A stretch of DNA of 64,000 nucleotides. Source: Candidatus Latescibacterota bacterium (lineage in GTDB: Bacteria; Latescibacterota; UBA2968; GCA-2709665). Shown piece by piece: positions 1 to 64,000 of the stretch (position 1 is its first letter; every line of letters starts with the position of its first letter). A program made the position numbers and the translations under genes. The notes under the pieces were generated by a model. It made no database searches. It saw only the letters and a program-made list of their open reading frames with translations, and was not told the DNA's origin. The stretch is from contig OZ252100.1 in the NCBI GenBank assembly GCA_965248435.1, forward strand, positions 3,008,001 to 3,072,000, read 5' to 3'.

Positions 1-2607
1 ACTACAGATCATATCGTCGAGGTCACCGGGCTGACCCCGGGGGTGCAGTACGTCTTCCAGGTCACCTCCACGAACGCGGACGGCCTGGAGATCACAAGCA
101 CCGATCCCCTCACCAAACTACAGGTCCCTGGCGGGTTTGGAAGCTTCACGACCAACACGGATCCGGACACGCAGTTCCCGGTTATTACAGCGGCTCCAAA
201 AGTGGTGGCCTCCACCTCATCGAGCCTCACGATCGAGTGGGGTTCGGACGAGGTCAGCAACAGCCAGCTCAGTGCCGGGGCGTCTGAAGACGACTTCGAC
301 ATTTCAGAGATTTCCAGCGATAACGTGACGACACACCGGGTTGTGCTCACCAAGCTGGCCGCCGGCACGACCTACGCTTATCAGGCCGGTTCCACGGATG
401 CCTCCGGAAACGGGGTCACGTTGAGCAAGGTCGCCTTCGGCAGTACGCCGTCAGACATAGACATCTCGGCGCCCGTTATCTCAGTGGATGCGAGTGTCGT
501 CTACAAGAATGACCGACAGGCCACGATCGGCTGGGAGACGAGCGAAGCCGCCGACGCAGAGGTCGCCTTCGGGACAACCGAGGAGAGCCTCGACCAGATA
601 CGAAACGATCCCGACTTCAACACGGCCCATACGATCACGCTCACGAACCTGGACGCGGATCAGCTTTACTACTACCGTGTCTCCTCCAAGGACCAGAGCA
701 ACAACGGTCCCGTGAGCAGTGATATCCTCTCGTTCCAGACCGACGCCGATCCCGACGTCACGTCGCCCGTCATCAGCAACGTCGTCGCCACCCCTGGGGA
801 CAGCACGGCCACGATCACGTGGGACACCGACGAGGTCTCCGACAGCGCGGTGTTGTTCGGCACCGCGGGCGGATCTCTCGACTTCAACGTCGGGGACGCC
901 TCGGACGTCACGAGCCACGTCCTCATCCTGACGAACCTGACGCCTGACACAGACTACTCCTTCCAGGTGGAATCGGTCGATCGTGCCGGGAACCCTCCTT
1001 CCGAAGGCACAGTCACTGCCTTTAAAACATTCGCAGCCGGTGCAGTTCCTGCGCCGGATCCCCCTGATCAGCCCACGGCGACAGAGGGAAGCGGAATCGT
1101 CAGCCTGGCGTGGGAGGCGAGTGCCTCTTCGGGCGTCGTCGGCTACATCGTGGAACGGGAAGCCGGAGACGGGAGCTTCAGTCCCATCGCCACCCTTGGC
1201 GTGGCCACGAGCTATGTGGACAACAATGTCGATAACGACGTGTCCTACAGCTACCAGATCCGCTCCCTCGCAGCCCAGCAGCTTTCGGGCGATCCCTCCC
1301 TTGCTTCGGACGTCGTGACTCCGGCGGTCGACAAGGGTCTGGATACCCCGACGCTTGCGCTGATCCAGGGTGACCCACTCAGCCCGACGATCGTGATCAA
1401 CAACAGCTCCGGAAGTGGATTGTCCTACACGTTCCACCTGGCCTCGTCCAGCGACTACTCGGATGCCCTTTCCCTCGAAGCCGGACTCTCGGCCGGGGCA
1501 GGCACCGGATCGGGCGATCCAGCCGGTGTGACCGCGTGGACCGTGGACAGGACCCTGGAGGACGGCACCACCTACTACTACCGGGTCAAGGCCGGCGACG
1601 GAACGTTCGAGAGTGCTTTCCTGGAGGGCCAGATTACCGTCGATGCGACTGCGGCCGAATTTCCCGGTGACCTGGACGGTGACTTTAAGGTCGGCTTCTT
1701 CGACTTTCTGGGCTTCGTGGGTGCCTTTGAGAAGTCTCCAGGCGACTCCGGATTCGACCTGGCCGCCGATCTGACCGGAGATGGTGCGGTCGGGTTCTTC
1801 GACTTTCTTGCCTTAATAGGGCTCTTTGACAAACAGTACGTCAAAGGTGAGAGCGGCACGAAACCGGTGGCCGTGGTAAAAACCTACGGCATAGACGTCG
1901 ACACCAAACTGCAGCTCGTCAGAAGGCCTTCATCCTCTGTGCAGGGTAAGGAGTTCATCGCCGACGTCACGGTTTCGAATACCCACAACTTGAAGGGGTA
2001 TGGGCTGACCGTGAAGTATGACCCGGATCACCTGAAGTTCATCTCGGCGACCGACGGCGGGCAGGGCATCCTCAAACAGGATGGGCGGCTCGCTGAGATC
2101 TTCGGAGTGCTCAGACACGTGCCGGAGACAGGCGAGATCCTCGTCGCCAGCGCGCTGACACAGGGCTCGCCCGTCGCAGGGGATGGGGTCGCGGCGCGGC
2201 TCCACTTCGAGATCCTGGATGGTAATCCCAGGGGAGGCCTGATCGAGATCGTGGAAGGCCTCCTGATCGACGGCAAGCTGGGAGTGAACGCCGCTCAGAA
2301 CCTTGGCGCCAGGCTCTCTCTCGTCCCGGACGAGTTCGCACTGGAGCCCAACTTCCCCAACCCCTTCAACCCCGAGACGACGATCCAGTATGCCGTCCCG
2401 GAGGCGGGTCGCGTCTCTATCCGCGTGTATAACATCCTCGGCCAGGAGGTCGCCACGCTCGTCGATGAGGACCACCTGGCTGGGTATTACGTCCTGCGCT
2501 GGGGCGGCCTGGATGCCCGGGACCGTCCGGTCGCGAGCGGGATCTACCTCACCCGGATGGTGGCGGAAAGCTTCCAGCAGATCCACAAGATGCTCCTGCT
2601 CAAGTAG
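1..2607 (+). CDS. Secreted fibronectin type III-repeat protein with dockerin-like, cohesin-like and FlgD/T9SS-type C-terminal domains (5'-partial)
   Basis: Frame 1 is open from base 1. Repeated FN3-like units (TITWDTDE..H..ILTNL.PDT.Y), twin DLDGD..VGFFDF dockerin/EF-hand motifs, a cohesin-like segment (GYGLTVKYDP), and C-terminal NFPNPFNPETTI...SGIY...KMLLLK. Confidence 0.85.
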   Translation, partial: TTDHIVEVTGLTPGVQYVFQVTSTNADGLEITSTDPLTKLQVPGGFGSFTTNTDPDTQFPVITAAPKVVASTSSSLTIEWGSDEVSNSQLSAGASEDDFDISEISSDNVTTHRVVLTKLAAGTTYAYQAGSTDASGNGVTLSKVAFGSTPSDIDISAPVISVDASVVYKNDRQATIGWETSEAADAEVAFGTTEESLDQIRNDPDFNTAHTITLTNLDADQLYYYRVSSKDQSNNGPVSSDILSFQTDADPDVTSPVISNVVATPGDSTATITWDTDEVSDSAVLFGTAGGSLDFNVGDASDVTSHVLILTNLTPDTDYSFQVESVDRAGNPPSEGTVTAFKTFAAGAVPAPDPPDQPTATEGSGIVSLAWEASASSGVVGYIVEREAGDGSFSPIATLGVATSYVDNNVDNDVSYSYQIRSLAAQQLSGDPSLASDVVTPAVDKGLDTPTLALIQGDPLSPTIVINNSSGSGLSYTFHLASSSDYSDALSLEAGLSAGAGTGSGDPAGVTAWTVDRTLEDGTTYYYRVKAGDGTFESAFLEGQITVDATAAEFPGDLDGDFKVGFFDFLGFVGAFEKSPGDSGFDLAADLTGDGAVGFFDFLALIGLFDKQYVKGESGTKPVAVVKTYGIDVDTKLQLVRRPSSSVQGKEFIADVTVSNTHNLKGYGLTVKYDPDHLKFISATDGGQGILKQDGRLAEIFGVLRHVPETGEILVASALTQGSPVAGDGVAARLHFEILDGNPRGGLIEIVEGLLIDGKLGVNAAQNLGARLSLVPDEFALEPNFPNPFNPETTIQYAVPEAGRVSIRVYNILGQEVATLVDEDHLAGYYVLRWGGLDARDRPVASGIYLTRMVAESFQQIHKMLLLK

Positions 2608-2651
2608 CCCTGACTCGTTGAGCGACGAGACCTTCAAACAGAGCTGAACAC

Positions 2652-2685
2652 GTTAAGGCCGCCCGCGTGGCGGCCTTAACTGTTT
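2652..2685 (+). terminator. Intrinsic terminator-like hairpin
   Basis: 12-bp stem GTTAAGGCCGCC/GGCGGCCTTAAC followed by TGTTT, downstream of the stop codon. Confidence 0.7.
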
Positions 2686-2854
2686 GCAGTCAGCCTGCAA
2701 GCAGCCAAAGGACTTGACTTCGGCCCGTTGGAAAATTAGATTTGCACCCCGTTTTTCACGAACTGAACTGACAACCGGTTACCGAATGCCGCTTCCCAAT
2801 CCCCGTTTTTCAATCCTTCGTTCAGAGTATCGATCGGCATGCCCCACACACGGC

Positions 2855-5800
2855 ATGCGTCTGTTCCCTTCCGGAATCATCCTTCTGGCCCTCCTGCTGA
2901 GTCAGCCCATCACACCTTCCGCCCAGACCCTGAGCTCTGCTTCATTCGCACTTCCAGGCCTCTGGTCCAGCTCCACTTCGTGGGGTGACTACGATGGCGA
3001 CGGGGATCCAGACCTCGTCCTCACCGGCCTCACCGGTCCTGCCGACAACTGCGTCCCCATCGCCAGAGTCTACCGAAACGACAATGGTTCACTGACCGAC
3101 ATCGGTGCCGGTCTTGAAGGTGTATACCTGGGGGCAGCAGCCTGGGGAGATTACGACGGCGACGGAGACCTGGACCTCGCAGTCACCGGATTGACTTCTG
3201 AGGGCGAAGGAAGCCTTTCCCTCTATGAAAACGACCTGGGACAGTTCTCGGAAGACCTGGCCCAGTCTGATCTCACCCCGGTCCGCTACAGCGCGCTGGC
3301 GTGGGGGGATTACGACAATGATGGTGACCTGGATCTGGTCGTTTCGGGAATGACCGCCGCGGGGAACACGAGAACCAACCTCTACCGCAATCCTCGGACT
3401 GACCGGAGCCGGATCGGGAGTCCGCTCGGCGGTCGACCGCTCCTGGAGCTGGACAGCCCGAACAGTGCGCGTCTGATCAATCTGAATCAGGGCAGCCTGG
3501 CGTGGGGGGATTACGACAACGATGGCGACCTTGACCTGGCCCTTTCAGGCATCGGCACTGCCGGCACCCGGCAGACCGCACTGTTCCGCAACGATCCAGA
3601 CGGCAACCTGACGAGGGACGATCGAAACGATTCCGTCTCGCCCGTCTCTTCCGGCGATCTGGCCTGGGGCGACGTCGACAACGACGGGGACCTGGACCTG
3701 GCCGTATCCGGCTGGAGCAACGAATGGGAAGCCGTGCTGGAGATCTACACGAACTCGGCGGGCATCCTTCGTGAGGATGAATCCTTCAGTTCTACCCGGA
3801 TCATCGGATCCATCGCATGGGGCGACTACGACAACGACGGGGACCTTGACCTGGCCGCAACCGGGCAGACAAGCACGTCTGACCGATTCGCCTTTATCCT
3901 CAGAAACGATGCTTCCGGTACGCTCCTGGAAGACCCGGCCCAGGACCTGACTGGTGTTCGCGGGGGTGACCTCGCGTGGGTCGACGTCGACTCAGACGGA
4001 GACCTGGACCTGATCCTGTCCGGTGAAGATATCGATGGCCTCAGACAGACCTCGGTTTATACGAGTGGCGGAGCTGCCGTCGCCAACACCCCACCGAACC
4101 CTCCGACCCGTCTCGGGACACCGATCGTCACCGGCAGCGGGCTCTCACTCAACTGGAACGACGGCTCCGACGCACAGTCCTCCACGACGACCCTTACCTA
4201 TTCGCTCAGGATTGGAACCTCGTCTGGGAGTCACAACGTCTTCTCTGGGACATCTCCCACCGGCCCCGGCAACGTGGACGACAGCAAAACCGTCGAGCTT
4301 TCCATTCCGCTGGCGAGAGGCACGTACCACTGGGGGGTGCGGTCGGTGGACGGTGGCTTTTCGACCTCCGCCGAATCCCAGGAAGAGCTCTTTCTCGTCG
4401 AGGACCTCGTCAGTTCCCTGCAAAGCATCCGGCCTCTTCAGAATAGCGCAATCGCGTGGGGCGACTATGACAACGACGGCGACCCCGATCTGGTCATCGC
4501 GGGACGCGACATCGACGGCATCGCCCGCGCCCTGCTCTACCGCAACGACGCGGGTCGTCTCGTCGAGAACAGCCTGGTCGGTCTTCAGGGAGTACAGGAT
4601 GGGGACCTGGCCTGGGGAGACTTCGACAACGACGGGGACCTTGACCTCGCTCTGACAGGAGCGGACGCATCGGGCAACAGGAACACGCATCTGTACCGAA
4701 ACCGGCTGGAGATGAACGACTTCGCCCTGACCGCAGCCAGCAGGAGTGATCTGCCGCAGCTTGCCAGCAGCTCGGTCGCGTGGGGGGACCTCGATAACGA
4801 CGGTGACCTCGACCTGACGTTGATGGGTACTGGGAACAACGTAAGGGTGGCGGTGACCTACACGAATGATGACAGCGATTTTGTGGAGGCCCAGACGATC
4901 CAGCCCGTGGACAACGGTGACCTGGCCTGGGGGGATGTAGACAACGATGAAGACCTAGATCTTGTTACAATCGGGCAGATCGACAACCAGGGCGGGGCCA
5001 ACCTGGTGCTTTATCGAAACGACTCGCAGGGCGCCCTGACGGCCGACACCCAGTCCTCCCTCCTTGGATTGCTGGCCAGCAGCCTGGCTTTGGGCGACTA
5101 CGATAACGACGGCGACCTCGATCTGGCCGTCTGCGGGTTCAACTTCATCGAGGGCTTTAAAACGACGCTCTACAGGAATGACGGCACGGGCCAGTTCAGC
5201 GATTCCGGGCTCCAGTTTACGGGCGTCGCGGCGGGGAATCTCGCCTGGGGGGACTTTGACAATGACGGCGACCTGGATCTTGTCGTTGTCGGCGTAGACG
5301 CCCAAAGTACCGAGCGAGCCCTCGTCTACCGAAACGAAGGAACGGAGTTTGATGAGATCTCGATCGACATCCTTGCCGGCATCGCCTTTGCGACCGTGGC
5401 GTGGGGCGACCTGGACCTGGACGGCGACCTGGACCTCGCGTCGAGTGGTCGCACCAGCCTGGATCCGTCCACCGTCATTCCGATATCCCGAATCAACGAC
5501 AACCTTGAATCTCGGTTCAACCCGAACCGAAGCCCGTCTGCTCCAACCGGCCTGACCGCTTCGCCACAGGGAAGCGGTGTCACGTTGGGCTGGTCCGGAG
5601 GGTCTGACCTCGGGTTCGACGTTACGCCCGATGAAGCGCTGACCTACATCCTCAGGGTCGGCACCGAGGCAGGGGGGAACGAAACCGCGTCAGGCGCGGC
5701 GCCCGCCGGAATCGGTCGGATTCTCGACCCTGTCACCAACCTTGAAAACCTTGAAAGCGGACGCTACTTCTGGGCCGTGCGATCGGTCGACAACGGATTC

Positions 5801-6889
5801 GCCAGGTCGGAATGGTCTGGGGAAGAGAGCTTTATCATCGACACCGTCAGTCCGGTCGTGGACAGCGTTCGAATCAGACCCAGGGTGATCCGGGCCGGGA
5901 GGCGGGCCACCGTGGTGATCAGTTTCACCGACGAGCCGGCAGGAATGGACAATGCCGTCTCCCCGGCCGTCTCGCTGACCATTTCTGGTGGAGAGCGACC
6001 CCTTCCCGTCAACCAGGTCAGTTTCAACGGCGACCTCTGGCTCGGTGAGGTCGAAATCGTAACCCCCACCGCCGGCGGATCGGTTGTCGTGAACGTCCGG
6101 GGAGCGCAGGACCTGAACGGCAATCAGATGGCGCCTGTCGAGGAACTTATCGCTGCCCGATTTGCTCCGGGCGCCGGTGGTATTGTAGAAAGTCAGGATG
6201 GCCTCGTGTCGCTCACCGTCTCGCCCAGTGTACTGCCTGAGACGCTTACAGAGAGTCCAGACGTCAAGATCCTTCCGCAGGCGGTCGATACTCCCCCCTC
6301 GGGAACGAGTGCGGTCGGCCAGGCCTATGAAATGATTGCAGATCCCCAATTCGAATTTCGAAAGGCAGCCACGCTCGCGATAGGCTATGCAGGTCAGAGC
6401 GTAGACGAAAACCGGCTCGCCATCTATCAGCTCGTTGGGTCCAGTTGGGAAAGAATCGGAGGTACAGTACAACAGGAACTCGATCAGGTCCGCGTCCCGG
6501 TCGAGCAGTTCGGCACCTATGCGCTCTTCGAAGAAACAGGGACCACGGGTGGATCCGCTTCAATCACGAACGTGGAATTCAGCAACCGGGCCTTCACGCC
6601 GCTTGGGGGGCTTCGCGCCCTCCGCCCCGGGAGCAGACCTTTGCTGGGCAGGACGGATATTTCTTTCAACCTCGGCGCTCCCGCCACGGTGCGGATCGAA
6701 ATCTACAACCGATCCGGCCAGCTCCAGCGCGTCCTGGTGTCAGGTCGCGAGATGGGGTCTGGTCGGCAGGTGGTCACCTGGAACGGCCAGGACCACGATG
6801 ATCGCACGGTGCGCAGCGGGCTCTATATCGTCCTGATCGACGCGAACGGCGCGAAGGCCCACAAGACGGTCGCCGTCGTCAACAACTAG
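2855..6889 (+). CDS. FG-GAP/VCBS-repeat secreted protein with FN3-like and FlgD-type C-terminal domain
   Basis: About 14 AWGDYDNDGDLDL repeats in two blocks, each followed by an FN3-like unit. Signal peptide after ATG 2855 (alternative start 2786). C-terminal WNGQD..VRSGLYI..KTVAVVNN. Confidence 0.85.
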   Translation: MRLFPSGIILLALLLSQPITPSAQTLSSASFALPGLWSSSTSWGDYDGDGDPDLVLTGLTGPADNCVPIARVYRNDNGSLTDIGAGLEGVYLGAAAWGDYDGDGDLDLAVTGLTSEGEGSLSLYENDLGQFSEDLAQSDLTPVRYSALAWGDYDNDGDLDLVVSGMTAAGNTRTNLYRNPRTDRSRIGSPLGGRPLLELDSPNSARLINLNQGSLAWGDYDNDGDLDLALSGIGTAGTRQTALFRNDPDGNLTRDDRNDSVSPVSSGDLAWGDVDNDGDLDLAVSGWSNEWEAVLEIYTNSAGILREDESFSSTRIIGSIAWGDYDNDGDLDLAATGQTSTSDRFAFILRNDASGTLLEDPAQDLTGVRGGDLAWVDVDSDGDLDLILSGEDIDGLRQTSVYTSGGAAVANTPPNPPTRLGTPIVTGSGLSLNWNDGSDAQSSTTTLTYSLRIGTSSGSHNVFSGTSPTGPGNVDDSKTVELSIPLARGTYHWGVRSVDGGFSTSAESQEELFLVEDLVSSLQSIRPLQNSAIAWGDYDNDGDPDLVIAGRDIDGIARALLYRNDAGRLVENSLVGLQGVQDGDLAWGDFDNDGDLDLALTGADASGNRNTHLYRNRLEMNDFALTAASRSDLPQLASSSVAWGDLDNDGDLDLTLMGTGNNVRVAVTYTNDDSDFVEAQTIQPVDNGDLAWGDVDNDEDLDLVTIGQIDNQGGANLVLYRNDSQGALTADTQSSLLGLLASSLALGDYDNDGDLDLAVCGFNFIEGFKTTLYRNDGTGQFSDSGLQFTGVAAGNLAWGDFDNDGDLDLVVVGVDAQSTERALVYRNEGTEFDEISIDILAGIAFATVAWGDLDLDGDLDLASSGRTSLDPSTVIPISRINDNLESRFNPNRSPSAPTGLTASPQGSGVTLGWSGGSDLGFDVTPDEALTYILRVGTEAGGNETASGAAPAGIGRILDPVTNLENLESGRYFWAVRSVDNGFARSEWSGEESFIIDTVSPVVDSVRIRPRVIRAGRRATVVISFTDEPAGMDNAVSPAVSLTISGGERPLPVNQVSFNGDLWLGEVEIVTPTAGGSVVVNVRGAQDLNGNQMAPVEELIAARFAPGAGGIVESQDGLVSLTVSPSVLPETLTESPDVKILPQAVDTPPSGTSAVGQAYEMIADPQFEFRKAATLAIGYAGQSVDENRLAIYQLVGSSWERIGGTVQQELDQVRVPVEQFGTYALFEETGTTGGSASITNVEFSNRAFTPLGGLRALRPGSRPLLGRTDISFNLGAPATVRIEIYNRSGQLQRVLVSGREMGSGRQVVTWNGQDHDDRTVRSGLYIVLIDANGAKAHKTVAVVNN

Positions 6890-6893
6890 TGCT

Positions 6894-8345
6894 ATGAAAC
6901 GAACACTCCTTACATTCTTTCTGATCCTGTTCAGCGTGCCCGTTGCGGCACAGCTCAGCTTTACCGATGCGACAAACGAGACGGGCGTCGCAAACTCGCT
7001 GGGCAGCCAGCAACGTCTGGCCACGAACCTGGCGTGGGGTGACTACGATGGGGACGGCGACCTGGACCTCTACGTCACCAATTGGGGTGCGGCCGTCAAT
7101 CCAAACTATTCTATCAACCGGCTCTACAGAAACAACGGAAGTGGGTCATTCTCAGACGTAGGCCAGTCCGTCGGAGTGGCCGACAATCGCAACAGCCTGT
7201 CTGGGATCTGGGGGGACTACGACAACGACGGCGATCTCGACCTCTATGTGGTTAACGTCACCGAGCAGGACCAGCTCTACCGAAACGACGGCGGCACCTT
7301 TTCACGAGTTACCGGAAGTGCGGGCCTCAACGTAATCTCTCAGGGCAACGAGATCGCGGCCGCCTGGGGGGATTACGACAACGACGGCGACCTCGACCTC
7401 TACCTCTGTAAATACTACTTCCAGAACTCCTTCTACCACAACAACGGAAACGGTACTTTCTCGGAAGTCGCCGCATCGTCTGGAATCGCGGACGTACGAG
7501 ACAGCGAAGACGCCGCGTGGGGCGACTACGACGACGACGGCGACCTGGACCTTTACGTGGTCAACCGGGAACAGAACAACGCGCTCTATCGAAACGGTGG
7601 CAACGGGAGCTTCACCGAGGTCGCCTGCGCCCTTACGTTGGACGATACGGATGTCGGTCGAAGTGCGCGCTGGATCGACTTCGACAACGACGGAGATCTG
7701 GACCTTTCCCTTTCCAACATCGGAGCCAACGCCCTCTACCGGAATGACGGGAACGATCAGTTCGTCAACGTCGCGACGGGCGATCTGAGATCTTTGTCAA
7801 ATTCTTGGATCAGTTGGGCGAGTGCCTGGGGCGATTTCGATGCGGACGGCCTTCTGGATCTCCTCGTGGCCAACGGCGGCGAATCCAGGTCTGGGCAGGT
7901 GAGCCCAGTCTTGCGTTCTGTCAATGTGGGAAGTTTCTCAGATGTCACGGCTTCGTCTGGTCTCAGTACGGATGGATCGAGCGCGACATCGGCCGGTCGC
8001 GGCGACGCTGACGGCGACGGCGACGTGGACCTCTATCTGGTGAACGGTCGACTCAATGTGGAAGCGAACGTGCTCTACCTCAATGAAACATCAGCCGTGA
8101 ATACGATCACGGTCCGCGCGCGACGCAAGGGGGCGGCGGACGGAATCGGCGCTCGGATCAGTCTGCTCCAAGGCAGCCAGATCGCGGGACATCGCCAGAT
8201 CGCCTCTGGTCCGGACGCCATGGAGGCGGTCTTCGGGGTCCAGGACGGACTGACCTACACCGTCGAGGTGACCTTCGCGGATGGGTCCACAGCCTCCCAG
8301 GGCAATCTGACTGCGGGTGCTGTGGTCGAAATCGAACAACCCTGA
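6894..8345 (+). CDS. CRTAC1/ASPIC-UnbV-like FG-GAP repeat protein
   Basis: Signal peptide, WGDYDxDGDLDLYV repeats and a C-terminal DGIGARI...FG ASPIC-like segment. Confidence 0.85.
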   Translation: MKRTLLTFFLILFSVPVAAQLSFTDATNETGVANSLGSQQRLATNLAWGDYDGDGDLDLYVTNWGAAVNPNYSINRLYRNNGSGSFSDVGQSVGVADNRNSLSGIWGDYDNDGDLDLYVVNVTEQDQLYRNDGGTFSRVTGSAGLNVISQGNEIAAAWGDYDNDGDLDLYLCKYYFQNSFYHNNGNGTFSEVAASSGIADVRDSEDAAWGDYDDDGDLDLYVVNREQNNALYRNGGNGSFTEVACALTLDDTDVGRSARWIDFDNDGDLDLSLSNIGANALYRNDGNDQFVNVATGDLRSLSNSWISWASAWGDFDADGLLDLLVANGGESRSGQVSPVLRSVNVGSFSDVTASSGLSTDGSSATSAGRGDADGDGDVDLYLVNGRLNVEANVLYLNETSAVNTITVRARRKGAADGIGARISLLQGSQIAGHRQIASGPDAMEAVFGVQDGLTYTVEVTFADGSTASQGNLTAGAVVEIEQP

Positions 8346-8347
8346 CC

Positions 8348-9705
8348 ATGGATCATAAACCGACACGACACATCTTTGCACTCCTGGGCGCGATCGCTCT
8401 GTTCCTTTGGAATCCGGCATCCGCCGAGGAGCGACCACAGGTCGCGAGGACCGCCCGCATGGTCGGACTGGGTGGCTCGCTGACCGGGATCGCGGACGAC
8501 GCCGCTGCGACCTTCTGGAATCCCTCGGGAATTTCCACACTCCAGAGGCAGGAGATCGTCTTTTCCTACGCAGACCGTTATGGACTGGGACTTCAGAACA
8601 GCGAAGTCGGCTACGTCTTTCCGATGTTCGAAACCCACGCCGTGGGCCTCAACTGGACGCGCGAGGGATTCAGCGACGACGAACTCAAAGACGACCTTCA
8701 GGTGTTCAACGTCGCCTACGCCCTCCAGCTGCACCGTTCGATTTCCCTGGGGTTAGGAGGAAAATTCGTCCTCCAGAGCATCGATCTGGACGGCGAGTCG
8801 CTTCGAAGCGCCAGCGGCGACAACACGCAGTTCGAAGAGGAGATCTTCCCGCAGAACCTCCGGGTCGGAACGGCGATCCAACCCCACGAATCGCTCACGA
8901 TCGCACTCGACGTCGACGACCGGATTCACGGAGGACTGGAGTACCAACCCTTGTCTGCGCTGCTGCTGCGGGGCGGCCTACACCGACAGCTGTCTCCCCC
9001 CGACGGCGCTTCCAAGACGTTGAACTACGCCCTCGGATTGGGGGTTCAATGGAACAACATCAAAGTCGACTATGCCTACGACCATCACCCTGTGCTGCCG
9101 GCCACTCACCACGCGTCCGTCTCGATGTCCTACAACCCGTCCCTCGTCACTGTCAAGGACGCGTTGATCCGGCCGTCTCCCGTTTTCAAGTCCCTCTACC
9201 GCACCTATGAGGAGAGTGATTTTGTGGACGTGGTCCTCCGCAACGCCTCCCAGGACGCACTGCCCGTCACGATCAGCATCGACATCCCCACGGTGACGAA
9301 GACGCCGCACGAAGAGAGCGTGACCATTCCCCCACAAAGCACTCAGCGATATGGATTTACGCTCACGTTTCCGAATGACCTTTTGGCCACTCAATCCTCC
9401 TACTACGACAACCTGGTTCAACCCACGGTCAAAGTGACCTACACCAAAGGTCGGAAAAGTAAGACCGCGACGAAACGCATCAGCAGCGTCTACGTCCTGG
9501 GAAAGGGCAAACTCAGCTGGTCCAATCCGGCAAGGATCGGCGCCTTCATTACCAGCGAGAGCCGAACAGTAGACACCTTCGCCCGTGGTGTCGTCGGGAA
9601 CTATATCGACTTGCTTCAGAAGAAGTTTCCACGCAACAACATCGGAAAGGCCGCAGTCGTCTTCGACGCCCTCAGCGCCTACGGGCTCCGATACCAGCAG
9701 GATCG
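8348..9705 (+). pseudogene. 5' half of split PorV-like barrel / transglutaminase-like / TPR protein
   Basis: Signal peptide, PorV/FadL-like start ARMVGLGG..ADDAAATFWNPSG, ending in FDALSAYGLRYQQD. It then runs into unrelated DNA (stop 9742) and continues in frame at 46582. Confidence 0.75.
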
Positions 9706-9913
9706 GGGGGCCAAGCTATACCCACAATTCTCCGGGGCCTAGTTTTTCTTGGCCTATAACTTGATTTTCGGGCGTATTCGCTTAAAATCCTGGGGCGGAG
9801 AGCAACTGGGGATTGCAGTTTCATCTCTTTAAGGGTTGGGCTGATGGCAGCGGTGGGAAACTTAGCTATGATGCTATTCGACAAGCTTTGCATCATAATC
9901 TGGATCATGTGCG

Positions 9914-10054
9914 ATGACTAAACCAACCGCAGGATGGATCAACCGGTGGACGCAACTTTTCAGGAGGAGAACCCGGGCTATCCGCCAGAAGGTGGAGGAT
10001 CTGGAAAACCACACCGTAGGCATTTTCAAACGCGAGCCTCCGGGAAAGGAGTAG
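9914..10054 (+). CDS. Small hypothetical phage-region protein (46 aa)
   Basis: MTKPTAGWINRWTQLFRRR...PGKE*, read by hand. ATGA overlap with an upstream fragment; ends 6 nt before the next gene. Confidence 0.4.
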   Translation: MTKPTAGWINRWTQLFRRRTRAIRQKVEDLENHTVGIFKREPPGKE

Positions 10055-10060
10055 TCAATC

Positions 10061-11020
10061 ATGGGATGGGATGGTAATGGAAACGTAGTTCGTAGGGACG
10101 GCACGAGAACGGGAAGCTCTGTCTTCGAGCTGGCGAGAGAAGCGGATGTCCTTGTTAATGCTCCTGATCACGACACGCACGACAATGAGATTGCCACCGC
10201 CATTGAAAACTGTGTTGCTCGGGATGGACAGAACCAGCCTACCCTTAACCTCCCAATGGGGGGGAAAAAACATACGGGAGTAGGCGATGCTGTCAGCGAG
10301 AGCGATTATGCCGCATACGGGCAGCTTCTCGCTCTCGTGTCTCCGTTTGTGTCCGCTGCAAACATAGGCGGCACCGGCGATGCTGTTACGCTGACTCCGC
10401 CGATCGCGGCGACTTCGTATGTGACTGGCAAGGGCTTTTCGTTCTTCTCCGAGCTTGCGAATACGGGCGCAATAACAGTGACGGTCTCGAACCTTGCGGC
10501 CGTGAGCGTCAAGCGCGCGGACGGAACCGACTTTGACAATGGAGATATCAAAGCGGGGCGGTATGTACGCATTATCTACAATGGTGCGAACTTCCACTCC
10601 AATATCCCGCCTCCAGTTCCGGATGTAACGGATTTCGCTCCCTTCGATTTGGACGAGGATGTCACGAGAGCGATCACCAGCCTGTCCGATGCTGACGGGT
10701 TTGTGGTGGCCGATAAGTCTACGACGGGTTTCCCGAACCGAGTCATCCAGGCGCAGGACATCGCAGACTACATGCAGGTGGAGGTGGATCTGGACGCGGA
10801 CCGGGTAACGGGCGGCACGTTAAATGTGAACCGTATCCCGAATATCCCGGCCAGCAAGACCTCTTCGGGGACGTTCAACGTCCTGCGTATCCCGAACTTG
10901 GCTGCATCCAAGATAACGTCAGGGATTTTCAATGTAAATCGTGTCGCATCCGTGCTCACGCAAACCGCGTACAACGCTCTGACGCCGGACGCGAACACAC
11001 TCTACTTGATAACCGGGTAG
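10061..11020 (+). CDS. Phage tail-fibre-like structural protein
   Basis: N-terminal DNEIATAIENCVARDGQ..LPMGGKKHTGVGD typical of podoviral fibres, three 18-aa ASKxxSGxFNVxRIPN repeats, C-terminal TQTAYNAL..DANTLYLI motif. Confidence 0.7.
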   Translation: MGWDGNGNVVRRDGTRTGSSVFELAREADVLVNAPDHDTHDNEIATAIENCVARDGQNQPTLNLPMGGKKHTGVGDAVSESDYAAYGQLLALVSPFVSAANIGGTGDAVTLTPPIAATSYVTGKGFSFFSELANTGAITVTVSNLAAVSVKRADGTDFDNGDIKAGRYVRIIYNGANFHSNIPPPVPDVTDFAPFDLDEDVTRAITSLSDADGFVVADKSTTGFPNRVIQAQDIADYMQVEVDLDADRVTGGTLNVNRIPNIPASKTSSGTFNVLRIPNLAASKITSGIFNVNRVASVLTQTAYNALTPDANTLYLITG

Positions 11021-11023
11021 TCT

Positions 11024-11303
11024 ATGGCCTGGCGCTTATTTGTATGCGACAACGTTGGTGACGAGCTTTGGGAGTTAGACCCCGATGGTTCAGATACGGA
11101 AGGGACTTTGTTACGTTCTCTACCGAGCGCTCTAACTAGTCCGGAGGGAATGACGGTTTTTGATGGGAATCGTTTGCTTGTATGTGACAACATCGGTGAC
11201 GACCTTTGGGAGTTAGACCCCGATGGTTCAGATACGGAAGGAACGAGGTTGCGCGCCTTGCCGACTGGGGCAGGGTTAGGCAGTGCGAACGGCATGACGG
11301 TTT
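11024..11303 (+). pseudogene. Repeat (propeller-blade-like) phage protein truncated by IS3
   Basis: Two 46-aa/138-bp tandem repeats (RLxVCDNxGDxLWELDPDGSDTEGT..GMTV). The stop codon lies inside the IS end. Confidence 0.55.
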
Positions 11304-11369
11304 TGACCTGACCCCCTGGATTGTTCCCATTCCTAGAGTTAGGATATGGGTAACCAGAAAGGGGTCATT

Positions 11370-11648
11370 ATGGCCAGAAAGCGTTATACCGCAGAGCAGA
11401 TCATCGGGCACCTCCGGCAAGCGGAGATCCTCATCTCCGAGGGCAAGACCATCGGTGAGGCTGCGCGCCATCTCGGCATCAGCGAGCAGACCTACTACCG
11501 TTGGCGCCGTGAATACGGCGGAATGGAAGTCGATCAAGCCCGGCGCCTGAAAGAGCTCGATCAGGAAAACCAACGGTTGAAGAGGCTGGTCGCCGACCAG
11601 GCTCTGGACATCTCGATCCTGAAGGAAGCCTCCCGGGGAAACTTCTAA
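11370..11648 (+). CDS. IS3 transposase OrfA
   Basis: HTH-type MARKRYTAEQII...GISEQTYYRWRREYGG...ENQRLKRLVAD. Confidence 0.9.
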   Translation: MARKRYTAEQIIGHLRQAEILISEGKTIGEAARHLGISEQTYYRWRREYGGMEVDQARRLKELDQENQRLKRLVADQALDISILKEASRGNF

Positions 11649-11689
11649 GCCCGACGCGTCGGCGTCAGACGGTCGGGCACGTCTGTGAG

Positions 11690-12493
11690 GTGCTGACCGT
11701 TTCCGAGCGTCGGGCGTGCCGTGTGCTGGGACAGGTGAGGCGCACCCAGCGATACACGCCCAGGGTGGGAGACGACGAGGAGCTTCTGACCGCGAGCATC
11801 GTCTCTCTGGCCAGCGAATACGGGCGGTATGGCTACCGTAGGATCACGGCCCTGCTCAGGGGTGACGGCTGGCGGGTGAACCACAAGCGGGTGGAGCGGA
11901 TCTGGCGTCAGGAGGGGCTGAAGGTGCCCGCCAGACAGCCGAAGCGCGGTCGGCTGTGGCTCAATGACGGTTCCTGCATCAGGCTCAGACCCGAGCACGG
12001 CAACCACGTTTGGGCTTACGACTTCCTATTCGATCGGACCCAGGAAGGGAGGCCCCTGAAGCTCCTGACGGTGGTCGACGAGTTCACCCGCGAGTGCCTG
12101 GCGATAGAAGTTGCCCGCAAGCAGAGCTCGCGGGACGTTCTACGGATGTTGGCCGGGCTGATGTTGAGGCACGGCATCCCGAAACACATCAGATCGGACA
12201 ACGGGCCCGAGTTCGTGGCCAAAGCCGTCCGGGAGTGGCTCTCGAGGTTGGAGGTCGGGACGTTGTTCATCGAGCCGGGTAGTCCGTGGGAGAACGGCTA
12301 CATCGAAAGCTTCAACGGGAAACTCAGGGATGAACTCCTCAACGGTGAGATCTTCACGACGCTGCAGGAGGCAAAGGTATTGACCGAGGTGTGGCGACGG
12401 CAGTACAATCGGGTCCGCCCACACAGCTCGCTTGGCTATAGGCCGCCGGCGCCTGAAACGGTCTTAGGACCGCTAGTTGCAACCGCATCCTAA
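11690..12493 (+). CDS. IS3 transposase OrfB (rve DDE), probably expressed by -1 frameshift
   Basis: YGYRRI, WAYDF, SDNGPEF and PWENGYIESFNGKLRDE motifs. Confidence 0.92.
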   Translation: MLTVSERRACRVLGQVRRTQRYTPRVGDDEELLTASIVSLASEYGRYGYRRITALLRGDGWRVNHKRVERIWRQEGLKVPARQPKRGRLWLNDGSCIRLRPEHGNHVWAYDFLFDRTQEGRPLKLLTVVDEFTRECLAIEVARKQSSRDVLRMLAGLMLRHGIPKHIRSDNGPEFVAKAVREWLSRLEVGTLFIEPGSPWENGYIESFNGKLRDELLNGEIFTTLQEAKVLTEVWRRQYNRVRPHSSLGYRPPAPETVLGPLVATAS

Positions 12494-12527
12494 CTCTGGA
12501 TGTGGATACATAGGTGGGGGCAGGTCA

Positions 12528-12889
12528 GCGAGCTGGACGACTTCGCCGGACAAACACGTGTAGAGACGGTGGCTTGGATAGATGTAGGTGCGATCCGCGA
12601 CATGAAAATGAAGAATATCCATACCATCGAACAGCTGGCAGGAATGTCCGATGAGGCTATCACTCGGTCGGATATGATCGGGCTGGTAGCTTTGCGCACC
12701 AAAGCGAAAGCGCATATCGCAGACCACCGGAAGTCGTCCGAGTACGATGATATGAAAGCGCAGAACGAGACACTGTCGCAACAGATGGTCCAGATGCAGG
12801 AGCAGATGGCTCAGATGCAAGAGCAGATGACAGCGCAGCCAGAGGGGCAGTCTAAGCGGGGCCCGGGGCGCCCGAGGAAAGCCGAATAA
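12528..12889 (+). pseudogene. Phage virion-region protein, 5'-truncated by IS3
   Basis: NIHTIEQLAGMSD..IGLVALRTKAK and a C-terminal KRGPGRPRK tail resemble small podoviral proteins found upstream of the head-tail adaptor. The listed ORF start lies inside the IS. Confidence 0.6.
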
Positions 12890-12892
12890 TCT

Positions 12893-13259
12893 ATGCCTTC
12901 CACAGAGACAGTACTGACTTTGGCACAGGATGTTGCGGCGTCGATCGGTCTTGAAGTGCCGACATCTCTAAAAAACAATAGAGACCCGACGGCACGGCTG
13001 ATGCTGGTGCTTCTCAATCGCGGCAATCAAGCGCTGGCGTCGAAGCGCGGCCCGTTTGGAGCATCTCGTAGAGCTGGACCTGGAGTGGCGCGTTCGAAAA
13101 GCGCAGGGCTTACAGTACATCGCGGATATTGCAGAGTTCGAGATGGAGCGCGATCGTCTATTTTCGCAAAGCGTGGGACTTCGAGACGTTTACATGTCCC
13201 CTAATTCACAAGACTTCCTTCGTGAGAGCAGTGTTATCCCAGGGTTGGGAGATAGTTAG
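12893..13259 (+). pseudogene. Phage head-tail adaptor (tail tubular A-like) with internal deletion/frameshift
   Basis: N-terminus VLTLAQDVAASIGLEVPT..DPTARLMLVLLNR joins at ~13056 to an out-of-frame C-terminus EHLVELDLEWRVRKAQGLQY. Confidence 0.55.
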
Positions 13260-13327
13260 ATGCCCATAACCATCGGCCTAGATCAAAATATGGTCGAGAC
13301 CCGCTCCGGCTTCGGCTCGGGGCAATG

Positions 13328-13481
13328 CGGATGACGGCGCGATCATGGCCGGTGCTTTTGGACTGTCAAAGCATTTGGTGTGCAATGTTGGCGTGTTCCT
13401 CGAAGCCCGTACTTTGACGTGGTTATCCGGGGACGCTGGCACCGATATAGGTGTAGGCATCGGGCTCTCAACGGCCTTCTA
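13328..13481 (+). pseudogene. C-terminal fragment of a possible outer-membrane beta-barrel protein
   Basis: Hand translation ADDGAIMAGAFGLSKHLVCNVGVFLEART...GVGIGLSTAF*: alternating beta-strand pattern with terminal Phe. Confidence 0.3.
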
Positions 13482-13509
13482 GGGGAAGTAGAGGGAACGC
13501 GGGTCAACC

Positions 13510-14744
13510 CCCCGGTTATGAAGCGTGCCTATCCGTGGGAGGGGAAGTCAGCGCCGTGGCCGACGAGCATCATCTACGACGAAGAGGAAGGCATCTGGAA
13601 GATGTGGTACAATGGCCTGACCCTGGAGGACGTCCCGGTCGAAAGGTTTCTGTACAGGTGTCTCTACGCCACCTCCAAGGATGGCATCAACTGGGACCGG
13701 TCGCCCCTGGGCCTGCACAAGGACGAAGATGGCAACGATACGAACGTCTTCTACTGGGGCAAAGGACAGTATGTGCTCAAGGACAAGGAGGCCGATCCTT
13801 CCAGGCGGTACAAGATGGTCTACTCGACGCGAGGAAAGGCGGGGCTGCAGCACCCGATGGTCCAGCATTCCCCGGACGGGCTTCACTGGACGGAGGACCC
13901 CGGGCCTTTCAGCCACGGACGTGGGGATGAAAATCTCGGCGTGATGTATGACCCGGTGAGCAAGAAGTATGTCGGGATCTGCCGTAACGTCTATCCGAGA
14001 CCCATGCTGGTCCACAGGACGGAACGGTCCATCTATAGGATGCAGAGCAATGACCTGGTTCACTGGTCCACACCCCTGCCCATCATCGACAGGGACGAGC
14101 TGGATCCACTGGATATAGACTTCGAGGGGATGGGAGGGATGTATTATGAGGGCATGTACCTGGGCTTCCTGAGGGTCAGCCACACCGCGCCCAGCACGAT
14201 GGACTGCTGGTTCGCCCACAGCAGAGACGGTTTCCACTGGCAGAGGCCGAGGACCAGACCGTTTTTTACCTGGGGACCGGAGGGGAGCTGGGACTCGAAA
14301 TCGGCGACGATCTCGACCCCGATTCGGGTCGGGGACGAGCTCTGGGTCTACTATTCGGGGTCGAATGGTGAGAAGGAGACAGCCGTCGGATTGGCAAAGC
14401 TGCGGCTGGACGGGTTCGTGTCGATCGATGCCCCTCCCAACACTCGCCACCCGAAGGACAACTCGGCCACACTGATGACGAAGCCCGTGTATTCTCCCGG
14501 CAATCGACTCGTGATCAATGCGGAAGCTTCCAATGGCAGTATCGAGGCGGAGTTGCTGAGCGTGGATGGGTTCGTGATCGATGGTTATTCGAGAGAAGAC
14601 TGCGACAGCTTCAGCGGGGACAGTCTGGCGCATACCGTCACGTGGAAAGGGAAGGCGGATATAGGTGGGTGTATTCCCGCGAGGATTCGTATTTATATGG
14701 AGAAGGCGAAGCTTTACGCATTGCAGATTCCCAAGGGTCAGTAG
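13510..14744 (+). pseudogene. Five-bladed beta-propeller glycoside hydrolase-like protein, paralog A (5'-truncated)
   Basis: Aligns to paralog B only from PVMKRAYPWEG and lacks the ~90-aa N-terminus. WKMWY, DPSRRYKM, SRDGFHW and LRLDGFVS motifs. Confidence 0.75.
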
Positions 14745-14760
14745 AGAAGACGTGAGTATC

Positions 14761-14840
14761 CGGGTACCGGGGAATCAAAACACGGGTACCGGGAAGACAA
14801 AACACGGGGGAACCGGAAATCGCAAAGGCCAGGTACTGGG
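14761..14840 (+). repeat. CGGGTAC/AAAACAC heptamer repeat tract upstream of four-helix-bundle gene 1
   Basis: cgggtaccgggg..aaaacacgggtaccggg..aaaacacggg..aggtactggg. Confidence 0.8.
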
Positions 14841-14852
14841 ATGATGGGAAAT

Positions 14853-15236
14853 ATGAAAGTGAGTAGCTATAGAGACCTGGATGTATGGAACAAGGGCATC
14901 GAAATCGTGGATTACGTGTATGAGGTTACGTCTCAGTTTCCAAAGGAAGAAACGTATGGTTTAGCCGCGCACATGCAAAAAACGGCAATATCCATACCCT
15001 CGAACATCGCCGAAGGTCATGCTCGACAGCATACCAGAGAGTACCAGCAGTTCTGTCATATCGCGCTGGGTTCGTGTGCCGAATTGGTGACGCAGTTGAC
15101 TATCGCAGAGCGACGAAGCTATGTGTCTGACGAAGATTTCGCGAAATTGGAAGACGAGTTGGACCACGAAACTCGAATGCTCCAGAGCTCGATTGGGAGT
15201 CTAAAGGAGAAATCGAGCAAAGAATCTAAATCTTGA
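14853..15236 (+). CDS. Four-helix-bundle protein (23S rRNA-IVP/TIGR02436-like), copy 1
   Basis: SYRDLDVW...FPKEETYGL..AISIPSNIAEG..IALGSCAEL.TQL signature. Confidence 0.92.
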   Translation: MKVSSYRDLDVWNKGIEIVDYVYEVTSQFPKEETYGLAAHMQKTAISIPSNIAEGHARQHTREYQQFCHIALGSCAELVTQLTIAERRSYVSDEDFAKLEDELDHETRMLQSSIGSLKEKSSKESKS

Positions 15237-15257
15237 GATCAGGAGAGATTGTTCGGC

Positions 15258-15286
15258 CCCCCGGTACCCGGTACCCGAGGTCGGGT
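15258..15286 (-). repeat. Inverted (GTACCCG) repeats plus ACCCGA-TCGGGT hairpin
   Basis: ccggtacccggtacccgaggtcgggt is the reverse complement of the upstream tract unit. Confidence 0.8.
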
Positions 15287-15326
15287 AACAGGTCGCGCGA
15301 TTTCGCTGATAAGGAGATGTGAAGCT

Positions 15327-16826
15327 ATGAGGCTCGAAATCCCTGGTTCAGAACTGATCGTGAACGTCGGGACTCAAAAGCAGCTGTTCATAGATGACTA
15401 TATCATCGAGCGGTCGCGGTGGATCACGCCCCGACTCGCCGAGACGGCGCGCTATATCCAGCCCCCTGCCCGGGACCGGAGCGATCTGGACGGCTGGACG
15501 GAGGGGGTGGATCGGATCTCGGGAGACGTCCCGGGTCACCTGATCCGGGCGACCAGCTTCGTGACGCGGACCCTGAATCAGCCGGAGCGGTTCGAGGGCA
15601 ACCCGGTTATGAAGCGTGCCTATCCGTGGGAAGGGGAGTCTGCGCCGTGGCCGACCAGTATCCTTTACGACGAAGAGGAAGGCATCTGGAAGATGTGGTA
15701 CAACGGTCTGACCACAGAGGACGTTCCGAAGCGGGCGTGGCATTATCGGTGTCTCTACGCCACGTCCCCGGACGGCGTTGCCTGGGACCGGTCGCCCCTG
15801 GGGCTGCACAAGGACGAAGAGGGCAACGATACGAACGTCTTCTACTGGGGAAAAGGGCAGTATATCTTCAAGGACAAAGAGGCCGATCCTTCCAGACGGT
15901 ACAAGATGGTCTACTCCACGCGCAGCAAAGCCGGGCTGCAGCACCCGATGGTCCAGCATTCCCCCGACGGCCTTCACTGGACAGAGGACCCCGGACCTTT
16001 CAGCCACGGCCGGGGAGATGAAAACCTCGGGGTGATGTATGACCCCGTAAGTAGGAAGTATGTCGGGATCTGCCGAAACGTCTATCCGAAACCGGTCCTG
16101 GTCCACAGGACGGAACGGTCCATCTATAGGATGCAGAGCAATGACCTGGTTCACTGGTCCACACCCCTGCCCATCATCGACAGGGACGAGCTGGATCCGA
16201 TGGATATGGACTTCGAGGGGATGGGTGGGATGTTCTATGAGAACATGTACCTGGGCTTTCTGAGGGTCAGCCACACCGCATCTACCACGATGGACTCGTG
16301 GTTTGCCCACAGCAGGGACGGTTTCCACTGGCAGAGGCCAAGGACCCGCCCCTTTCTGCCCAGGGGACCGGAGGGGAGCTGGGACCCGGAATCGGTGACG
16401 ATCTCACAGCCTCCGATACAAGTCGGCGATGAACTCTGGGTGTTCTATGCCGGGGGGGGTGGCCAGGGTTCGGCCGTCGGACTGGCCAAGCTGCGCCTGG
16501 ACGGGTTCGTGTCGATCGATGCCTTCGATCGCACGGCGAAAAACAGAGCGCCCACGCTGATGACAAAACCGATCTATTCTCCCGGCAATCGTCTGGTCGT
16601 GAACGCGGACGCCTCTGCAGGGTTCATCGACGCGGAGTTGTTGAACGTGGATGGATATGTGATGGATGGATTTTCCAGAGAAGACTGCGACACCTTTCAG
16701 GGGGACAGCCGTGAGCATACCTTCAGCTGGAAGGGAAATTCCGATATCGGAGGATGCATGCCGGCAAGAATCCGATTCACGATGAAGAGCGCGAAGCTTT
16801 ATGCGCTGCAGGTTCCCAAGGCGTAA
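15327..16826 (+). CDS. Beta-propeller glycoside hydrolase-like protein, paralog B (GH32/43/130-type fold)
   Basis: AAGGAG RBS, KQLFIDD start, propeller motifs, conserved C-terminal domain LRLDGFVS..GNRLVVNA..KLYALQ. No signal peptide. Confidence 0.8.
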   Translation: MRLEIPGSELIVNVGTQKQLFIDDYIIERSRWITPRLAETARYIQPPARDRSDLDGWTEGVDRISGDVPGHLIRATSFVTRTLNQPERFEGNPVMKRAYPWEGESAPWPTSILYDEEEGIWKMWYNGLTTEDVPKRAWHYRCLYATSPDGVAWDRSPLGLHKDEEGNDTNVFYWGKGQYIFKDKEADPSRRYKMVYSTRSKAGLQHPMVQHSPDGLHWTEDPGPFSHGRGDENLGVMYDPVSRKYVGICRNVYPKPVLVHRTERSIYRMQSNDLVHWSTPLPIIDRDELDPMDMDFEGMGGMFYENMYLGFLRVSHTASTTMDSWFAHSRDGFHWQRPRTRPFLPRGPEGSWDPESVTISQPPIQVGDELWVFYAGGGGQGSAVGLAKLRLDGFVSIDAFDRTAKNRAPTLMTKPIYSPGNRLVVNADASAGFIDAELLNVDGYVMDGFSREDCDTFQGDSREHTFSWKGNSDIGGCMPARIRFTMKSAKLYALQVPKA

Positions 16827-16830
16827 AGAC

Positions 16831-16864
16831 CGGGTACCGGGTACCGGGTACCGCAAAACCCGGG
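16831..16864 (+). repeat. Solo (CGGGTAC)3 tract
   Basis: Three perfect heptamers 4 nt after the stop codon. Confidence 0.8.
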
Positions 16865-16971
16865 AATCGCTGGTCGTGTCCTGGAGGAGACGACCGGATC
16901 GTGGATCGTCGTTCGTCAAGTATTGAATTGGAGTCCGGAAAACCGCGAGGGTCAAGGCGATCAAAATCAGC

Positions 16972-16999
16972 GTAGGGGCACGGCGCGCCGTGCCCCTAC
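16972..16999. repeat. GTAG-type REP palindrome
   Basis: GTAGGGGCACGGCGCGCCGTGCCCCTAC perfect palindrome. Confidence 0.75.
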
Positions 17000-17150
17000 G
17001 AGCTAATATTGTAGATAAGAATCAATGTTTGAAGAAAGGAGGGGCCGGGGGAGGGTCAGCTGCGGAATCGGTGTTAGAAATGACGGAGGCGAACACCGAT
17101 TTTTCACCAGAAATTGTGGATAGGCATTATGTTGAAGGTCTGTAAAGGGC

Positions 17151-17370
17151 CGGGTACCGGGTATCATAAAAGATCGGTTACAGAGACCCAGACAGTGTAG
17201 GGTCGACGCATGCGTCGACCCGGGTACCGTAAAAGACCGGTTACAGAGACCCGGACGGTGTAGGGGCGACGCACGCGTCGCCCCGGGGAAAGCAAAACAC
17301 GGGTACTGGGTACCGTCAAAAGAAGAGCACAACCTTCCCCCTTTCCCAAAGGGGGATTAAGGGGGATTTC
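17151..17370 (+). repeat. Composite repeat cluster: two ~63-bp units with GTAG-REP hairpins, CGGGTAC repeats and a CCCCCTTT-AAAGGGGG palindrome
   Basis: Direct comparison of units starting at ~17157 and ~17220. The last palindrome recurs at ~25030. Confidence 0.75.
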
Positions 17371-17394
17371 CCCTGACGTGAAGAGGTCCTACCC

Positions 17395-18450
17395 ATGAAC
17401 GAAAACTTACCGAGTCACCGAGCAACGCGGGAAAAGGTCAGGTCCGTGATGTCCTGCAACAATCCGGACCCGATTCCTTTGTTCATGCCGGCCATATACG
17501 AACACAAGGCCTGGTTCATCGACGGCACGCCATCGAATGTTTCGAGAGATGCAGATCTTTTCACCAAGGCGGTGATCACGGAGTTCGAGCAGATAGGACC
17601 GGACGCGCTGACGATCGGGATCGACGTCTACAACCTCGAGGCCGAGGCCGCGGGCTGCACGGTCAGGTTCTACGAGGGGGACGACACGAGCATTCCCGGC
17701 ATTCGGCCCGGTAACCATATCATCAAACTGGGTGAGGACGTGAACAACCGCCGGGTCCCGAACCCGGCGTCGGACGGCCGAATGCCGATCAACATCGAGG
17801 TGGCCCGCCGTGTCGTTGCCGAACTGGGCGACGAGGTCTGGGTGCGCGGGGCCGTGTCGGGACCGTTCTCGCTGGCGATCAGCCTCATGGGCGCCGAGGA
17901 TCTGTTCCTCGCGACGCTGGATGATCCGAAATTCGTGCACGAACTGCTCGCCTATGCGGGGCGCATCATCAAAGATTTCGGCGAGGCGTACATGGGCGTG
18001 GGCGCCGATGTGATCATGTTCGACTCCCAGGCATCACCTGACCTTTTGTCACCCCAGATGTATGCGGAGTATGTGGCGCCTGTGACGCAGGACCTGAACC
18101 GTCACTTCGCCGAGCTGGGCATGGCGCACGTGCCGCTGATCATCGGTGGCAACACGACCCGCGTGATTGATGCCCTCCTCTCCACTGGCGCGAACAACCT
18201 GCTGTGCGATTTCACCGCGGACTGGTCGATCTGGCTGGACAAGAGCCGCAGTGCCAATCGGGCGCTACGTCGCAATTTGAACCCTGCGTTTATCGAAAAG
18301 GCTGATCCGGATCAGATCCATGAGGTTGCTACGGGAGTGGTTCAGGAGGGCGAAGGCTACGGCGGCTTTATCGTCGGCACGGCGGTAGTGCCCTACGGGA
18401 CGCCGACGGAGAATCTGCTAGCTGTCAAACAGGCTTGTGTGGAGGCGTAA
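17395..18450 (+). CDS. Uroporphyrinogen decarboxylase / MtaA-CmuA family protein
   Basis: DVYNLEAEAAGC, GPFSLA, DSQASPDLLSP..Y.EYV..P and VVPYGTP.ENL motifs. Confidence 0.85.
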   Translation: MNENLPSHRATREKVRSVMSCNNPDPIPLFMPAIYEHKAWFIDGTPSNVSRDADLFTKAVITEFEQIGPDALTIGIDVYNLEAEAAGCTVRFYEGDDTSIPGIRPGNHIIKLGEDVNNRRVPNPASDGRMPINIEVARRVVAELGDEVWVRGAVSGPFSLAISLMGAEDLFLATLDDPKFVHELLAYAGRIIKDFGEAYMGVGADVIMFDSQASPDLLSPQMYAEYVAPVTQDLNRHFAELGMAHVPLIIGGNTTRVIDALLSTGANNLLCDFTADWSIWLDKSRSANRALRRNLNPAFIEKADPDQIHEVATGVVQEGEGYGGFIVGTAVVPYGTPTENLLAVKQACVEA

Positions 18451-18554
18451 ACGGCCGGGTACCGGGAAATCAAGAACGGGTGTAAGAAATTGGGGATTGG
18501 GGATTGCGGAATGAAAAGCAGAAGCGGTGTGTTTCGTGGTAGAGGGCGCAACGT

Positions 18555-18689
18555 TGTCATGCCTGCCCCGGTTCGCACCCGGGGTAAACTCCAGCAGGCA
18601 TCCAGTCCGAAAGAAGATGGCAATCGCGCGTTAATGCATCTGGATTCCCGCTCCCTGCTTTCGCAGGGACAAGCTTTGCGGGAATGACG
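18555..18689. repeat. GTCAT..CATCCAG / CTGGATTCCCGC..GCGGGAATGAC paired palindromic repeat with nested hairpins
   Basis: Paired REP-like halves, each carrying an inserted stem-loop. Confidence 0.6.
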
Positions 18690-18980
18690 ATGGTGCGCCC
18701 TCTAACCCTTGTGAGTACAGTCTAACGTCTGTAACAAGCCACTAGACTTTCACGAGAAACGCCCCCGCGAGGTCGTGCTGAGATCGGGTAAGGCTGCACT
18801 CGCTCCCGCTCGCTCCGCCTTACCCGATCTCCCACGCCTCTGCTTGCCCATATCGGACCCTCGTTTCTGACCAACCGTAGGTCAATGGAGTGTCCAAGTA
18901 AACTCCGGGGCGCTGGAATTCTAACTTGACATCCACACATTTTCTGAGGTCTGTTTATTAAGGTAGTCTGTTACAGTGTC

Positions 18981-19100
18981 CTGGCGGCGAAGCACGGCGT
19001 CGTTTCCAGAGAGATGGACGTCAAGGCCTTGCATAGGGCGCTCCTCGAGGATGGCTGCTATCTGGGAGATGCGGTAAGGTTGAGGGAACTGGCCTTGTAG
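18981..19100 (+). pseudogene. C-terminal remnant of an FAD-dependent oxidoreductase-like gene
   Basis: Hand translation LAAKHGVVSREMDVKALHRALLEDGCYLGDAVRLRELAL* resembles the family C-terminus. No start. Confidence 0.5.
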
Positions 19101-19129
19101 ACCCATTGTCCAGCTGGGAGAACCTGGTC

Positions 19130-21118
19130 ATGAGAGAGCAACCCAAGTGGCTCCGGGAAGGGCTGATCTTCGTCGGTAACTGGGAGACCCTCGTCGCGCG
19201 GACCCGCCACGGCGGCCTTGCCGAGAACGTGCGGGAGCTCTACAAGGCGGAGCATACGGAAGAAGTGGTGCGCCGGCTGAAGGACGTGGGCGTCAACATG
19301 ATCCTGATGCACTACTTCAAGACGGGGCTCCGGGTCGAGGAGGAGGAGCGGGCATACGCCGCCCAGCTCGCGGGGTTCTGCCGGAAGCACGGGATGCGGG
19401 TCGGCACCTACATCGGTGGGACGATCTACTACGAGACGCTGGCGCAGGATGATGAAGACTGTGTCAACTGGGCCGCACGCGACGAGGATGGCCGGCCGAT
19501 CCGCCGGTCCCTTTCTTCCGGGCTGTGCAGGTACAAGCCCTGCTACAATCAACCCGGCTACCGGGCCTTCATCCGGCGTGTCGTCGAGATGGCCGTGAAG
19601 GAGCTCGGGACCGATCTCGTCCACTTCGACAACTTCGGAGACAGCGCGGAGCCAGTTTGCCACTGCGGGGAGTGTGTCCGGAAGTTCTCGGAATTCCTGG
19701 AGGCGAAATACCCGGACGCGTCGATCCGGCTCGAGCGGTACGGCTTCACCGACCTCTCCCGCATCCGGCCGCCGGTCTTTCCGAAGACGGTTCCCCCGGA
19801 GAAGTACCCGTTGGTCCGCGATCCCTCCGTTCAGGACTGGATGGAGTTCAGTAGCGAGAGCCTCACGGATTTCTACCGGGAGATGAGTGATCTGATCCTG
19901 GAGCTCAATCCGGAGGTGGCGGTCGAGTGCAATCCGGGGGGAGTCCGACCCGGCAACTGTTGCTACTACTGCGGTGTCGATCTGCCGCGGCTGGTCGTGC
20001 ACGGGGATGTGTTCTGGACTGAGGAGAACGCCGAGCCGCGCCTGGAGGACGGCCGACTCATTTCGAGGATCCGGACCTTCAAGGCGGCACAGTCGCTGGG
20101 GAACGTGCTCTTTTCCTACGCGCTCGGGCCACACACGACCCGGTTCCGAAGGTTCAGCAAGGACGCCAGGCTGCCGGTCCTCGAGCCGATGATCCTGGGG
20201 GGCCCCACGATCGGATGCGTGGGCATGATGTGGGAGGGCGGAGAGGTGGAAGAGATCGAAATGAATCTCCGCTCCCCGGACTTCGCCTTCTTCCTGAGGC
20301 ATCGATCTCACTTCGTGGATGCCGAGCCCGTTGCCGACGTGGCGGTGGTGCGCGGTTTCAGCTCCATGGCCTTCAATGCGGTCGATCCTCACCGGGACGT
20401 CTGGTTCTTCGAGCAGGCGCTTGTTCAGTCTGCTGTGCCGTTCACGCTCGCTTTCGACCGCGACCTGACCGAGAGCTGCCGCTACCGGGTGCTCGTGCTG
20501 GCCGGCCAGGAGTGTATCAGCGAGGAGCAGGTGCGCTTCCTCGATGCGTTTCTGCGGGCCGGGTACGGGGTCGTGCTGACAGAAAATTCGGGGACGCACA
20601 ACCCGTGGCATCGCGTTAGAACCGAGCCTCTGACGAAGGTCCTCAGGGCGCGTGCTGACGGGATCGAGACGCTGGAGGGTGGCGTGATTCAAGCGCAGAT
20701 CGGCCGCGGGCGCGCGGCCATCGTTCCCGCCATCGTGGCCACCGCAGATGACCCTTCCGGACCTTTCGACTGGAAACGTCCGGAGAACTGGAAGGATCTC
20801 GTGGACGCGGTCAAGTGGGCGGCGGGCGGGACCCTGTCCGTCGAAGTCGAGGCACCCCCCTCGTTCATCGTGGAGGTCCGCCGGCAGACCGAACCGGATC
20901 GGCTCTTGATCCACCTGCTCAACTTCGATTCGGGGTCTTCTGGTTCCGACCTCCGGGTCTCGGTGGGCATCCCGGAGTTCACACAGTCGGCGGGCTGCGT
21001 CGAGCTGAGTCCGGAGGAACCCGAAGGGCGCGTGGTCCATACCGAGTCGGATGGTGATAGGATCGTGTTTACGGTTTCTGGTGTGGAGAAGTACAGACTG
21101 GTCATCATTGATGGTTGA
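19130..21118 (+). CDS. Putative glycoside hydrolase-like TIM-barrel protein with beta-galactosidase trimerisation-like domain
   Basis: PCYNQPGYR..DLVHFDN..CHCGEC, RYRVLVLAGQECIS and C-terminal LLIHLLNF motifs. Confidence 0.7.
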   Translation: MREQPKWLREGLIFVGNWETLVARTRHGGLAENVRELYKAEHTEEVVRRLKDVGVNMILMHYFKTGLRVEEEERAYAAQLAGFCRKHGMRVGTYIGGTIYYETLAQDDEDCVNWAARDEDGRPIRRSLSSGLCRYKPCYNQPGYRAFIRRVVEMAVKELGTDLVHFDNFGDSAEPVCHCGECVRKFSEFLEAKYPDASIRLERYGFTDLSRIRPPVFPKTVPPEKYPLVRDPSVQDWMEFSSESLTDFYREMSDLILELNPEVAVECNPGGVRPGNCCYYCGVDLPRLVVHGDVFWTEENAEPRLEDGRLISRIRTFKAAQSLGNVLFSYALGPHTTRFRRFSKDARLPVLEPMILGGPTIGCVGMMWEGGEVEEIEMNLRSPDFAFFLRHRSHFVDAEPVADVAVVRGFSSMAFNAVDPHRDVWFFEQALVQSAVPFTLAFDRDLTESCRYRVLVLAGQECISEEQVRFLDAFLRAGYGVVLTENSGTHNPWHRVRTEPLTKVLRARADGIETLEGGVIQAQIGRGRAAIVPAIVATADDPSGPFDWKRPENWKDLVDAVKWAAGGTLSVEVEAPPSFIVEVRRQTEPDRLLIHLLNFDSGSSGSDLRVSVGIPEFTQSAGCVELSPEEPEGRVVHTESDGDRIVFTVSGVEKYRLVIIDG

Positions 21119-21594
21119 GGGGCCCGGAATTCAGGACAGGAGCACGGGTTTGAATCGGAAAGAGATCCAGAAATTGATCGAGGTTCTGGTCAAATACGAG
21201 AAGAGGAACGGGCACAAGGGGCCGGCCAGCGCCCATGTAAGGAAAGGATGGGGTCTGGCGGCGCTATCTGATGAAGGGTGAGCATCTTGCCGATGTGGCC
21301 GGCTGGGTTGTCTCGCTCTCGGAAGATGGGGCGGCAACTCCTTATGTGGCCCTTAAGGAAATCCGAAGGCTGGTCGAATCCGCACACAAAGGCCCTCCTC
21401 GGTCGGCACACGCCTTTCTCGGCAAATATCTGAGTCAGAGGTCGAGTTTGCCTGCCTCTTTCAGGGAGAAGTTTGACCGTCCGGCCAAGAAGGGCGAGAG
21501 GGAGATCCCGCTCTGTGCCGCGGGATTCGCTCAGGCGCTTCGGCGCCTCGGACAGATCGGTCCCGAGGGTGCTGAGGCAGACGTCTATGCCTGA
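21111..21594 (+). pseudogene. Hypothetical protein, probably one gene broken at ~21270
   Basis: Two abutting ORFs (to 21281; 21271-21594) in different frames. No recognisable motif. Confidence 0.3.
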
Positions 21595-21864
21595 TGGCCC
21601 TCGCCCACAACATCAAGCGAGTGACCAACCTCGTGAGCGTTCCGAGGCTGATTGCCGCCGCCATGGAATGATGGCAAGGTGGCCTTTTTCGCCTAGTAAA
21701 CAACCTCCCCAGGATTGCTGGGTTGTTATAAGGCCTCTTATTGCGCCCCTACACCTTGAAAACCCAACTTTCCAACGGAAGCAGCGACAACACTCTAAGC
21801 GCCCGCTCCAGACATGACTTTCTACACAGTCTCTCGCCGGGAAAAACCAGAAGGAGGAGTTACG

Positions 21865-22798
21865 GTGAGAAGATTCCTTTTTACGCGTTGGATTATTGTG
21901 ACTTTGGTGGGACTGGGGTGGTTTGGGTGCGGTAAAGACCAGCCCCTCTCGCCGGGATTCGAACAGACCGGGGGTCTGGGAAAGCCCGCTGCTAAGGCAG
22001 CTCTGATACATCGTGCGGTTGTGATTGCAACGGTGATCCAGGCGGATGAGCCGGCATCGGGCGTGGAAGTTGCATTCTCGCGCTCCATCTCCGGCCGATT
22101 CACCGACTACAGATGGAAAGGCACAACGGATGAAAATGGCGAGGTGCAGATCGAAATTACAGCTGAGGCAGTCAGCCGTCTACGCGAATCGTCGCCGAAT
22201 CAAAAGGAACAAAGGCAAGGCTTTGAGGAAGCTCCGGGCCGAACTGGCGGAGAAAAGCTTCGCCCATATCTACGAAACAGGCGGAATGCGTCGCACCCAC
22301 CTTCGAGGCGCCGACAATATACTCAAGCGACTCCTCATCCACGCCTGCGGCTACAACCTCGGACTTCTCATGCGCAAACTCTGCGGTGCCGGAACCCCGA
22401 AGGGACTGGCCGACCTCCTCAAGCGCCTTCTCGATCTCTTCTCGTGTTTACGGACCGCTCGATCGCGTCTGAATCCGAAGAAACTTCTCCGCGACTTGAT
22501 CCGATGCGGCGCAACATCCCTAGCCGATCCTGTAGTCTTTCCGCGTTTCCCAGACCGACCTCTTGTTGGCCAACTACTGCTGACTTCGCGCTCCGTCTAA
22601 GGACGGTTTTTCAACGGGCTGTTAGACCTGACCGATGAAGAGATAAGCGCCATTGTCGAGTTCATGAAGGCATTGACCGATCCGGGAACGGCTCTGGATC
22701 CCTTCCTCCTGACCGTTCCAGATGAGGTCCCCAGCGGACTCACGCCCCTCTTTGGTGTGAGTGCGGTCGGGAAAATCGCATTAGGTCCAGGAAGATAG
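21865..22798 (+). pseudogene. Cytochrome c peroxidase-like lipoprotein paralog, core deleted
   Basis: 21865-~22167 matches the N-terminus and 22622-22798 the C-terminus (LTDEEI.AIVEFMKALTDPG...GPGR*) of 42496-44148. Confidence 0.85.
22168..22621 (+). mobile_element. 3' remnant of IS1182-like transposase with right end
   Basis: EKSFAHIYETGGMRRTHLRG..NILKRLLIH..NLGLLMR and a TTTTTCAACGGGCTG terminal motif. Confidence 0.7.
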
Positions 22799-23098
22799 CA
22801 TTCTCTTTCCGATCTCTGCAGGTTGGATGCCAAGGTTGCTGGAGGAAAAGTTAAGAGGAGCTTAAAGCGGCAAATATTCTTGTTATTGAAATCATTTGTA
22901 TACTCCTTCTTCTATTTCATCTTCCGCCACCAGGAACCCTTAAAAAGCGTTCCCGGGAAGGCTGACAAACGAGCACCAACTTTAATTCTCACTTAGAACA
23001 CCCCAACCTAAGCTGAAAAGGGCCAATTTCAGAAGATCTCTTCTGATCAAAGAAAAGGGCAAAGCCTTCTGAATCATCGACTTTGCCTTGTCTCATGC

Positions 23099-23137
23099 TT
23101 GTGGGTGTGATACTGAATTCGAACCAGTGACCTCTGC
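23099..23137 (-). pseudogene. Degenerate tRNA 3' half (Val-like), att-site-like relic
   Basis: Minus strand GCAGAGGTC-ACTGG-TTCGAAT-TCAGT-ATCACACCC-ACAA: intact T-arm, no 5' half. Confidence 0.55.
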
Positions 23138-23237
23138 TGCTAACCCAGTTGGTTCAAGCACTTGCGGGTCGGAACCATTGAGCAAGTGTTCATCGCACTC
23201 TTAAGGGCCCTGGACTCTCGACTCTTGACCGATTCGG

Positions 23238-24059
23238 CTACTGCCTCACAAAGGTAAACGTCCCTAGCGGGGGCGAATCAGAGTGAAAGGGCCTTGACTG
23301 CATCCTTGCAATCGGCTGAGGAGGTTCAGTCACAACATCGTCAGACTCGAAGGAGAGGCCACTGTCGGTGCCCGCGTCATAGGCGTGGAGATCTACGACC
23401 ACGGTGTCCAGCCAGGTTCCTTCTGGAGACAGGCTGAGGCCTGATACACCAACAAACCAGTCGGGGCTGGGCGCAATCATGGTAACGAGGGTCGCGAGCG
23501 GATGCGATTCACTCATCTCAAACGTCAAACTCACCGACCCCGGTGATACTTTGATATTCCCTCCCAAGAGGATGAACTCTGCCCTCCCAGCCTCGATGGC
23601 CGGCTTCACTTCGTCCTCAAACGTCCCTGTAAGACCAATCTCAGCCATATCCTTGATACCGGGAGTGGCGAACTCGCCCGGCTTCCAGAACACGACACTA
23701 GAGTCATGGGTGGCCCCGACCAGCTCGGAGAAGTAGTGGCGGAAGGATGGAAAGTCGTCAGGATGGGTTTCCTCACTCCATTTGCCTTCGAATGTGACCT
23801 CATACGTAACGGTTTCCTTGGGCGGCGCACTGAACGCTATTGCGAACGCGACAAAATCCAGGAAGTTTACGTCTCCGTTTCCATCCAGGTCGACCTTGAG
23901 ATCTGAATTGCCGAAGCCGACCGCGAATTCCACGAAATCCAAGAAATTGACGACGCCATCCCCGGTGAAATCGACATCAACCGTCGATTGCGCAGGCAGC
24001 AAGGCCGGAATAATCATTAGCTGCAGCGCGAAGGCTAAAGCGATGACACGTTTCCTCAT
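23238..24059 (-). CDS. Secreted Spondin_N-domain protein with N-terminal dockerin/EF-hand-like pair
   Basis: Signal peptide, DFTGDGVVNFLDF twice, YEVTF..W, MIAPSPDWFVG and YDAGTDSG. Confidence 0.88.
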   Translation of the reverse strand: MRKRVIALAFALQLMIIPALLPAQSTVDVDFTGDGVVNFLDFVEFAVGFGNSDLKVDLDGNGDVNFLDFVAFAIAFSAPPKETVTYEVTFEGKWSEETHPDDFPSFRHYFSELVGATHDSSVVFWKPGEFATPGIKDMAEIGLTGTFEDEVKPAIEAGRAEFILLGGNIKVSPGSVSLTFEMSESHPLATLVTMIAPSPDWFVGVSGLSLSPEGTWLDTVVVDLHAYDAGTDSGLSFESDDVVTEPPQPIARMQSRPFHSDSPPLGTFTFVRQ

Positions 24060-24352
24060 CGACTTCCTCCTCATCGATCTTCCCGGCCTTTTCGTCGCTC
24101 GTCGTTCGTGCTACGTAGCCGCGATTCAATCAAAAAATGTAGCCGAAATAGCCTCTGAAGGCAATCGAGAAGGCGACGGGAATAAATTCCCGCGCTGGAC
24201 AATCGCAAAGTCCGCCCTCTGGGCGGACTCGCCCGCTGGAAAAGATTTTGCTTCACATCTGTTCTTGGCGGCTTTATTCTTATTTGTGAGAAGTACGGCC
24301 TTTTGACGTAGAGACCCCTGTGGCTTTCCCACAGTCGGGAAGGAGGAGGTCA

Positions 24353-24679
24353 ATGAACAGAATTCTTACTAAGTCCGGAGCGTTTGCAGCGGGGGTCTTC
24401 ATGGCGGCGCTTTGGGGCTGTTCGACGGGCGGCCTGGGTCCCGTTGATGAGCAGCCGCCAAACACGGGAAGTACGTCTCAGCAGGAAGCTCGCGAGGTCC
24501 AACTTTCCAACCCTTCGGGCGGTGTCGAAATACAATTCGAGGCGAATGGAACGTTTCTCCACAATTTCAATACCTTGGATTTGAGGTATGACAACAAGGC
24601 GAAGGAAACGGCACTCAACACGAAAATGAAAGGAAAATACGGGGAATTCTACAGGTCTCCAGAGCATCCCATAGCCTGA
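24353..24679 (+). CDS. Hypothetical lipoprotein (possibly truncated)
   Basis: AGGAGG RBS and lipobox LWGC. A further fragment ORF lies at 24745-24960. Confidence 0.55.
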   Translation: MNRILTKSGAFAAGVFMAALWGCSTGGLGPVDEQPPNTGSTSQQEAREVQLSNPSGGVEIQFEANGTFLHNFNTLDLRYDNKAKETALNTKMKGKYGEFYRSPEHPIA

Positions 24680-24974
24680 ATGAAGTAGAGAGTTACGAAA
24701 CGAATAAAGAGGAGGGAAGGTCTGCTCAGCTGACCACCTTTTGGTTGGTGGGTGAGGAGGAAGCGGTGAGAAAACCCATTCATAGTCACGACAACCGCGC
24801 ACACCTTGGGCAAACAGTTCATCCGAATTGGAAGCTCCGGGTTGTCGTTAATGGAGAAAAGGCCGATCTCTCCATGTTTTTTGTGGAAGGGGACAAGCTA
24901 CATTTTTATGAACGCCGGTCGGATATGAAGGTAACGAAGAATCTCGTGTATAGATACTAGGCTAGCCTCAAGAA

Positions 24975-25057
24975 CCGGGTACCGGGAAAGAAAAACACGG
25001 GTACCGGGTACCGTAAGAAGAAGAAATGACCTTCCCCCTTTCCTAAAGGGGGATTTC
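24975..25057 (+). repeat. Solo CGGGTAC tract plus CCCCCTTT-AAAGGGGG palindrome
   Basis: Same arrangement as 17290-17370. Confidence 0.75.
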
Positions 25058-25379
25058 CACTTCTCGAAATTCAAATCCCCCCTAAGTCGTTGTTGATTGG
25101 TTTATGCAAGGGTTCCGTGGCCCTCCGTGCTTCTCCGTATTCTTTCCGTGATCCAGCTTAACGGGCGATCACAAGGATCGCCCCTAGGAGGTGAACGATG
25201 CAGGTGGTATGCGTCCAGCAGGATACTACGGCAGGATCGTTGGGCCTAATCGGTTGTTTGACGAGATACGCAGGGCATAACTCTTTGAGTAACAATCTGT
25301 TATATAAATCCAAAGTCTCCTGCTGTGGGGGGCGATCTATAAATTTTCTTATATTCTGTGAATTAAAAATATTATTTGC

Positions 25380-25407
25380 TTGACATACATTGTTTTTAAA
25401 GTATTAT
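25380..25407 (+). promoter_or_regulatory. Putative sigma70 promoter for the TonB receptor operon
   Basis: TTGACA-N16-TATTAT with an AT-rich upstream tract. Confidence 0.55.
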
Positions 25408-25645
25408 CATTATTCGCTGAGATCTGACCATTGCCGGCGGAAGAATTGGTTTATAACCTTCAAGATTTACGAACCAAAGAAGCCGATCATGTCGAATAAA
25501 AAATGGCCGCACTGCCTGGGGGGGGGGAGGTGCGGCTATGTCTGTTTTGTCGTGAAAGGGGGGATGCCAGGAAAATTGCGACACCGCTTTTGTTGAGGTT
25601 CTGTTGCTAACGCTTCGTTCACTTCTTTAGGTAGAGGAGTCCTAA

Positions 25646-27343
25646 CCTGATTAATTCATGAATCATCAGATAATGCAATTTAGGGAAGCAGAAAGAGCTT
25701 CCGAGTGAGACGAGAAACGAAAGAGCACGGGCTGAGACGGATTTGGCGTGTCCAGGCCGTGTCGGCGGCGCCTGCTGGCAGCACGTTTGCTCCGTGGCGT
25801 CAGGTTGCTCTGAATTCCGCTGTCAAGAGCACAGACGTCTCCGTGGCTGTTGGTCGTGTCGCTCCAAACGTGAAGGCGGGGTCAGCACGTCGATGGGTTA
25901 TGGAACATCCGTTGCCAGATTATAGAGGATCTTGCCGTAAAGGTGTTTGAGTGGAAACGCCGTTGGGAGATGGAACTTGATCCTGGTTTTCAACTCACGA
26001 ACGCGCCCGGCGACTTTCAAGAGACGGTTTTGCAGGGTATTGAACTGTGCGTTCGTCCACTTCGTGCCGCGCAACCCGGTTTGTGCCAAGGCGTGCATCA
26101 GGACATAGGCGGCGCTGTGGAGAAAGAGACGGAAGTGATTGGCCTGGAAGGTGTGACAAGAGGTGCGATCGGAATGGAGAAAGGTCTTGTGATTCTTGAT
26201 GAAGTTTTCCATCCTGCCGCGTGCGCAATAGGCGGTTTTGTAGATGAATGACGGTTGGGCGCGCTTTAGGTTGGTGACCACGAATCGGATATTGTCTCCT
26301 TGCGGGGTGACTTCCGCCTTGCAGATGATGCGTTGTGGACAAGCCCATGTTTTCGCCTGATAGTCCCAGCAGTGATAAAGGCGCGTGGTTGTTCCGGAAT
26401 CGGCATACAGCGCTTTGGCCTGGTCCATCAAGGGCAGTGCCGAGCGCAGCAGTTTGGCGTTGCCGTTTTGTCCAAAGACAAAATACACATCTTCTTCCTC
26501 ACACAACGTATGAACTTCGGGGCAAGAAAAATGCGCATCGCCGCGCAACAGGATCGCCACGTCGGGCCAGGCGCGGCGCAGGTAGGCGATCACCCGTTTG
26601 AGGATGGTGACGATCTCTTTACCCGTGGGCCGCCTGCCAGGACGCAAGACCGTCGTGATCAACTTGCCCGTCTGGCCTTCATAGATATGCAGGGGCTGGT
26701 AGCAATAGCCATTGAAATACGCATTGAACAACGACAACTGTTGAGACCCATACACCTTGTCTTCCGTGTCATCGATATCCAACAGAATGGCTTCGGGCGG
26801 TTCCTCATACGAGGCGACAAACACATCCGCAAAGGCCTTGGCGATCCGATACAAATCGGTTCTGCTGATCCGGTTCTCGAACCGACTCATCGTGGGCTGA
26901 CTGGCCAGATCCGCACCGGAAAGCGGCAACCGATCACAGGCCGCCTTGAAGCCGGGGTCCTCGCGCAACGTATTGCAATCGTTCGCATCCTCATAGCCAC
27001 AGGCCATCTGAAACACACGTTGTTTGATCAGGTCCGTCATCGAATGATGTACGTAACTTTGATGTCGGCGATCCGTGAGCGCCGCAACCATCCTATGCAA
27101 AATCCCGGTTCTGGCCTCCACCTCACGAAGCAGCAGCACCCCGCTGTCGCTGGTCAGGATGCCTCCGTCGAAGGTGGCTTCTACCGGCTTACCAGAAAGA
27201 CTTGCGAAAGACACCCTTGTGATGTGTATCTTGAACTCCCACGGTAGTTTCCTCCTGTTTCATTGTGTTATGATTATTTGCGTAACCACAATATAATACA
27301 ATGACTTGGGTAAGGAAACTACCTTTTTTATGAATTATTCAGG
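25646..27343 (-). mobile_element. IS1380-family insertion sequence
   Basis: IRs CCTGATTAATTCAT / CCTGAATAATTCAT and a 4-bp target duplication CTAA on both sides. Confidence 0.92.
25898..27214 (-). CDS. IS1380 transposase (DDE_Tnp_1_4-like)
   Basis: FDGG.LTSDSG, GYEDAND, LASQPTMSR, LDID.T.D, RGDAHF and Y.ARG.MEN.IK motifs. Confidence 0.92.
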   Translation of the reverse strand: MSFASLSGKPVEATFDGGILTSDSGVLLLREVEARTGILHRMVAALTDRRHQSYVHHSMTDLIKQRVFQMACGYEDANDCNTLREDPGFKAACDRLPLSGADLASQPTMSRFENRISRTDLYRIAKAFADVFVASYEEPPEAILLDIDDTEDKVYGSQQLSLFNAYFNGYCYQPLHIYEGQTGKLITTVLRPGRRPTGKEIVTILKRVIAYLRRAWPDVAILLRGDAHFSCPEVHTLCEEEDVYFVFGQNGNAKLLRSALPLMDQAKALYADSGTTTRLYHCWDYQAKTWACPQRIICKAEVTPQGDNIRFVVTNLKRAQPSFIYKTAYCARGRMENFIKNHKTFLHSDRTSCHTFQANHFRLFLHSAAYVLMHALAQTGLRGTKWTNAQFNTLQNRLLKVAGRVRELKTRIKFHLPTAFPLKHLYGKILYNLATDVP

Positions 27344-27411
27344 CTAATGCAAAGCAACGGATGTAGCGTTCGAAGTTTGTTGTTTGTCGGGAAACCACAA
27401 GGAGGGACACG

Positions 27412-30400
27412 ATGAAGTCTCTTTACAGCTTCATATCTATCTTTCTGGTTGGGGCGCTCATCGCCTTCAGCCCGACGGATGGTATCGCAGGTACGAGTGG
27501 CAAGCTCCAGGGCGTGGTCCAGGACGATTCGGGCAATCCGCTGCCCGGGGCCAACGTCGTGGTCGAGGGTACCCAGCGCGGTGCCACGACAGATGCCGAG
27601 GGGTATTACGCGATTCTGGGCGTGGACCCAGGCAGGCAGCGTGTCACGGCGTCGATGGTCGGCTATAACACGTCGACCGTGGAGCAGGTGTCGGTGAAGG
27701 CGGACTTCACGACCACCGTCGATTTTACCATGACGGAGGGAGCCATAGAGGCGGCCGAGATGGTCGTGATCGCGAAGCGGCCACCGGTGGAGCCCGACAG
27801 GACCTCCAGCCGCTACGTCATCGACATCTTCGAGATCCAGAATGTGCCGCTCATCCGGACCACCGAAGACCTGATCGAGTTGCAGGCGGGTGTGTCGCTT
27901 GACGGGGAGCTGCGCTTACGGGGCTCCGACAACGTGTGGAACACGACCATGACGCCGCAGAGGTATTATGAGGTGGACGGCATCAAGATGGTCAACGACG
28001 ACGGTTTCTTCAACTACCAGCAATGGACGCCGCTGAACAAGAGCGCGCTGCAGGAGGTGTCGGTCATCGTAGGCGGGATGGACGCCGAGTACGGAATGGC
28101 CTCGGGTGGCGTGATCAGTCTGGTGAGCAGGGAGTCCGGGGTCAGGTTCGGGGGCCAGCTCGAGGCCCGGATACACCCGCCGGGGAAGAAACACTTCGGA
28201 CCCAATATCTATGACAGCGGCGAGTTCGCGCGGCAGGTCGGCGTTGTCAACCCCTGGTCGGACCAGGACTTCCTGAACTATACGATTCCAGAGGGTAAAG
28301 GATCAAGCAGGTTTGTGGGTCAGAGGTTTCACGTGCGGGATGACGACTACGACAGTCGCTGGGGGCAGTTTGTCGAGGGCTCGATCAACGGCCCGCTGTC
28401 GGACAATGCCGGGTTCTTCGTGAACGCGAGGACCAGCCACAGGGCGGCCCAATTCCCCGACCGGTGGGACAACGAGCCGAAGAACTACCAGGGGTCGGGG
28501 AATGTGACCTACCGCACCGGCGGCAATTTGAAGTTCAAGCTGGGCGGCATCTATAGCTACCGGGAGGCGCCCTACGGTTGGCAGACGTTGAAGGGAGAGG
28601 CCGGGACCGGGGGCAACGCCTGGTTCGAAACAAAGTGGCCACGGATGGACGCGATCTTTCTTCCGGCAGACTACACCAGCCGCGGCACGGTCAAGCATTT
28701 TGAAAAGGTGGCCTACCTGACCGCCACGCATACCCTCTCCCCGAAGACCTTCTACGACGTTCGGGTCTCCTTTCAGCAGACGAAGGTAGATGAGGGGGAG
28801 AGTGTTCCGGAAGCGCAGATCACACCTTTCCGGCACCCCCGGGACGACTGGGGGTTCTTCATGCCGTGGGATGATCACAGCCAGATCGATGAAAACCGCA
28901 AGCGGATCACCCTGAAGGTGGACCTGACCACGCAGCTCGAGAAGTCGATCCTGGGCAAGGTCGGGTTCGAGTTCACCCGCTACGACATGTTCCAGAACAA
29001 CTACCAGTCGATGAGCGGTGCCTGGGGGAGGTGGAGGCAGCTGATCGGCGTAGGCGACCCGTGGGTGGGGCAGGATTCAAACATACTCAACCAGCTGGGG
29101 GGCTACGCCCAGACCAAGATGGAGTTCGAGGGCCTGGTGATCAACGCGGGCGTTCGGTTCGACGCCCTCCTGCTCGACGACATGTGGCCGAATGACGCCT
29201 TTCTCTGGCCGCACTACTGGTATCTGGGCCGCTTTCGCAACGTGGAACGAACATCGGCGGACCCGATGACGAGCGTGAGCCCCCGCGTGGGGATCTCCCA
29301 CCCGATCACGGAGCGCTCCACGATCCGGTTCCATACCGGGGTGTTCCACGAGTATCCCGACAGGATGGCGCTCTACCGCCGCTGGTTTTGGCAGCATGGA
29401 GACGAGGATAATGCCAGAGACTTTGACGTGAACGGCAACGGACAGATCGACGTGCTCGAAAAGGATAACCGGCTCTGGATAAAAGGGGAAGCCTTTCAGT
29501 ACTCGCGGGATATCAAGCCGCAGAAGACGATCGCCTTCGAGGCGGGCATCGACTGGAACTTCGCCGGAGATTTCGTCCTCCAGGCCACGGCCTACCAGAA
29601 GGACCTGAAGGGCAAGGTCCTGCGTCACGTTACCATTGTTAACCCCGACAAATCCCTGCTCCCACCGGGGGAGCCGCAGGGGAACGCTTCTCCGCTCGGC
29701 AACGTCCGCGGCATTTATAGCAGCCGCGGGTTCGAGCTGTCCTTCAAGAAGATGTTCAGCCGCATGACCTCCTTCAACCTGTCATGGAACATCGCGTGGG
29801 TTGATAAGCAGGACGGGCGGTCAGACAAGCAGTTGGTACACGACGCCTCTTACGTGAACGGCCCCAACTTCTTCTTCGGGGTGACCGCGAATGCCGACGG
29901 ATCTGAGTCGCCCAGGGTCCCGACGGCCGCAGAGCGGGCCGAGTTCGCGGCGGCAGCGGAGGCGAACCTGGCCAATGCCCTCGCCCGTTCGGGGACGCTT
30001 ATAACGACTACCACTGCCTGGACGGAGGTGTTCAATAGCTCGGATTCGGACCCTGGGCAGTACATCCAGTCGGCGGATCGGGTCCTCTACGGGCGGTTGG
30101 TTGGGCCCGACCGTTATGACCGCCGCAGCATCGGTGCGGCCCAGTTCCTCTTCTCCGCCCCGCAGGATTTCCACATCAAGGCCCTTGCGGGGGCCCGGGC
30201 GACGATGGTCTACAGGGTCCAGAACGGCGTGACCTTCCGGTTCACCCCGCCTGCCTCGCCCACGGAGAATCGGCAAGGTCCCATCCAGACGATGACAGAC
30301 GTAAACTTCGAGAAGGACTTCCGCTTCGGCGACTCGGGCACGGTCACGGGCTTCCTCGAGATCCGGAACGTCTGGAACCAGAGGGAGGATATCGAAAACA

Positions 30401-30588
30401 GCAGGAACAGCAGATACGTGCTCTACGGGCAGAATCTGCCCGCACCCGACGACCCGAACTTTTTGAAGTACGGGGACTATAAAGACATTACCCGCTGGCG
30501 CTTTGGTAACGATGACGAGGATCCCAGCCACGGCGGCTTCGGAGAGGCCCGGCGCGAGTTCGTGGTGGGTGCGCGATTGTCGTTCTGA
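27412..30588 (+). CDS. TonB-dependent outer-membrane receptor with carboxypeptidase-regulatory-like N domain
   Basis: Signal peptide, GNPLPGANV, plug GG.DAEYG.ASGGVI, SPRVGISHPI, terminal GARLSF. Confidence 0.9.
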   Translation: MKSLYSFISIFLVGALIAFSPTDGIAGTSGKLQGVVQDDSGNPLPGANVVVEGTQRGATTDAEGYYAILGVDPGRQRVTASMVGYNTSTVEQVSVKADFTTTVDFTMTEGAIEAAEMVVIAKRPPVEPDRTSSRYVIDIFEIQNVPLIRTTEDLIELQAGVSLDGELRLRGSDNVWNTTMTPQRYYEVDGIKMVNDDGFFNYQQWTPLNKSALQEVSVIVGGMDAEYGMASGGVISLVSRESGVRFGGQLEARIHPPGKKHFGPNIYDSGEFARQVGVVNPWSDQDFLNYTIPEGKGSSRFVGQRFHVRDDDYDSRWGQFVEGSINGPLSDNAGFFVNARTSHRAAQFPDRWDNEPKNYQGSGNVTYRTGGNLKFKLGGIYSYREAPYGWQTLKGEAGTGGNAWFETKWPRMDAIFLPADYTSRGTVKHFEKVAYLTATHTLSPKTFYDVRVSFQQTKVDEGESVPEAQITPFRHPRDDWGFFMPWDDHSQIDENRKRITLKVDLTTQLEKSILGKVGFEFTRYDMFQNNYQSMSGAWGRWRQLIGVGDPWVGQDSNILNQLGGYAQTKMEFEGLVINAGVRFDALLLDDMWPNDAFLWPHYWYLGRFRNVERTSADPMTSVSPRVGISHPITERSTIRFHTGVFHEYPDRMALYRRWFWQHGDEDNARDFDVNGNGQIDVLEKDNRLWIKGEAFQYSRDIKPQKTIAFEAGIDWNFAGDFVLQATAYQKDLKGKVLRHVTIVNPDKSLLPPGEPQGNASPLGNVRGIYSSRGFELSFKKMFSRMTSFNLSWNIAWVDKQDGRSDKQLVHDASYVNGPNFFFGVTANADGSESPRVPTAAERAEFAAAAEANLANALARSGTLITTTTAWTEVFNSSDSDPGQYIQSADRVLYGRLVGPDRYDRRSIGAAQFLFSAPQDFHIKALAGARATMVYRVQNGVTFRFTPPASPTENRQGPIQTMTDVNFEKDFRFGDSGTVTGFLEIRNVWNQREDIENSRNSRYVLYGQNLPAPDDPNFLKYGDYKDITRWRFGNDDEDPSHGGFGEARREFVVGARLSF

Positions 30589-30604
30589 AACCCCATGGGG
30601 TGTC

Positions 30605-30637
30605 TCTGCAGGGGTTCGACGTGAATCCCTGCAGGGT
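30605..30637 (+). other. Intergenic RNA hairpin
   Basis: CTCTGCAGGGGTTC / GAATCCCTGCAGGG stem without a U tail between co-oriented genes. Confidence 0.5.
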
Positions 30638-30663
30638 CGCCAAATTGGAAGGAGTTGCATACG

Positions 30664-33024
30664 ATGTTCAACATTCAGTTTAAGAGATGGGCACTCGTCG
30701 GGCTGGTCGCGGCGGCGTGGCTGGCCGCGGAGGCGTTCAGCGCGTCGGCCCAGGTCAATATGGCTGCGGCCCGGCGCAACATGACCCGGTCCCACATGTG
30801 GTCGTCCTTCGCGAACAACGGCAGTTTTGGTCAAGCTAAGAGAATCAATATGGAGGGGATGTACAGTCACACTTATCCCGCCGTCGGGGTGGGCGCGGCC
30901 AGGTATCCAGACAGTGATTACTACTGGCACCAAAAGCCATCCGGCCAGGGCGGTGAAGCGCCCTACATCTCGCTCGGCAGGGCCTACGTCACCCTGACGA
31001 CCGTGGGGGGCGAGCAGTACGCTTCCTACGGCCCGTTTCGGGGGGGCACCGAAGATGTATTGCCCCACATCTACGACATCGAGAGCGGACCCGAGGCGAC
31101 CTGGGGCATCGACACCAAGGCGCCGGCGCGGTCCGCACTCCCTGGGGTGAGCATGTCCAACTGGTGGCCCGGGGCGACATCGCTGAAGGACAACTCTGCC
31201 ATAAGTACGGTGCCGTATGAGATCCACAACTACGACTACGGGGTCTACTCGTCCGTGCAGAATACGGCCGAGACGATCATGATCTCGGAGTGGGAGTCGA
31301 ACGAGCACGGCGGGGAGAACGTGCTGGTGGCCGTGCGCCGGGTGCTGGCCTGGAGCAACCAGGACCTGGACGACATGCTCATCTACGACACGGAGTGGAC
31401 GAACACGAGCAACCAGCTGATCACCGACGCCTACTTCGGGTTCATCCAAGCCCTCCACCTCAAGTCTTCGGGGCAGATCTGGCGGGGTAGCTATCACTAC
31501 GGCTGGCACAACTATGACGATGATGGCCCGAGTGAGTTCGACGACGGGTACGCCTGGTCGGAGGATCCGGGCTTCGCCGGCGACCCCAATTTCGTCGGGA
31601 GGTTTTGGGCCGTGCAGTGGGACGGGAACGACCCGTTTACGCCAGACGACGACACGGGCGACCCCTTCTTTTTGAACCTGTGTACGTCTCAGGGATGCTC
31701 TCCGGGCTTCCTGAACGCGGCGAAACGTCCGGATGGCATGCCCCAAAGCCCGGAATACGTCGGATACGGGCCCCTGGCCTGGCGGGGAAGCGGCACGGGC
31801 GCCTGGAACGCGGTGGACGCGGCGGTCGGCTACGTGGAGGCGCAGGGCGACCCGCTCTACCACTACTGGGCGGTGGACCGCTCTAGAGTCGAGGCAGATC
31901 CGGCGGGCTCCGATGTAAGAGGAACTGGGCCGTCAACCCATGAGGCCAGATACGCCGCCTGGACCGCGGAGAGTCACACTCCGCCGGCGTTGCCGGCTTT
32001 GGGCACGACCGACATTATGTTCGGGCCCTACACGCTGAACCCCGGGGACAAGGTGAAGCTGGTGCTGGCCCACATCGCTGGGACGGGCTCCCACGTGACG
32101 ACGAATTCGGCCAACGGCTATCCGCAGGACCCGAACGACTGGGCGTGGAATCTCGGCTTGAGCACGCCCACGCACAACGACACGCCGGCCCGCAACGCCG
32201 AGCTGGCCAAGGGCTGGCAGGGGCTGTGGACGAACATTAGCCACGCGCAGTTCGCCTACTCCAACGAGTGGCAGGTCCCCACCACCCCGCCTGACGTGGA
32301 TTTCCAAATTGGCAGCAACCTCGCCGCGCAGACCCGGATCAGCTGGACCGGGAAGGCGGAGAGCGCGATCAACCCGGACTACGGGACGGCCGACGTGACG
32401 ACCTACCGGGTCTACGCGTCGGAATATTCGGAAGCCGGGCCCTGGATCCTGAAGGGCACCGTCCCGGCCACGGGGGCGAGCTCCTATACCTGGGACGACA
32501 CGGAGTCGCTGGCCGGGTTCAGCAGGTTCTACAACGTCCGATCCGTGGCCTCAGGGCATTCGAACTGGAGCGAGGGGACGATGACGCTGGCCGATCTGCC
32601 CGCGCAGATGGCGTCTCACGTGACCGGCGGGTTGGAGGGCGGCTACTCGGCGCCTGAACAGCGTACTTTCAAAAACATCACGCCGAGCCAGCCCGCCGAC
32701 CCGAAGAGCGACAACCTGGAGCTTCAGGTCCGCGTGGTGCCCAACCCCCTGAACATCAATGCGGACGACCAGAACTACAACGGTGAACTCAAGATGCGGT
32801 TCGTGGGGATCCCGAGCCACGCCAAGATCTCGATCTACAGCGTCGGAGGCGACCTAGTCTCGAGGGTCTTCCACAACAATCCGGAGTCGGGTGAGGTCGA
32901 GTTCAGGCTGCTGAACAGCACGCTCAGCGGCCAGATCTTTTCCGGCGTCTACGTCTGGGTGGTGGAAAGCCTGCTTTCCTCGGGCGGGAAGACGCAGAGC
33001 GGATACCTGGTGATCCACAGGTAA
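30664..33024 (+). CDS. Secreted protein with T9SS type-A-like C-terminal sorting domain
   Basis: Signal peptide, FGPYTLNPGDKVKLV core, FN3-like segment, VRVVPNP...ISIYSVGGDLV...SGVYVW...GYLVIHR tail. Confidence 0.8.
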   Translation: MFNIQFKRWALVGLVAAAWLAAEAFSASAQVNMAAARRNMTRSHMWSSFANNGSFGQAKRINMEGMYSHTYPAVGVGAARYPDSDYYWHQKPSGQGGEAPYISLGRAYVTLTTVGGEQYASYGPFRGGTEDVLPHIYDIESGPEATWGIDTKAPARSALPGVSMSNWWPGATSLKDNSAISTVPYEIHNYDYGVYSSVQNTAETIMISEWESNEHGGENVLVAVRRVLAWSNQDLDDMLIYDTEWTNTSNQLITDAYFGFIQALHLKSSGQIWRGSYHYGWHNYDDDGPSEFDDGYAWSEDPGFAGDPNFVGRFWAVQWDGNDPFTPDDDTGDPFFLNLCTSQGCSPGFLNAAKRPDGMPQSPEYVGYGPLAWRGSGTGAWNAVDAAVGYVEAQGDPLYHYWAVDRSRVEADPAGSDVRGTGPSTHEARYAAWTAESHTPPALPALGTTDIMFGPYTLNPGDKVKLVLAHIAGTGSHVTTNSANGYPQDPNDWAWNLGLSTPTHNDTPARNAELAKGWQGLWTNISHAQFAYSNEWQVPTTPPDVDFQIGSNLAAQTRISWTGKAESAINPDYGTADVTTYRVYASEYSEAGPWILKGTVPATGASSYTWDDTESLAGFSRFYNVRSVASGHSNWSEGTMTLADLPAQMASHVTGGLEGGYSAPEQRTFKNITPSQPADPKSDNLELQVRVVPNPLNINADDQNYNGELKMRFVGIPSHAKISIYSVGGDLVSRVFHNNPESGEVEFRLLNSTLSGQIFSGVYVWVVESLLSSGGKTQSGYLVIHR

Positions 33025-33059
33025 GACACGAACACTTTTATTACAGAGGAAGACACGCG

Positions 33060-34067
33060 ATGAAATGCATTGTATGCAGTCTGTCGGTCCTGGTGTTCGC
33101 TGCGGCTGTGGTTCCGCAGGTGTCGGCACAGCTGCCCATCGAGACCCAGGGGACGATCGTAAGCGATAAAAACTTCGAGGACATTGACCGGTTCAATAGG
33201 CAGGTGCCGAGCGCGTTCCACTTCCTGAAGATCGCGCCGACCGCCCGGGTGGCCGGGATGGGTGGAGCCTACACCGCAGTGGCCAACGGGATGGACGCCA
33301 TCTTCTACAACCCGGCCGGCATCGCCACGATCGAGCGGTTTGGATGGGCCTTCGGGTATACGGATTGGTTCCTGGATATGAAGTTCTACTCGGCCGCGGT
33401 CGCGATCAACACCAACTACGGTGTGATAGGGCTCTCGGTGCTCAGCCTCGAGTTCCCGGACGTGGAGCAGACCACGGGCCTCAGGCCTCAGGGCACGGGC
33501 CAGATACTGGACTTGGGCGACACGGCCATCGGGTTCCATTATGCCTATCGGATGACCGACAAGATGTCTGCGGGCATTCAGCTGCGCTACGCGAAGTCCA
33601 AGCTGGGTCTGGACCAGGACCTCACCGGGTGGCTGTTCAGCGCCGGGACGGTGATGCACACCGGGTTCGAAAGCGTCCGGATTGGGATGGGCATCAAGAA
33701 CCTGGGTGGGAACATCAGCGTGATCGGCGAAAACGAGTCGCGGATGCCCGCGATCTTCCATCTGGGCCTATCCGGGGAGGTCATGGGTAACCTGGGCGAC
33801 CCGGTCTCCCTGACGGCCTCCTTCGAGGGCTCCTACCACTCGGACTCCAACCAGCGCTATCACGCGGGCGCGGAGCTCTGGCTGAGCGAAATGCTCGCTA
33901 TACGCGCCGGGTACCAGTTCAAGTATGACGCGCAGAGCTGGAGCGCCGGCGCAGGGGTCAGGGGAAACTTCCAGGGCCGCAGCATTTCGGCTGACGTTTC
34001 CTATTCTGAACTGACCAGCCTGCTCGACCACAAGCCGATTCGGTTTACGGTGAGCGGTTTGTTCTAG
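33060..34067 (+). CDS. PorV/PorQ-family outer-membrane barrel
   Basis: FLKIAPTARVAGMGGAYTAVA..AIFYNPAG and terminal Phe. Confidence 0.88.
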   Translation: MKCIVCSLSVLVFAAAVVPQVSAQLPIETQGTIVSDKNFEDIDRFNRQVPSAFHFLKIAPTARVAGMGGAYTAVANGMDAIFYNPAGIATIERFGWAFGYTDWFLDMKFYSAAVAINTNYGVIGLSVLSLEFPDVEQTTGLRPQGTGQILDLGDTAIGFHYAYRMTDKMSAGIQLRYAKSKLGLDQDLTGWLFSAGTVMHTGFESVRIGMGIKNLGGNISVIGENESRMPAIFHLGLSGEVMGNLGDPVSLTASFEGSYHSDSNQRYHAGAELWLSEMLAIRAGYQFKYDAQSWSAGAGVRGNFQGRSISADVSYSELTSLLDHKPIRFTVSGLF

Positions 34068-34120
34068 ACAACCCATAAATAAACGGCGCACGGCCAATAG
34101 CCGGGCGCGTCACCGCTTGT

Positions 34121-34157
34121 AAAGCCGCCCGGAGAGTGCACGCTCCGGGCGGCTTTC
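34121..34157 (+). terminator. Intrinsic terminator
   Basis: AAAGCCGCCCGGAG / CTCCGGGCGGCTTT stem. Confidence 0.75.
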
Positions 34158-34211
34158 TGGTTGTCCTATCACCCGTTGTGGATAGGCATTATCTTGAAGG
34201 CCTGTAAAGGG

Positions 34212-34275
34212 CCGGGTACCGGTAAAGATCGGGTACCGGGATTCGGGTACCGGGTACCGCAAAAACAGTACTGGG
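34212..34275 (+). repeat. CGGGTAC tract upstream of four-helix-bundle gene 2
   Basis: Four GGGTACC units. Confidence 0.8.
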
Positions 34276-34281
34276 CGAGAT

Positions 34282-34644
34282 ATGGGTATAAAGAGCTACA
34301 AGGACTTGGATGTATGGAACAAAGGCATTGAGATTGTAGACCTCGTGTATGATATCACGGCTAAGTTTCCAAAAGAAGAAAAATATGGGTTAGCAGCGCA
34401 TATGCAAAAAGCGGCGATATCGATACCATCCAATATTGCGGAGGGTCATGCTCGTCAGCATACCAGAGAGTATCAACAGTTCTGTCACATCGCCCTGGGT
34501 TCGTGTGCTGAATTGGCAACACAGTTGACCATCGCCCAGCGACGAAATTATCTTTCAAATGATGACTTTGTGAAATTGGAGGAAGATTTGGACCATGAGG
34601 GTCGCATGCTCCAAAACCTAGTAAAGGGTCTGAAGAAGGATTAA
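34282..34644 (+). CDS. Four-helix-bundle protein, copy 2
   Basis: Same signature as copy 1. Confidence 0.92.
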   Translation: MGIKSYKDLDVWNKGIEIVDLVYDITAKFPKEEKYGLAAHMQKAAISIPSNIAEGHARQHTREYQQFCHIALGSCAELATQLTIAQRRNYLSNDDFVKLEEDLDHEGRMLQNLVKGLKKD

Positions 34645-34692
34645 AGCCAGTGCAGAATCTCAGTTCTCAAATAGGGTAATGGTTTTTTCGAA

Positions 34693-34720
34693 CCCCGATC
34701 CCCGGTACCCGAAATCGGGT
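34693..34720 (-). repeat. Inverted repeat plus ACCCGA-TCGGGT hairpin
   Basis: ccccgatccccggtacccgaaatcgggt. Confidence 0.75.
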
Positions 34721-34758
34721 CACAGATCACTTGATTTGGTAGTGAGGAGGATGATTCA

Positions 34759-36282
34759 ATGAGGGTTCAGGTTCCAGGCTCGGAGCAGGTGATCAACATC
34801 GGAACGCGCAAGCAGCTGTTTGTGGATGACCACATCATCGAGACGACGCGATGGATATCGCCCCGCTCGTGTGAGACTGCGCGATGGCTGCAGCCTCCCG
34901 CGCGTCCACGTACGGACCTGGATGGATGGAGCGAAGGGGTCGATCGGATCGAGGCGGACATTCCGGGGCACCTGTTGAGGGCGACGGCGTTCGTGACCCA
35001 AATCATCAATCAGCCCGAGCGCTACGAGGGCAATCCGATCATGGCGAAGGAACGGCCCTGGGAGGGGGAGTCCGGCCCCTGGCCGAGCGGCATCACCTAC
35101 GACGAAGAGGACGAGATCTGGAAGATGTGGTACCTGGGCCTGACCCACGAAGACGAGGGCCGAAGGCACGTCTATAATTGCATGTACGCGACTTCGGAGG
35201 ATGGGATTACTTGGGACCGGCCCGAACTGGGCCTGGTGAAAGACAGCGCGGGCAACAACACGAACATCGTTCACGAGGGCAAAGCCCAGTTCGCCTTCAA
35301 GGATCCGAGGGCCGGTGATCCTTCCAGGCGATACAAGATGGGGCGGTCCATGGCCTCCAAGGAGGGGCTGCAGCATCCGATGGTCTATTATTCGCCGGAC
35401 GGCATCCACTGGACGCCCGACCCGGGGCCGTTCAGCCACAATCGGGGCGATGAAACCCTGTCTGTGATGTACGACCCGCAAAGCAAAAAGTACCTGGGAT
35501 TCTGCCGCAACCGATATCCCAAGCCGACGCTCCGTCACCGGACCGAGCGGTCGCTCCTGAGGATTCAGAGCAACGACCTGGTCCACTGGTCGATGTCGGA
35601 GCCGATCCTCGACAAGGATTCACTGGACCCGTTCGATACGGACTTTTATGGCATGAGGGGAACGTTCTACGAGAGCATGTACCTCGGCTTCGTGAATGTA
35701 CATCACACCGCGAAAGACGATTTCGACATCTGGCTCGCTTACAGCAGAGACAGCTTCCACTGGGAGCGGATCAGAACCGGTCCTTTTTTGCCTCTGGGAC
35801 CGGAAGGGAGCTGGGACTGGGGCATGGTATCGGCGGTTCAAGAGCCGATTCGGCAGAATGATGAGCTCTGGTTCTACTACACGGGGGTGGACGGGCTGCA
35901 CGATGCGCAGGGCAAGGCGGCCGGCCTAGGATTGGCCAAGCTGCGCCTGGACGGCTTCGTGTCGATCGATGCGTTTGAGAATACACACCGGACGAAGAAC
36001 TACCCGCCAACGTTGCTTACCAAACCGCTCTATTCCCCGGGCAACCGCCTGGAGGTGAACGTGGATGCCTCAAAGGGGTTCATCGAGGCCGAGCTGTTGA
36101 ACGTGGACGGATATCCGATAGAGGGCTATTCGAATGAGGACTGCGACACCTTTAAGGGGGACAGCCTGACGCACACGTTTAGCTGGAAAGGGAAGTCGGA
36201 TATCGGAGATCAAATTCCGGTAAGGATTCGGTTTACGATGAATAACGCGAAGCTTTACGCCTTGCAGATTCCTAAAGGGTAA
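34759..36282 (+). CDS. Beta-propeller glycoside hydrolase-like protein, paralog C
   Basis: Full-length homolog of paralog B with GAGGAG RBS. Confidence 0.8.
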   Translation: MRVQVPGSEQVINIGTRKQLFVDDHIIETTRWISPRSCETARWLQPPARPRTDLDGWSEGVDRIEADIPGHLLRATAFVTQIINQPERYEGNPIMAKERPWEGESGPWPSGITYDEEDEIWKMWYLGLTHEDEGRRHVYNCMYATSEDGITWDRPELGLVKDSAGNNTNIVHEGKAQFAFKDPRAGDPSRRYKMGRSMASKEGLQHPMVYYSPDGIHWTPDPGPFSHNRGDETLSVMYDPQSKKYLGFCRNRYPKPTLRHRTERSLLRIQSNDLVHWSMSEPILDKDSLDPFDTDFYGMRGTFYESMYLGFVNVHHTAKDDFDIWLAYSRDSFHWERIRTGPFLPLGPEGSWDWGMVSAVQEPIRQNDELWFYYTGVDGLHDAQGKAAGLGLAKLRLDGFVSIDAFENTHRTKNYPPTLLTKPLYSPGNRLEVNVDASKGFIEAELLNVDGYPIEGYSNEDCDTFKGDSLTHTFSWKGKSDIGDQIPVRIRFTMNNAKLYALQIPKG

Positions 36283-36286
36283 AGAT

Positions 36287-36334
36287 TGGGTACCGGGAAA
36301 GCAGAACACGGGTACCGGGAAAGAAAAACACGGG
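36287..36334 (+). repeat. CGGGTAC tract upstream of four-helix-bundle gene 3
   Basis: gggtaccggg..aacacgggtaccggg..aaaacacggg. Confidence 0.8.
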
Positions 36335-36336
36335 AT

Positions 36337-37955
36337 ATGACAGTAAACAGCTACAAGGACCTGGATGTGTGGAACAAGGGTATCGAAATCGTGGATCATG
36401 TATATGAGGTCACGTCTCAGTTTCCGAAGGAGGAGACGTACGGCTTAGCTGCGCACATGCGAAAAAAACGGCAATATCCGTACCATCGAATATTGCAGAA
36501 GGCCATGCACGACAACATACCAGAGAGTATCAGCAGTTCTGCCATACCGCGCTAGTGAACCAACAAGTTAGAGACGCGGTATAAAGACCTGTACTTTTGA
36601 GCAGTTTTGACGTACGCTCTCTGTACCTCCCCTGAAAAGGAACAAGGAGAGCGAAGTGCCGAAGAAAAAATACATCGTGACGCTGACAGCCGAGGAGCGG
36701 TCATATCTGCGTGGTCTGATCAGCAAAGGCAAAACAGCAGCTCTGAATCCTTTTGAAGACCGATCAGGGGCCGGAGGGCAAACACTGGACCGACGAAGAG
36801 ATCCAGCACGCCCTCGACGTCCATCCCAGCACCGTCGAACGACTTCGCAAACGGTTCGTCGAGGAAGGCCTGGAAGCAGCCCTCAAGCGCAAAGAACAGA
36901 AGAACCGGAAGGCGAAGAAGATCGATGGCGAATCGGAGGCTCACCTCGTCGCTTTGGCGTGCAGCCAGCCGCCGGAGGGACGAAAGCGGTGGACCCTCAA
37001 ACTGCTGGCAGACCAACTGGTCACATTAGAGATCGTCGACAGCGTCAGCCCTGAGACGGTGCGCCAGACGCTAAAAAAAACTCGTTGAAGCCGTGGCGGA
37101 AGGAGATGTGGTGTTTGCCGGGTGCCCCCAGCGCCGAATTCGTCTGCGCGATGGAAGACGTGCTGGATGTCTATACCCGGCCGCATGATCCGAGACATCC
37201 CACGGTGTGCTTGGACGAAACAAGCAAGCAGCTGGTGGGAGAAGTTCAGGAACCCCTGCCGGTGGCTCCTGGAAAGCCGGCCCGTTTTGACCACCATTAT
37301 GTCCGCAATGGTGTGGCGAATCTGTTCATGCTGCTGGAGCCTCTGACCGGACGTTGCCGGGTCAAGGTGACGCAACGTCGCACCAAGCGAGATTGGGCTG
37401 TGGTTATGAAAGACCTTGTGGATCACCATTATCCTGACGCCGATGCCATTACCCTGGTTGTGGACAACCTGAATACTCATCACAAAGCCGCATTGTACGA
37501 AGTCTTCGCGCCAGAGGAAGCGAAACGGATCGCAGACAAGATCGATATTCATTTCACACCCAAGCGCGGAAGTTGGCTCAACATCGCTGAAATCGGTCTG
37601 AACGTTCTCTATCGTCAGTGTCTCGATCGACGCATCTCTACCATCCAACAACTCGGGAAGGAAGTGAATGCCTGGCTCACAGAACGGGATCAGAATCCAC
37701 CGATCGTCAACTGGCGCTTCACCACCAAAGATGCACGCATCAAGCTGAAGCGCCTTTATCCCGCACTGCTACCTGGGTGAACCACTAGGTTCGTGTGCAG
37801 AATTGGTGACGCAGTTAACCATTGCAGAGCGACGAAGATACTTGTCTGACGACGACTTCACGAAATTGGAGGACGAATTGGACCACGAGAGTCGAATGCT
37901 CCAGAATTTGATTCGGAGTCTAAAGGACAAATCGAGCAAGGAATCTCAATTATGA
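36337..37955 (+). pseudogene. Four-helix-bundle protein, copy 3, interrupted by IS630 and frameshifted at an A7 run (~36462)
   Basis: MTVNSYKDLDVW... up to 36554, resuming GSCAELVTQL...KDKSSKESQL* from 37788. Confidence 0.9.
36555..37785 (+). mobile_element. IS630-family insertion sequence
   Basis: TA duplicated at 36553-4 and 37786-7. HTH ORF (PPEGRKRWTL.LLA), A8 slip site at ~37073, DDE ORF 37085-37780 (DETSKQL, DNLNTH, SWLNIAE). The N-terminus is broken at ~36742. Confidence 0.92.
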
Positions 37956-37979
37956 AATCAGACAGATTGGTTCTTCGAA

Positions 37980-38014
37980 CCCCGGTACCCGGTACCCGGT
38001 ACCCGAGATCGGGT
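37980..38014 (-). repeat. Inverted (GTACCCG)3 plus hairpin
   Basis: cccggtacccggtacccggtacccgagatcgggt. Confidence 0.85.
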
Positions 38015-38054
38015 AACAGATCACGCAATTCCGGTAACAAGGAGGGATGAAACC

Positions 38055-39560
38055 ATGAAGCTACAGATTCCTGGCTCAGACCTGATCGTGAATGTCGGGA
38101 CGCGGAAGCAGCTGTTCTTCGACGATTACATCCTTGAAACGACGCGGTGGATCTGTCCGCGGCATTCCGAAACAGGTCGGTTTCTCCAGCCACCGGGGCG
38201 CAGTACCCGAACCGATCTGGATGGATGGAGCGAGGGGGTGGACCGGATCGAGGGAGACGTGCCGGGGCACCTCCTGAGGGCGACGGCGTTCGTGACCCGG
38301 ACCGTGAATCAGCCCGAACGGTACGAGGGGAATCCGATTATGGTGAAGACGGAGCCGTGGGAAAAGGACGCGCCGCATCCGTGTAAGATCTTCTACGACG
38401 AGGAAGACGGGATCTGGAAGATGTGGTACCTCGGCCTCAAGGACCACATTACACACCAGTATTTTCTGATGTATGCCACATCAGAGGACGGGATTGAATG
38501 GGTGAAGCCGAAGCTCGGGCTGGTGAAGGACGAGGCTGGGAATGACACGAATATGATTATTGACGGCAAGTTCACGACCGTTTACAAGGATCTTGAAGCC
38601 GATCCTTCCAGGCGCTACAAGATGGGGGGGTCGAGGCGAACGGATGGCGTGCAGCATCCGACGCTTTACCATTCGCCCGACGGTTTCCACTGGACGCCGG
38701 ACCCGGGGCCTTTCAGTGACACTCGCGGAGATGAAAACTTCGGATTTATGTATGATCCGGAAAGCAAGAAGTTCCTCGCGTTCTGTCGGAACGTCTATCC
38801 CAAACCGATGCTGGTTCACAGGGTAGAGCGAAGGGTGTACCGGATGCAGAGCAACGATCTGCTGCACTGGACGATGTCAGAGCCCGTCATCCAGAAGGAC
38901 GAACTGGATCCGCCCGATACGGACTTCTACGGCCTGGGATGCATGTTTTACGAGAGCATTTACGTTGGATTCGTGTCGGTCCACCAGACCGCGATAGACG
39001 ACTTTAAGACCTGGCTGGCCTTCAGCAGAGACAGCTTCAACTGGCATCGACTCAGGAGCCGGCCGTTCCTTCCTTTGGGACCCGAGGGCAGCTGGGAGTG
39101 GGGCATGGTAGGGTGCGGTCCCCCGCACCGAGTGGGAGATGAACTCCGGTTCTACTATTCAGGGCGGGATGGGCTGCACGACCAGCAGGGCAAGAATACC
39201 GGGATCGGGATTGCCAATCTGCGTCTGGACGGGTTCGTGTCGATGGATACGTTCGAGAACAAGCATCGAACGAAGAACTATCCGCCGACGCTGATGACCA
39301 AACCGCTGTATTCTCCTGGGAATCGGCTCGTCGTGAACGCGGACGCGACAGACGGATTCATCGATGCGGAGCTATTGGACGTGGACGGGTATCCTATAGA
39401 GGGTTACTCGAAGGAGGACTGCGACACGTTCGAGGGAGACAGCCTGGCGCACACGTTTACCTGGAAAGGGAATCCGGATATCGGAGGGCGCCTTCCTGCC
39501 CGGGTTCGATTCACGTTGAATAACACGAAGCTTTATGCGCTGCAGATTCCCAAAGCGTAA
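38055..39560 (+). CDS. Beta-propeller glycoside hydrolase-like protein, paralog D
   Basis: Full-length homolog with AAGGAGG RBS. Confidence 0.8.
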   Translation: MKLQIPGSDLIVNVGTRKQLFFDDYILETTRWICPRHSETGRFLQPPGRSTRTDLDGWSEGVDRIEGDVPGHLLRATAFVTRTVNQPERYEGNPIMVKTEPWEKDAPHPCKIFYDEEDGIWKMWYLGLKDHITHQYFLMYATSEDGIEWVKPKLGLVKDEAGNDTNMIIDGKFTTVYKDLEADPSRRYKMGGSRRTDGVQHPTLYHSPDGFHWTPDPGPFSDTRGDENFGFMYDPESKKFLAFCRNVYPKPMLVHRVERRVYRMQSNDLLHWTMSEPVIQKDELDPPDTDFYGLGCMFYESIYVGFVSVHQTAIDDFKTWLAFSRDSFNWHRLRSRPFLPLGPEGSWEWGMVGCGPPHRVGDELRFYYSGRDGLHDQQGKNTGIGIANLRLDGFVSMDTFENKHRTKNYPPTLMTKPLYSPGNRLVVNADATDGFIDAELLDVDGYPIEGYSKEDCDTFEGDSLAHTFTWKGNPDIGGRLPARVRFTLNNTKLYALQIPKA

Positions 39561-39563
39561 GGG

Positions 39564-39927
39564 CCGGGTACCGGGAAGGCAAAACACGGGGATCGGGTAC
39601 CGCTAAAAGCGGGTGATAATTACCTCCTGATACTCGGGCTCGCCAACAGGAGTTGGCTCCTACCGTATCCATAACCTGATAATATTGGTGATTTCAAACG
39701 CTCGAGAATCCGGTAGGAGCCGTCCCCTCGACTCGCTTGCGCTCGCTCGGGACAGGCTCCGGATGGCGACCTCATCGCGGTGTTTGTCTCCGTCAACCGT
39801 AGGAGCCGCCTCTTCCCGCGTACGCGGGGACCAGCGAATAGTCAGTAAGGATAAATCCAGCGACGAATCTCAATCTTGAAAGGCCAAGATTGATGGTTCT
39901 TTCGAACCCCGGTACCCGAAATCAGGT
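39564..39927 (+). pseudogene. Relic of a fourth four-helix-bundle cassette
   Basis: Upstream CGGGTAC tract, REP-like filler, terminal KDKSSDESQS* (39847-39879, cf. KDKSSKESQL* of copy 3) and downstream inverted repeat 39907-39927. Confidence 0.7.
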
Positions 39928-39966
39928 AGAAGATACTCTGGTTCTGTTAGCAAGGAGGATATAGCT

Positions 39967-40224
39967 ATGAGGCTACAGGTTCCGGGTTCGGAGCTGATCG
40001 TGAACATCGGCACTCGCAAGCAGCTGTTTGTGGATGACCACATCATCGAGACGACGCGATGGGTGTCGCCCCGGCTTTCCGAGACGGCCCGATGGGTCCA
40101 GCCTCCTGCTCGTCCTCGTGCGGACCTCGATGGATGGAGCGAAGGGGTCGACCGGATCGAGGGAGACGTGCCTGGACACCTGCTGAGGGCGACCGCGTTC
40201 GTGACCCGGACCGTGAATCAGCCT
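39967..40224 (+). pseudogene. Glycoside hydrolase-like paralog E, N-terminal 86 aa only
   Basis: Closely matches the N-termini of C and D up to TVNQP, then fuses to a transposase. Confidence 0.85.
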
Positions 40225-40655
40225 ACGATCTGCAAGTTCCGGCACTTTCTGGAAGCACACGGGCTGACTGAAGCGTTGTTCGAGCAGGCCAAGTGCTATC
40301 TGTCCGAACGGGGCCTGATGGTGAGCGAAGGCACGATCGTGGACGCGACGATCATCCACGCGCCGTCGTCGACGAAGAACAGGGAACACAAGCGGGACCC
40401 GGAGATGGCCAGCACGAAGAAGGGCAACACCTGGCATTTCGGCATGAAGGCCCACGTGGGCAGCGATCCGAAGGGACGGGTGCACAGCGTGGCAACCACC
40501 CCCGCTTCGGTGCACGATTCCCAGGTGATGGCGGCCTGTCTGCACGGCGAGGAGAAGGTGATCTACGGCGACAAGGCCTATGCGGACCAGACGCGAAAAG
40601 AACGAGCCGAAGCAGACGATGTAGAATGGCGGGTGCTTCGCAAGGCCTACAGAAG
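40225..40655 (+). mobile_element. Internal fragment of IS5-family transposase
   Basis: TICKFRH.LE, GTIVDATII.APSSTKN, KKGN.WHFGMKAHVG and GDKAY. No IS ends. Confidence 0.85.
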
Positions 40656-40739
40656 ATGTGAGCACACACCCGGGATGAGGGCGATTCCGGCACGAAGTTG
40701 CCCTCGACAAGGAAGCAGAGAGAGAAGAATAGGGAGAGC

Positions 40740-42239
40740 ATGGCTCAATACGACGCGATCGTGGTCGGCGGAGGCCATAACGGACTCGTGGCTGCCAATT
40801 ACTTCGCCAGAGCGGGCATGTCTGTCCTGGTATTGGAACGCCGCGACTTCGTTGGTGGGGCATGCATTACAGAAGAACTGTTCCCCGGTTTCCGCGTATC
40901 CAGCTGCTCGTATATCTGCTATCTGCTACAAGAGAAGGTTATCGAGGACCTGGAACTCAGGAAGCACGGCTTCGAGGTGCATACCCTCACGCCGTATCGC
41001 TTCCACCCCTTTCCGAACGGAGAGTATCTGCTGCACTGGCACGACGATGCCGGGACGGCCGACGAGATCCGCCGCATCTCGCCCCGTGATGCTGAAAGGT
41101 ATCCCGAATGGGTCGCTTTCTGGGAGCGAGCGGCCGGCATTCTCAAACGGTATTTTCTAGGCACACCAGATGAGCGGGTCTTCGAGCGGATGCTGACGGG
41201 AAACATGAAGGACCTCGTCGAGGAATACTTCGAGTCCGATCTCGTGCGTGCGAGCTACATCGATGCTCAGGATGCCGGCGATGTGATCGCACCTGGCAGC
41301 GTCATGGCAGTTGCCTATTACAAGGTCGCTATACTGAGCGAGGAGAAGAACGTAGGAATACCCTATGGCGGCATGGGCGGTATCACGCAGGCGATGGCTC
41401 GGTCTGCTGAAGCGAGGGGCGTTGACATTCGGACCGGCGCAGAGATCCAGCGCATTGTGATTCACAACGGGCGTGCCGGCGGCGTTGTTCTGAACAACGG
41501 TGAGGAGATCGGCGCCAGCGTGGTGGTCTCGAACGCCGACCCGAAGCGAACGTTTCTCGGACTCGTAGACCCTGCGGAACTCGAACCCGAGTTCGTGGAG
41601 AAGATCAAACGACTGAAGAACGGAGTGACCTATCTCAAGTTCCACTGCGCGCTGAAGGAACTGCCCGATTTCTCAGCCCATCTGGGCAAAGACTTCGATC
41701 CACACTACCTGGCGCAGGCGCGCATATGTCCTTCGGTCGAGTATCACGAACAGAGCTGGGATGATGCCAGACGAGGTCTTCCGTCGAGTTGTCCCGTCAT
41801 GTCGATTCAGATCCCGTCCGTGTACGAGCACAGCCTGACCCCTCCCGGGCAGCACGTTATGTCCGTATGGGTGCTCTACGCGCCGCCACAGCTTCGAGAT
41901 GGATCGTGGGATGATGCGAACAGGCGAGTCGGAGAACACCTGATTGACACGATCAATGAATACGCGCCAAACTTTCGGGATGCGATCATCGACTGGAAGC
42001 TTTTCACGCCTCCAGATCTCGAACGCAGGGTGTATCTGACGAACGGGAGCATCCGTCATACGGACATCACGATCGATCAAATGCTGTCCAAGCGATTCGA
42101 TGGCGGAGAATCGGGCTACAGCACGCCGGTGAAGGGTCTCTATCTGTGCGGGGCTGGAACGCACCCCGGGGGAGAGGTCACCGGGGCACCGGGACATAAC
42201 GCGGCGGAGGCTATTCTGAGGCTCGAATCGTGTTCGTAG
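40740..42239 (+). CDS. Phytoene desaturase-like FAD-dependent oxidoreductase (PYROXD2-like)
   Basis: YDAIVVGGGHNGLVAA, GGMGGIT and LYLCGAGTHPGGEVTGAPGHNAA. Possible short in-frame deletion at ~41160. Confidence 0.88.
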   Translation: MAQYDAIVVGGGHNGLVAANYFARAGMSVLVLERRDFVGGACITEELFPGFRVSSCSYICYLLQEKVIEDLELRKHGFEVHTLTPYRFHPFPNGEYLLHWHDDAGTADEIRRISPRDAERYPEWVAFWERAAGILKRYFLGTPDERVFERMLTGNMKDLVEEYFESDLVRASYIDAQDAGDVIAPGSVMAVAYYKVAILSEEKNVGIPYGGMGGITQAMARSAEARGVDIRTGAEIQRIVIHNGRAGGVVLNNGEEIGASVVVSNADPKRTFLGLVDPAELEPEFVEKIKRLKNGVTYLKFHCALKELPDFSAHLGKDFDPHYLAQARICPSVEYHEQSWDDARRGLPSSCPVMSIQIPSVYEHSLTPPGQHVMSVWVLYAPPQLRDGSWDDANRRVGEHLIDTINEYAPNFRDAIIDWKLFTPPDLERRVYLTNGSIRHTDITIDQMLSKRFDGGESGYSTPVKGLYLCGAGTHPGGEVTGAPGHNAAEAILRLESCS

Positions 42240-42256
42240 AAAAGGACCTGAGTTTT

Positions 42257-42293
42257 TGGGTACCGGGAAGGCAAAACACGGGTGCCGGGGACC
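42257..42293 (+). repeat. Solo CGGGTAC-type tract
   Basis: gggtaccgggaaggcaaaacacggg is identical to 39566-39590. Confidence 0.75.
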
Positions 42294-42495
42294 GTAAGAC
42301 GGTGTTGCTTAGAGAAACGAACCAAATATTCCTGTTGACATCCCGCGGTTTTTAGGTTCTTTTTTTGCAGAAATTGTAGATTTTTCTGCACCCTAGACGA
42401 TTTAGCCAAACCGGACTTGAGTGAACCTTGACATCGCGTGAAACAAAGGGATCGTGTTCTTCTACTCGCCGGGAAGACCAGAAGGAGGAGTTGTG

Positions 42496-44148
42496 GTGAG
42501 AAGATTCCTTCTTACGCGTTGCTTTGTGATGAGTGTGGTGGGACTGGGTTGCTTTGCGTGCGGCAAAGACCAATCTCTCTCGCCCGGAATCGAGCGAGCA
42601 GGGGGCCTTGGAAAGCCCGCTGTTAAGGCAGCTGTGAACCATCGTTTGGTTGTGACTGTAACGGTGATTCAGGCCGGTGAGCCGGCATCGGGCGTGGAAG
42701 TTGCGTTCTCTCGCTCCATCTCCGGTCGAGCAGCCGACTACAGGTGGCAGGGCACAACGGACGAGAATGGCGAGGTGGAGATCGAGATTACGGCTGATCC
42801 GACGGGACAGTTCGGGCGGGTGGGGACGACCGGCTATTATCTCGCGATGGCCACCGAAACTGCAAGCGAAGAGGTCTTGGAGAAATGGGGCAGTATCCCG
42901 ATCAACGATGGAGAGACGGCAGAACTGATTCTGGAGGTCGGGAGGCGAGCCTTCTTTAGACAGGATTTGAGAGGCAGGTTCGATCTTCGGACGCTTGGTC
43001 CCATTCCTTATCCTTCGGACAACGCATACGATCCGCAAAGAATCGCTCTGGGAAAGCTGCTCTTCTACGACCCGATCCTGGGGGGAGAGAAAGACGTTGC
43101 TTGCGGGACCTGTCATTTACCGGGATCTGCCTTTGCCGATGGTCGTCAATTCGGTGCAGGCGTGAGTGGTGTAGGCCTGGGTAAAGACCGTGAGCTTTCT
43201 AACCTATCTATCTCCGGCGATGAAATCCTGCTCGAGCCCAGGAATACGATGACGATTTATAACACGGCGTTTAATGCAGACGAGGGTGGCCTTCCTTCCG
43301 CCTTCGGGTTTTTTGCTGTGGATGGTAAAGCCAGGGGGCTGGAGGAGCTGGTTACGATTCCCATCGCTAATCGGGTCGAAATGCGGGGAGATGCCTACTC
43401 CGAGGAGGCTGCCCTGGATAGTGTGGTTGCAAGGCTTCGAACGGTTCCCGAATACGTTCAGCTTTTCCAGGAGGCCTTCCCGGCAGAGGCGATGCAAACC
43501 GGGGGAACGGCCGTCATCGACGGTTCCACATACAGTCGGGCGCTAGCGGCCTATGCGCGAGAATTGGTCACGCGAGACTCACCCTACGATCGCTATGTAA
43601 AAGGTAGTGATGGCGCGCTAAGCGACGAACAGAAATTGGGCCTGGAGTTGTTCTTCACCAGGGCCAAGTGTTCCGTCTGTCACAACGGACCGATGTTGAG
43701 CGACTACCGGTTCATCCGTCAAGGGGTGCCCCAGGTAGGTGAGGGAAAAAGCTCGGGGGACGACAGGGGTCGGGAAGAATTTACCGGAAACCCTCTAGAC
43801 CGGTATAAATTCCGCACGCTGACGATTCGGAATGTTGAGCTGACCGCGCCCTACATGCACGACGGTTTTTTCGAAACGCTCGAGGAAGTCGTCCGATTTT
43901 ATAACGATGGCGCTCGGCCACGACATCCTGTGGTGGTAGATGATGTGCTGGAGCCCATTCTGATCGAGCCTCTGGGCTTGACCGATGAGGAGATAGACGC
44001 CATCGTCGAGTTCATGAAGGCGTTGACCGATCCGGGAACGGCCCTGGATCCCTTCCTCGTGACCGTTCCGGACGAGGTCCCCAGCGGACTCACCCCGCTC
44101 ATTGGGGTGAGTGCGGTAGGAAAAATCGCTTCGGGGCCTGGAAGATAG
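42496..44148 (+). CDS. Di-heme cytochrome c peroxidase/MauG-family lipoprotein
   Basis: GGAGG RBS, lipobox CFAC, LGKLLFYDP.L, CGTCH and CSVCH heme sites, RNVELTAPYMHDG. Confidence 0.9.
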   Translation: MRRFLLTRCFVMSVVGLGCFACGKDQSLSPGIERAGGLGKPAVKAAVNHRLVVTVTVIQAGEPASGVEVAFSRSISGRAADYRWQGTTDENGEVEIEITADPTGQFGRVGTTGYYLAMATETASEEVLEKWGSIPINDGETAELILEVGRRAFFRQDLRGRFDLRTLGPIPYPSDNAYDPQRIALGKLLFYDPILGGEKDVACGTCHLPGSAFADGRQFGAGVSGVGLGKDRELSNLSISGDEILLEPRNTMTIYNTAFNADEGGLPSAFGFFAVDGKARGLEELVTIPIANRVEMRGDAYSEEAALDSVVARLRTVPEYVQLFQEAFPAEAMQTGGTAVIDGSTYSRALAAYARELVTRDSPYDRYVKGSDGALSDEQKLGLELFFTRAKCSVCHNGPMLSDYRFIRQGVPQVGEGKSSGDDRGREEFTGNPLDRYKFRTLTIRNVELTAPYMHDGFFETLEEVVRFYNDGARPRHPVVVDDVLEPILIEPLGLTDEEIDAIVEFMKALTDPGTALDPFLVTVPDEVPSGLTPLIGVSAVGKIASGPGR

Positions 44149-44177
44149 CGTTCTCTCTCCGATCGCAAGAAATCGAA

Positions 44178-44207
44178 AGGGCCTGCACCCTTATAGGTGC
44201 AGGCCCT
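44178..44207. terminator. Terminator-like hairpin
   Basis: AGGGCCTGCACC / GGTGCAGGCCCT 12-bp stem. Confidence 0.6.
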
Positions 44208-44280
44208 GAATATTTGTAGTCGGCGTTGACCGATCAGGGATCAGATCTCGATCCCTTCCTTCTGACCATTCCGGATGAGG

Positions 44281-45011
44281 ATCTGTCGCCGGAGCAGCAG
44301 ATGTTCTTGAGCCAAACACCGGGAGCCTTGAAGTTCTTTGAATCGAGGACGAAGCAGCCCGACCCGCAACCCGATCGGCGTATCGTGACGGGCCCCGACA
44401 AGCTCCAGTATTATACTGACACACAGGAGCGCGTGTTGCCGGGCGTAGAGGCTCCTGCACCAATGGAAATGGACGCAACGCCCGATATAAAGGGCGAGTC
44501 GGGACTACGAAAAGAATACAACGATCTGTCCAAAGATTTTAAGAAGGTAAAATCCGCCTTTAGCCGGATCAAGGCCGCCAGCGATAGTGCAGCGGGCGAC
44601 ATCGCATTGATCTTCAACTACATGAAAATGTTGGATCCTGGATCGGTCGTGAGGGAATCCGAGTACGCGACCGCCGCAAATGCCGCAGGTGTGCCAGATC
44701 GGATACGGGTCTTCTACAACAAGTTGGTGGCAGGCGAGAAGCTGTCGCCTGCCCAACGGAGTATGTTCAAGGCCGAAGCGGAACTCCAATATTCTTCTGC
44801 CACAGGACAGCAGGGTGAGCGCGAAGCCTATTTTTCTTCGCTGGCCACAGACTATGGCTTCGCCCCTTCGCGCATTGTTCGCAATCTCACCGGCGCGAAC
44901 TTTGCGGCGATGACGCAAGAGCAACATTTGGCTAGGGCGCAGACTCTTACGCCGGAACAACGCGCGCAAGCGGCCGACGAGTGGGACCGTTTGTTTGGGG
45001 GAAAACAGTAA
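44281..45011 (+). pseudogene. Phage ejection/internal virion protein, 5'-truncated
   Basis: LRKEY..AAGDIALIFNYMKMLDPGSVVRESEYATA motif typical of podoviral DNA-transfer proteins. Fused to a peroxidase-gene fragment at 44222-44280. Confidence 0.65.
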
Positions 45012-45014
45012 AAT

Positions 45015-46590
45015 ATGCCAAATCCTTATCGGCAATCGACCGGACAGGCCTCGAGACCACAGAATCCCTACCGGGTATCCACCCCGGGGGTAGTCCAGGA
45101 TGAGCCTCAAGGGCCCATACAGGCCGTTTTAGGGGGCATTTCGGAGATGGTGAGCAATATCCCCGGGTTCAACCGCACAGTTCGCTAGCGACGTTACAGC
45201 GCCTATTCACAGTCCCGTGCAGACGTTGACGGGGTTGAGAGACATAGCTGTGGGGCTGACCTGACCCCCTGGATTGTGCCCAGTTCTATAGTTAGAATTG
45301 GGTCATTAGAAAGGGGTCACCATGGCCAGAAAGCGTTATTCCGCGGAGCAGATCATCGGACACCTCCGGCAAGCGGAGATCCTGATCTCCGAGGGCAAGA
45401 CCATCGGTGAGGCTGCCCGCCATGTCGGCATCAGCGAGCAGACCTACTACCGTTGGCGCCGTGAATACGGCGGAATGGAAGTTGATCAAGCCCGGCGCCT
45501 GAAAGAGCTCGATCAGGAAAACCAACGGTTGAAGAGGCTGGTCGCCGACCAGGCTCTGGACATCTCGATCCTGAAGGAAGCCTCCCGGGGAAACTTCTAA
45601 GCCCGACGCGTCGGCGTCAGACGGTCGGGCACGTCTGTGAGGTGCTGACTGTTTCCGAGCGTCGGGCGTGCCGTGTGCTGGGACAGGTGAGGCGCACCCA
45701 GCGATACACGCCCAGGGTGGGAGACGACGAGGAGCTTCTGACCACGAGCATCGTCTCTCTGGCCAGCGAATACGGGCGGTATGGATACCGTAGGATCACG
45801 GCCCTGCTCAGGGGTGACGGCTGGCGGGTGAATCACAAGCGGGTGGAGCGAATCTGGCGTCAGGAGGGGCTGAAGGTGCCCGCCAGACAGCCGAAGCGAG
45901 GTCGGCTGTGGCTCAATGACGGTTCCTGCATCAGGCTCAGACCCGAGCACGGCAACCACGTTTGGGCTTACGACTTCCTATTCGATCGGACCCAGGAAGG
46001 GAGGCCCCTGAAGCTCCTGACGGTGGTCGACGAGTTCACCCGCGAGTGCCTGGCGATAGAAGTTGCCCGCAAGCAGAGTTCGCGGGACGTTCTACGGATG
46101 TTGGCCGGGCTGATGTTGAGGCACGGCATCCCGAAACACATCAGATCGGACAACGGGCCCGAGTTCGTGGCTAAAGCCGTCCGGGAGTGGCTCTCGAGGT
46201 TGGAGGTCGGGACGTTGTTCATCGAGCCGGGTAGTCCGTGGGAGAACGGCTACATCGAAAGCTTCAACGGAAAACTCAGGGATGAACTCCTCAACGGTGA
46301 GATCTTCACGACGCTGCAGGAGGCAAAGGTGTTGACCGAGGTGTGGCGACGGCAGTACAATAGGGTCCGCCCACACAGCTCGCTGGGCTATAGGCCGCCG
46401 GCGCCTGAAACGGTCTCAGGACCGCTAGTTGCAACCGCATCCTAACTCTGGATGTGGATACATAGGTGGGGGCAGGTCAGGGCTGGCCCACAAGATAATA
46501 CCTGGCGAACAGGGCAAGGAAAAATACGCTGATGCCATTGGGAATTTCCTAGTAGAGCGCTACGGAAGTATCGACAACATTCAGCGCACC
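45015..46590 (+). pseudogene. Second phage virion/ejection gene, frameshifted, IS3-interrupted and truncated
   Basis: MPNPYRQ...NIPG, frameshift ~45165, STAQFASDVTAPIHSPVQTLTGLRDIAVG|IS|LAHKIIPGEQGKEKYADAIGNFLVERYGSIDNIQRT. Confidence 0.6.
45257..46479 (+). mobile_element. IS3-family insertion sequence, copy 2 (orfA 45322-45600, orfB 45642-46445)
   Basis: Near-identical to copy 1, with a 4-bp target duplication GGGC. Confidence 0.95.
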
Positions 46591-48265
46591 ATATTTGCAA
46601 ATCTTCGAAGACGACTCTGTGTTCGATACCGTAAAGTATCCATATGAGTTTCTCGAGTCGAAAATCGGAGACTGTGACGACTGCACGGCACTCTACTCCG
46701 CCATGCTCGAAAACCTGAACATCCCCACGGCGATCCTGGACGTCAACGACCCACAATTCGGTCACATCTACATGATGTTCGACAGCGGGATTCCCATTTC
46801 GGATGCCGGCGACTTCTTCGTCCACGAGAAGGAGTACGTCATCTGGGAGGGAAGCCTCTGGATTCCGGTGGAAACGACCCTCTTTGGTTCTTCATTTACC
46901 GATGCCTGGCGTAACGGGGCGGAAGAGTACTACGTTCGGAAAGAACGTGGATTCATCAACGAGATTCTCGTATCGCAGGCCCAGCAGGTCTTCAAACCTG
47001 GCGTCGTTCCGGACGCGGATGTCGCTCTACCCTCGGCAACGGCGATCGACGAAATCTTCAACCGCGACCTTGCCTTCTTCGAAAACCGCCTGGACCAGAT
47101 CGCACTCGCCTCGGGTGTTTCCCTTGAAAGTGCCGAAGGCCTTTACGACGTCGGCGCGACCTATCTTCGGCTCGGTCAGTTCGATCGCGCCCTGGATTCG
47201 TTCGACAGGGCGATCCAGAAGGATCCCCGCATGTCCGATGCCTATAACGCAAAGGGGGTCATCCTCACGCGCCGAAGGCAATATGACGAAGCCATCCAGT
47301 TCTATCAAAAGGCCCTGGGCCTGAATCCGAGCGATGCGGGCTACCAGATCAACATCGCCCTCACCTATCACCTCCAGGGAAAGCGGGATGACGCCCAGCA
47401 GGTCTACCAGGAGGCGGTTGAGGTGAACCGAGACTTCGCGGGGATGTTCGATTTTCTCACGAGAAAAGACGCACCCGCGATCTCCGTTCCGGCGGCCGTG
47501 GACCCATTGCAGAAGCTTGCTGCCCAGAAGGCCTACGATGACGGCGCGGCCTATCTCCGCCTCAAGTCCTTTGAAAAGGCCATCGACGCGTTCGACCGGG
47601 CCGTGGCACTCGATCCCAACAGCGCAGATGCCTACAACGCCAAAGGCGTCATCTCGACACGTGAAAGAAAATACAGCGAGGCCATCGGTCTTTACCAGAA
47701 GGCCACTCAGCTGGATCCAAATAACGCCGGATTTCACGTCAACCTGGCGATCGCCTATCATCTGCTGGGCAAAGGCGATGAGGCCTTGCGCGAATACCGT
47801 CGCACCGTCGAACTCGATCCGGACTACCGGGGACAGCTCGACTTTATCGCAGGTGGAGAAACGCTCGCGGCTCCCGAGACACCCGCGGCCACCTCGAGCA
47901 TCGCCACACCCCTCCAGCGTCTGGCCGCCGAGAAGGCCTATGACGATGGCGCTGCCTACCTCAGGCTGAACGCCCTGGACAAAGCACTCGATGCGTTGGA
48001 CCGAGCGCTGGCACTCGATCCGAAAAACGCGGATGCGATGAACGCAAAGGGCGTGATCCTCACCCGCGAGCGGAACTACGGCGATGCCATTCAACTGTTC
48101 AAGAGCGCAACCGAGCTTGATCCTTCAGATGCCGGTTTCCACATCAACCTGTCTATCGCTTACCACCTGCAAGGGAATCGCGAAGACGCCCTCCGAGAAT
48201 ACCGCAAGGCCATCGAGCTCGACGCGGATTATGCGGGACAGCTCGACTTTTTGGAACAGGAGTAA
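46582..48265 (+). pseudogene. 3' half of split gene: transglutaminase-like domain plus three TPR blocks
   Basis: SAPYLQIFEDD..DTVKYP..GDCDDC..GHIY..WIPVETT followed by TPRs. No RBS or native start. Confidence 0.8.
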
Positions 48266-48455
48266 AATTCTCTATATCTATATTTTACAGTGTGTTTGTT
48301 TGATATAGTCTGTTCAGGTGGCCTTCAAAAAAATTCCTTTCCGTGTGTTTCAAATCACGTCGTTCGGAGAGACAAATACCGTATATTTTATTAGGATGTC
48401 AGAGGAGTTCGTCCACGAGTCCTGAAACCGAGGGTTGCCGAAAAGGAGGTTTACA

Positions 48456-48977
48456 ATGAACAGCCGCTTTGTTACCATCGGGATCACCCTGCTGCTGGGG
48501 TTCGGGTTCTACATCGGTCCAGCGCAGGCAGAGGAGAAGAAGGACGAGACAAAGAAGGTGGAGAAAGGAAAAGAGGGCAAGGTTCAGGTCTCTACTGCGT
48601 TCCTCCAGCGCTGGAAAACGATTCAAAAGGTCACCGGAAAGAAGGCCTATGAGACGCAGCAGACGCGCACGGTGGCCGGTGTCCGAGGAGCCGAGGCAGA
48701 GGACGCCGTCCTGGACCAGCTCTATTACAAAGGCGGAGTGCGCTATCCGAGCCGTGTCGATCTGAAGAACGCGATCACGCAGCTTCAGGATGCGGTCACG
48801 GCCGATCCCTCCGCGGATACCGTCCCGGAGCAGAAGTACTTCATCGCCCAGTGTCACGCACAGCTCGGTGAAGCTGATCAGGCCAGTGCGGTTTATAAAG
48901 ACCTGGTGAAAAACCATCCGGACTCGGACTGGGCCAAGGAGGCAAAGGCCGCACTCGGAAAGCTTTCTACTGAATAG
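48456..48977 (+). CDS. Secreted TPR protein (YbgF/BamD-like C-terminal TPR)
   Basis: AAGGAGG RBS, signal peptide, Y.IAQC..QLG...A..VY..LVKNHP.S.WA. Confidence 0.75.
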   Translation: MNSRFVTIGITLLLGFGFYIGPAQAEEKKDETKKVEKGKEGKVQVSTAFLQRWKTIQKVTGKKAYETQQTRTVAGVRGAEAEDAVLDQLYYKGGVRYPSRVDLKNAITQLQDAVTADPSADTVPEQKYFIAQCHAQLGEADQASAVYKDLVKNHPDSDWAKEAKAALGKLSTE

Positions 48978-49135
48978 ATTCCTTTCATTGAAAGCGTGGG
49001 TGAGGCGGCAGGCGTTGGGGCCTGCCGCCTCTTTCTTTGCTCACACTTTAAGGCGACTTCGTCAGTAGAATCATACCTTGCGATTCGCTTACTTTTTGTG
49101 CATGTTACCCTATCAACTTGCTCTCCCCCAAGGGT

Positions 49136-49459
49136 ATGGCTATGAAGACGCGTGAAGAAATCGAAGAGCGGCTTCGAGTCCTGACCCAGGCCTACCACCT
49201 TTCCTATATCCATCGGGAGGAACTGACTGGGGAAGCTTTGGCCAAGTTCCGGGCCCTGGAAGAATGCATCAGTCTGCTGAAGTGGTGCCTGGATGACTCA
49301 GAATCGCCTAACGTCGGCTGGCGGAATGTGGGAGTTGTGGTTTCCGCCTCCCTCGGACTGATCCGAAAGAAGCTTTTCGGCGGTGAAGAGGACGGAGCGC
49401 AGCCGTCCCGAGAAGCCACGCACACGCCGGCGACACCCTCCGAAGAGGTCACGAGATGA
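49136..49459 (+). CDS. Hypothetical protein
   Basis: ATGA overlap with the cyclase gene. Confidence 0.55.
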   Translation: MAMKTREEIEERLRVLTQAYHLSYIHREELTGEALAKFRALEECISLLKWCLDDSESPNVGWRNVGVVVSASLGLIRKKLFGGEEDGAQPSREATHTPATPSEEVTR

Positions 49460-52290
49460 ACGAAACGCAGGAAAAAACCAAGGGCAAGGGCGGCGGTACC
49501 CACCTCCTGATCGGCGTCATCACGAGTGCGGTACTGATCGCGCTCTCCTGGACACATTTCTACGAAGACCAGGAGGCTTCTATCTATGATTTTCGTTTCA
49601 GACTGCGCAACGATCTCTTCGGTCAACCTGCACAGGACCCGGCCATATCAACGATTGACATCGACGATGTGGCCCTTCAGGCTTTTGGGTTTCCTTTCCC
49701 GCGAGATCGACACGCCCTCCTGGTCGACATCCTGGGTCGGTTCGGTGCGCGGATGATCGGATTCGACATCTTCTTCTATGAGCCGGGCGCCGCACTCCTC
49801 TCGCCGGAAGACGTGCTCCAGTTCGAAGCGGAGACGCTTTCCAAGGACGAAGTCGTGGGGCTAATCAAAAATTTCGACCAGAACTTTATCCAGGCGTCTG
49901 ACGACAACCGCATCGTCTACCTGGCCCAGACCTTCGAGGTTACCGATCGAGGTCCGGAGTTCGCGCGTCAGAACCTCCGTAGTCGTTCAGATGAGAAAGT
50001 GGCTGCCATCCGGGCCCTGGAGCGGTTCTCCGTGCCGGCTCCGGCCGGAGTTTTGGATGGGCTTTTCCATACAACCGATATTGAAATCCCGCTCGTGGAC
50101 TTCGTCGGAGCGGCACAAGGCGTGGGGTTTGCACTGCCCAAGCCAGACCACGACGGGATCGTCAGACGCTATCGGCTCCTTCTCTCTTACGACGGGCGAC
50201 TCTACTTTGCGTTGGCCTTTCTCATGGCCTGCGACTACCTGCAGGTCCCGATCCAGAACGTGAAGGTCCTGCCAGGGAAGCACGTTCTTCTGCCCGATGC
50301 GCACCTAACAGACGGGAGCGTGACTGACATTCGGATTCCGATCACCGGAAAGGGGGAAATGCTGGTCAACTGGGCCGGTACCTACCACGGCACCTTCCGC
50401 CACCTGCCCTACAACCTGATCCTGGACTTTGCCGAAAATGAACGGTCGAACGGGGCTTTGAAAATCGCCAAGAAAATCGCGCACAACCATCCTGATGCCT
50501 TGAACGACGGCGAACTGTTTTTGGAGAAGGCGTCACAGGAAGGGGGCGCTGACCTCGATCCGGGACTGCTCTTCGACAAGGCGACCCGGGTCTTCTTCGG
50601 CCGAGAGTTCGAGCAGGGGCTTGTATCGAATCCAGACCTGACGCTCGATGCCATTGCCTCTGCCTTCGGTGTCCCCGAAGAAGAGAAGTCTCAGTTTGAG
50701 GAGGTTTGGGCCGGTCCGTTCAGAGAAGTCGCTTTGAACCTCGGGATTCTGAATGTCCTGAAGGACAATCCGGACCTGTCGCTACAAGGGGTCGGAGAGA
50801 GGATGGGGATCTCCAGACTGGAGGAGATCAAGTATGGCGTGGGCGTGCTCAGGTCCTTGATTCGCGGTGGGGGTGTGAAACCTGAGGACCATCCCCTCAT
50901 CTTCGAAGACCTGATCACAAGCGCGGGGCTGGACGGTCATGAGACTGCCGACCGAATCGTAACGTCGAAGGATTTCGAACGCACCGTATTCTTCTATGGG
51001 CTGACGGCGACGGGAACTCACGACCTAAACCCCACGCCCTTCGGCGCCCGAGAGGCGATGCTGGGTGCACACGTGAATGTCTTCAACACGATCCTCACCC
51101 AAAATTTTCTTGGACGCGTTCCCAGATGGGGCAACGCCGTCATCATGCTGGCGCTCGGCCTTCTGATAGGGATTATGGTCCCGAAACTTCGTGCGCTCCC
51201 CGGGGCCTCGCTCGTGGTTCTGCTTCTGGCCATCTACATGGTTGCCACTTTCATACTGTTCGCGAAAGCCGGGGTCTGGGTCGATGCGCTCGGGCCGGTC
51301 GCAACACTCGTCATCGGCTACCTGAGCATTACGCTTTACAACTATGTTCAGAAAGAGAAGGAAAAGGAATTCGTACAGGGAGCCTTTGGACACTACCTGG
51401 ATCCCAAAGTGATCGACCAGCTCGTTGAGAACCCTGAACAGCTGAATCAACTCGGTGGAGACCTTCGGGTGATGACGGCCTATTTTTCAGACGTCGCAAG
51501 CTTCTCGACGATCTCCGAAAATCTAACGCCCGTAGATCTGGTCGTGCTCCTGAACGAATACCTCAGCGAGATGTGCGACATCATCGCAGAACACGGTGGA
51601 ACGATCGACAAGTTCGAAGGGGATGCCATCATCGCGTTCTGGGGCGCACCGCTGAAGATCGACGATCACGCCAGGCGAGCGCTCATGGCTACGGTCGACA
51701 TGCAGAGTAAAGTGGCGGAGCTCAGAAAGAAGTGGGAGACGGAAGGAAAGATGGAGAAACTTCAGAAGATGTGGGCTGAACAGGGTCGGGGTGAGTTCTT
51801 CAGGGTACGAATGGGAATCAATACCGGCGAGATGGTGGTAGGAAACATGGGATCTCGCACCCGGGTCGACTACACGATGATGGGCGACTCCGTCAACCTG
51901 GCGGCACGCCTGGAAGGCGCCGGCAAGGCCTACGATGTGTCCACCATGATCTCGGAGAGCACCTTCCAGGCCGCTCGAAATGACGTCGAGGTCAGAGAGC
52001 TCGACGTCATCCGTGTCGTCGGAAAGAACGTGTCTGTGCAGGTCTACGAGCTACTGGGACGCAAGGGGGAAGTCGATCCCCAGAAGATGGAAGTCGTGGA
52101 ATGCTACGCCGATGGAGTAGCGATGTACAAGGAACGTAAGTGGGACGAGGCCATCGCCTACTTCGAAGCGGGGCTCAAGATCGATCAGGCGGACGGTCCC
52201 TGCAGGATCTTCATAGAACGCTGTCAGGACTACAAACAGGACCCGCCGGCAGAGACCTGGGACGCGGTCTACGTGCTCGGTTCCAAGTAG
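49456..52290 (+). CDS. CHASE2-domain class III adenylate/guanylate cyclase
   Basis: IDIDD..FPRDRHA, DHDGIVRR, three TM helices, FSDVASFSTISE, DKFEGDA, GDSVNLAARLEG. Confidence 0.92.
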   Translation: MNETQEKTKGKGGGTHLLIGVITSAVLIALSWTHFYEDQEASIYDFRFRLRNDLFGQPAQDPAISTIDIDDVALQAFGFPFPRDRHALLVDILGRFGARMIGFDIFFYEPGAALLSPEDVLQFEAETLSKDEVVGLIKNFDQNFIQASDDNRIVYLAQTFEVTDRGPEFARQNLRSRSDEKVAAIRALERFSVPAPAGVLDGLFHTTDIEIPLVDFVGAAQGVGFALPKPDHDGIVRRYRLLLSYDGRLYFALAFLMACDYLQVPIQNVKVLPGKHVLLPDAHLTDGSVTDIRIPITGKGEMLVNWAGTYHGTFRHLPYNLILDFAENERSNGALKIAKKIAHNHPDALNDGELFLEKASQEGGADLDPGLLFDKATRVFFGREFEQGLVSNPDLTLDAIASAFGVPEEEKSQFEEVWAGPFREVALNLGILNVLKDNPDLSLQGVGERMGISRLEEIKYGVGVLRSLIRGGGVKPEDHPLIFEDLITSAGLDGHETADRIVTSKDFERTVFFYGLTATGTHDLNPTPFGAREAMLGAHVNVFNTILTQNFLGRVPRWGNAVIMLALGLLIGIMVPKLRALPGASLVVLLLAIYMVATFILFAKAGVWVDALGPVATLVIGYLSITLYNYVQKEKEKEFVQGAFGHYLDPKVIDQLVENPEQLNQLGGDLRVMTAYFSDVASFSTISENLTPVDLVVLLNEYLSEMCDIIAEHGGTIDKFEGDAIIAFWGAPLKIDDHARRALMATVDMQSKVAELRKKWETEGKMEKLQKMWAEQGRGEFFRVRMGINTGEMVVGNMGSRTRVDYTMMGDSVNLAARLEGAGKAYDVSTMISESTFQAARNDVEVRELDVIRVVGKNVSVQVYELLGRKGEVDPQKMEVVECYADGVAMYKERKWDEAIAYFEAGLKIDQADGPCRIFIERCQDYKQDPPAETWDAVYVLGSK

Positions 52291-52315
52291 GCGCGACGAC
52301 GATTATATCAACGAT

Positions 52316-52354
52316 AGAAAGGGCAGCCAACACTGGCTGCCCTTTCTGGTTTTT
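52316..52354. terminator. Bidirectional terminator between convergent genes
   Basis: AGAAAGGGCAGCCA / TGGCTGCCCTTTCT stem. Confidence 0.8.
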
Positions 52355-52377
52355 CGATAAGTCTCAGACCGGAAGTC

Positions 52378-54288
52378 TTACTGATCAGCGCCTGATGCCA
52401 AGACCAGTTTCATCTTGTCGTTGTAAAGGTCCGGATCCTTGATGATACGGACCGCCTCCTGAAACTGTTTGTCCCCCCTGAGGGAGACAAGCAGCTTTGC
52501 CTTACTTCCCCACAGCCGATTCGCCAGTTCTCGTTCGATCTCGAACCGGATGAAAGGTTTCGCTTTTTCGAATTCTGCCTGCCGCTCCTTCTCGACGACC
52601 CCTCTCAGCGCTTCAAGGACTTCAGGTCTGACTTGACCATAGAGGTCTGCATCCTTTAATGCCTCTTCCAGTTCGGCCAAACGAGCCTCCCCGACCGTTC
52701 GGTACCCGAGGTCTTTTGACTTTGCGGCGTCGTCTATGAACGTTTTGAATGATGTGACAATGTCTTCGCCTACTGAAAACTCTTCTGGACCCCCCGAGAT
52801 TACGTTCTGGGAGGCATACTCAACCGCGAAATCGAACAAGAGGCCGGCCCTCGACAGGGCAATCACAAATCGAGGACGTTCGGCCCGCTCCACGTTCACA
52901 TCGGGGGTGATTCCTCCCCCCCCGAACACGGTACGACCCCCCGCCGTCTGGAACTTCTTCGTCGCGTCACCACCCTTGGGATCGTGTGAGGTATCTCGCA
53001 GGCCCAGACCAAGCAGCTGACTCAGTTCCATTTCCACAATCTCTTCTGCCTGTCCAGGTTCAAGGTCGAAGCGGTCTATCAGCTCGCCGATCGCTTCCTC
53101 TGTCCGTTCAGCCGACCCGATGATCGCAACCACCTCAAAGGCGGACAGGGTCTTTGCGCCCACCGACAACATCGGACCCCCTCGACGGTGCGGGCGCAGC
53201 GTGGCCTTGTGGATGCTCCGTCCACTTGGTGTGTAGTAGAGCGCCGTCGTCAGCTTGAGGGCCGTCTCCTTCCCAACCTGTCGGACCGTTTGCACGGAGC
53301 CCTTGCCGAACGTCTGCGTACCCAGGATCAACCCCCGGTCGGAGTCCTGGATCGCACCGGCAACGATCTCCGAGGCGCTCGCACTCTGGCCGTTGACCAA
53401 AACGACCAGGGGAATGCCAGACATAAGTGGGGGCTCCTTCGTCCGATACTCCCGGTCCTGGGATGAACCGCGTCCTCGCGTCGAAACCACCATTCGTCCA
53501 GGCTTCAGGAATTTGTCGGCGACCGCTACCGCCTGCGTGAGCAGCCCGCCCGGGTTCCCCCTCAGGTCCAGGATGATCCCTTTTGGGTTGTGGACACTCA
53601 GTGAACCGATCGCCTCTTCCAACTCCTGGGGAGTGGTTTCGGCAAATCGGCTTGGATGAGGACCCGACATGGCAATGTAGGCGATGTCCTCTTCGGCCAT
53701 CCTCGCGAGCTGCACGCTCTTGATCCCGACACGCGCCCGGATGATGGGCTGGTCAAACAGCTCTTCCTGCCCGGGTCGCTCGATCGTGATGATGACTTCC
53801 GCGCCGGGTCTTCCCCTCAGGACGTCCACGACCTCCTGAAGACTCTTGCCCGCGGTCGGCTCCCCCTCGATACGTAAAATCCGATCTCCCACCACGAGGC
53901 CCGATGTGTCTGCCGGCGTATTCTCGATGACACTCATCACCGTAGGCGCGCCGTTTCGCTGACTTATCGTGATCCCCAGCCCGCCGAACTTTCCCCGGGT
54001 GTCGATGCGCAGCTGCTCGAGCGCCCTTCTGTTCAGAAACTGCGTATACGGATCAAGCTCGTCCAGCATGCCCTCAATCGCGGCGCTCGACAACTCGTCC
54101 GGTTCAAGGGCCTTGAAATAACTCGTCAGCAGATACTCCAGTGCCTTCCCATACTCTTCAAGACTTCTGTCGACCGAGGCATACGTATCTTCGCCCTTGG
54201 CTCTCCTGGAATCGACCGCCAGGTAGACGCCAACGAGCGCGATCAAGATCACGAAAACCAACCGTCTGCCACCACCTTGCCTAAACAT
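52378..54288 (-). CDS. ctpA: S41 carboxyl-terminal processing protease
   Basis: LDPYT, GLGI PDZ domain, DLRGNPGG, SASASEI, TFGKGSVQ. Confidence 0.92.
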   Translation of the reverse strand: MFRQGGGRRLVFVILIALVGVYLAVDSRRAKGEDTYASVDRSLEEYGKALEYLLTSYFKALEPDELSSAAIEGMLDELDPYTQFLNRRALEQLRIDTRGKFGGLGITISQRNGAPTVMSVIENTPADTSGLVVGDRILRIEGEPTAGKSLQEVVDVLRGRPGAEVIITIERPGQEELFDQPIIRARVGIKSVQLARMAEEDIAYIAMSGPHPSRFAETTPQELEEAIGSLSVHNPKGIILDLRGNPGGLLTQAVAVADKFLKPGRMVVSTRGRGSSQDREYRTKEPPLMSGIPLVVLVNGQSASASEIVAGAIQDSDRGLILGTQTFGKGSVQTVRQVGKETALKLTTALYYTPSGRSIHKATLRPHRRGGPMLSVGAKTLSAFEVVAIIGSAERTEEAIGELIDRFDLEPGQAEEIVEMELSQLLGLGLRDTSHDPKGGDATKKFQTAGGRTVFGGGGITPDVNVERAERPRFVIALSRAGLLFDFAVEYASQNVISGGPEEFSVGEDIVTSFKTFIDDAAKSKDLGYRTVGEARLAELEEALKDADLYGQVRPEVLEALRGVVEKERQAEFEKAKPFIRFEIERELANRLWGSKAKLLVSLRGDKQFQEAVRIIKDPDLYNDKMKLVLASGADQ

Positions 54289-54300
54289 TCGTTGCCTCCG

Positions 54301-54933
54301 TCAAGGAGCACCCTTCTCCGTCTCCAACCGGCGCTTAACCTCTAAGTAGATCCGGTTTGAAAGTTCATCGATCGGAAGTCGGCCATCCAGACACACCGTC
54401 CCCGCCGGATCGGCCACCACCATCTCCAGATAACCCTGCCGAACGCGCTCAAAGAAAGAGTCGTCGTCACCTTCGACACGATCGGCGATATCAGATTCTT
54501 TTCGAGAGCGGGAAGATTGGACGTCCACGTCAACGACAATTGTGAGATCCGGCATAACACCGCCGGTAGCCAGCCGCTGAAGCCGCTTCAGGTCACCAAC
54601 GTCCAAACCTCGACCATACCCCTGGTAAGCGATCGTCGAGCCAGAGAAGCGATCGGAAATCACGACGTGCCCTTGATCCAGGCCAGGACGAATCACCGAG
54701 GCGACGTGCTGCGCGCGATCGGCAGTGAACAAAAACAGCTCGGCAAGCGGATCAACATCCCCGGTGTCTTCGAGAAGCAGACGCCGGATGTCCCTTCCGA
54801 GTTCCGTGCCGCCTGGCTCTCTGGTAAGCGTGACTGTTCTGCCGTCACGCTTGAGCTTATCCGCGAGCCGGTCCGCCTGGGTCGACTTCCCACTCTTGTC
54901 GATCCCCTCAAACGCTACAAAATACCCTGTCAT
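54301..54933 (-). CDS. tmk: Thymidylate kinase
   Basis: FEGIDKSGKST, TREPGGT, DRF..ST.AYQG.GRG. Confidence 0.95.
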   Translation of the reverse strand: MTGYFVAFEGIDKSGKSTQADRLADKLKRDGRTVTLTREPGGTELGRDIRRLLLEDTGDVDPLAELFLFTADRAQHVASVIRPGLDQGHVVISDRFSGSTIAYQGYGRGLDVGDLKRLQRLATGGVMPDLTIVVDVDVQSSRSRKESDIADRVEGDDDSFFERVRQGYLEMVVADPAGTVCLDGRLPIDELSNRIYLEVKRRLETEKGAP

Positions 54934-55052
54934 ACCATCCCGGGGTCAGGCCAGGAACGAAAAAGCCGGGTCGACACCCGGGCTTCCTTTTCTCGTGACT
55001 GCAGGCGAACGTCCCGGCCCACATTCAACTGAAAAAGGGCCGAACCAACGCA

Positions 55053-55634
55053 CTACGGTTTCGCCCGCTTCCGAATGTGAAACACGCGATGAAGGGCCGT
55101 CACGTTCGCTAACAGCGCGATGGCCCAAATTGCGATCTGAAGTCCCATTTCTCCAACGAGCGCTCCAACACCGATCGCGATCACGCGCTCAGGACGCTGA
55201 ACAAACCCGACGTTGCACGTTTCGCCCAACCCCTCGGCACGGGCACGCACATAACTCACCATCAGCGAACCGGCAAGGGCAAAGAAGACTGCCGAGCTTG
55301 TCCACAGAGAGTCCGCACGAATAAAGCTGACAGCAATCCCGAACCAGATGAAGATTTCGGAGTAGCGGTCGACAGTCGAGTCCAGCAAGGCGCCAAACGT
55401 CGTCTCTGTTCGGCCTGCCCTTGCGACCTGACCGTCGAGAAGGTCGAACAAACCGGCAAGGAGGACGACAAAACCGGCCCATCGAAGGTAGTCGAGTCCG
55501 AAGAGCGTGGCCGCGATCAGGTTCAATCCAAACCCGATCATCGTTAGAAAATTCGGCCGCCAGCGCCTCTTAACCAGATACTCCGTGGATGGCTGCAGGA
55601 ATTCGGCGACGTCTTCCTTAACTTTTTCGATCAA
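55053..55634 (-). CDS. CDP-alcohol phosphatidyltransferase family protein
   Basis: D.LDG.VAR....T.FGA.LDS..DR and SYVRARAE. Confidence 0.92.
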   Translation of the reverse strand: MIEKVKEDVAEFLQPSTEYLVKRRWRPNFLTMIGFGLNLIAATLFGLDYLRWAGFVVLLAGLFDLLDGQVARAGRTETTFGALLDSTVDRYSEIFIWFGIAVSFIRADSLWTSSAVFFALAGSLMVSYVRARAEGLGETCNVGFVQRPERVIAIGVGALVGEMGLQIAIWAIALLANVTALHRVFHIRKRAKP

Positions 55635-55836
55635 CCCTTACGCTCGCCCCGGAAGTACAGTCGACCTGATGCGTGGATACACCAAACCCCTTTCGAGCAC
55701 CCAAATTAAGCCATAATTCGTTGATTCCTTGTGAATATAGGGTAATCGAAAAGGGCTAGCAAGCGAAAATTTGGCGATTCAGATCGCCCATTCAGGCCGA
55801 CAGAAATAACCGACCGACCTCGGCCCATCCGGCAGA

Positions 55837-57081
55837 TCACATGTTTTTGATGATGGCCTGGGCGAATTCAGAGCATTTTACCTCCTTTGCGCCCTCCATC
55901 AGCCGTGCAAAATCGTAGGTCACGACCTTCGAGGCGATCGTCCTTTCCAGGCCCGCGATGATCAGGTCGCAGGCCTCCACCCACCCCATGTGTCGAAGCA
56001 TCATCTCCCCCGACAGGATCAGCGAACCGGGATTCACTTTGTCCTGACCGGCATACTTGGGTGCCGTCCCGTGGGTTGCTTCGAAGATCGCGTGTCCCGT
56101 TTTATAGTTGATGTTTCCCCCGGGGGCGATACCAATCCCCCCCACTTGCGCGGCAAGGGCATCAGATGCGTAGTCGCCGTTCAGGTTCATCGTGGCGACA
56201 ACATCAAACTCAGCTGGGCGCGTCAGCACCTGCTGCAAGAAGATGTCTGCGATCGCATCCTTGATGAGGATCTTTCCCGTGGGCGGGTTCCCGTTGCACT
56301 CCTCCCACGAGACGACCCGATTAGAAAATTCATCCCTGGCGAGCTCATAGCCCCAGCTGCAAAATGCCCCCTCCGTAAACTTCATGATATTGCCTTTATG
56401 CACGAGCGTGACGCTCGCTCTGTCGTTCTCGAGTGCATACTCGATGGCCGCCCGGATCAACCGCTTGCTTCCTTCTTCAGAAACCGGCTTGATCCCAATT
56501 CCGGAGGTCTCTGGAAAGCGGATCTTACTCACACCCATCTCCTCTTGCAACCACCCGATCACCTTCTTCACTTCCTCCGAACCGGACGCCCACTCCACAC
56601 CTGCGTAAATATCCTCGGTATTCTCTCTGAATATGACCATGTCCACCTGGTCAGGTCGTTTGACCGGGCTGGGGACGCCCTTGTACCACCTGACGGGACG
56701 CAGACAGACGTAGAGGTCCAGGGTCTGTCTGAGAGCCACGTTAAGACTGCTGATGCCCCCCCCGACGGGTGTCGTGAGCGGTCCCTTGATCCCGACCTGA
56801 TAACCCCTGAAGGCCTCAACCGTCTCGTCCGGCAGCCAGCTTCCGACCTGGTCGAAAGCCTTTTGGCCCGCAATCACCTCCATCCAGGCCAACCTTCGGT
56901 CGCCTCCGTAGGCCTTTTCGACGGCAGCTTCGAACACAGCTGAAGCGGCCTTCCAGATGTCTGGCCCTGTTCCATCACCCTCGATGTAGGGAACGATCGG
57001 CCGATCGGGTACGTTCAGCTGGCCATCCTTCGACTCAATCTTGGCCCCGTCAGAAGGGATTTCGGGAACGAATTCGGCCAT
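55837..57081 (-). CDS. icd: NADP-dependent isocitrate dehydrogenase
   Basis: [48 protein letters not shown]. Confidence 0.96.
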
Positions 57082-57292
57082 GTGTGTCCTCCAGACTCAA
57101 TTGGCTGGAAATTTGTTCAGGATTCTGGGTCGCCAAACCTGCGGTGGGCGGGAAAGGTACAAAACCAGGGTCGGAGTGGCAAGGGATTCGTGGCTGCGGA
57201 CTCCCTGCCGACGCCTTATTTGGCTTGACAGAGGGCCCAACCCGGTCTAATTTCGCGTTTCCTTATCCACCCGACTCAAGGAGTCTTCTCCA

Positions 57293-58146
57293 ATGCGAAT
57301 TCTAACATTTGAGGTGGCCACAGTGCGTCGTTTGGGTGCACGCGTCGGCGACAAGATCATCGATCTGTGTGAGGCGGACCCGTCCTTGCCCAAAGATATG
57401 CGCAGCTTCATCACCGGGGGGCAGGAGGCTCTGGCTCAGGCAACCCGCGCCGTCCAGGCCTTTGAGGGAGGGATTCCGGTCGAGGAGGTCCAGATCAAGG
57501 CTCCCATCTATGACCCCGAGAAGATCGTGTGCATTGGCTTGAACTACGCAGACCACGCCGCGGAGACCAACAACCCGATCCCGGCGGAACCCGTGGTCTT
57601 TTCCAAATTCACAACGACGCTGGTCGGACCGAACGATTCCATCCTTATCCTGAAGTCAGCCAAAAGGTGGATTATGAGGTGGAGCTGGTTGCGGTGATCG
57701 GCAAGGGAGGAAAGAATATCTCAGAGGACGACGCCCTGGATCACGTGTTCGGCTACACCGTCGGAAACGATGTCAGCGCTCGTGACTATCAGCTTGAAAA
57801 GCCTGCAGGACAATGGTTTCTGGGGAAGAACTTCGATAGCTTCTGTCCGATTGGGCCTGAAATCGTCACTTCTGATGAAGTCCCTGATCCTCACAAGTTG
57901 GGGATCCGATGCACTGTGAACGGGGAGCGGTTGCAGGATTCGTCTACCGAGCAGCTCATCTTTGGAATCGACAAGCTTGTCGCCTACCTGTCTCACGTAT
58001 TCACCCTGACGCCCGGAGATCTCATCTACACGGGCACACCCGCGGGTGTTGGAATGGGGAGAACTCCTCCGGTCTGGCTCAAAGCTGGTGACAGTGTCGT
58101 GTGCGAAATCGACGAGCTTGGTCGTCTGGAGAATCAGATCATATAG
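57293..58146 (+). CDS. Fumarylacetoacetate hydrolase family protein (1-nt frameshift at ~57643)
   Basis: CIGLNYADH in ORF 1; DYEVEL, NDVSARD and TGTPAGVG in ORF 2. Adding one C restores DSIPYPEV. Confidence 0.85.
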
Positions 58147-58485
58147 GTTTTTTTGAGAAAGAGTGAAAGGCAAGGTGGGAGACCCACCGTGAGGCGCGGG
58201 TTCAGAACAATGGCCACGGGCTACCTGCCCGGTCATGCCTTCTGGATGCACTCCTTTCATCACATGCTCAAGTATCGAGGACTGGCAAGGCTGTTCGATC
58301 CTCTGGATAGTCTTGTGCTGTTGGCTGGTTTTCCGGGGTTTGACACCATTCGCGCGACTATCCCGACCCCGGCATTGGGCGCCAACACACCGTGATAACA
58401 GCTACTGGTGCCCTGTTGCCTCAACCCCTGTACCCCACGATGAATCAACTAAGCTTGCTTTTGACTGCACTTTAAGGTCGTCATT

Positions 58486-60552
58486 TTGTCAACGCCCGCA
58501 CAAAGAACCATCTCAGATCACCCGCCTCCACCGGACACAGAGCCGACCGCGCGCAGGGGGTTGACGGCGAGATCCGTCCTCCTCGGACTGATCGGGGTCG
58601 CCGCAATGAATGTGATCGCCGTCTACGTGCCTTACGACTATCGGGGCTCGATGATGACCTACACGCACGTCCCGATGGCGATGCTCATCGTGTTCGTGCT
58701 GATGGTCATCATCGGTGCGGCCGTGTCTCGCTGGACCGGAGTCGTGCTCTCCACGACCGAGTGGCACACGATTCTCGCGATGTCCATCGTTGCCGCCGCG
58801 ATCCCCGGATACGGGCTGACCACCTTTCTGCTCGCCCTGATGGCCGCGCCCTACTACTATGCATCCGTACACCGCTCGACGGCGGCGCCGTGGGAAGAAT
58901 TCCTGTATCCCTACACCAAGGATTGGCTCTTCCCCAGCAACGAGGGGAATGCCGTCTCGTGGTTCCACGAGGGCCTGCCTCCCGGGGCGGACGTGCCGTG
59001 GGATGTCTGGGTGCTGCCGCTGTTCTGGTGGGGCACGATGATCGCGGCCTTTTTCCTGACGCTGGCCTGCATTGCGGTCATCCTTCGCAAACAGTGGCTG
59101 CGGAACGAGCGCCTCGTGTTTCCCGCCACGGTACCGCTTATGGATATGGCCGCGCACCCGGGATCCGGGAGGCGTGCTCTGCCGGAGTTCACCAAAAATT
59201 CCCTCTTCTGGGTTGGATTCTGTATCTCGTTCGGTATGATCGCGTGGAACTGTATCAGCTACTTCATCCTCGACTTCCCACGCATTCCGATCGGCGAAGG
59301 GGGATTCCAAAAGTTCAGCGAGGAGTTCCCCGGGATCAGGGTGTCGCTAGACCTCTACACCCTCTTCTTCTCCTATTTCGCCAGCCTGGACGTCCTGTTC
59401 AGCCTCTGGTTCTTCGACCTGCTGTTTGTCGTGGAAACGGGGGGTCTGCACACGCTGGGTTTCGACGCGAGGCCGATAAGCGGGTCTTCCCGCGGCGTCA
59501 TCATCTCTCAGACGATGGGCGCCTATGTCGTGTTCGCGCTTTCGGTCCTCTGGGTCGCGCGCGGTCACATCAGGGATGTCCTCCGGAAGGCCCTGAACCG
59601 TAATGCGCCTGTCGAGGACGACGACCAGCTACTCTCCTACCGAACGGCGGTGATCGGTCTGATCGTCGGCCTCGCCTTCGTGTTCCTGTGGCTGATCCGT
59701 ATCGGATACGAGCCCGTTTTCGCGGCCCTGGTCCTCCCGGTTGTCCTCCTGCTTTACGTGGGCATGGCCAGAATGGTCGCCGATACGGGCATGCCCTTCC
59801 TCAGCATCCCGCGCGGTGTCTCGGGGTTCGAATATGTGGGGATCGTTGTCCGCATCGACACGACGAGCGGGAGCACGCTCATCGCGCATCACTACGAGGA
59901 CATCCTGTTCCACCATTTCAGGGGGCTCTTTCTGCCGGCTCTTGCCCACGCCGGTCGGATCGCGGAGGGGGTCCGAGGAAACCGCCGACGTCTGACGACC
60001 GCGGTTGTCCTCGCCTTTTTCGTCAGCCTCTTTCTCTCCGTCACGCTGACGCTCAATCTGGCTTATCGAAAGGGGGCCAACGCGTTCAGCAGCTGGATGA
60101 TCGGAAGTTGGGCGTCCCGGCACCTCGAATACGCAGCGCACAGCGTCGCCAGCACGTTCAAGAATCCCTGGCCACCCATCCATATCCGAAGTCCTGACCG
60201 TCTTGCCTTTATGACGATCGGTGGCGTGGCCATGGCTGGGTTGATCTACCTGCGGCACACCTTTTTCTGGTGGCCGCTCCATCCAATGGGGTTCGCGCTT
60301 GTGGGGGCCGACCTCGTCCGGCGAACGAGCACAACTCTTTTCCTGGCCTGGTTGATCAAACTGCTCATGCTCCGTGTGGGCGGACAGGCGGTCTATCAGA
60401 AATCGTTTCCGCTCTTCCTCGGGCTGCTCGTCGGCTACGCGCTCGGTGTGGCGTTCTCGGGGTTGATCGATGCCGTCTGGTTCCCCTTTCAAGCACATCC
60501 CGTTCACACGATGGGATGGTACGGGCGGCGTTCGCCGATATTTCACTATTAA
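58486..60552 (+). CDS. DUF6785/DUF6784-type multi-pass membrane protein (putative transporter)
   Basis: GLTARS, RKQW...ERL.FP, WWPLHP.GF and PLFLGL..G motifs with many TM helices. Confidence 0.8.
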   Translation: MSTPAQRTISDHPPPPDTEPTARRGLTARSVLLGLIGVAAMNVIAVYVPYDYRGSMMTYTHVPMAMLIVFVLMVIIGAAVSRWTGVVLSTTEWHTILAMSIVAAAIPGYGLTTFLLALMAAPYYYASVHRSTAAPWEEFLYPYTKDWLFPSNEGNAVSWFHEGLPPGADVPWDVWVLPLFWWGTMIAAFFLTLACIAVILRKQWLRNERLVFPATVPLMDMAAHPGSGRRALPEFTKNSLFWVGFCISFGMIAWNCISYFILDFPRIPIGEGGFQKFSEEFPGIRVSLDLYTLFFSYFASLDVLFSLWFFDLLFVVETGGLHTLGFDARPISGSSRGVIISQTMGAYVVFALSVLWVARGHIRDVLRKALNRNAPVEDDDQLLSYRTAVIGLIVGLAFVFLWLIRIGYEPVFAALVLPVVLLLYVGMARMVADTGMPFLSIPRGVSGFEYVGIVVRIDTTSGSTLIAHHYEDILFHHFRGLFLPALAHAGRIAEGVRGNRRRLTTAVVLAFFVSLFLSVTLTLNLAYRKGANAFSSWMIGSWASRHLEYAAHSVASTFKNPWPPIHIRSPDRLAFMTIGGVAMAGLIYLRHTFFWWPLHPMGFALVGADLVRRTSTTLFLAWLIKLLMLRVGGQAVYQKSFPLFLGLLVGYALGVAFSGLIDAVWFPFQAHPVHTMGWYGRRSPIFHY

Positions 60553-60558
60553 AAGGAT

Positions 60559-60678
60559 CGTATCTTGTATCTCGTGAAGCGTATCTCGTCAAAACTGGGT
60601 ACCGGGGTTCGTGTTGCGCGTGGATGAGATTCTCGTTCTCTTGGGGAATTGCGGGCGGGCACGGAGGCCCGCCCCTAC
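60559..60678. repeat. CGTATCT-like heptamers, GGGTACC unit and GTAG-type REP
   Basis: cgtatcttgtatctcgtgaagcgtatctcgt; gggtaccggg; gggcgggcacggaggcccgcccctac. Confidence 0.6.
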
Positions 60679-60734
60679 GGTGATTCAAACAGCGAGTAGC
60701 GACTCCGCTTAAAATGTTTTTGGCTGATCTGGAG

Positions 60735-63700
60735 ATGTATCTCTTGGCTGAATTCCTTCATTTGCTTCGTCGAATTGCTCTGATCCTCCTCATCGGGCTC
60801 GGCGTGCTTGTCTTCCTCTCCTTCGGGATCGGACCTGAGCGCGTCGACCCGTGGCTATCCGACCTGCTCGGCTTGGAACCGCCCCCATCGGTGCCGCCGT
60901 CGCCCGTCCACGAGGCCCAGGGCGTTTCCTATCGCGTAATCGATTCAGTCACTGAAGCGGACGTTCGCCGTTTGATGGGCCGCTTTACGAGCCACCGATC
61001 GCGCGTTCCCGGCTACGCCGGCCACGACGACGCTGCCCGATTCATCCTTCAGGAATTCGAGCGCCTGGGACTCCGCGACGTCAAGGCCGAGGCATTCGAC
61101 GTGGCCACCCCGGTGGACAAGGGGGGGCGCCTTACCCTCACCGAGAGCGGTGCCTCCTTCCCTCTGCACGCGATCTGGCCCAACCTGGTGAAGACGTCAA
61201 CGCTTCCCCCGAATGGCATACGGACCCGCCTGATTTACGGCGGCGACGGCGAGTGGCAGAGCTTTAACGGTCACGATATGGACGGTGCCGCCGTTTTGAT
61301 GGAGTTCAACTCCTGGAACCGCTGGCTCAACGCCGCTTCGCTGGGTGCGGGACAGATCATCTTCATCGAACCCGATTCCACGTCCCGAACAGAGGGAGAA
61401 CAGAAGTGGCTTATCTCGCCGAACGGGACGGAGCGGTTTTGGATCGACAAGGGGTCGGGACGCGCGCTGAGGCGATTGCTGGAGGAAGAGGGGGAGGTGG
61501 AGGTGGAGCTCCACGCGCGGATGGACTGGGAGAAGACGGTCGCTCAGAACATCCTCGGCACTGTTCCCGGGACGGATCCCGAGCTCAAGGACCAGATCAT
61601 CGTGATCAACGCCTATTACGACGCCATGTCGGTCGTGCCGGCCCTGGCACCCGGCGCAGAGATGGCGTGCGGGATCGTCGCGCTGCTCGAGCTCGCGGAC
61701 TATCTCCAGCGACACCCGCCGGCACGGACCGTGCTGTTTCTGGCCAGCTCCGCCCACCATATGAGTTCACGAGGGATATCCGATTTTCTGAGGCGACACG
61801 CCCGCAAACAGGAGGATTTCGCCGCGCTGATGACAGAACCGATCGACATTCGTCTGTTTATCGCGCTGGATCTCTCCAGCCGGACTGCCGAGATCGGCCT
61901 CCGGAACAGTGCGCCGAGTCACTATCACAAACAGTTCTTCACACCGATCGGGAAGTCGCTCGTTCGATTCACAGGGGCGATCGCCAAGGACTTCGGGCTG
62001 GATCCGGAGCGGGCGCTGATCGACGGCGTCAATCCGCCCCCCGGGTTGGCGTGGAGAATCTACAATCCTGGAAAGCTGTTGAAGACGGAAGGCCTGATCG
62101 TGATGGCGGCCGGGACTCCGGCGCTTTCGCTTGTCACGGTGAACGACGCCCGCCTCGGCATCGACACCCCCCTGGATAGACCGGAGAGCGTGGACTACGA
62201 GAATCTGACCGGGCAGATCCGCCTGCTGACTGGGGTGATCGACCTGGCGCTCAACGACCCGGGTTTGATCACGGACTACGAGCTGCGCCCGGAGGACCAC
62301 GTGCGGTGGTTGAAGGGGTACGCGAAGACCTTTCCCCGGCGCAGCATCGTCCCGGACCGCCCCAAGCCCGGAGCGATTGCGGCGGTGCGCCTTGGCAGGG
62401 AGGGGAGTTATTCGTCGGCCAAATCGACCAAGGGCGTGAGGGAGACCCGCTATGACATCACCGACGAGAGCGGGGCTTTCATCATCCCTGGCATTATTCA
62501 GAAGAAAGCGACCGCCTCTGTGTATGCTCTGGACTCCGATACGGGGGAGATCACGCACGCGCCCAATCGCGGGGTGCAGGCCGACATCTACAAGCCAGAG
62601 GTGGATATGGACTGGTGGATGACGGAGCAAATCAGTGTTTTGTTCCCCTGCGTCGCCACCGATCTCTACGACATCGTGGATCCCCCCTATCTGAGCAAGC
62701 TGTCGGAGGTCAGCGTCTACGGGGAGGACAACGCGGCCCCACAGGAGTACGGTTACGATATCGGTCTGGGTGCGACCGGGGAACTGCGCCACCCTGAGTC
62801 GATGGCGGTCGGTAGTCTCTTCACGCGTCCCGGGGAGAAGGTGAAAGTCACGATGCGCTCCTGGACGATGGGCCTTCGCCTCCTGCTGCTCAACGCGATC
62901 GGCGTAGAATCAGAGGAGGATGCGCGAGGTGGCGGGTTTGTCGCCCACGTTCCCGGTTCTATCGCACGAACCGCCTACCAGGCGGCCAGGGACACGTGGA
63001 TGCTGAACGAGACCCGGATACGTGAACTGAAACGATTCGCGATCGAGAATCACAGGCTGAACGTCCTCCACGCCCAGGCGGCAGACCACCTCGAACAGGC
63101 GGAGTCGGCGCTGGTGCAAAAGCGCTGGGACCTGTTCATGAAGCACAGCCGGGCTGCCCTGGGGTTCGAGTCGCGGGCTTATCCTGACGTAAAGGCCACC
63201 CAGAATGGCGTGATCCGCGGGATTGTCTTCTTCATGGCCCTCGTGATCCCGTGCGCCTTCTTTGCGGAACGGCTCCTCATTACCGCGTCCGACATTCGGT
63301 GGCAGATCTCCGCCTTTGTCGGCATCTTCGGTGTGATCTGGATCTTTCTCTACCTCGTACACCCGGCGTTCGAGCTCTCCAATCCGTTCGTCGTCCTGCT
63401 CGCCTTCATCATCCTGGCCCTCGCCGCCTTCGTCATCTCGCTGATCTTCTCCCGGTTCAACGAGAACATGAGGCGACTGCGGACCGCGGAGGTCCTGCTG
63501 CACGAAACGGATGTCGGGCGGGTGAGCGCCTCCCTGGCCGCCTTTCAGCTGGGGATCGCCAACATGAAGCGCCGTAGACTGCGCACCTGGCTGACGTTCC
63601 TCACGCTGCTGCTGCTCACCTTTACCGTACTTTCGTTCACCTCGATCAAATCGTCGCTGCAGTTCCACAAGCTCCAGCGGGACGCTGAAGGGGCCTACCC

Positions 63701-64000
63701 CGGCGTCCTGATCCGGACCAAGTCCTGGTCGCAGCTCGAGGAGGTGGCCCACGACTACGTGAAAACCCATTACGCAGGAATGGGTGTGGTGGCCCCTCGG
63801 ACCTGGCATCAGAACACGAGCCAACAGCTGATCCCGGTGGACCTGGAGGGGAAATCGGCCTTCGTGTTGGGTGCGCTGGGCCTGGCGCCCGAGGAGGCGA
63901 GGGTTACCGGGATCGATAAGTATCTTAAAGCAGGACGCTGGTTCCGGCAGGGAGAAATGGCCTGTATCGTTCCGGAGCGGCTGGCGGACGAATTCGGGAT
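60735..64000 (+). CDS. M28-peptidase-like / FtsX-MacB permease fusion (3'-partial; absent from the ORF track)
   Basis: Hand translation: TM, SRVPGYAGH, IWPNLVKT, NAYYDAMSVVPALAPGAE, VLFLASSAHH, later TMs and NMKRRRLRTWLT..TFTVLSFTS in the same frame. Alternative start 60714. Confidence 0.85.
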   Translation, partial: MYLLAEFLHLLRRIALILLIGLGVLVFLSFGIGPERVDPWLSDLLGLEPPPSVPPSPVHEAQGVSYRVIDSVTEADVRRLMGRFTSHRSRVPGYAGHDDAARFILQEFERLGLRDVKAEAFDVATPVDKGGRLTLTESGASFPLHAIWPNLVKTSTLPPNGIRTRLIYGGDGEWQSFNGHDMDGAAVLMEFNSWNRWLNAASLGAGQIIFIEPDSTSRTEGEQKWLISPNGTERFWIDKGSGRALRRLLEEEGEVEVELHARMDWEKTVAQNILGTVPGTDPELKDQIIVINAYYDAMSVVPALAPGAEMACGIVALLELADYLQRHPPARTVLFLASSAHHMSSRGISDFLRRHARKQEDFAALMTEPIDIRLFIALDLSSRTAEIGLRNSAPSHYHKQFFTPIGKSLVRFTGAIAKDFGLDPERALIDGVNPPPGLAWRIYNPGKLLKTEGLIVMAAGTPALSLVTVNDARLGIDTPLDRPESVDYENLTGQIRLLTGVIDLALNDPGLITDYELRPEDHVRWLKGYAKTFPRRSIVPDRPKPGAIAAVRLGREGSYSSAKSTKGVRETRYDITDESGAFIIPGIIQKKATASVYALDSDTGEITHAPNRGVQADIYKPEVDMDWWMTEQISVLFPCVATDLYDIVDPPYLSKLSEVSVYGEDNAAPQEYGYDIGLGATGELRHPESMAVGSLFTRPGEKVKVTMRSWTMGLRLLLLNAIGVESEEDARGGGFVAHVPGSIARTAYQAARDTWMLNETRIRELKRFAIENHRLNVLHAQAADHLEQAESALVQKRWDLFMKHSRAALGFESRAYPDVKATQNGVIRGIVFFMALVIPCAFFAERLLITASDIRWQISAFVGIFGVIWIFLYLVHPAFELSNPFVVLLAFIILALAAFVISLIFSRFNENMRRLRTAEVLLHETDVGRVSASLAAFQLGIANMKRRRLRTWLTFLTLLLLTFTVLSFTSIKSSLQFHKLQRDAEGAYPGVLIRTKSWSQLEEVAHDYVKTHYAGMGVVAPRTWHQNTSQQLIPVDLEGKSAFVLGALGLAPEEARVTGIDKYLKAGRWFRQGEMACIVPERLADEFG

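Follow-up and report, generated by a model that had tools for sequence, protein, structure and literature searches.

Bacterial gene gain is usually ascribed to integrases, transposases, or homologous recombination, and clean natural cases in which large pieces of DNA entered independently of homology are scarce. The prophages that split genes such as comK, sigK, mlrA, and hlb (“active lysogeny”) carry an integrase and have an att core, of at least the crossover dinucleotide, at both joints. Illegitimate integration may follow other routes, such as Ku/LigD end joining or the gyrase-type recombination that forms lambda transducing phages, and the events obtained in the laboratory mostly involve short segments and often cost the recipient some of its own DNA. 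Decayed cryptic prophages are known as landing pads for IS elements and islands.

Here we describe a gene of a marine Latescibacterota-like bacterium that is split by an insert of 36,876 nt (give or take 3 nt), located at positions 9706 to 46581 of the window, i.e., the whole stretch of 64,000 nt that was analyzed. Like the gene-splitting prophages, this is a phage-derived block that cuts a conserved ORF cleanly, its ends are adjacent on the phage map, and its exact removal could restore the gene; unlike them, it has no integrase and no in-frame core, and 90% of the block is not phage. With illegitimate integration it shares little or no homology at the joints, the lack of a target duplication and of a dedicated recombinase, and the presence of end-joining genes in the genome. 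However, it is much unlike the laboratory events, with 36.9 kb gained and at most 2 nt of host DNA lost, and the evidence is purely comparative. Nested ISs, an IS-associated deletion, truncated structural genes, and a lost control region are traits of decayed cryptic prophages, from which the locus differs by an interior of 30.8 kb of paralogous host metabolic genes that are connected through sharp, non-IS joints. In print, we found no natural entry of a large block independently of homology for Latescibacterota, a little-known phylum.

Anatomy of the interrupted gene

The features of the locus, in window coordinates, are as follows.

8348..9704, plus strand: N half of the split host gene, with signal peptide and PorV/PorQ-type barrel-like part, matching residues 1-452 of full-length homologues
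9655..9666, no strand: left arm of a perfect inverted repeat (12 nt) flanking the insertion point; right arm, 46607-46618
9706..11303, plus strand: left phage-like end, with small ORFs, a tail-fiber-like gene (10061-11020), and an NHL-repeat-like ORF (11024-11303) cut by an IS3
11304..12527, plus strand: IS3-family element, left copy (IS3-L), with HTH_Tnp_1 and rve/rve_3 ORFs, without target duplication, flanks TTT and GCG
12528..13510, plus strand: single-copy stretch, possibly phage, with a decayed 103-aa ORF and a coiled-coil ORF whose open frame extends 5' into the IS
13511..44280, plus strand: host-like cargo, 30.8 kb of carbohydrate-utilization genes with nested ISs; first gene 5'-truncated
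25641..27346, minus strand: IS1380-like element (DDE_Tnp_1_4, Pfam 1e-157), nested in the cargo
36650..37780 (approximate), plus strand: IS630-like remnant, HTH_32 and DDE_3 in two frames
40650..44280, plus strand: amine-oxidase/peroxidase segment, a recent duplicate, 98.4-98.9% identical to C1:3885998-3889670, with one 42-nt indel
44281..45256, plus strand: right phage-like part, with the 3' part (to 45011) of a gene for an ejection or “DNA transfer”-type virion protein, a 57-aa ORF, and the first part of a small ORF
45257..46479, plus strand: IS3-family element, right copy (IS3-R), a simple insertion flanked by a duplicated 4-bp target, GGGC (45253-45256 and 46480-46483)
46484..46581, plus strand: terminal 98 nt of the insert, in which the small phage ORF continues before reading out across the junction
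46583..48265, plus strand: downstream half (C half) of the host gene, encoding a transglutaminase-like core and TPR repeats, collinear with homologues from the residue after the Gln codon

The comparison by tblastn with the loci of four relatives identified the ORFs at 8348-9703 and 46583-48265 as the two halves of one gene, a conserved outer-membrane/TPR gene. In all four, which keep the flanking gene order, the N half ends (residue 452, window 9703) and the C half starts (46583) in the same frame, with exactly one codon between them. The same held for all of 15 loci drawn from genome and metagenome collections, several of which represent organisms already included, and for genome G004: the two parts adjoin in frame and are separated by a single codon, which is Gln (CAG or CAA) in all homologues. 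Since these many relatives fix the ancestral state within one codon, the joint can be read exactly. Thus, the preliminary description was right that the insertion splits a host gene, and the full-length genes intact at 15/15 loci mean that the halves are not separate genes. The continuous ORF of 1013 aa that it gave on rejoining was also reproduced by a scripted rejoin, without internal stop, at each of the four possible cut positions. In contrast, the Arg that it placed at the junction is probably not the original residue, given the Gln of all homologues and the metagenome contigs that stop matching at 9704 and not at 9705.

As it stands, the N-half ORF reads into the insert up to a stop at 9740-9742 and gains a tail of 12 residues. 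The Pfam scan found no family in the N half, and “PorV/PorQ family protein” is the name given by the source to one homologue that was found with the C half. In the latter, the Pfam matches to Transglut_core and DUF553 were weak and those to TPR strong.

Junctions

No direct 8-mer is common to the two junction regions, where only TC stands before both joints, i.e., the common sequence is at most 2 nt, and there is no target duplication. This agrees with the direct repeats having been described as absent. Likewise, we found no repeat of at least 7 nt at the junctions suited to a tyrosine integrase and no terminal inverted repeats at the insert ends, the sequences of which do not occur elsewhere in the genome. 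An empty site of the same species was searched for and not recovered; a host loss of 0 nt and one of 2 nt both fit, and the loss is in any case at most 2 nt. With this little homology and host loss, and without duplication, the joint appears to be of the illegitimate type. The earlier proposal of an illegitimate or microhomology-driven integration fits in all testable points as far as an integrase-independent, homology-poor joint is concerned, but “microhomology-driven” is too strong for at most 2 nt in common. The reading of the right junction in two frames is real but trivial, as the 84-codon insert frame merely continues into host DNA.

The 12-nt inverted repeat around the insertion point was picked out post hoc. 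A repeat of at least 12 nt appeared in 1 of 2,000 shuffles, 0.10% of the genome lies within the spacer of such a repeat, and at this site the homologues have either no such repeat or one of at most 8 nt. When rebuilt, the site had no unusual fold (z = −1.24).

In a six-frame search for integrase families, PF00589 had 16 matches and PF00239 had 3 genome-wide, none of them within the window, and Pfam scans of the insert ORFs retrieved only IS transposases and no recombinase, in accordance with the insertion having been reported to lack an integrase. However, with most of the phage DNA lost, an integrase (and an att site) could have been lost or blurred too, and its absence now does not mean absence at entry. 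On its present sequence, the locus would fall outside the class of integrase-mediated prophages and islands, as recombinase, att core, and a recognizable gene set are all absent. The genome does encode Ku (159.6 bits), adjoined by a LigD-type ligase with LigD_N, DNA_ligase_A_M, and DNA_ligase_A_C matches and a phosphoesterase domain. The pair is a capacity for end joining, not proof of its use.

Phage-like ends

Podovirus-like DNA is left at the two ends: the left one has a tail-fiber gene, and the right one an ejection-protein gene truncated at its 5' end. The block had been called phage-bounded, which is correct for both ends, but the phage share is only about 3.7 of the 36.9 kb. The tail-fiber-like gene matched Phage_tail_C (Pfam, 6.5e-8) and the virion structural protein phrog_13989 (5.8e-13) and has relatives on viral contigs, while the adjacent ORF at 11024-11303 had an NHL match of 0.003 (Pfam). 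The GC content of this end is 0.543, versus 0.608 in the left flank. Beyond IS3-L, the stretch 12528..13510 gave only a weak match to phrog_20268 (4.8e-4), no Pfam family, and no second copy in the genome. The ejection-protein gene is the clearest phage component (phrog_13634 at 5e-39). Its relatives are encoded on 141 of 151 candidate viral stretches, although none is close (best identity, 53%), and it was absent from the 52 other genomes of the order. It also matched ejection or virion proteins in records of Mx8 and P22-like phages, with 37 to 50% identity over about half of the query.

In the viral contig L048, the ejection homologue (2725-3864) is upstream of the tail-fiber homologue (6008-6898) on the same strand, and the annotated order in Caudoviricetes sp. 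MW202867.1 is structural protein, transglycosylase, and tail fiber. The order of the end genes in the insert agrees with such a circular phage map, as in P22/Mx8-like podoviruses (ejection proteins, then tail fiber), the contiguity of the two ends in the phage being drawn from the gene order of a single viral contig among 80 and of one annotated record. L048 has a 639-aa gene between the two homologues that finds no counterpart here. Across the hypothetical circular joint, the 84-codon frame stops 17 codons into the left end, as it would by chance. Judging by this gene order and the matches above, the end fragments appear to come from a P22/Mx8-like podovirus. Unlike those phages, though, the insert gave no Pfam or phrog match to coat, portal, terminase, lysis, or early genes, and in no practical sense is it a prophage.

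Insertion sequences and host-like cargo

Members of the IS3 family have OrfA and OrfB in two frames, TG...CA inverted ends, and target duplications of 3 to 5 bp. Two 1,224-nt elements of the insert conform to this description, with HTH and rve ORFs and ends TGACCTG...CAGGTCA, and are 97.5% identical to each other. They are located 1,598 nt inside the left end (IS3-L) and 102 nt inside the right end (IS3-R). Removal of IS3-R and one GGGC copy makes the interrupted frame continuous. IS3-L marks an internal deletion or rearrangement, and an 89-nt scrap at C1:5333844-5333932 reveals that the ORF it cuts originally continued differently. The IS1380-like element is 99.6 to 99.9% identical to two other copies in the genome, and further IS fragments are found in the insert interior.

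The cargo includes four copies or fragments of 23S_rRNA_IVP genes, each of them with a GH32/BNR-like gene of about 500 aa (Pfam, and an Atlas lead for the 500-aa family). Other genes code for URO-D, a GH42-like protein, Spondin_N, a 1058-aa TonB-receptor-like protein, a 789-aa protein, a PorV-like protein, an amine oxidase, and a di-heme peroxidase. They are paralogous, with identities of 67 to 98%, to two regions of the same chromosome (C1:3.886-3.920 Mb and 3.6695-3.672 Mb); the 789-aa protein, for example, has 67% identity with its paralogue in this genome and 69% with that of a congener. The amine-oxidase/peroxidase segment has sharp joints on both sides, the right one truncating the phage ejection-protein gene. 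Being near-identical to the organism's own locus but with different flanks, it resembles a local duplication inserted into pre-existing DNA. The joints at 13510/13511, 40649/40650, and 44280/44281 are equally sharp and without IS ends.

Origin of the insert

The reading that we favor, tentatively and as the likeliest among several, is that podovirus DNA was joined by illegitimate recombination, without integrase or transposase, into a break in codon 453, leaving a dead prophage that was then remodeled. The break would have occurred inside this codon of the porV-like/transglutaminase/TPR gene, possibly favored by the inverted repeat bracketing the site. The phage DNA may have been a circle opened between the ejection-protein and tail-fiber genes or a circularly permuted linear genome ending there, joined by the host Ku-LigD or by another homology-independent cut-and-join. 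The outcome would be a joint like the one observed, with no target duplication, at most 2 nt in common, and at most 2 nt of host sequence lost. The dead prophage would then have been reworked in place, with one IS3 copy associated with an internal deletion or rearrangement, a second copy entering cleanly with its GGGC duplication, and other ISs and host-like blocks patched in via sharp joints, including the amine-oxidase/peroxidase copy (98.7% identical). Of this account, the exact split, the anatomy, the missing att core, target duplication, and integrase, the Ku and LigD genes, and the nested IS events are seen directly, whereas we infer how the DNA was joined, that the phage was circular or permuted, and in what order the steps took place. 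A 20-kb collinear cargo block, 67 to 78% identical to the native locus, speaks against this scenario, as it had no obvious route into a resident prophage. If the scenario is true, an organism with Ku and LigD can acquire tens of kilobases at an arbitrary site, including a spare polysaccharide-utilization locus, and a dead prophage can afterwards gather further DNA patched into it.

A less probable but still serious possibility is ordinary lysogeny followed by decay, with the tyrosine or serine integrase of a temperate podovirus acting at a secondary or gene-internal attB and the integrase, along with the remaining lysogeny genes and most late genes, later deleted and replaced. The clean break and insert ends that are adjacent on the phage map, as in any prophage, would be expected, and the large internal losses are documented by IS3-L, without target duplication, and by the truncated ejection gene. 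The crossover core of serine integrases is a dinucleotide, the size of the TC directly before both joints. However, by our reasoning on the codons, with TC as the core the rebuilt attB would leave 1 nt between GAT and AGC and put the C half out of frame, so that an independent 2-nt deletion beside the joint would be needed. No other core, of two nucleotides or longer, would fit both joints and leave a multiple of three bases between GAT and AGC, and a tyrosine integrase would lack its repeat of at least 7 nt. Neither was an integrase remnant found in any frame, and 0 of 14 scanned ORFs of L048, including those between and just after the ejection and tail-fiber genes, matched an integrase family. 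Somewhat more doubtful is the arrival of the whole block in one piece, as a donor mosaic of ca. 34 to 37 kb (transducing or aberrantly excised) that was circularized or captured directly by end joining at the break. The 36,876 nt are near the genome sizes known for related podoviruses, namely 34.5 kb for one record and 38.7 and 41 kb for viral contigs, and the TonB-receptor-like cargo block has no close counterpart in the genome (67% aa) or the congener (69%), as would be expected of foreign DNA. The insertion may also be young, because the near-identical metagenome sequence of the N half departs exactly at the joint. On the other hand, 40650-44280 is a copy of the organism's own locus that truncates a phage gene already there, nested IS copies are practically identical (99.6 to 99.9%) to others in the genome, and a scrap of the NHL-like ORF of the insert is found at another genomic position, all of which point to remodeling in place. 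The more specific version, a capsid-sized (about 37 kb) linear phage/bacterial mosaic, in effect the load of a transducing particle, captured whole by Ku-LigD at a double-strand break that the hairpin-prone inverted repeat provoked and delivering a second carbohydrate-utilization locus without recombinase or homology, seems improbable to us.

Transposition, either of a Mu-like phage or of an IS3-bounded composite transposon or translocatable unit, is close to refuted. There are indeed two direct IS3 copies near the ends and several DDE transposase genes inside. Mu makes a target-site duplication of 5 bp and has its phage DDE transposase near one end, but here no duplication surrounds the insert or the IS3 pair, whose outer flanks are TTT (left) and GGGC (right). 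The IS copies lie inside the outer ends, which have neither terminal inverted repeats nor another occurrence in the genome, and the rve matches belong only to the two IS3 copies. The least credible explanation is that the junctions are chimeric joins of the assembly. The contamination estimate of the genome is 7%, the right junction is only 102 nt from a repeated IS, and the read-type support covers the left junction. There, however, a 3,719-nt Logan contig from the source-like run X21, in which the query stretch is complete, covers 7377-11095 and crosses the junction with 0 differences; a second Logan contig covers 12499-13547. Besides, the chromosome is a single 5.66-Mb contig, and the two joints complement each other exactly inside a single codon, as those of a misjoin would not.

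The locus also marks strain-level variation in the marine population. Contigs from seawater metagenomes, X1/X2 (235 nt) and X3 (9,754 nt), whose N-half sequence is near-identical to the window, match it up to 9704 and then diverge, continuing with unlike sequence for 75 nt in X1/X2 and for 9,540 nt in X3.

A single host gene, contiguous in relatives

The open reading frame at 8348-9742 (464 amino acids, the N half plus a tail read from the insert) and the frame ending at 48265 are the halves of one gene. In tblastn searches with residues 1 to 452 (window 8348-9703) and the 560 residues from 46583 against loci of four related genomes, the two halves matched in one frame in all four relatives, separated by exactly one codon. 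Same-frame contiguity with one codon between the halves was also found in 15 of 15 loci obtained by scanning metagenomes for a pattern and by scanning a genome collection, a set in which several entries are the same organisms repeated, and at the junction of the copy in the related genome G004, where the 5' part of the gene is missing. The preliminary description had proposed a host gene split by an insertion and rejoinable into a continuous frame of 1013 amino acids, and both claims hold: intact relatives carry the two halves as one gene, and at all four possible cut positions, a scripted rejoining gave 1013 residues uninterrupted by a stop.

Upstream of the gene lie two FG-GAP repeat genes; downstream come a TPR gene, a CHASE2 cyclase, and two more genes. 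All four relatives keep this order. The upstream pair (window 2684-8345), directly adjacent to the split gene and also conserved in relatives, consists of 20 or more FG-GAP/VCBS-like repeats whose 55-nt cores are highly similar. In other lineages, the gene is damaged. The G004 locus (L007) retains only the last ca. 67 residues of the N half, preceded by stops and fused to the C half, while in G038, another related genome, the gene (loci L011 and L110) has a TAG codon within its N part and is frameshifted in its C part, L110 being still contiguous at the junction. From these versions, the gene seems dispensable or prone to decay.

Phage-like ends and internal structure of the insert

The insert measures 36,876 nt (window 9706-46581, ±3 nt). 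Self-comparison together with Pfam and PHROG scans gave the following map.

Features of the insert (window coordinates)
9706-11303, small ORFs, a tail-fibre-like gene, and an NHL-like ORF (Phage_tail_C, phrog_13989)
11304-12527, IS3-family element, left copy (IS3-L)
12528-13510, single-copy DNA of unassigned origin
13511-44280, host-like genes (cargo)
25641-27346, IS1380-like element nested in the cargo
44281-45256, 3' part of a gene for a virion protein of the ejection or "DNA transfer" type, with small ORFs (phrog_13634, 5e-39)
45257-46479, second IS3 copy (IS3-R), 97.5% identical to IS3-L
46484-46581, last 98 nt of phage-like DNA

Phage-like DNA is therefore present at both ends, as had been described from the sequence, and the insert is no working prophage. 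Relatives of the ejection protein occur in Myxococcus phage Mx8, P22-like phages, and 141 viral stretches, and in none of 52 other genomes of the order. The small end ORFs gave nothing significant by tblastn against the viral contig loci and two phage-record loci. Within the genome, the phage-like parts have no second copy beyond one 89-nt scrap, around which Pfam detected no phage genes. In the viral contig L048, a gene for 639 amino acids comes after the ejection homologue and the tail-fibre homologue comes next, all on one strand, and the annotated Caudoviricetes phage MW202867.1 has the same gene order. Since the end genes of the insert are arranged in this phage map order, the insert looks like a phage genome, circular or permuted linear, that was opened between its ejection and tail-fibre genes.

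The cargo (30.8 kb) contains, several times over, a 23S_rRNA_IVP gene paired with a gene of ca. 500 amino acids for a GH32/BNR-like protein, the latter being an atlas lead only. Its other genes encode URO-D, GH42-like, Spondin_N, TonB-receptor-like, and PorV-like proteins, a 789-aa partner, an amine oxidase, and a di-haem peroxidase, and an IS630-like remnant and two further transposase fragments are nested among them. The block is paralogous to the host chromosome contig (C1) at 3.886-3.920 Mb and 3.6695-3.672 Mb, with 67 to 91% identity. One segment of 3.6 kb (40650-44280) is 98.4 to 98.9% identical to its native counterpart in the same genome; its joints are sharp on both sides, and the right one truncates the phage gene. 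A shortened copy of the di-haem peroxidase gene (homology at 21833-22166 and 22629-22814), interrupted by a DDE_Tnp_1_6 transposase fragment, lies at 21814-22638 and 22037-22597.

Both IS3 copies lie inside the insert and not at its outer ends, and IS copies in the insert are 99.6 to 99.9% identical to copies elsewhere in the genome. IS3-R is a simple insertion with a GGGC duplication within a small phage ORF. IS3-L has no target duplication, and the 89-nt scrap (C1:5333844-5333932, 96.6% identical) shows that the ORF that it cuts once continued with other sequence; IS3-L therefore marks an internal deletion or rearrangement. Recombination between IS3 copies was rejected as the source of the missing duplication because the third full copy (C1:5355722-5356945) has flanks that are not complementary to those beside IS3-L.

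Junctions and recombinases

At the left joint, ...CAGCAGGATCG meets GGGGGCC..., and at the right joint, ...GACAACATT meets CAGCGCACC... No direct 8-mer is common to both junction regions, in agreement with the earlier reading that no target was duplicated. The insert has no terminal inverted repeats, and its end sequences do not recur in the genome. Directly before the joints, the only shared bases are TC. Serine-integrase cores are dinucleotides; with all positions tried, no shared core of ≥2 nt gives a spacing divisible by three between the conserved codons GAT (Asp) and AGC (Ser). Lacking a frame-compatible core, a conservative site-specific exchange would not restore the frame, barring a second mutation. 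At the junction, all homologues have a Gln codon, CAG or CAA. An ancestral Gln codon in this species would mean that the joint cost the host two bases, and an ancestral CTC that it cost none.

A six-frame search of the genome gave 16 Phage_integrase and 3 Resolvase matches, none of them inside the window, and Pfam found only IS transposases and no recombinase among the open frames of the insert, so the reported absence of an integrase stands. Target duplication is known for Mu, and IS3 duplications have a known size range. Defining features of the integrase, Mu, and composite-transposon classes were tested and were absent, which places the insert outside all three.

On either side of the insertion point, the host gene carries the arms of a perfect 12-nt inverted repeat (9655-9666 and 46607-46618), found post hoc; in the intact gene, the spacer between them is 64 nt. 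The repeat appeared in 1 of 2,000 shuffles, such spacers make up only 0.10% of the genome, and it is absent from the homologues. This repeat is possibly a fragile site. A hairpin at the target was discarded, the fold of the rebuilt site being not significant (z = -1.24) and only the exact 12-nt repeat being unusual.

Metagenomic contigs at the junction

The left-junction stretch is held completely by four runs of "organism A." A Logan contig of 3,719 nt from one of these runs spans 7377-11095 with 0 differences, so the left joint is found outside the submitted assembly as well; a second Logan contig spans 12499-13547. In seawater, a 235-nt contig (runs X1 and X2, probably one data set filed twice) matches 9545-9704 with 0 differences and continues with 75 nt unlike the window, and a 9,754-nt contig (run X3) shows 5 differences over its match to 9491-9704 and extends a further 9,540 nt. 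In all three runs, 9873-11198 had no or almost no cover, and the uncovered part was not counted as evidence. Judged from these matches up to 9704, an uninterrupted allele in the sea would fit the data. The Arg previously placed at the junction is unlikely, as the three contigs leave the window at 9704, one base short of the G that an Arg codon requires.

An exact 22-mer of the N-half end had no match in metagenome_contigs. A degenerate pattern across the intact junction hit five loci, all homologues of ca. 70% identity from other species, and the C-half protein search recovered no conspecific protein (best identity, 73%).

Origin of the insertion

With no core, no duplication, and no recombinase, an illegitimate joint is the most economical reading. 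The genome has an end-joining system, as a Ku gene adjoins a LigD-type gene with 3'-phosphoesterase and ATP-dependent ligase domains (L098, C1:4143272-4146817). Circular or permuted linear phage DNA would have been opened between the ejection-protein and tail-fibre genes and joined into the host gene in this way, and much of the mosaic would have been assembled in place after the arrival of the phage, as suggested by the further sharp inner joints, the near-identical genomic IS copies, and the local duplicate truncating a phage gene.

The main rival, an integrase that was later lost, is unlikely though to be taken seriously; it is weakened by the reading-frame argument and by the failure to find any integrase remnant. 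That a capsid-sized mosaic arrived in one piece is a lesser possibility: in length, the insert is comparable to the genomes of related phages, and neither this genome nor its congener holds anything closely related to the large cargo block, but the local near-identical duplicate and the IS copies argue against it. Transposition, including a composite transposon, fails on both the element ends and the duplication and is very improbable. An assembly artefact is likewise very improbable, with a contig bridging the left joint and the two joints complementary to the exact codon.

In its workings, the insert is comparable to known illegitimate integrations and to decayed prophages that collect IS elements. 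From a phylum of which little is known, it would be a well-resolved natural case of a large insertion that lacks an integrase and carries a spare carbohydrate-utilization locus. The literature, in which Hulter and Wackernagel (2008) is cited, provided background only, with no published description of this locus found.

Repeated and flexible DNA elsewhere in the genome

The IVP gene pair consists of a 23S_rRNA_IVP protein (PF05635, bAvd-like four-helix bundle) of 120 to 131 amino acids followed by the ca. 500-aa gene, which has no Pfam family and is closest in the atlas to GH32-N-terminal-like or BNR-like clusters. Four copies or fragments lie in the window (13380-16826, 34282-36555, 37785-39560, and 39846-40223) and at least 10 elsewhere, including C1:3.725-3.729, 3.836-3.840, 3.899-3.905, and 3.913-3.917 Mb, with 68 to 91% DNA identity. 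Just 3' of cargo genes, the window has eight copies (14755, 14777, 17272, 24970, 36281, 36303, 39559, and 42251) of a ca. 51-nt repeat based on GGGTACCGGG...AAAACACGGGTACCGGG, which may be an intergenic repeat or an element resembling a terminator or REP.

The second contig of the assembly (C2, 17,156 nt) is unrelated to the insert at an E value of ≤1e-20; it encodes a 1297-aa repeat protein whose frame is still open where the contig ends, and one stretch of C2 matches the transposase fragment at window 40225-40454 with 70% identity. The chromosomal region around the 89-nt scrap of the NHL-like ORF (L116/L117, C1:5.316-5.356 Mb) is flexible and IS rich, with IS3-family and IS1380-like copies and fragments, a 2073-aa Big_12/Calx-beta protein, an acetyltransferase-family ORF, and sigma-factor fusions, one of them with ankyrin repeats.
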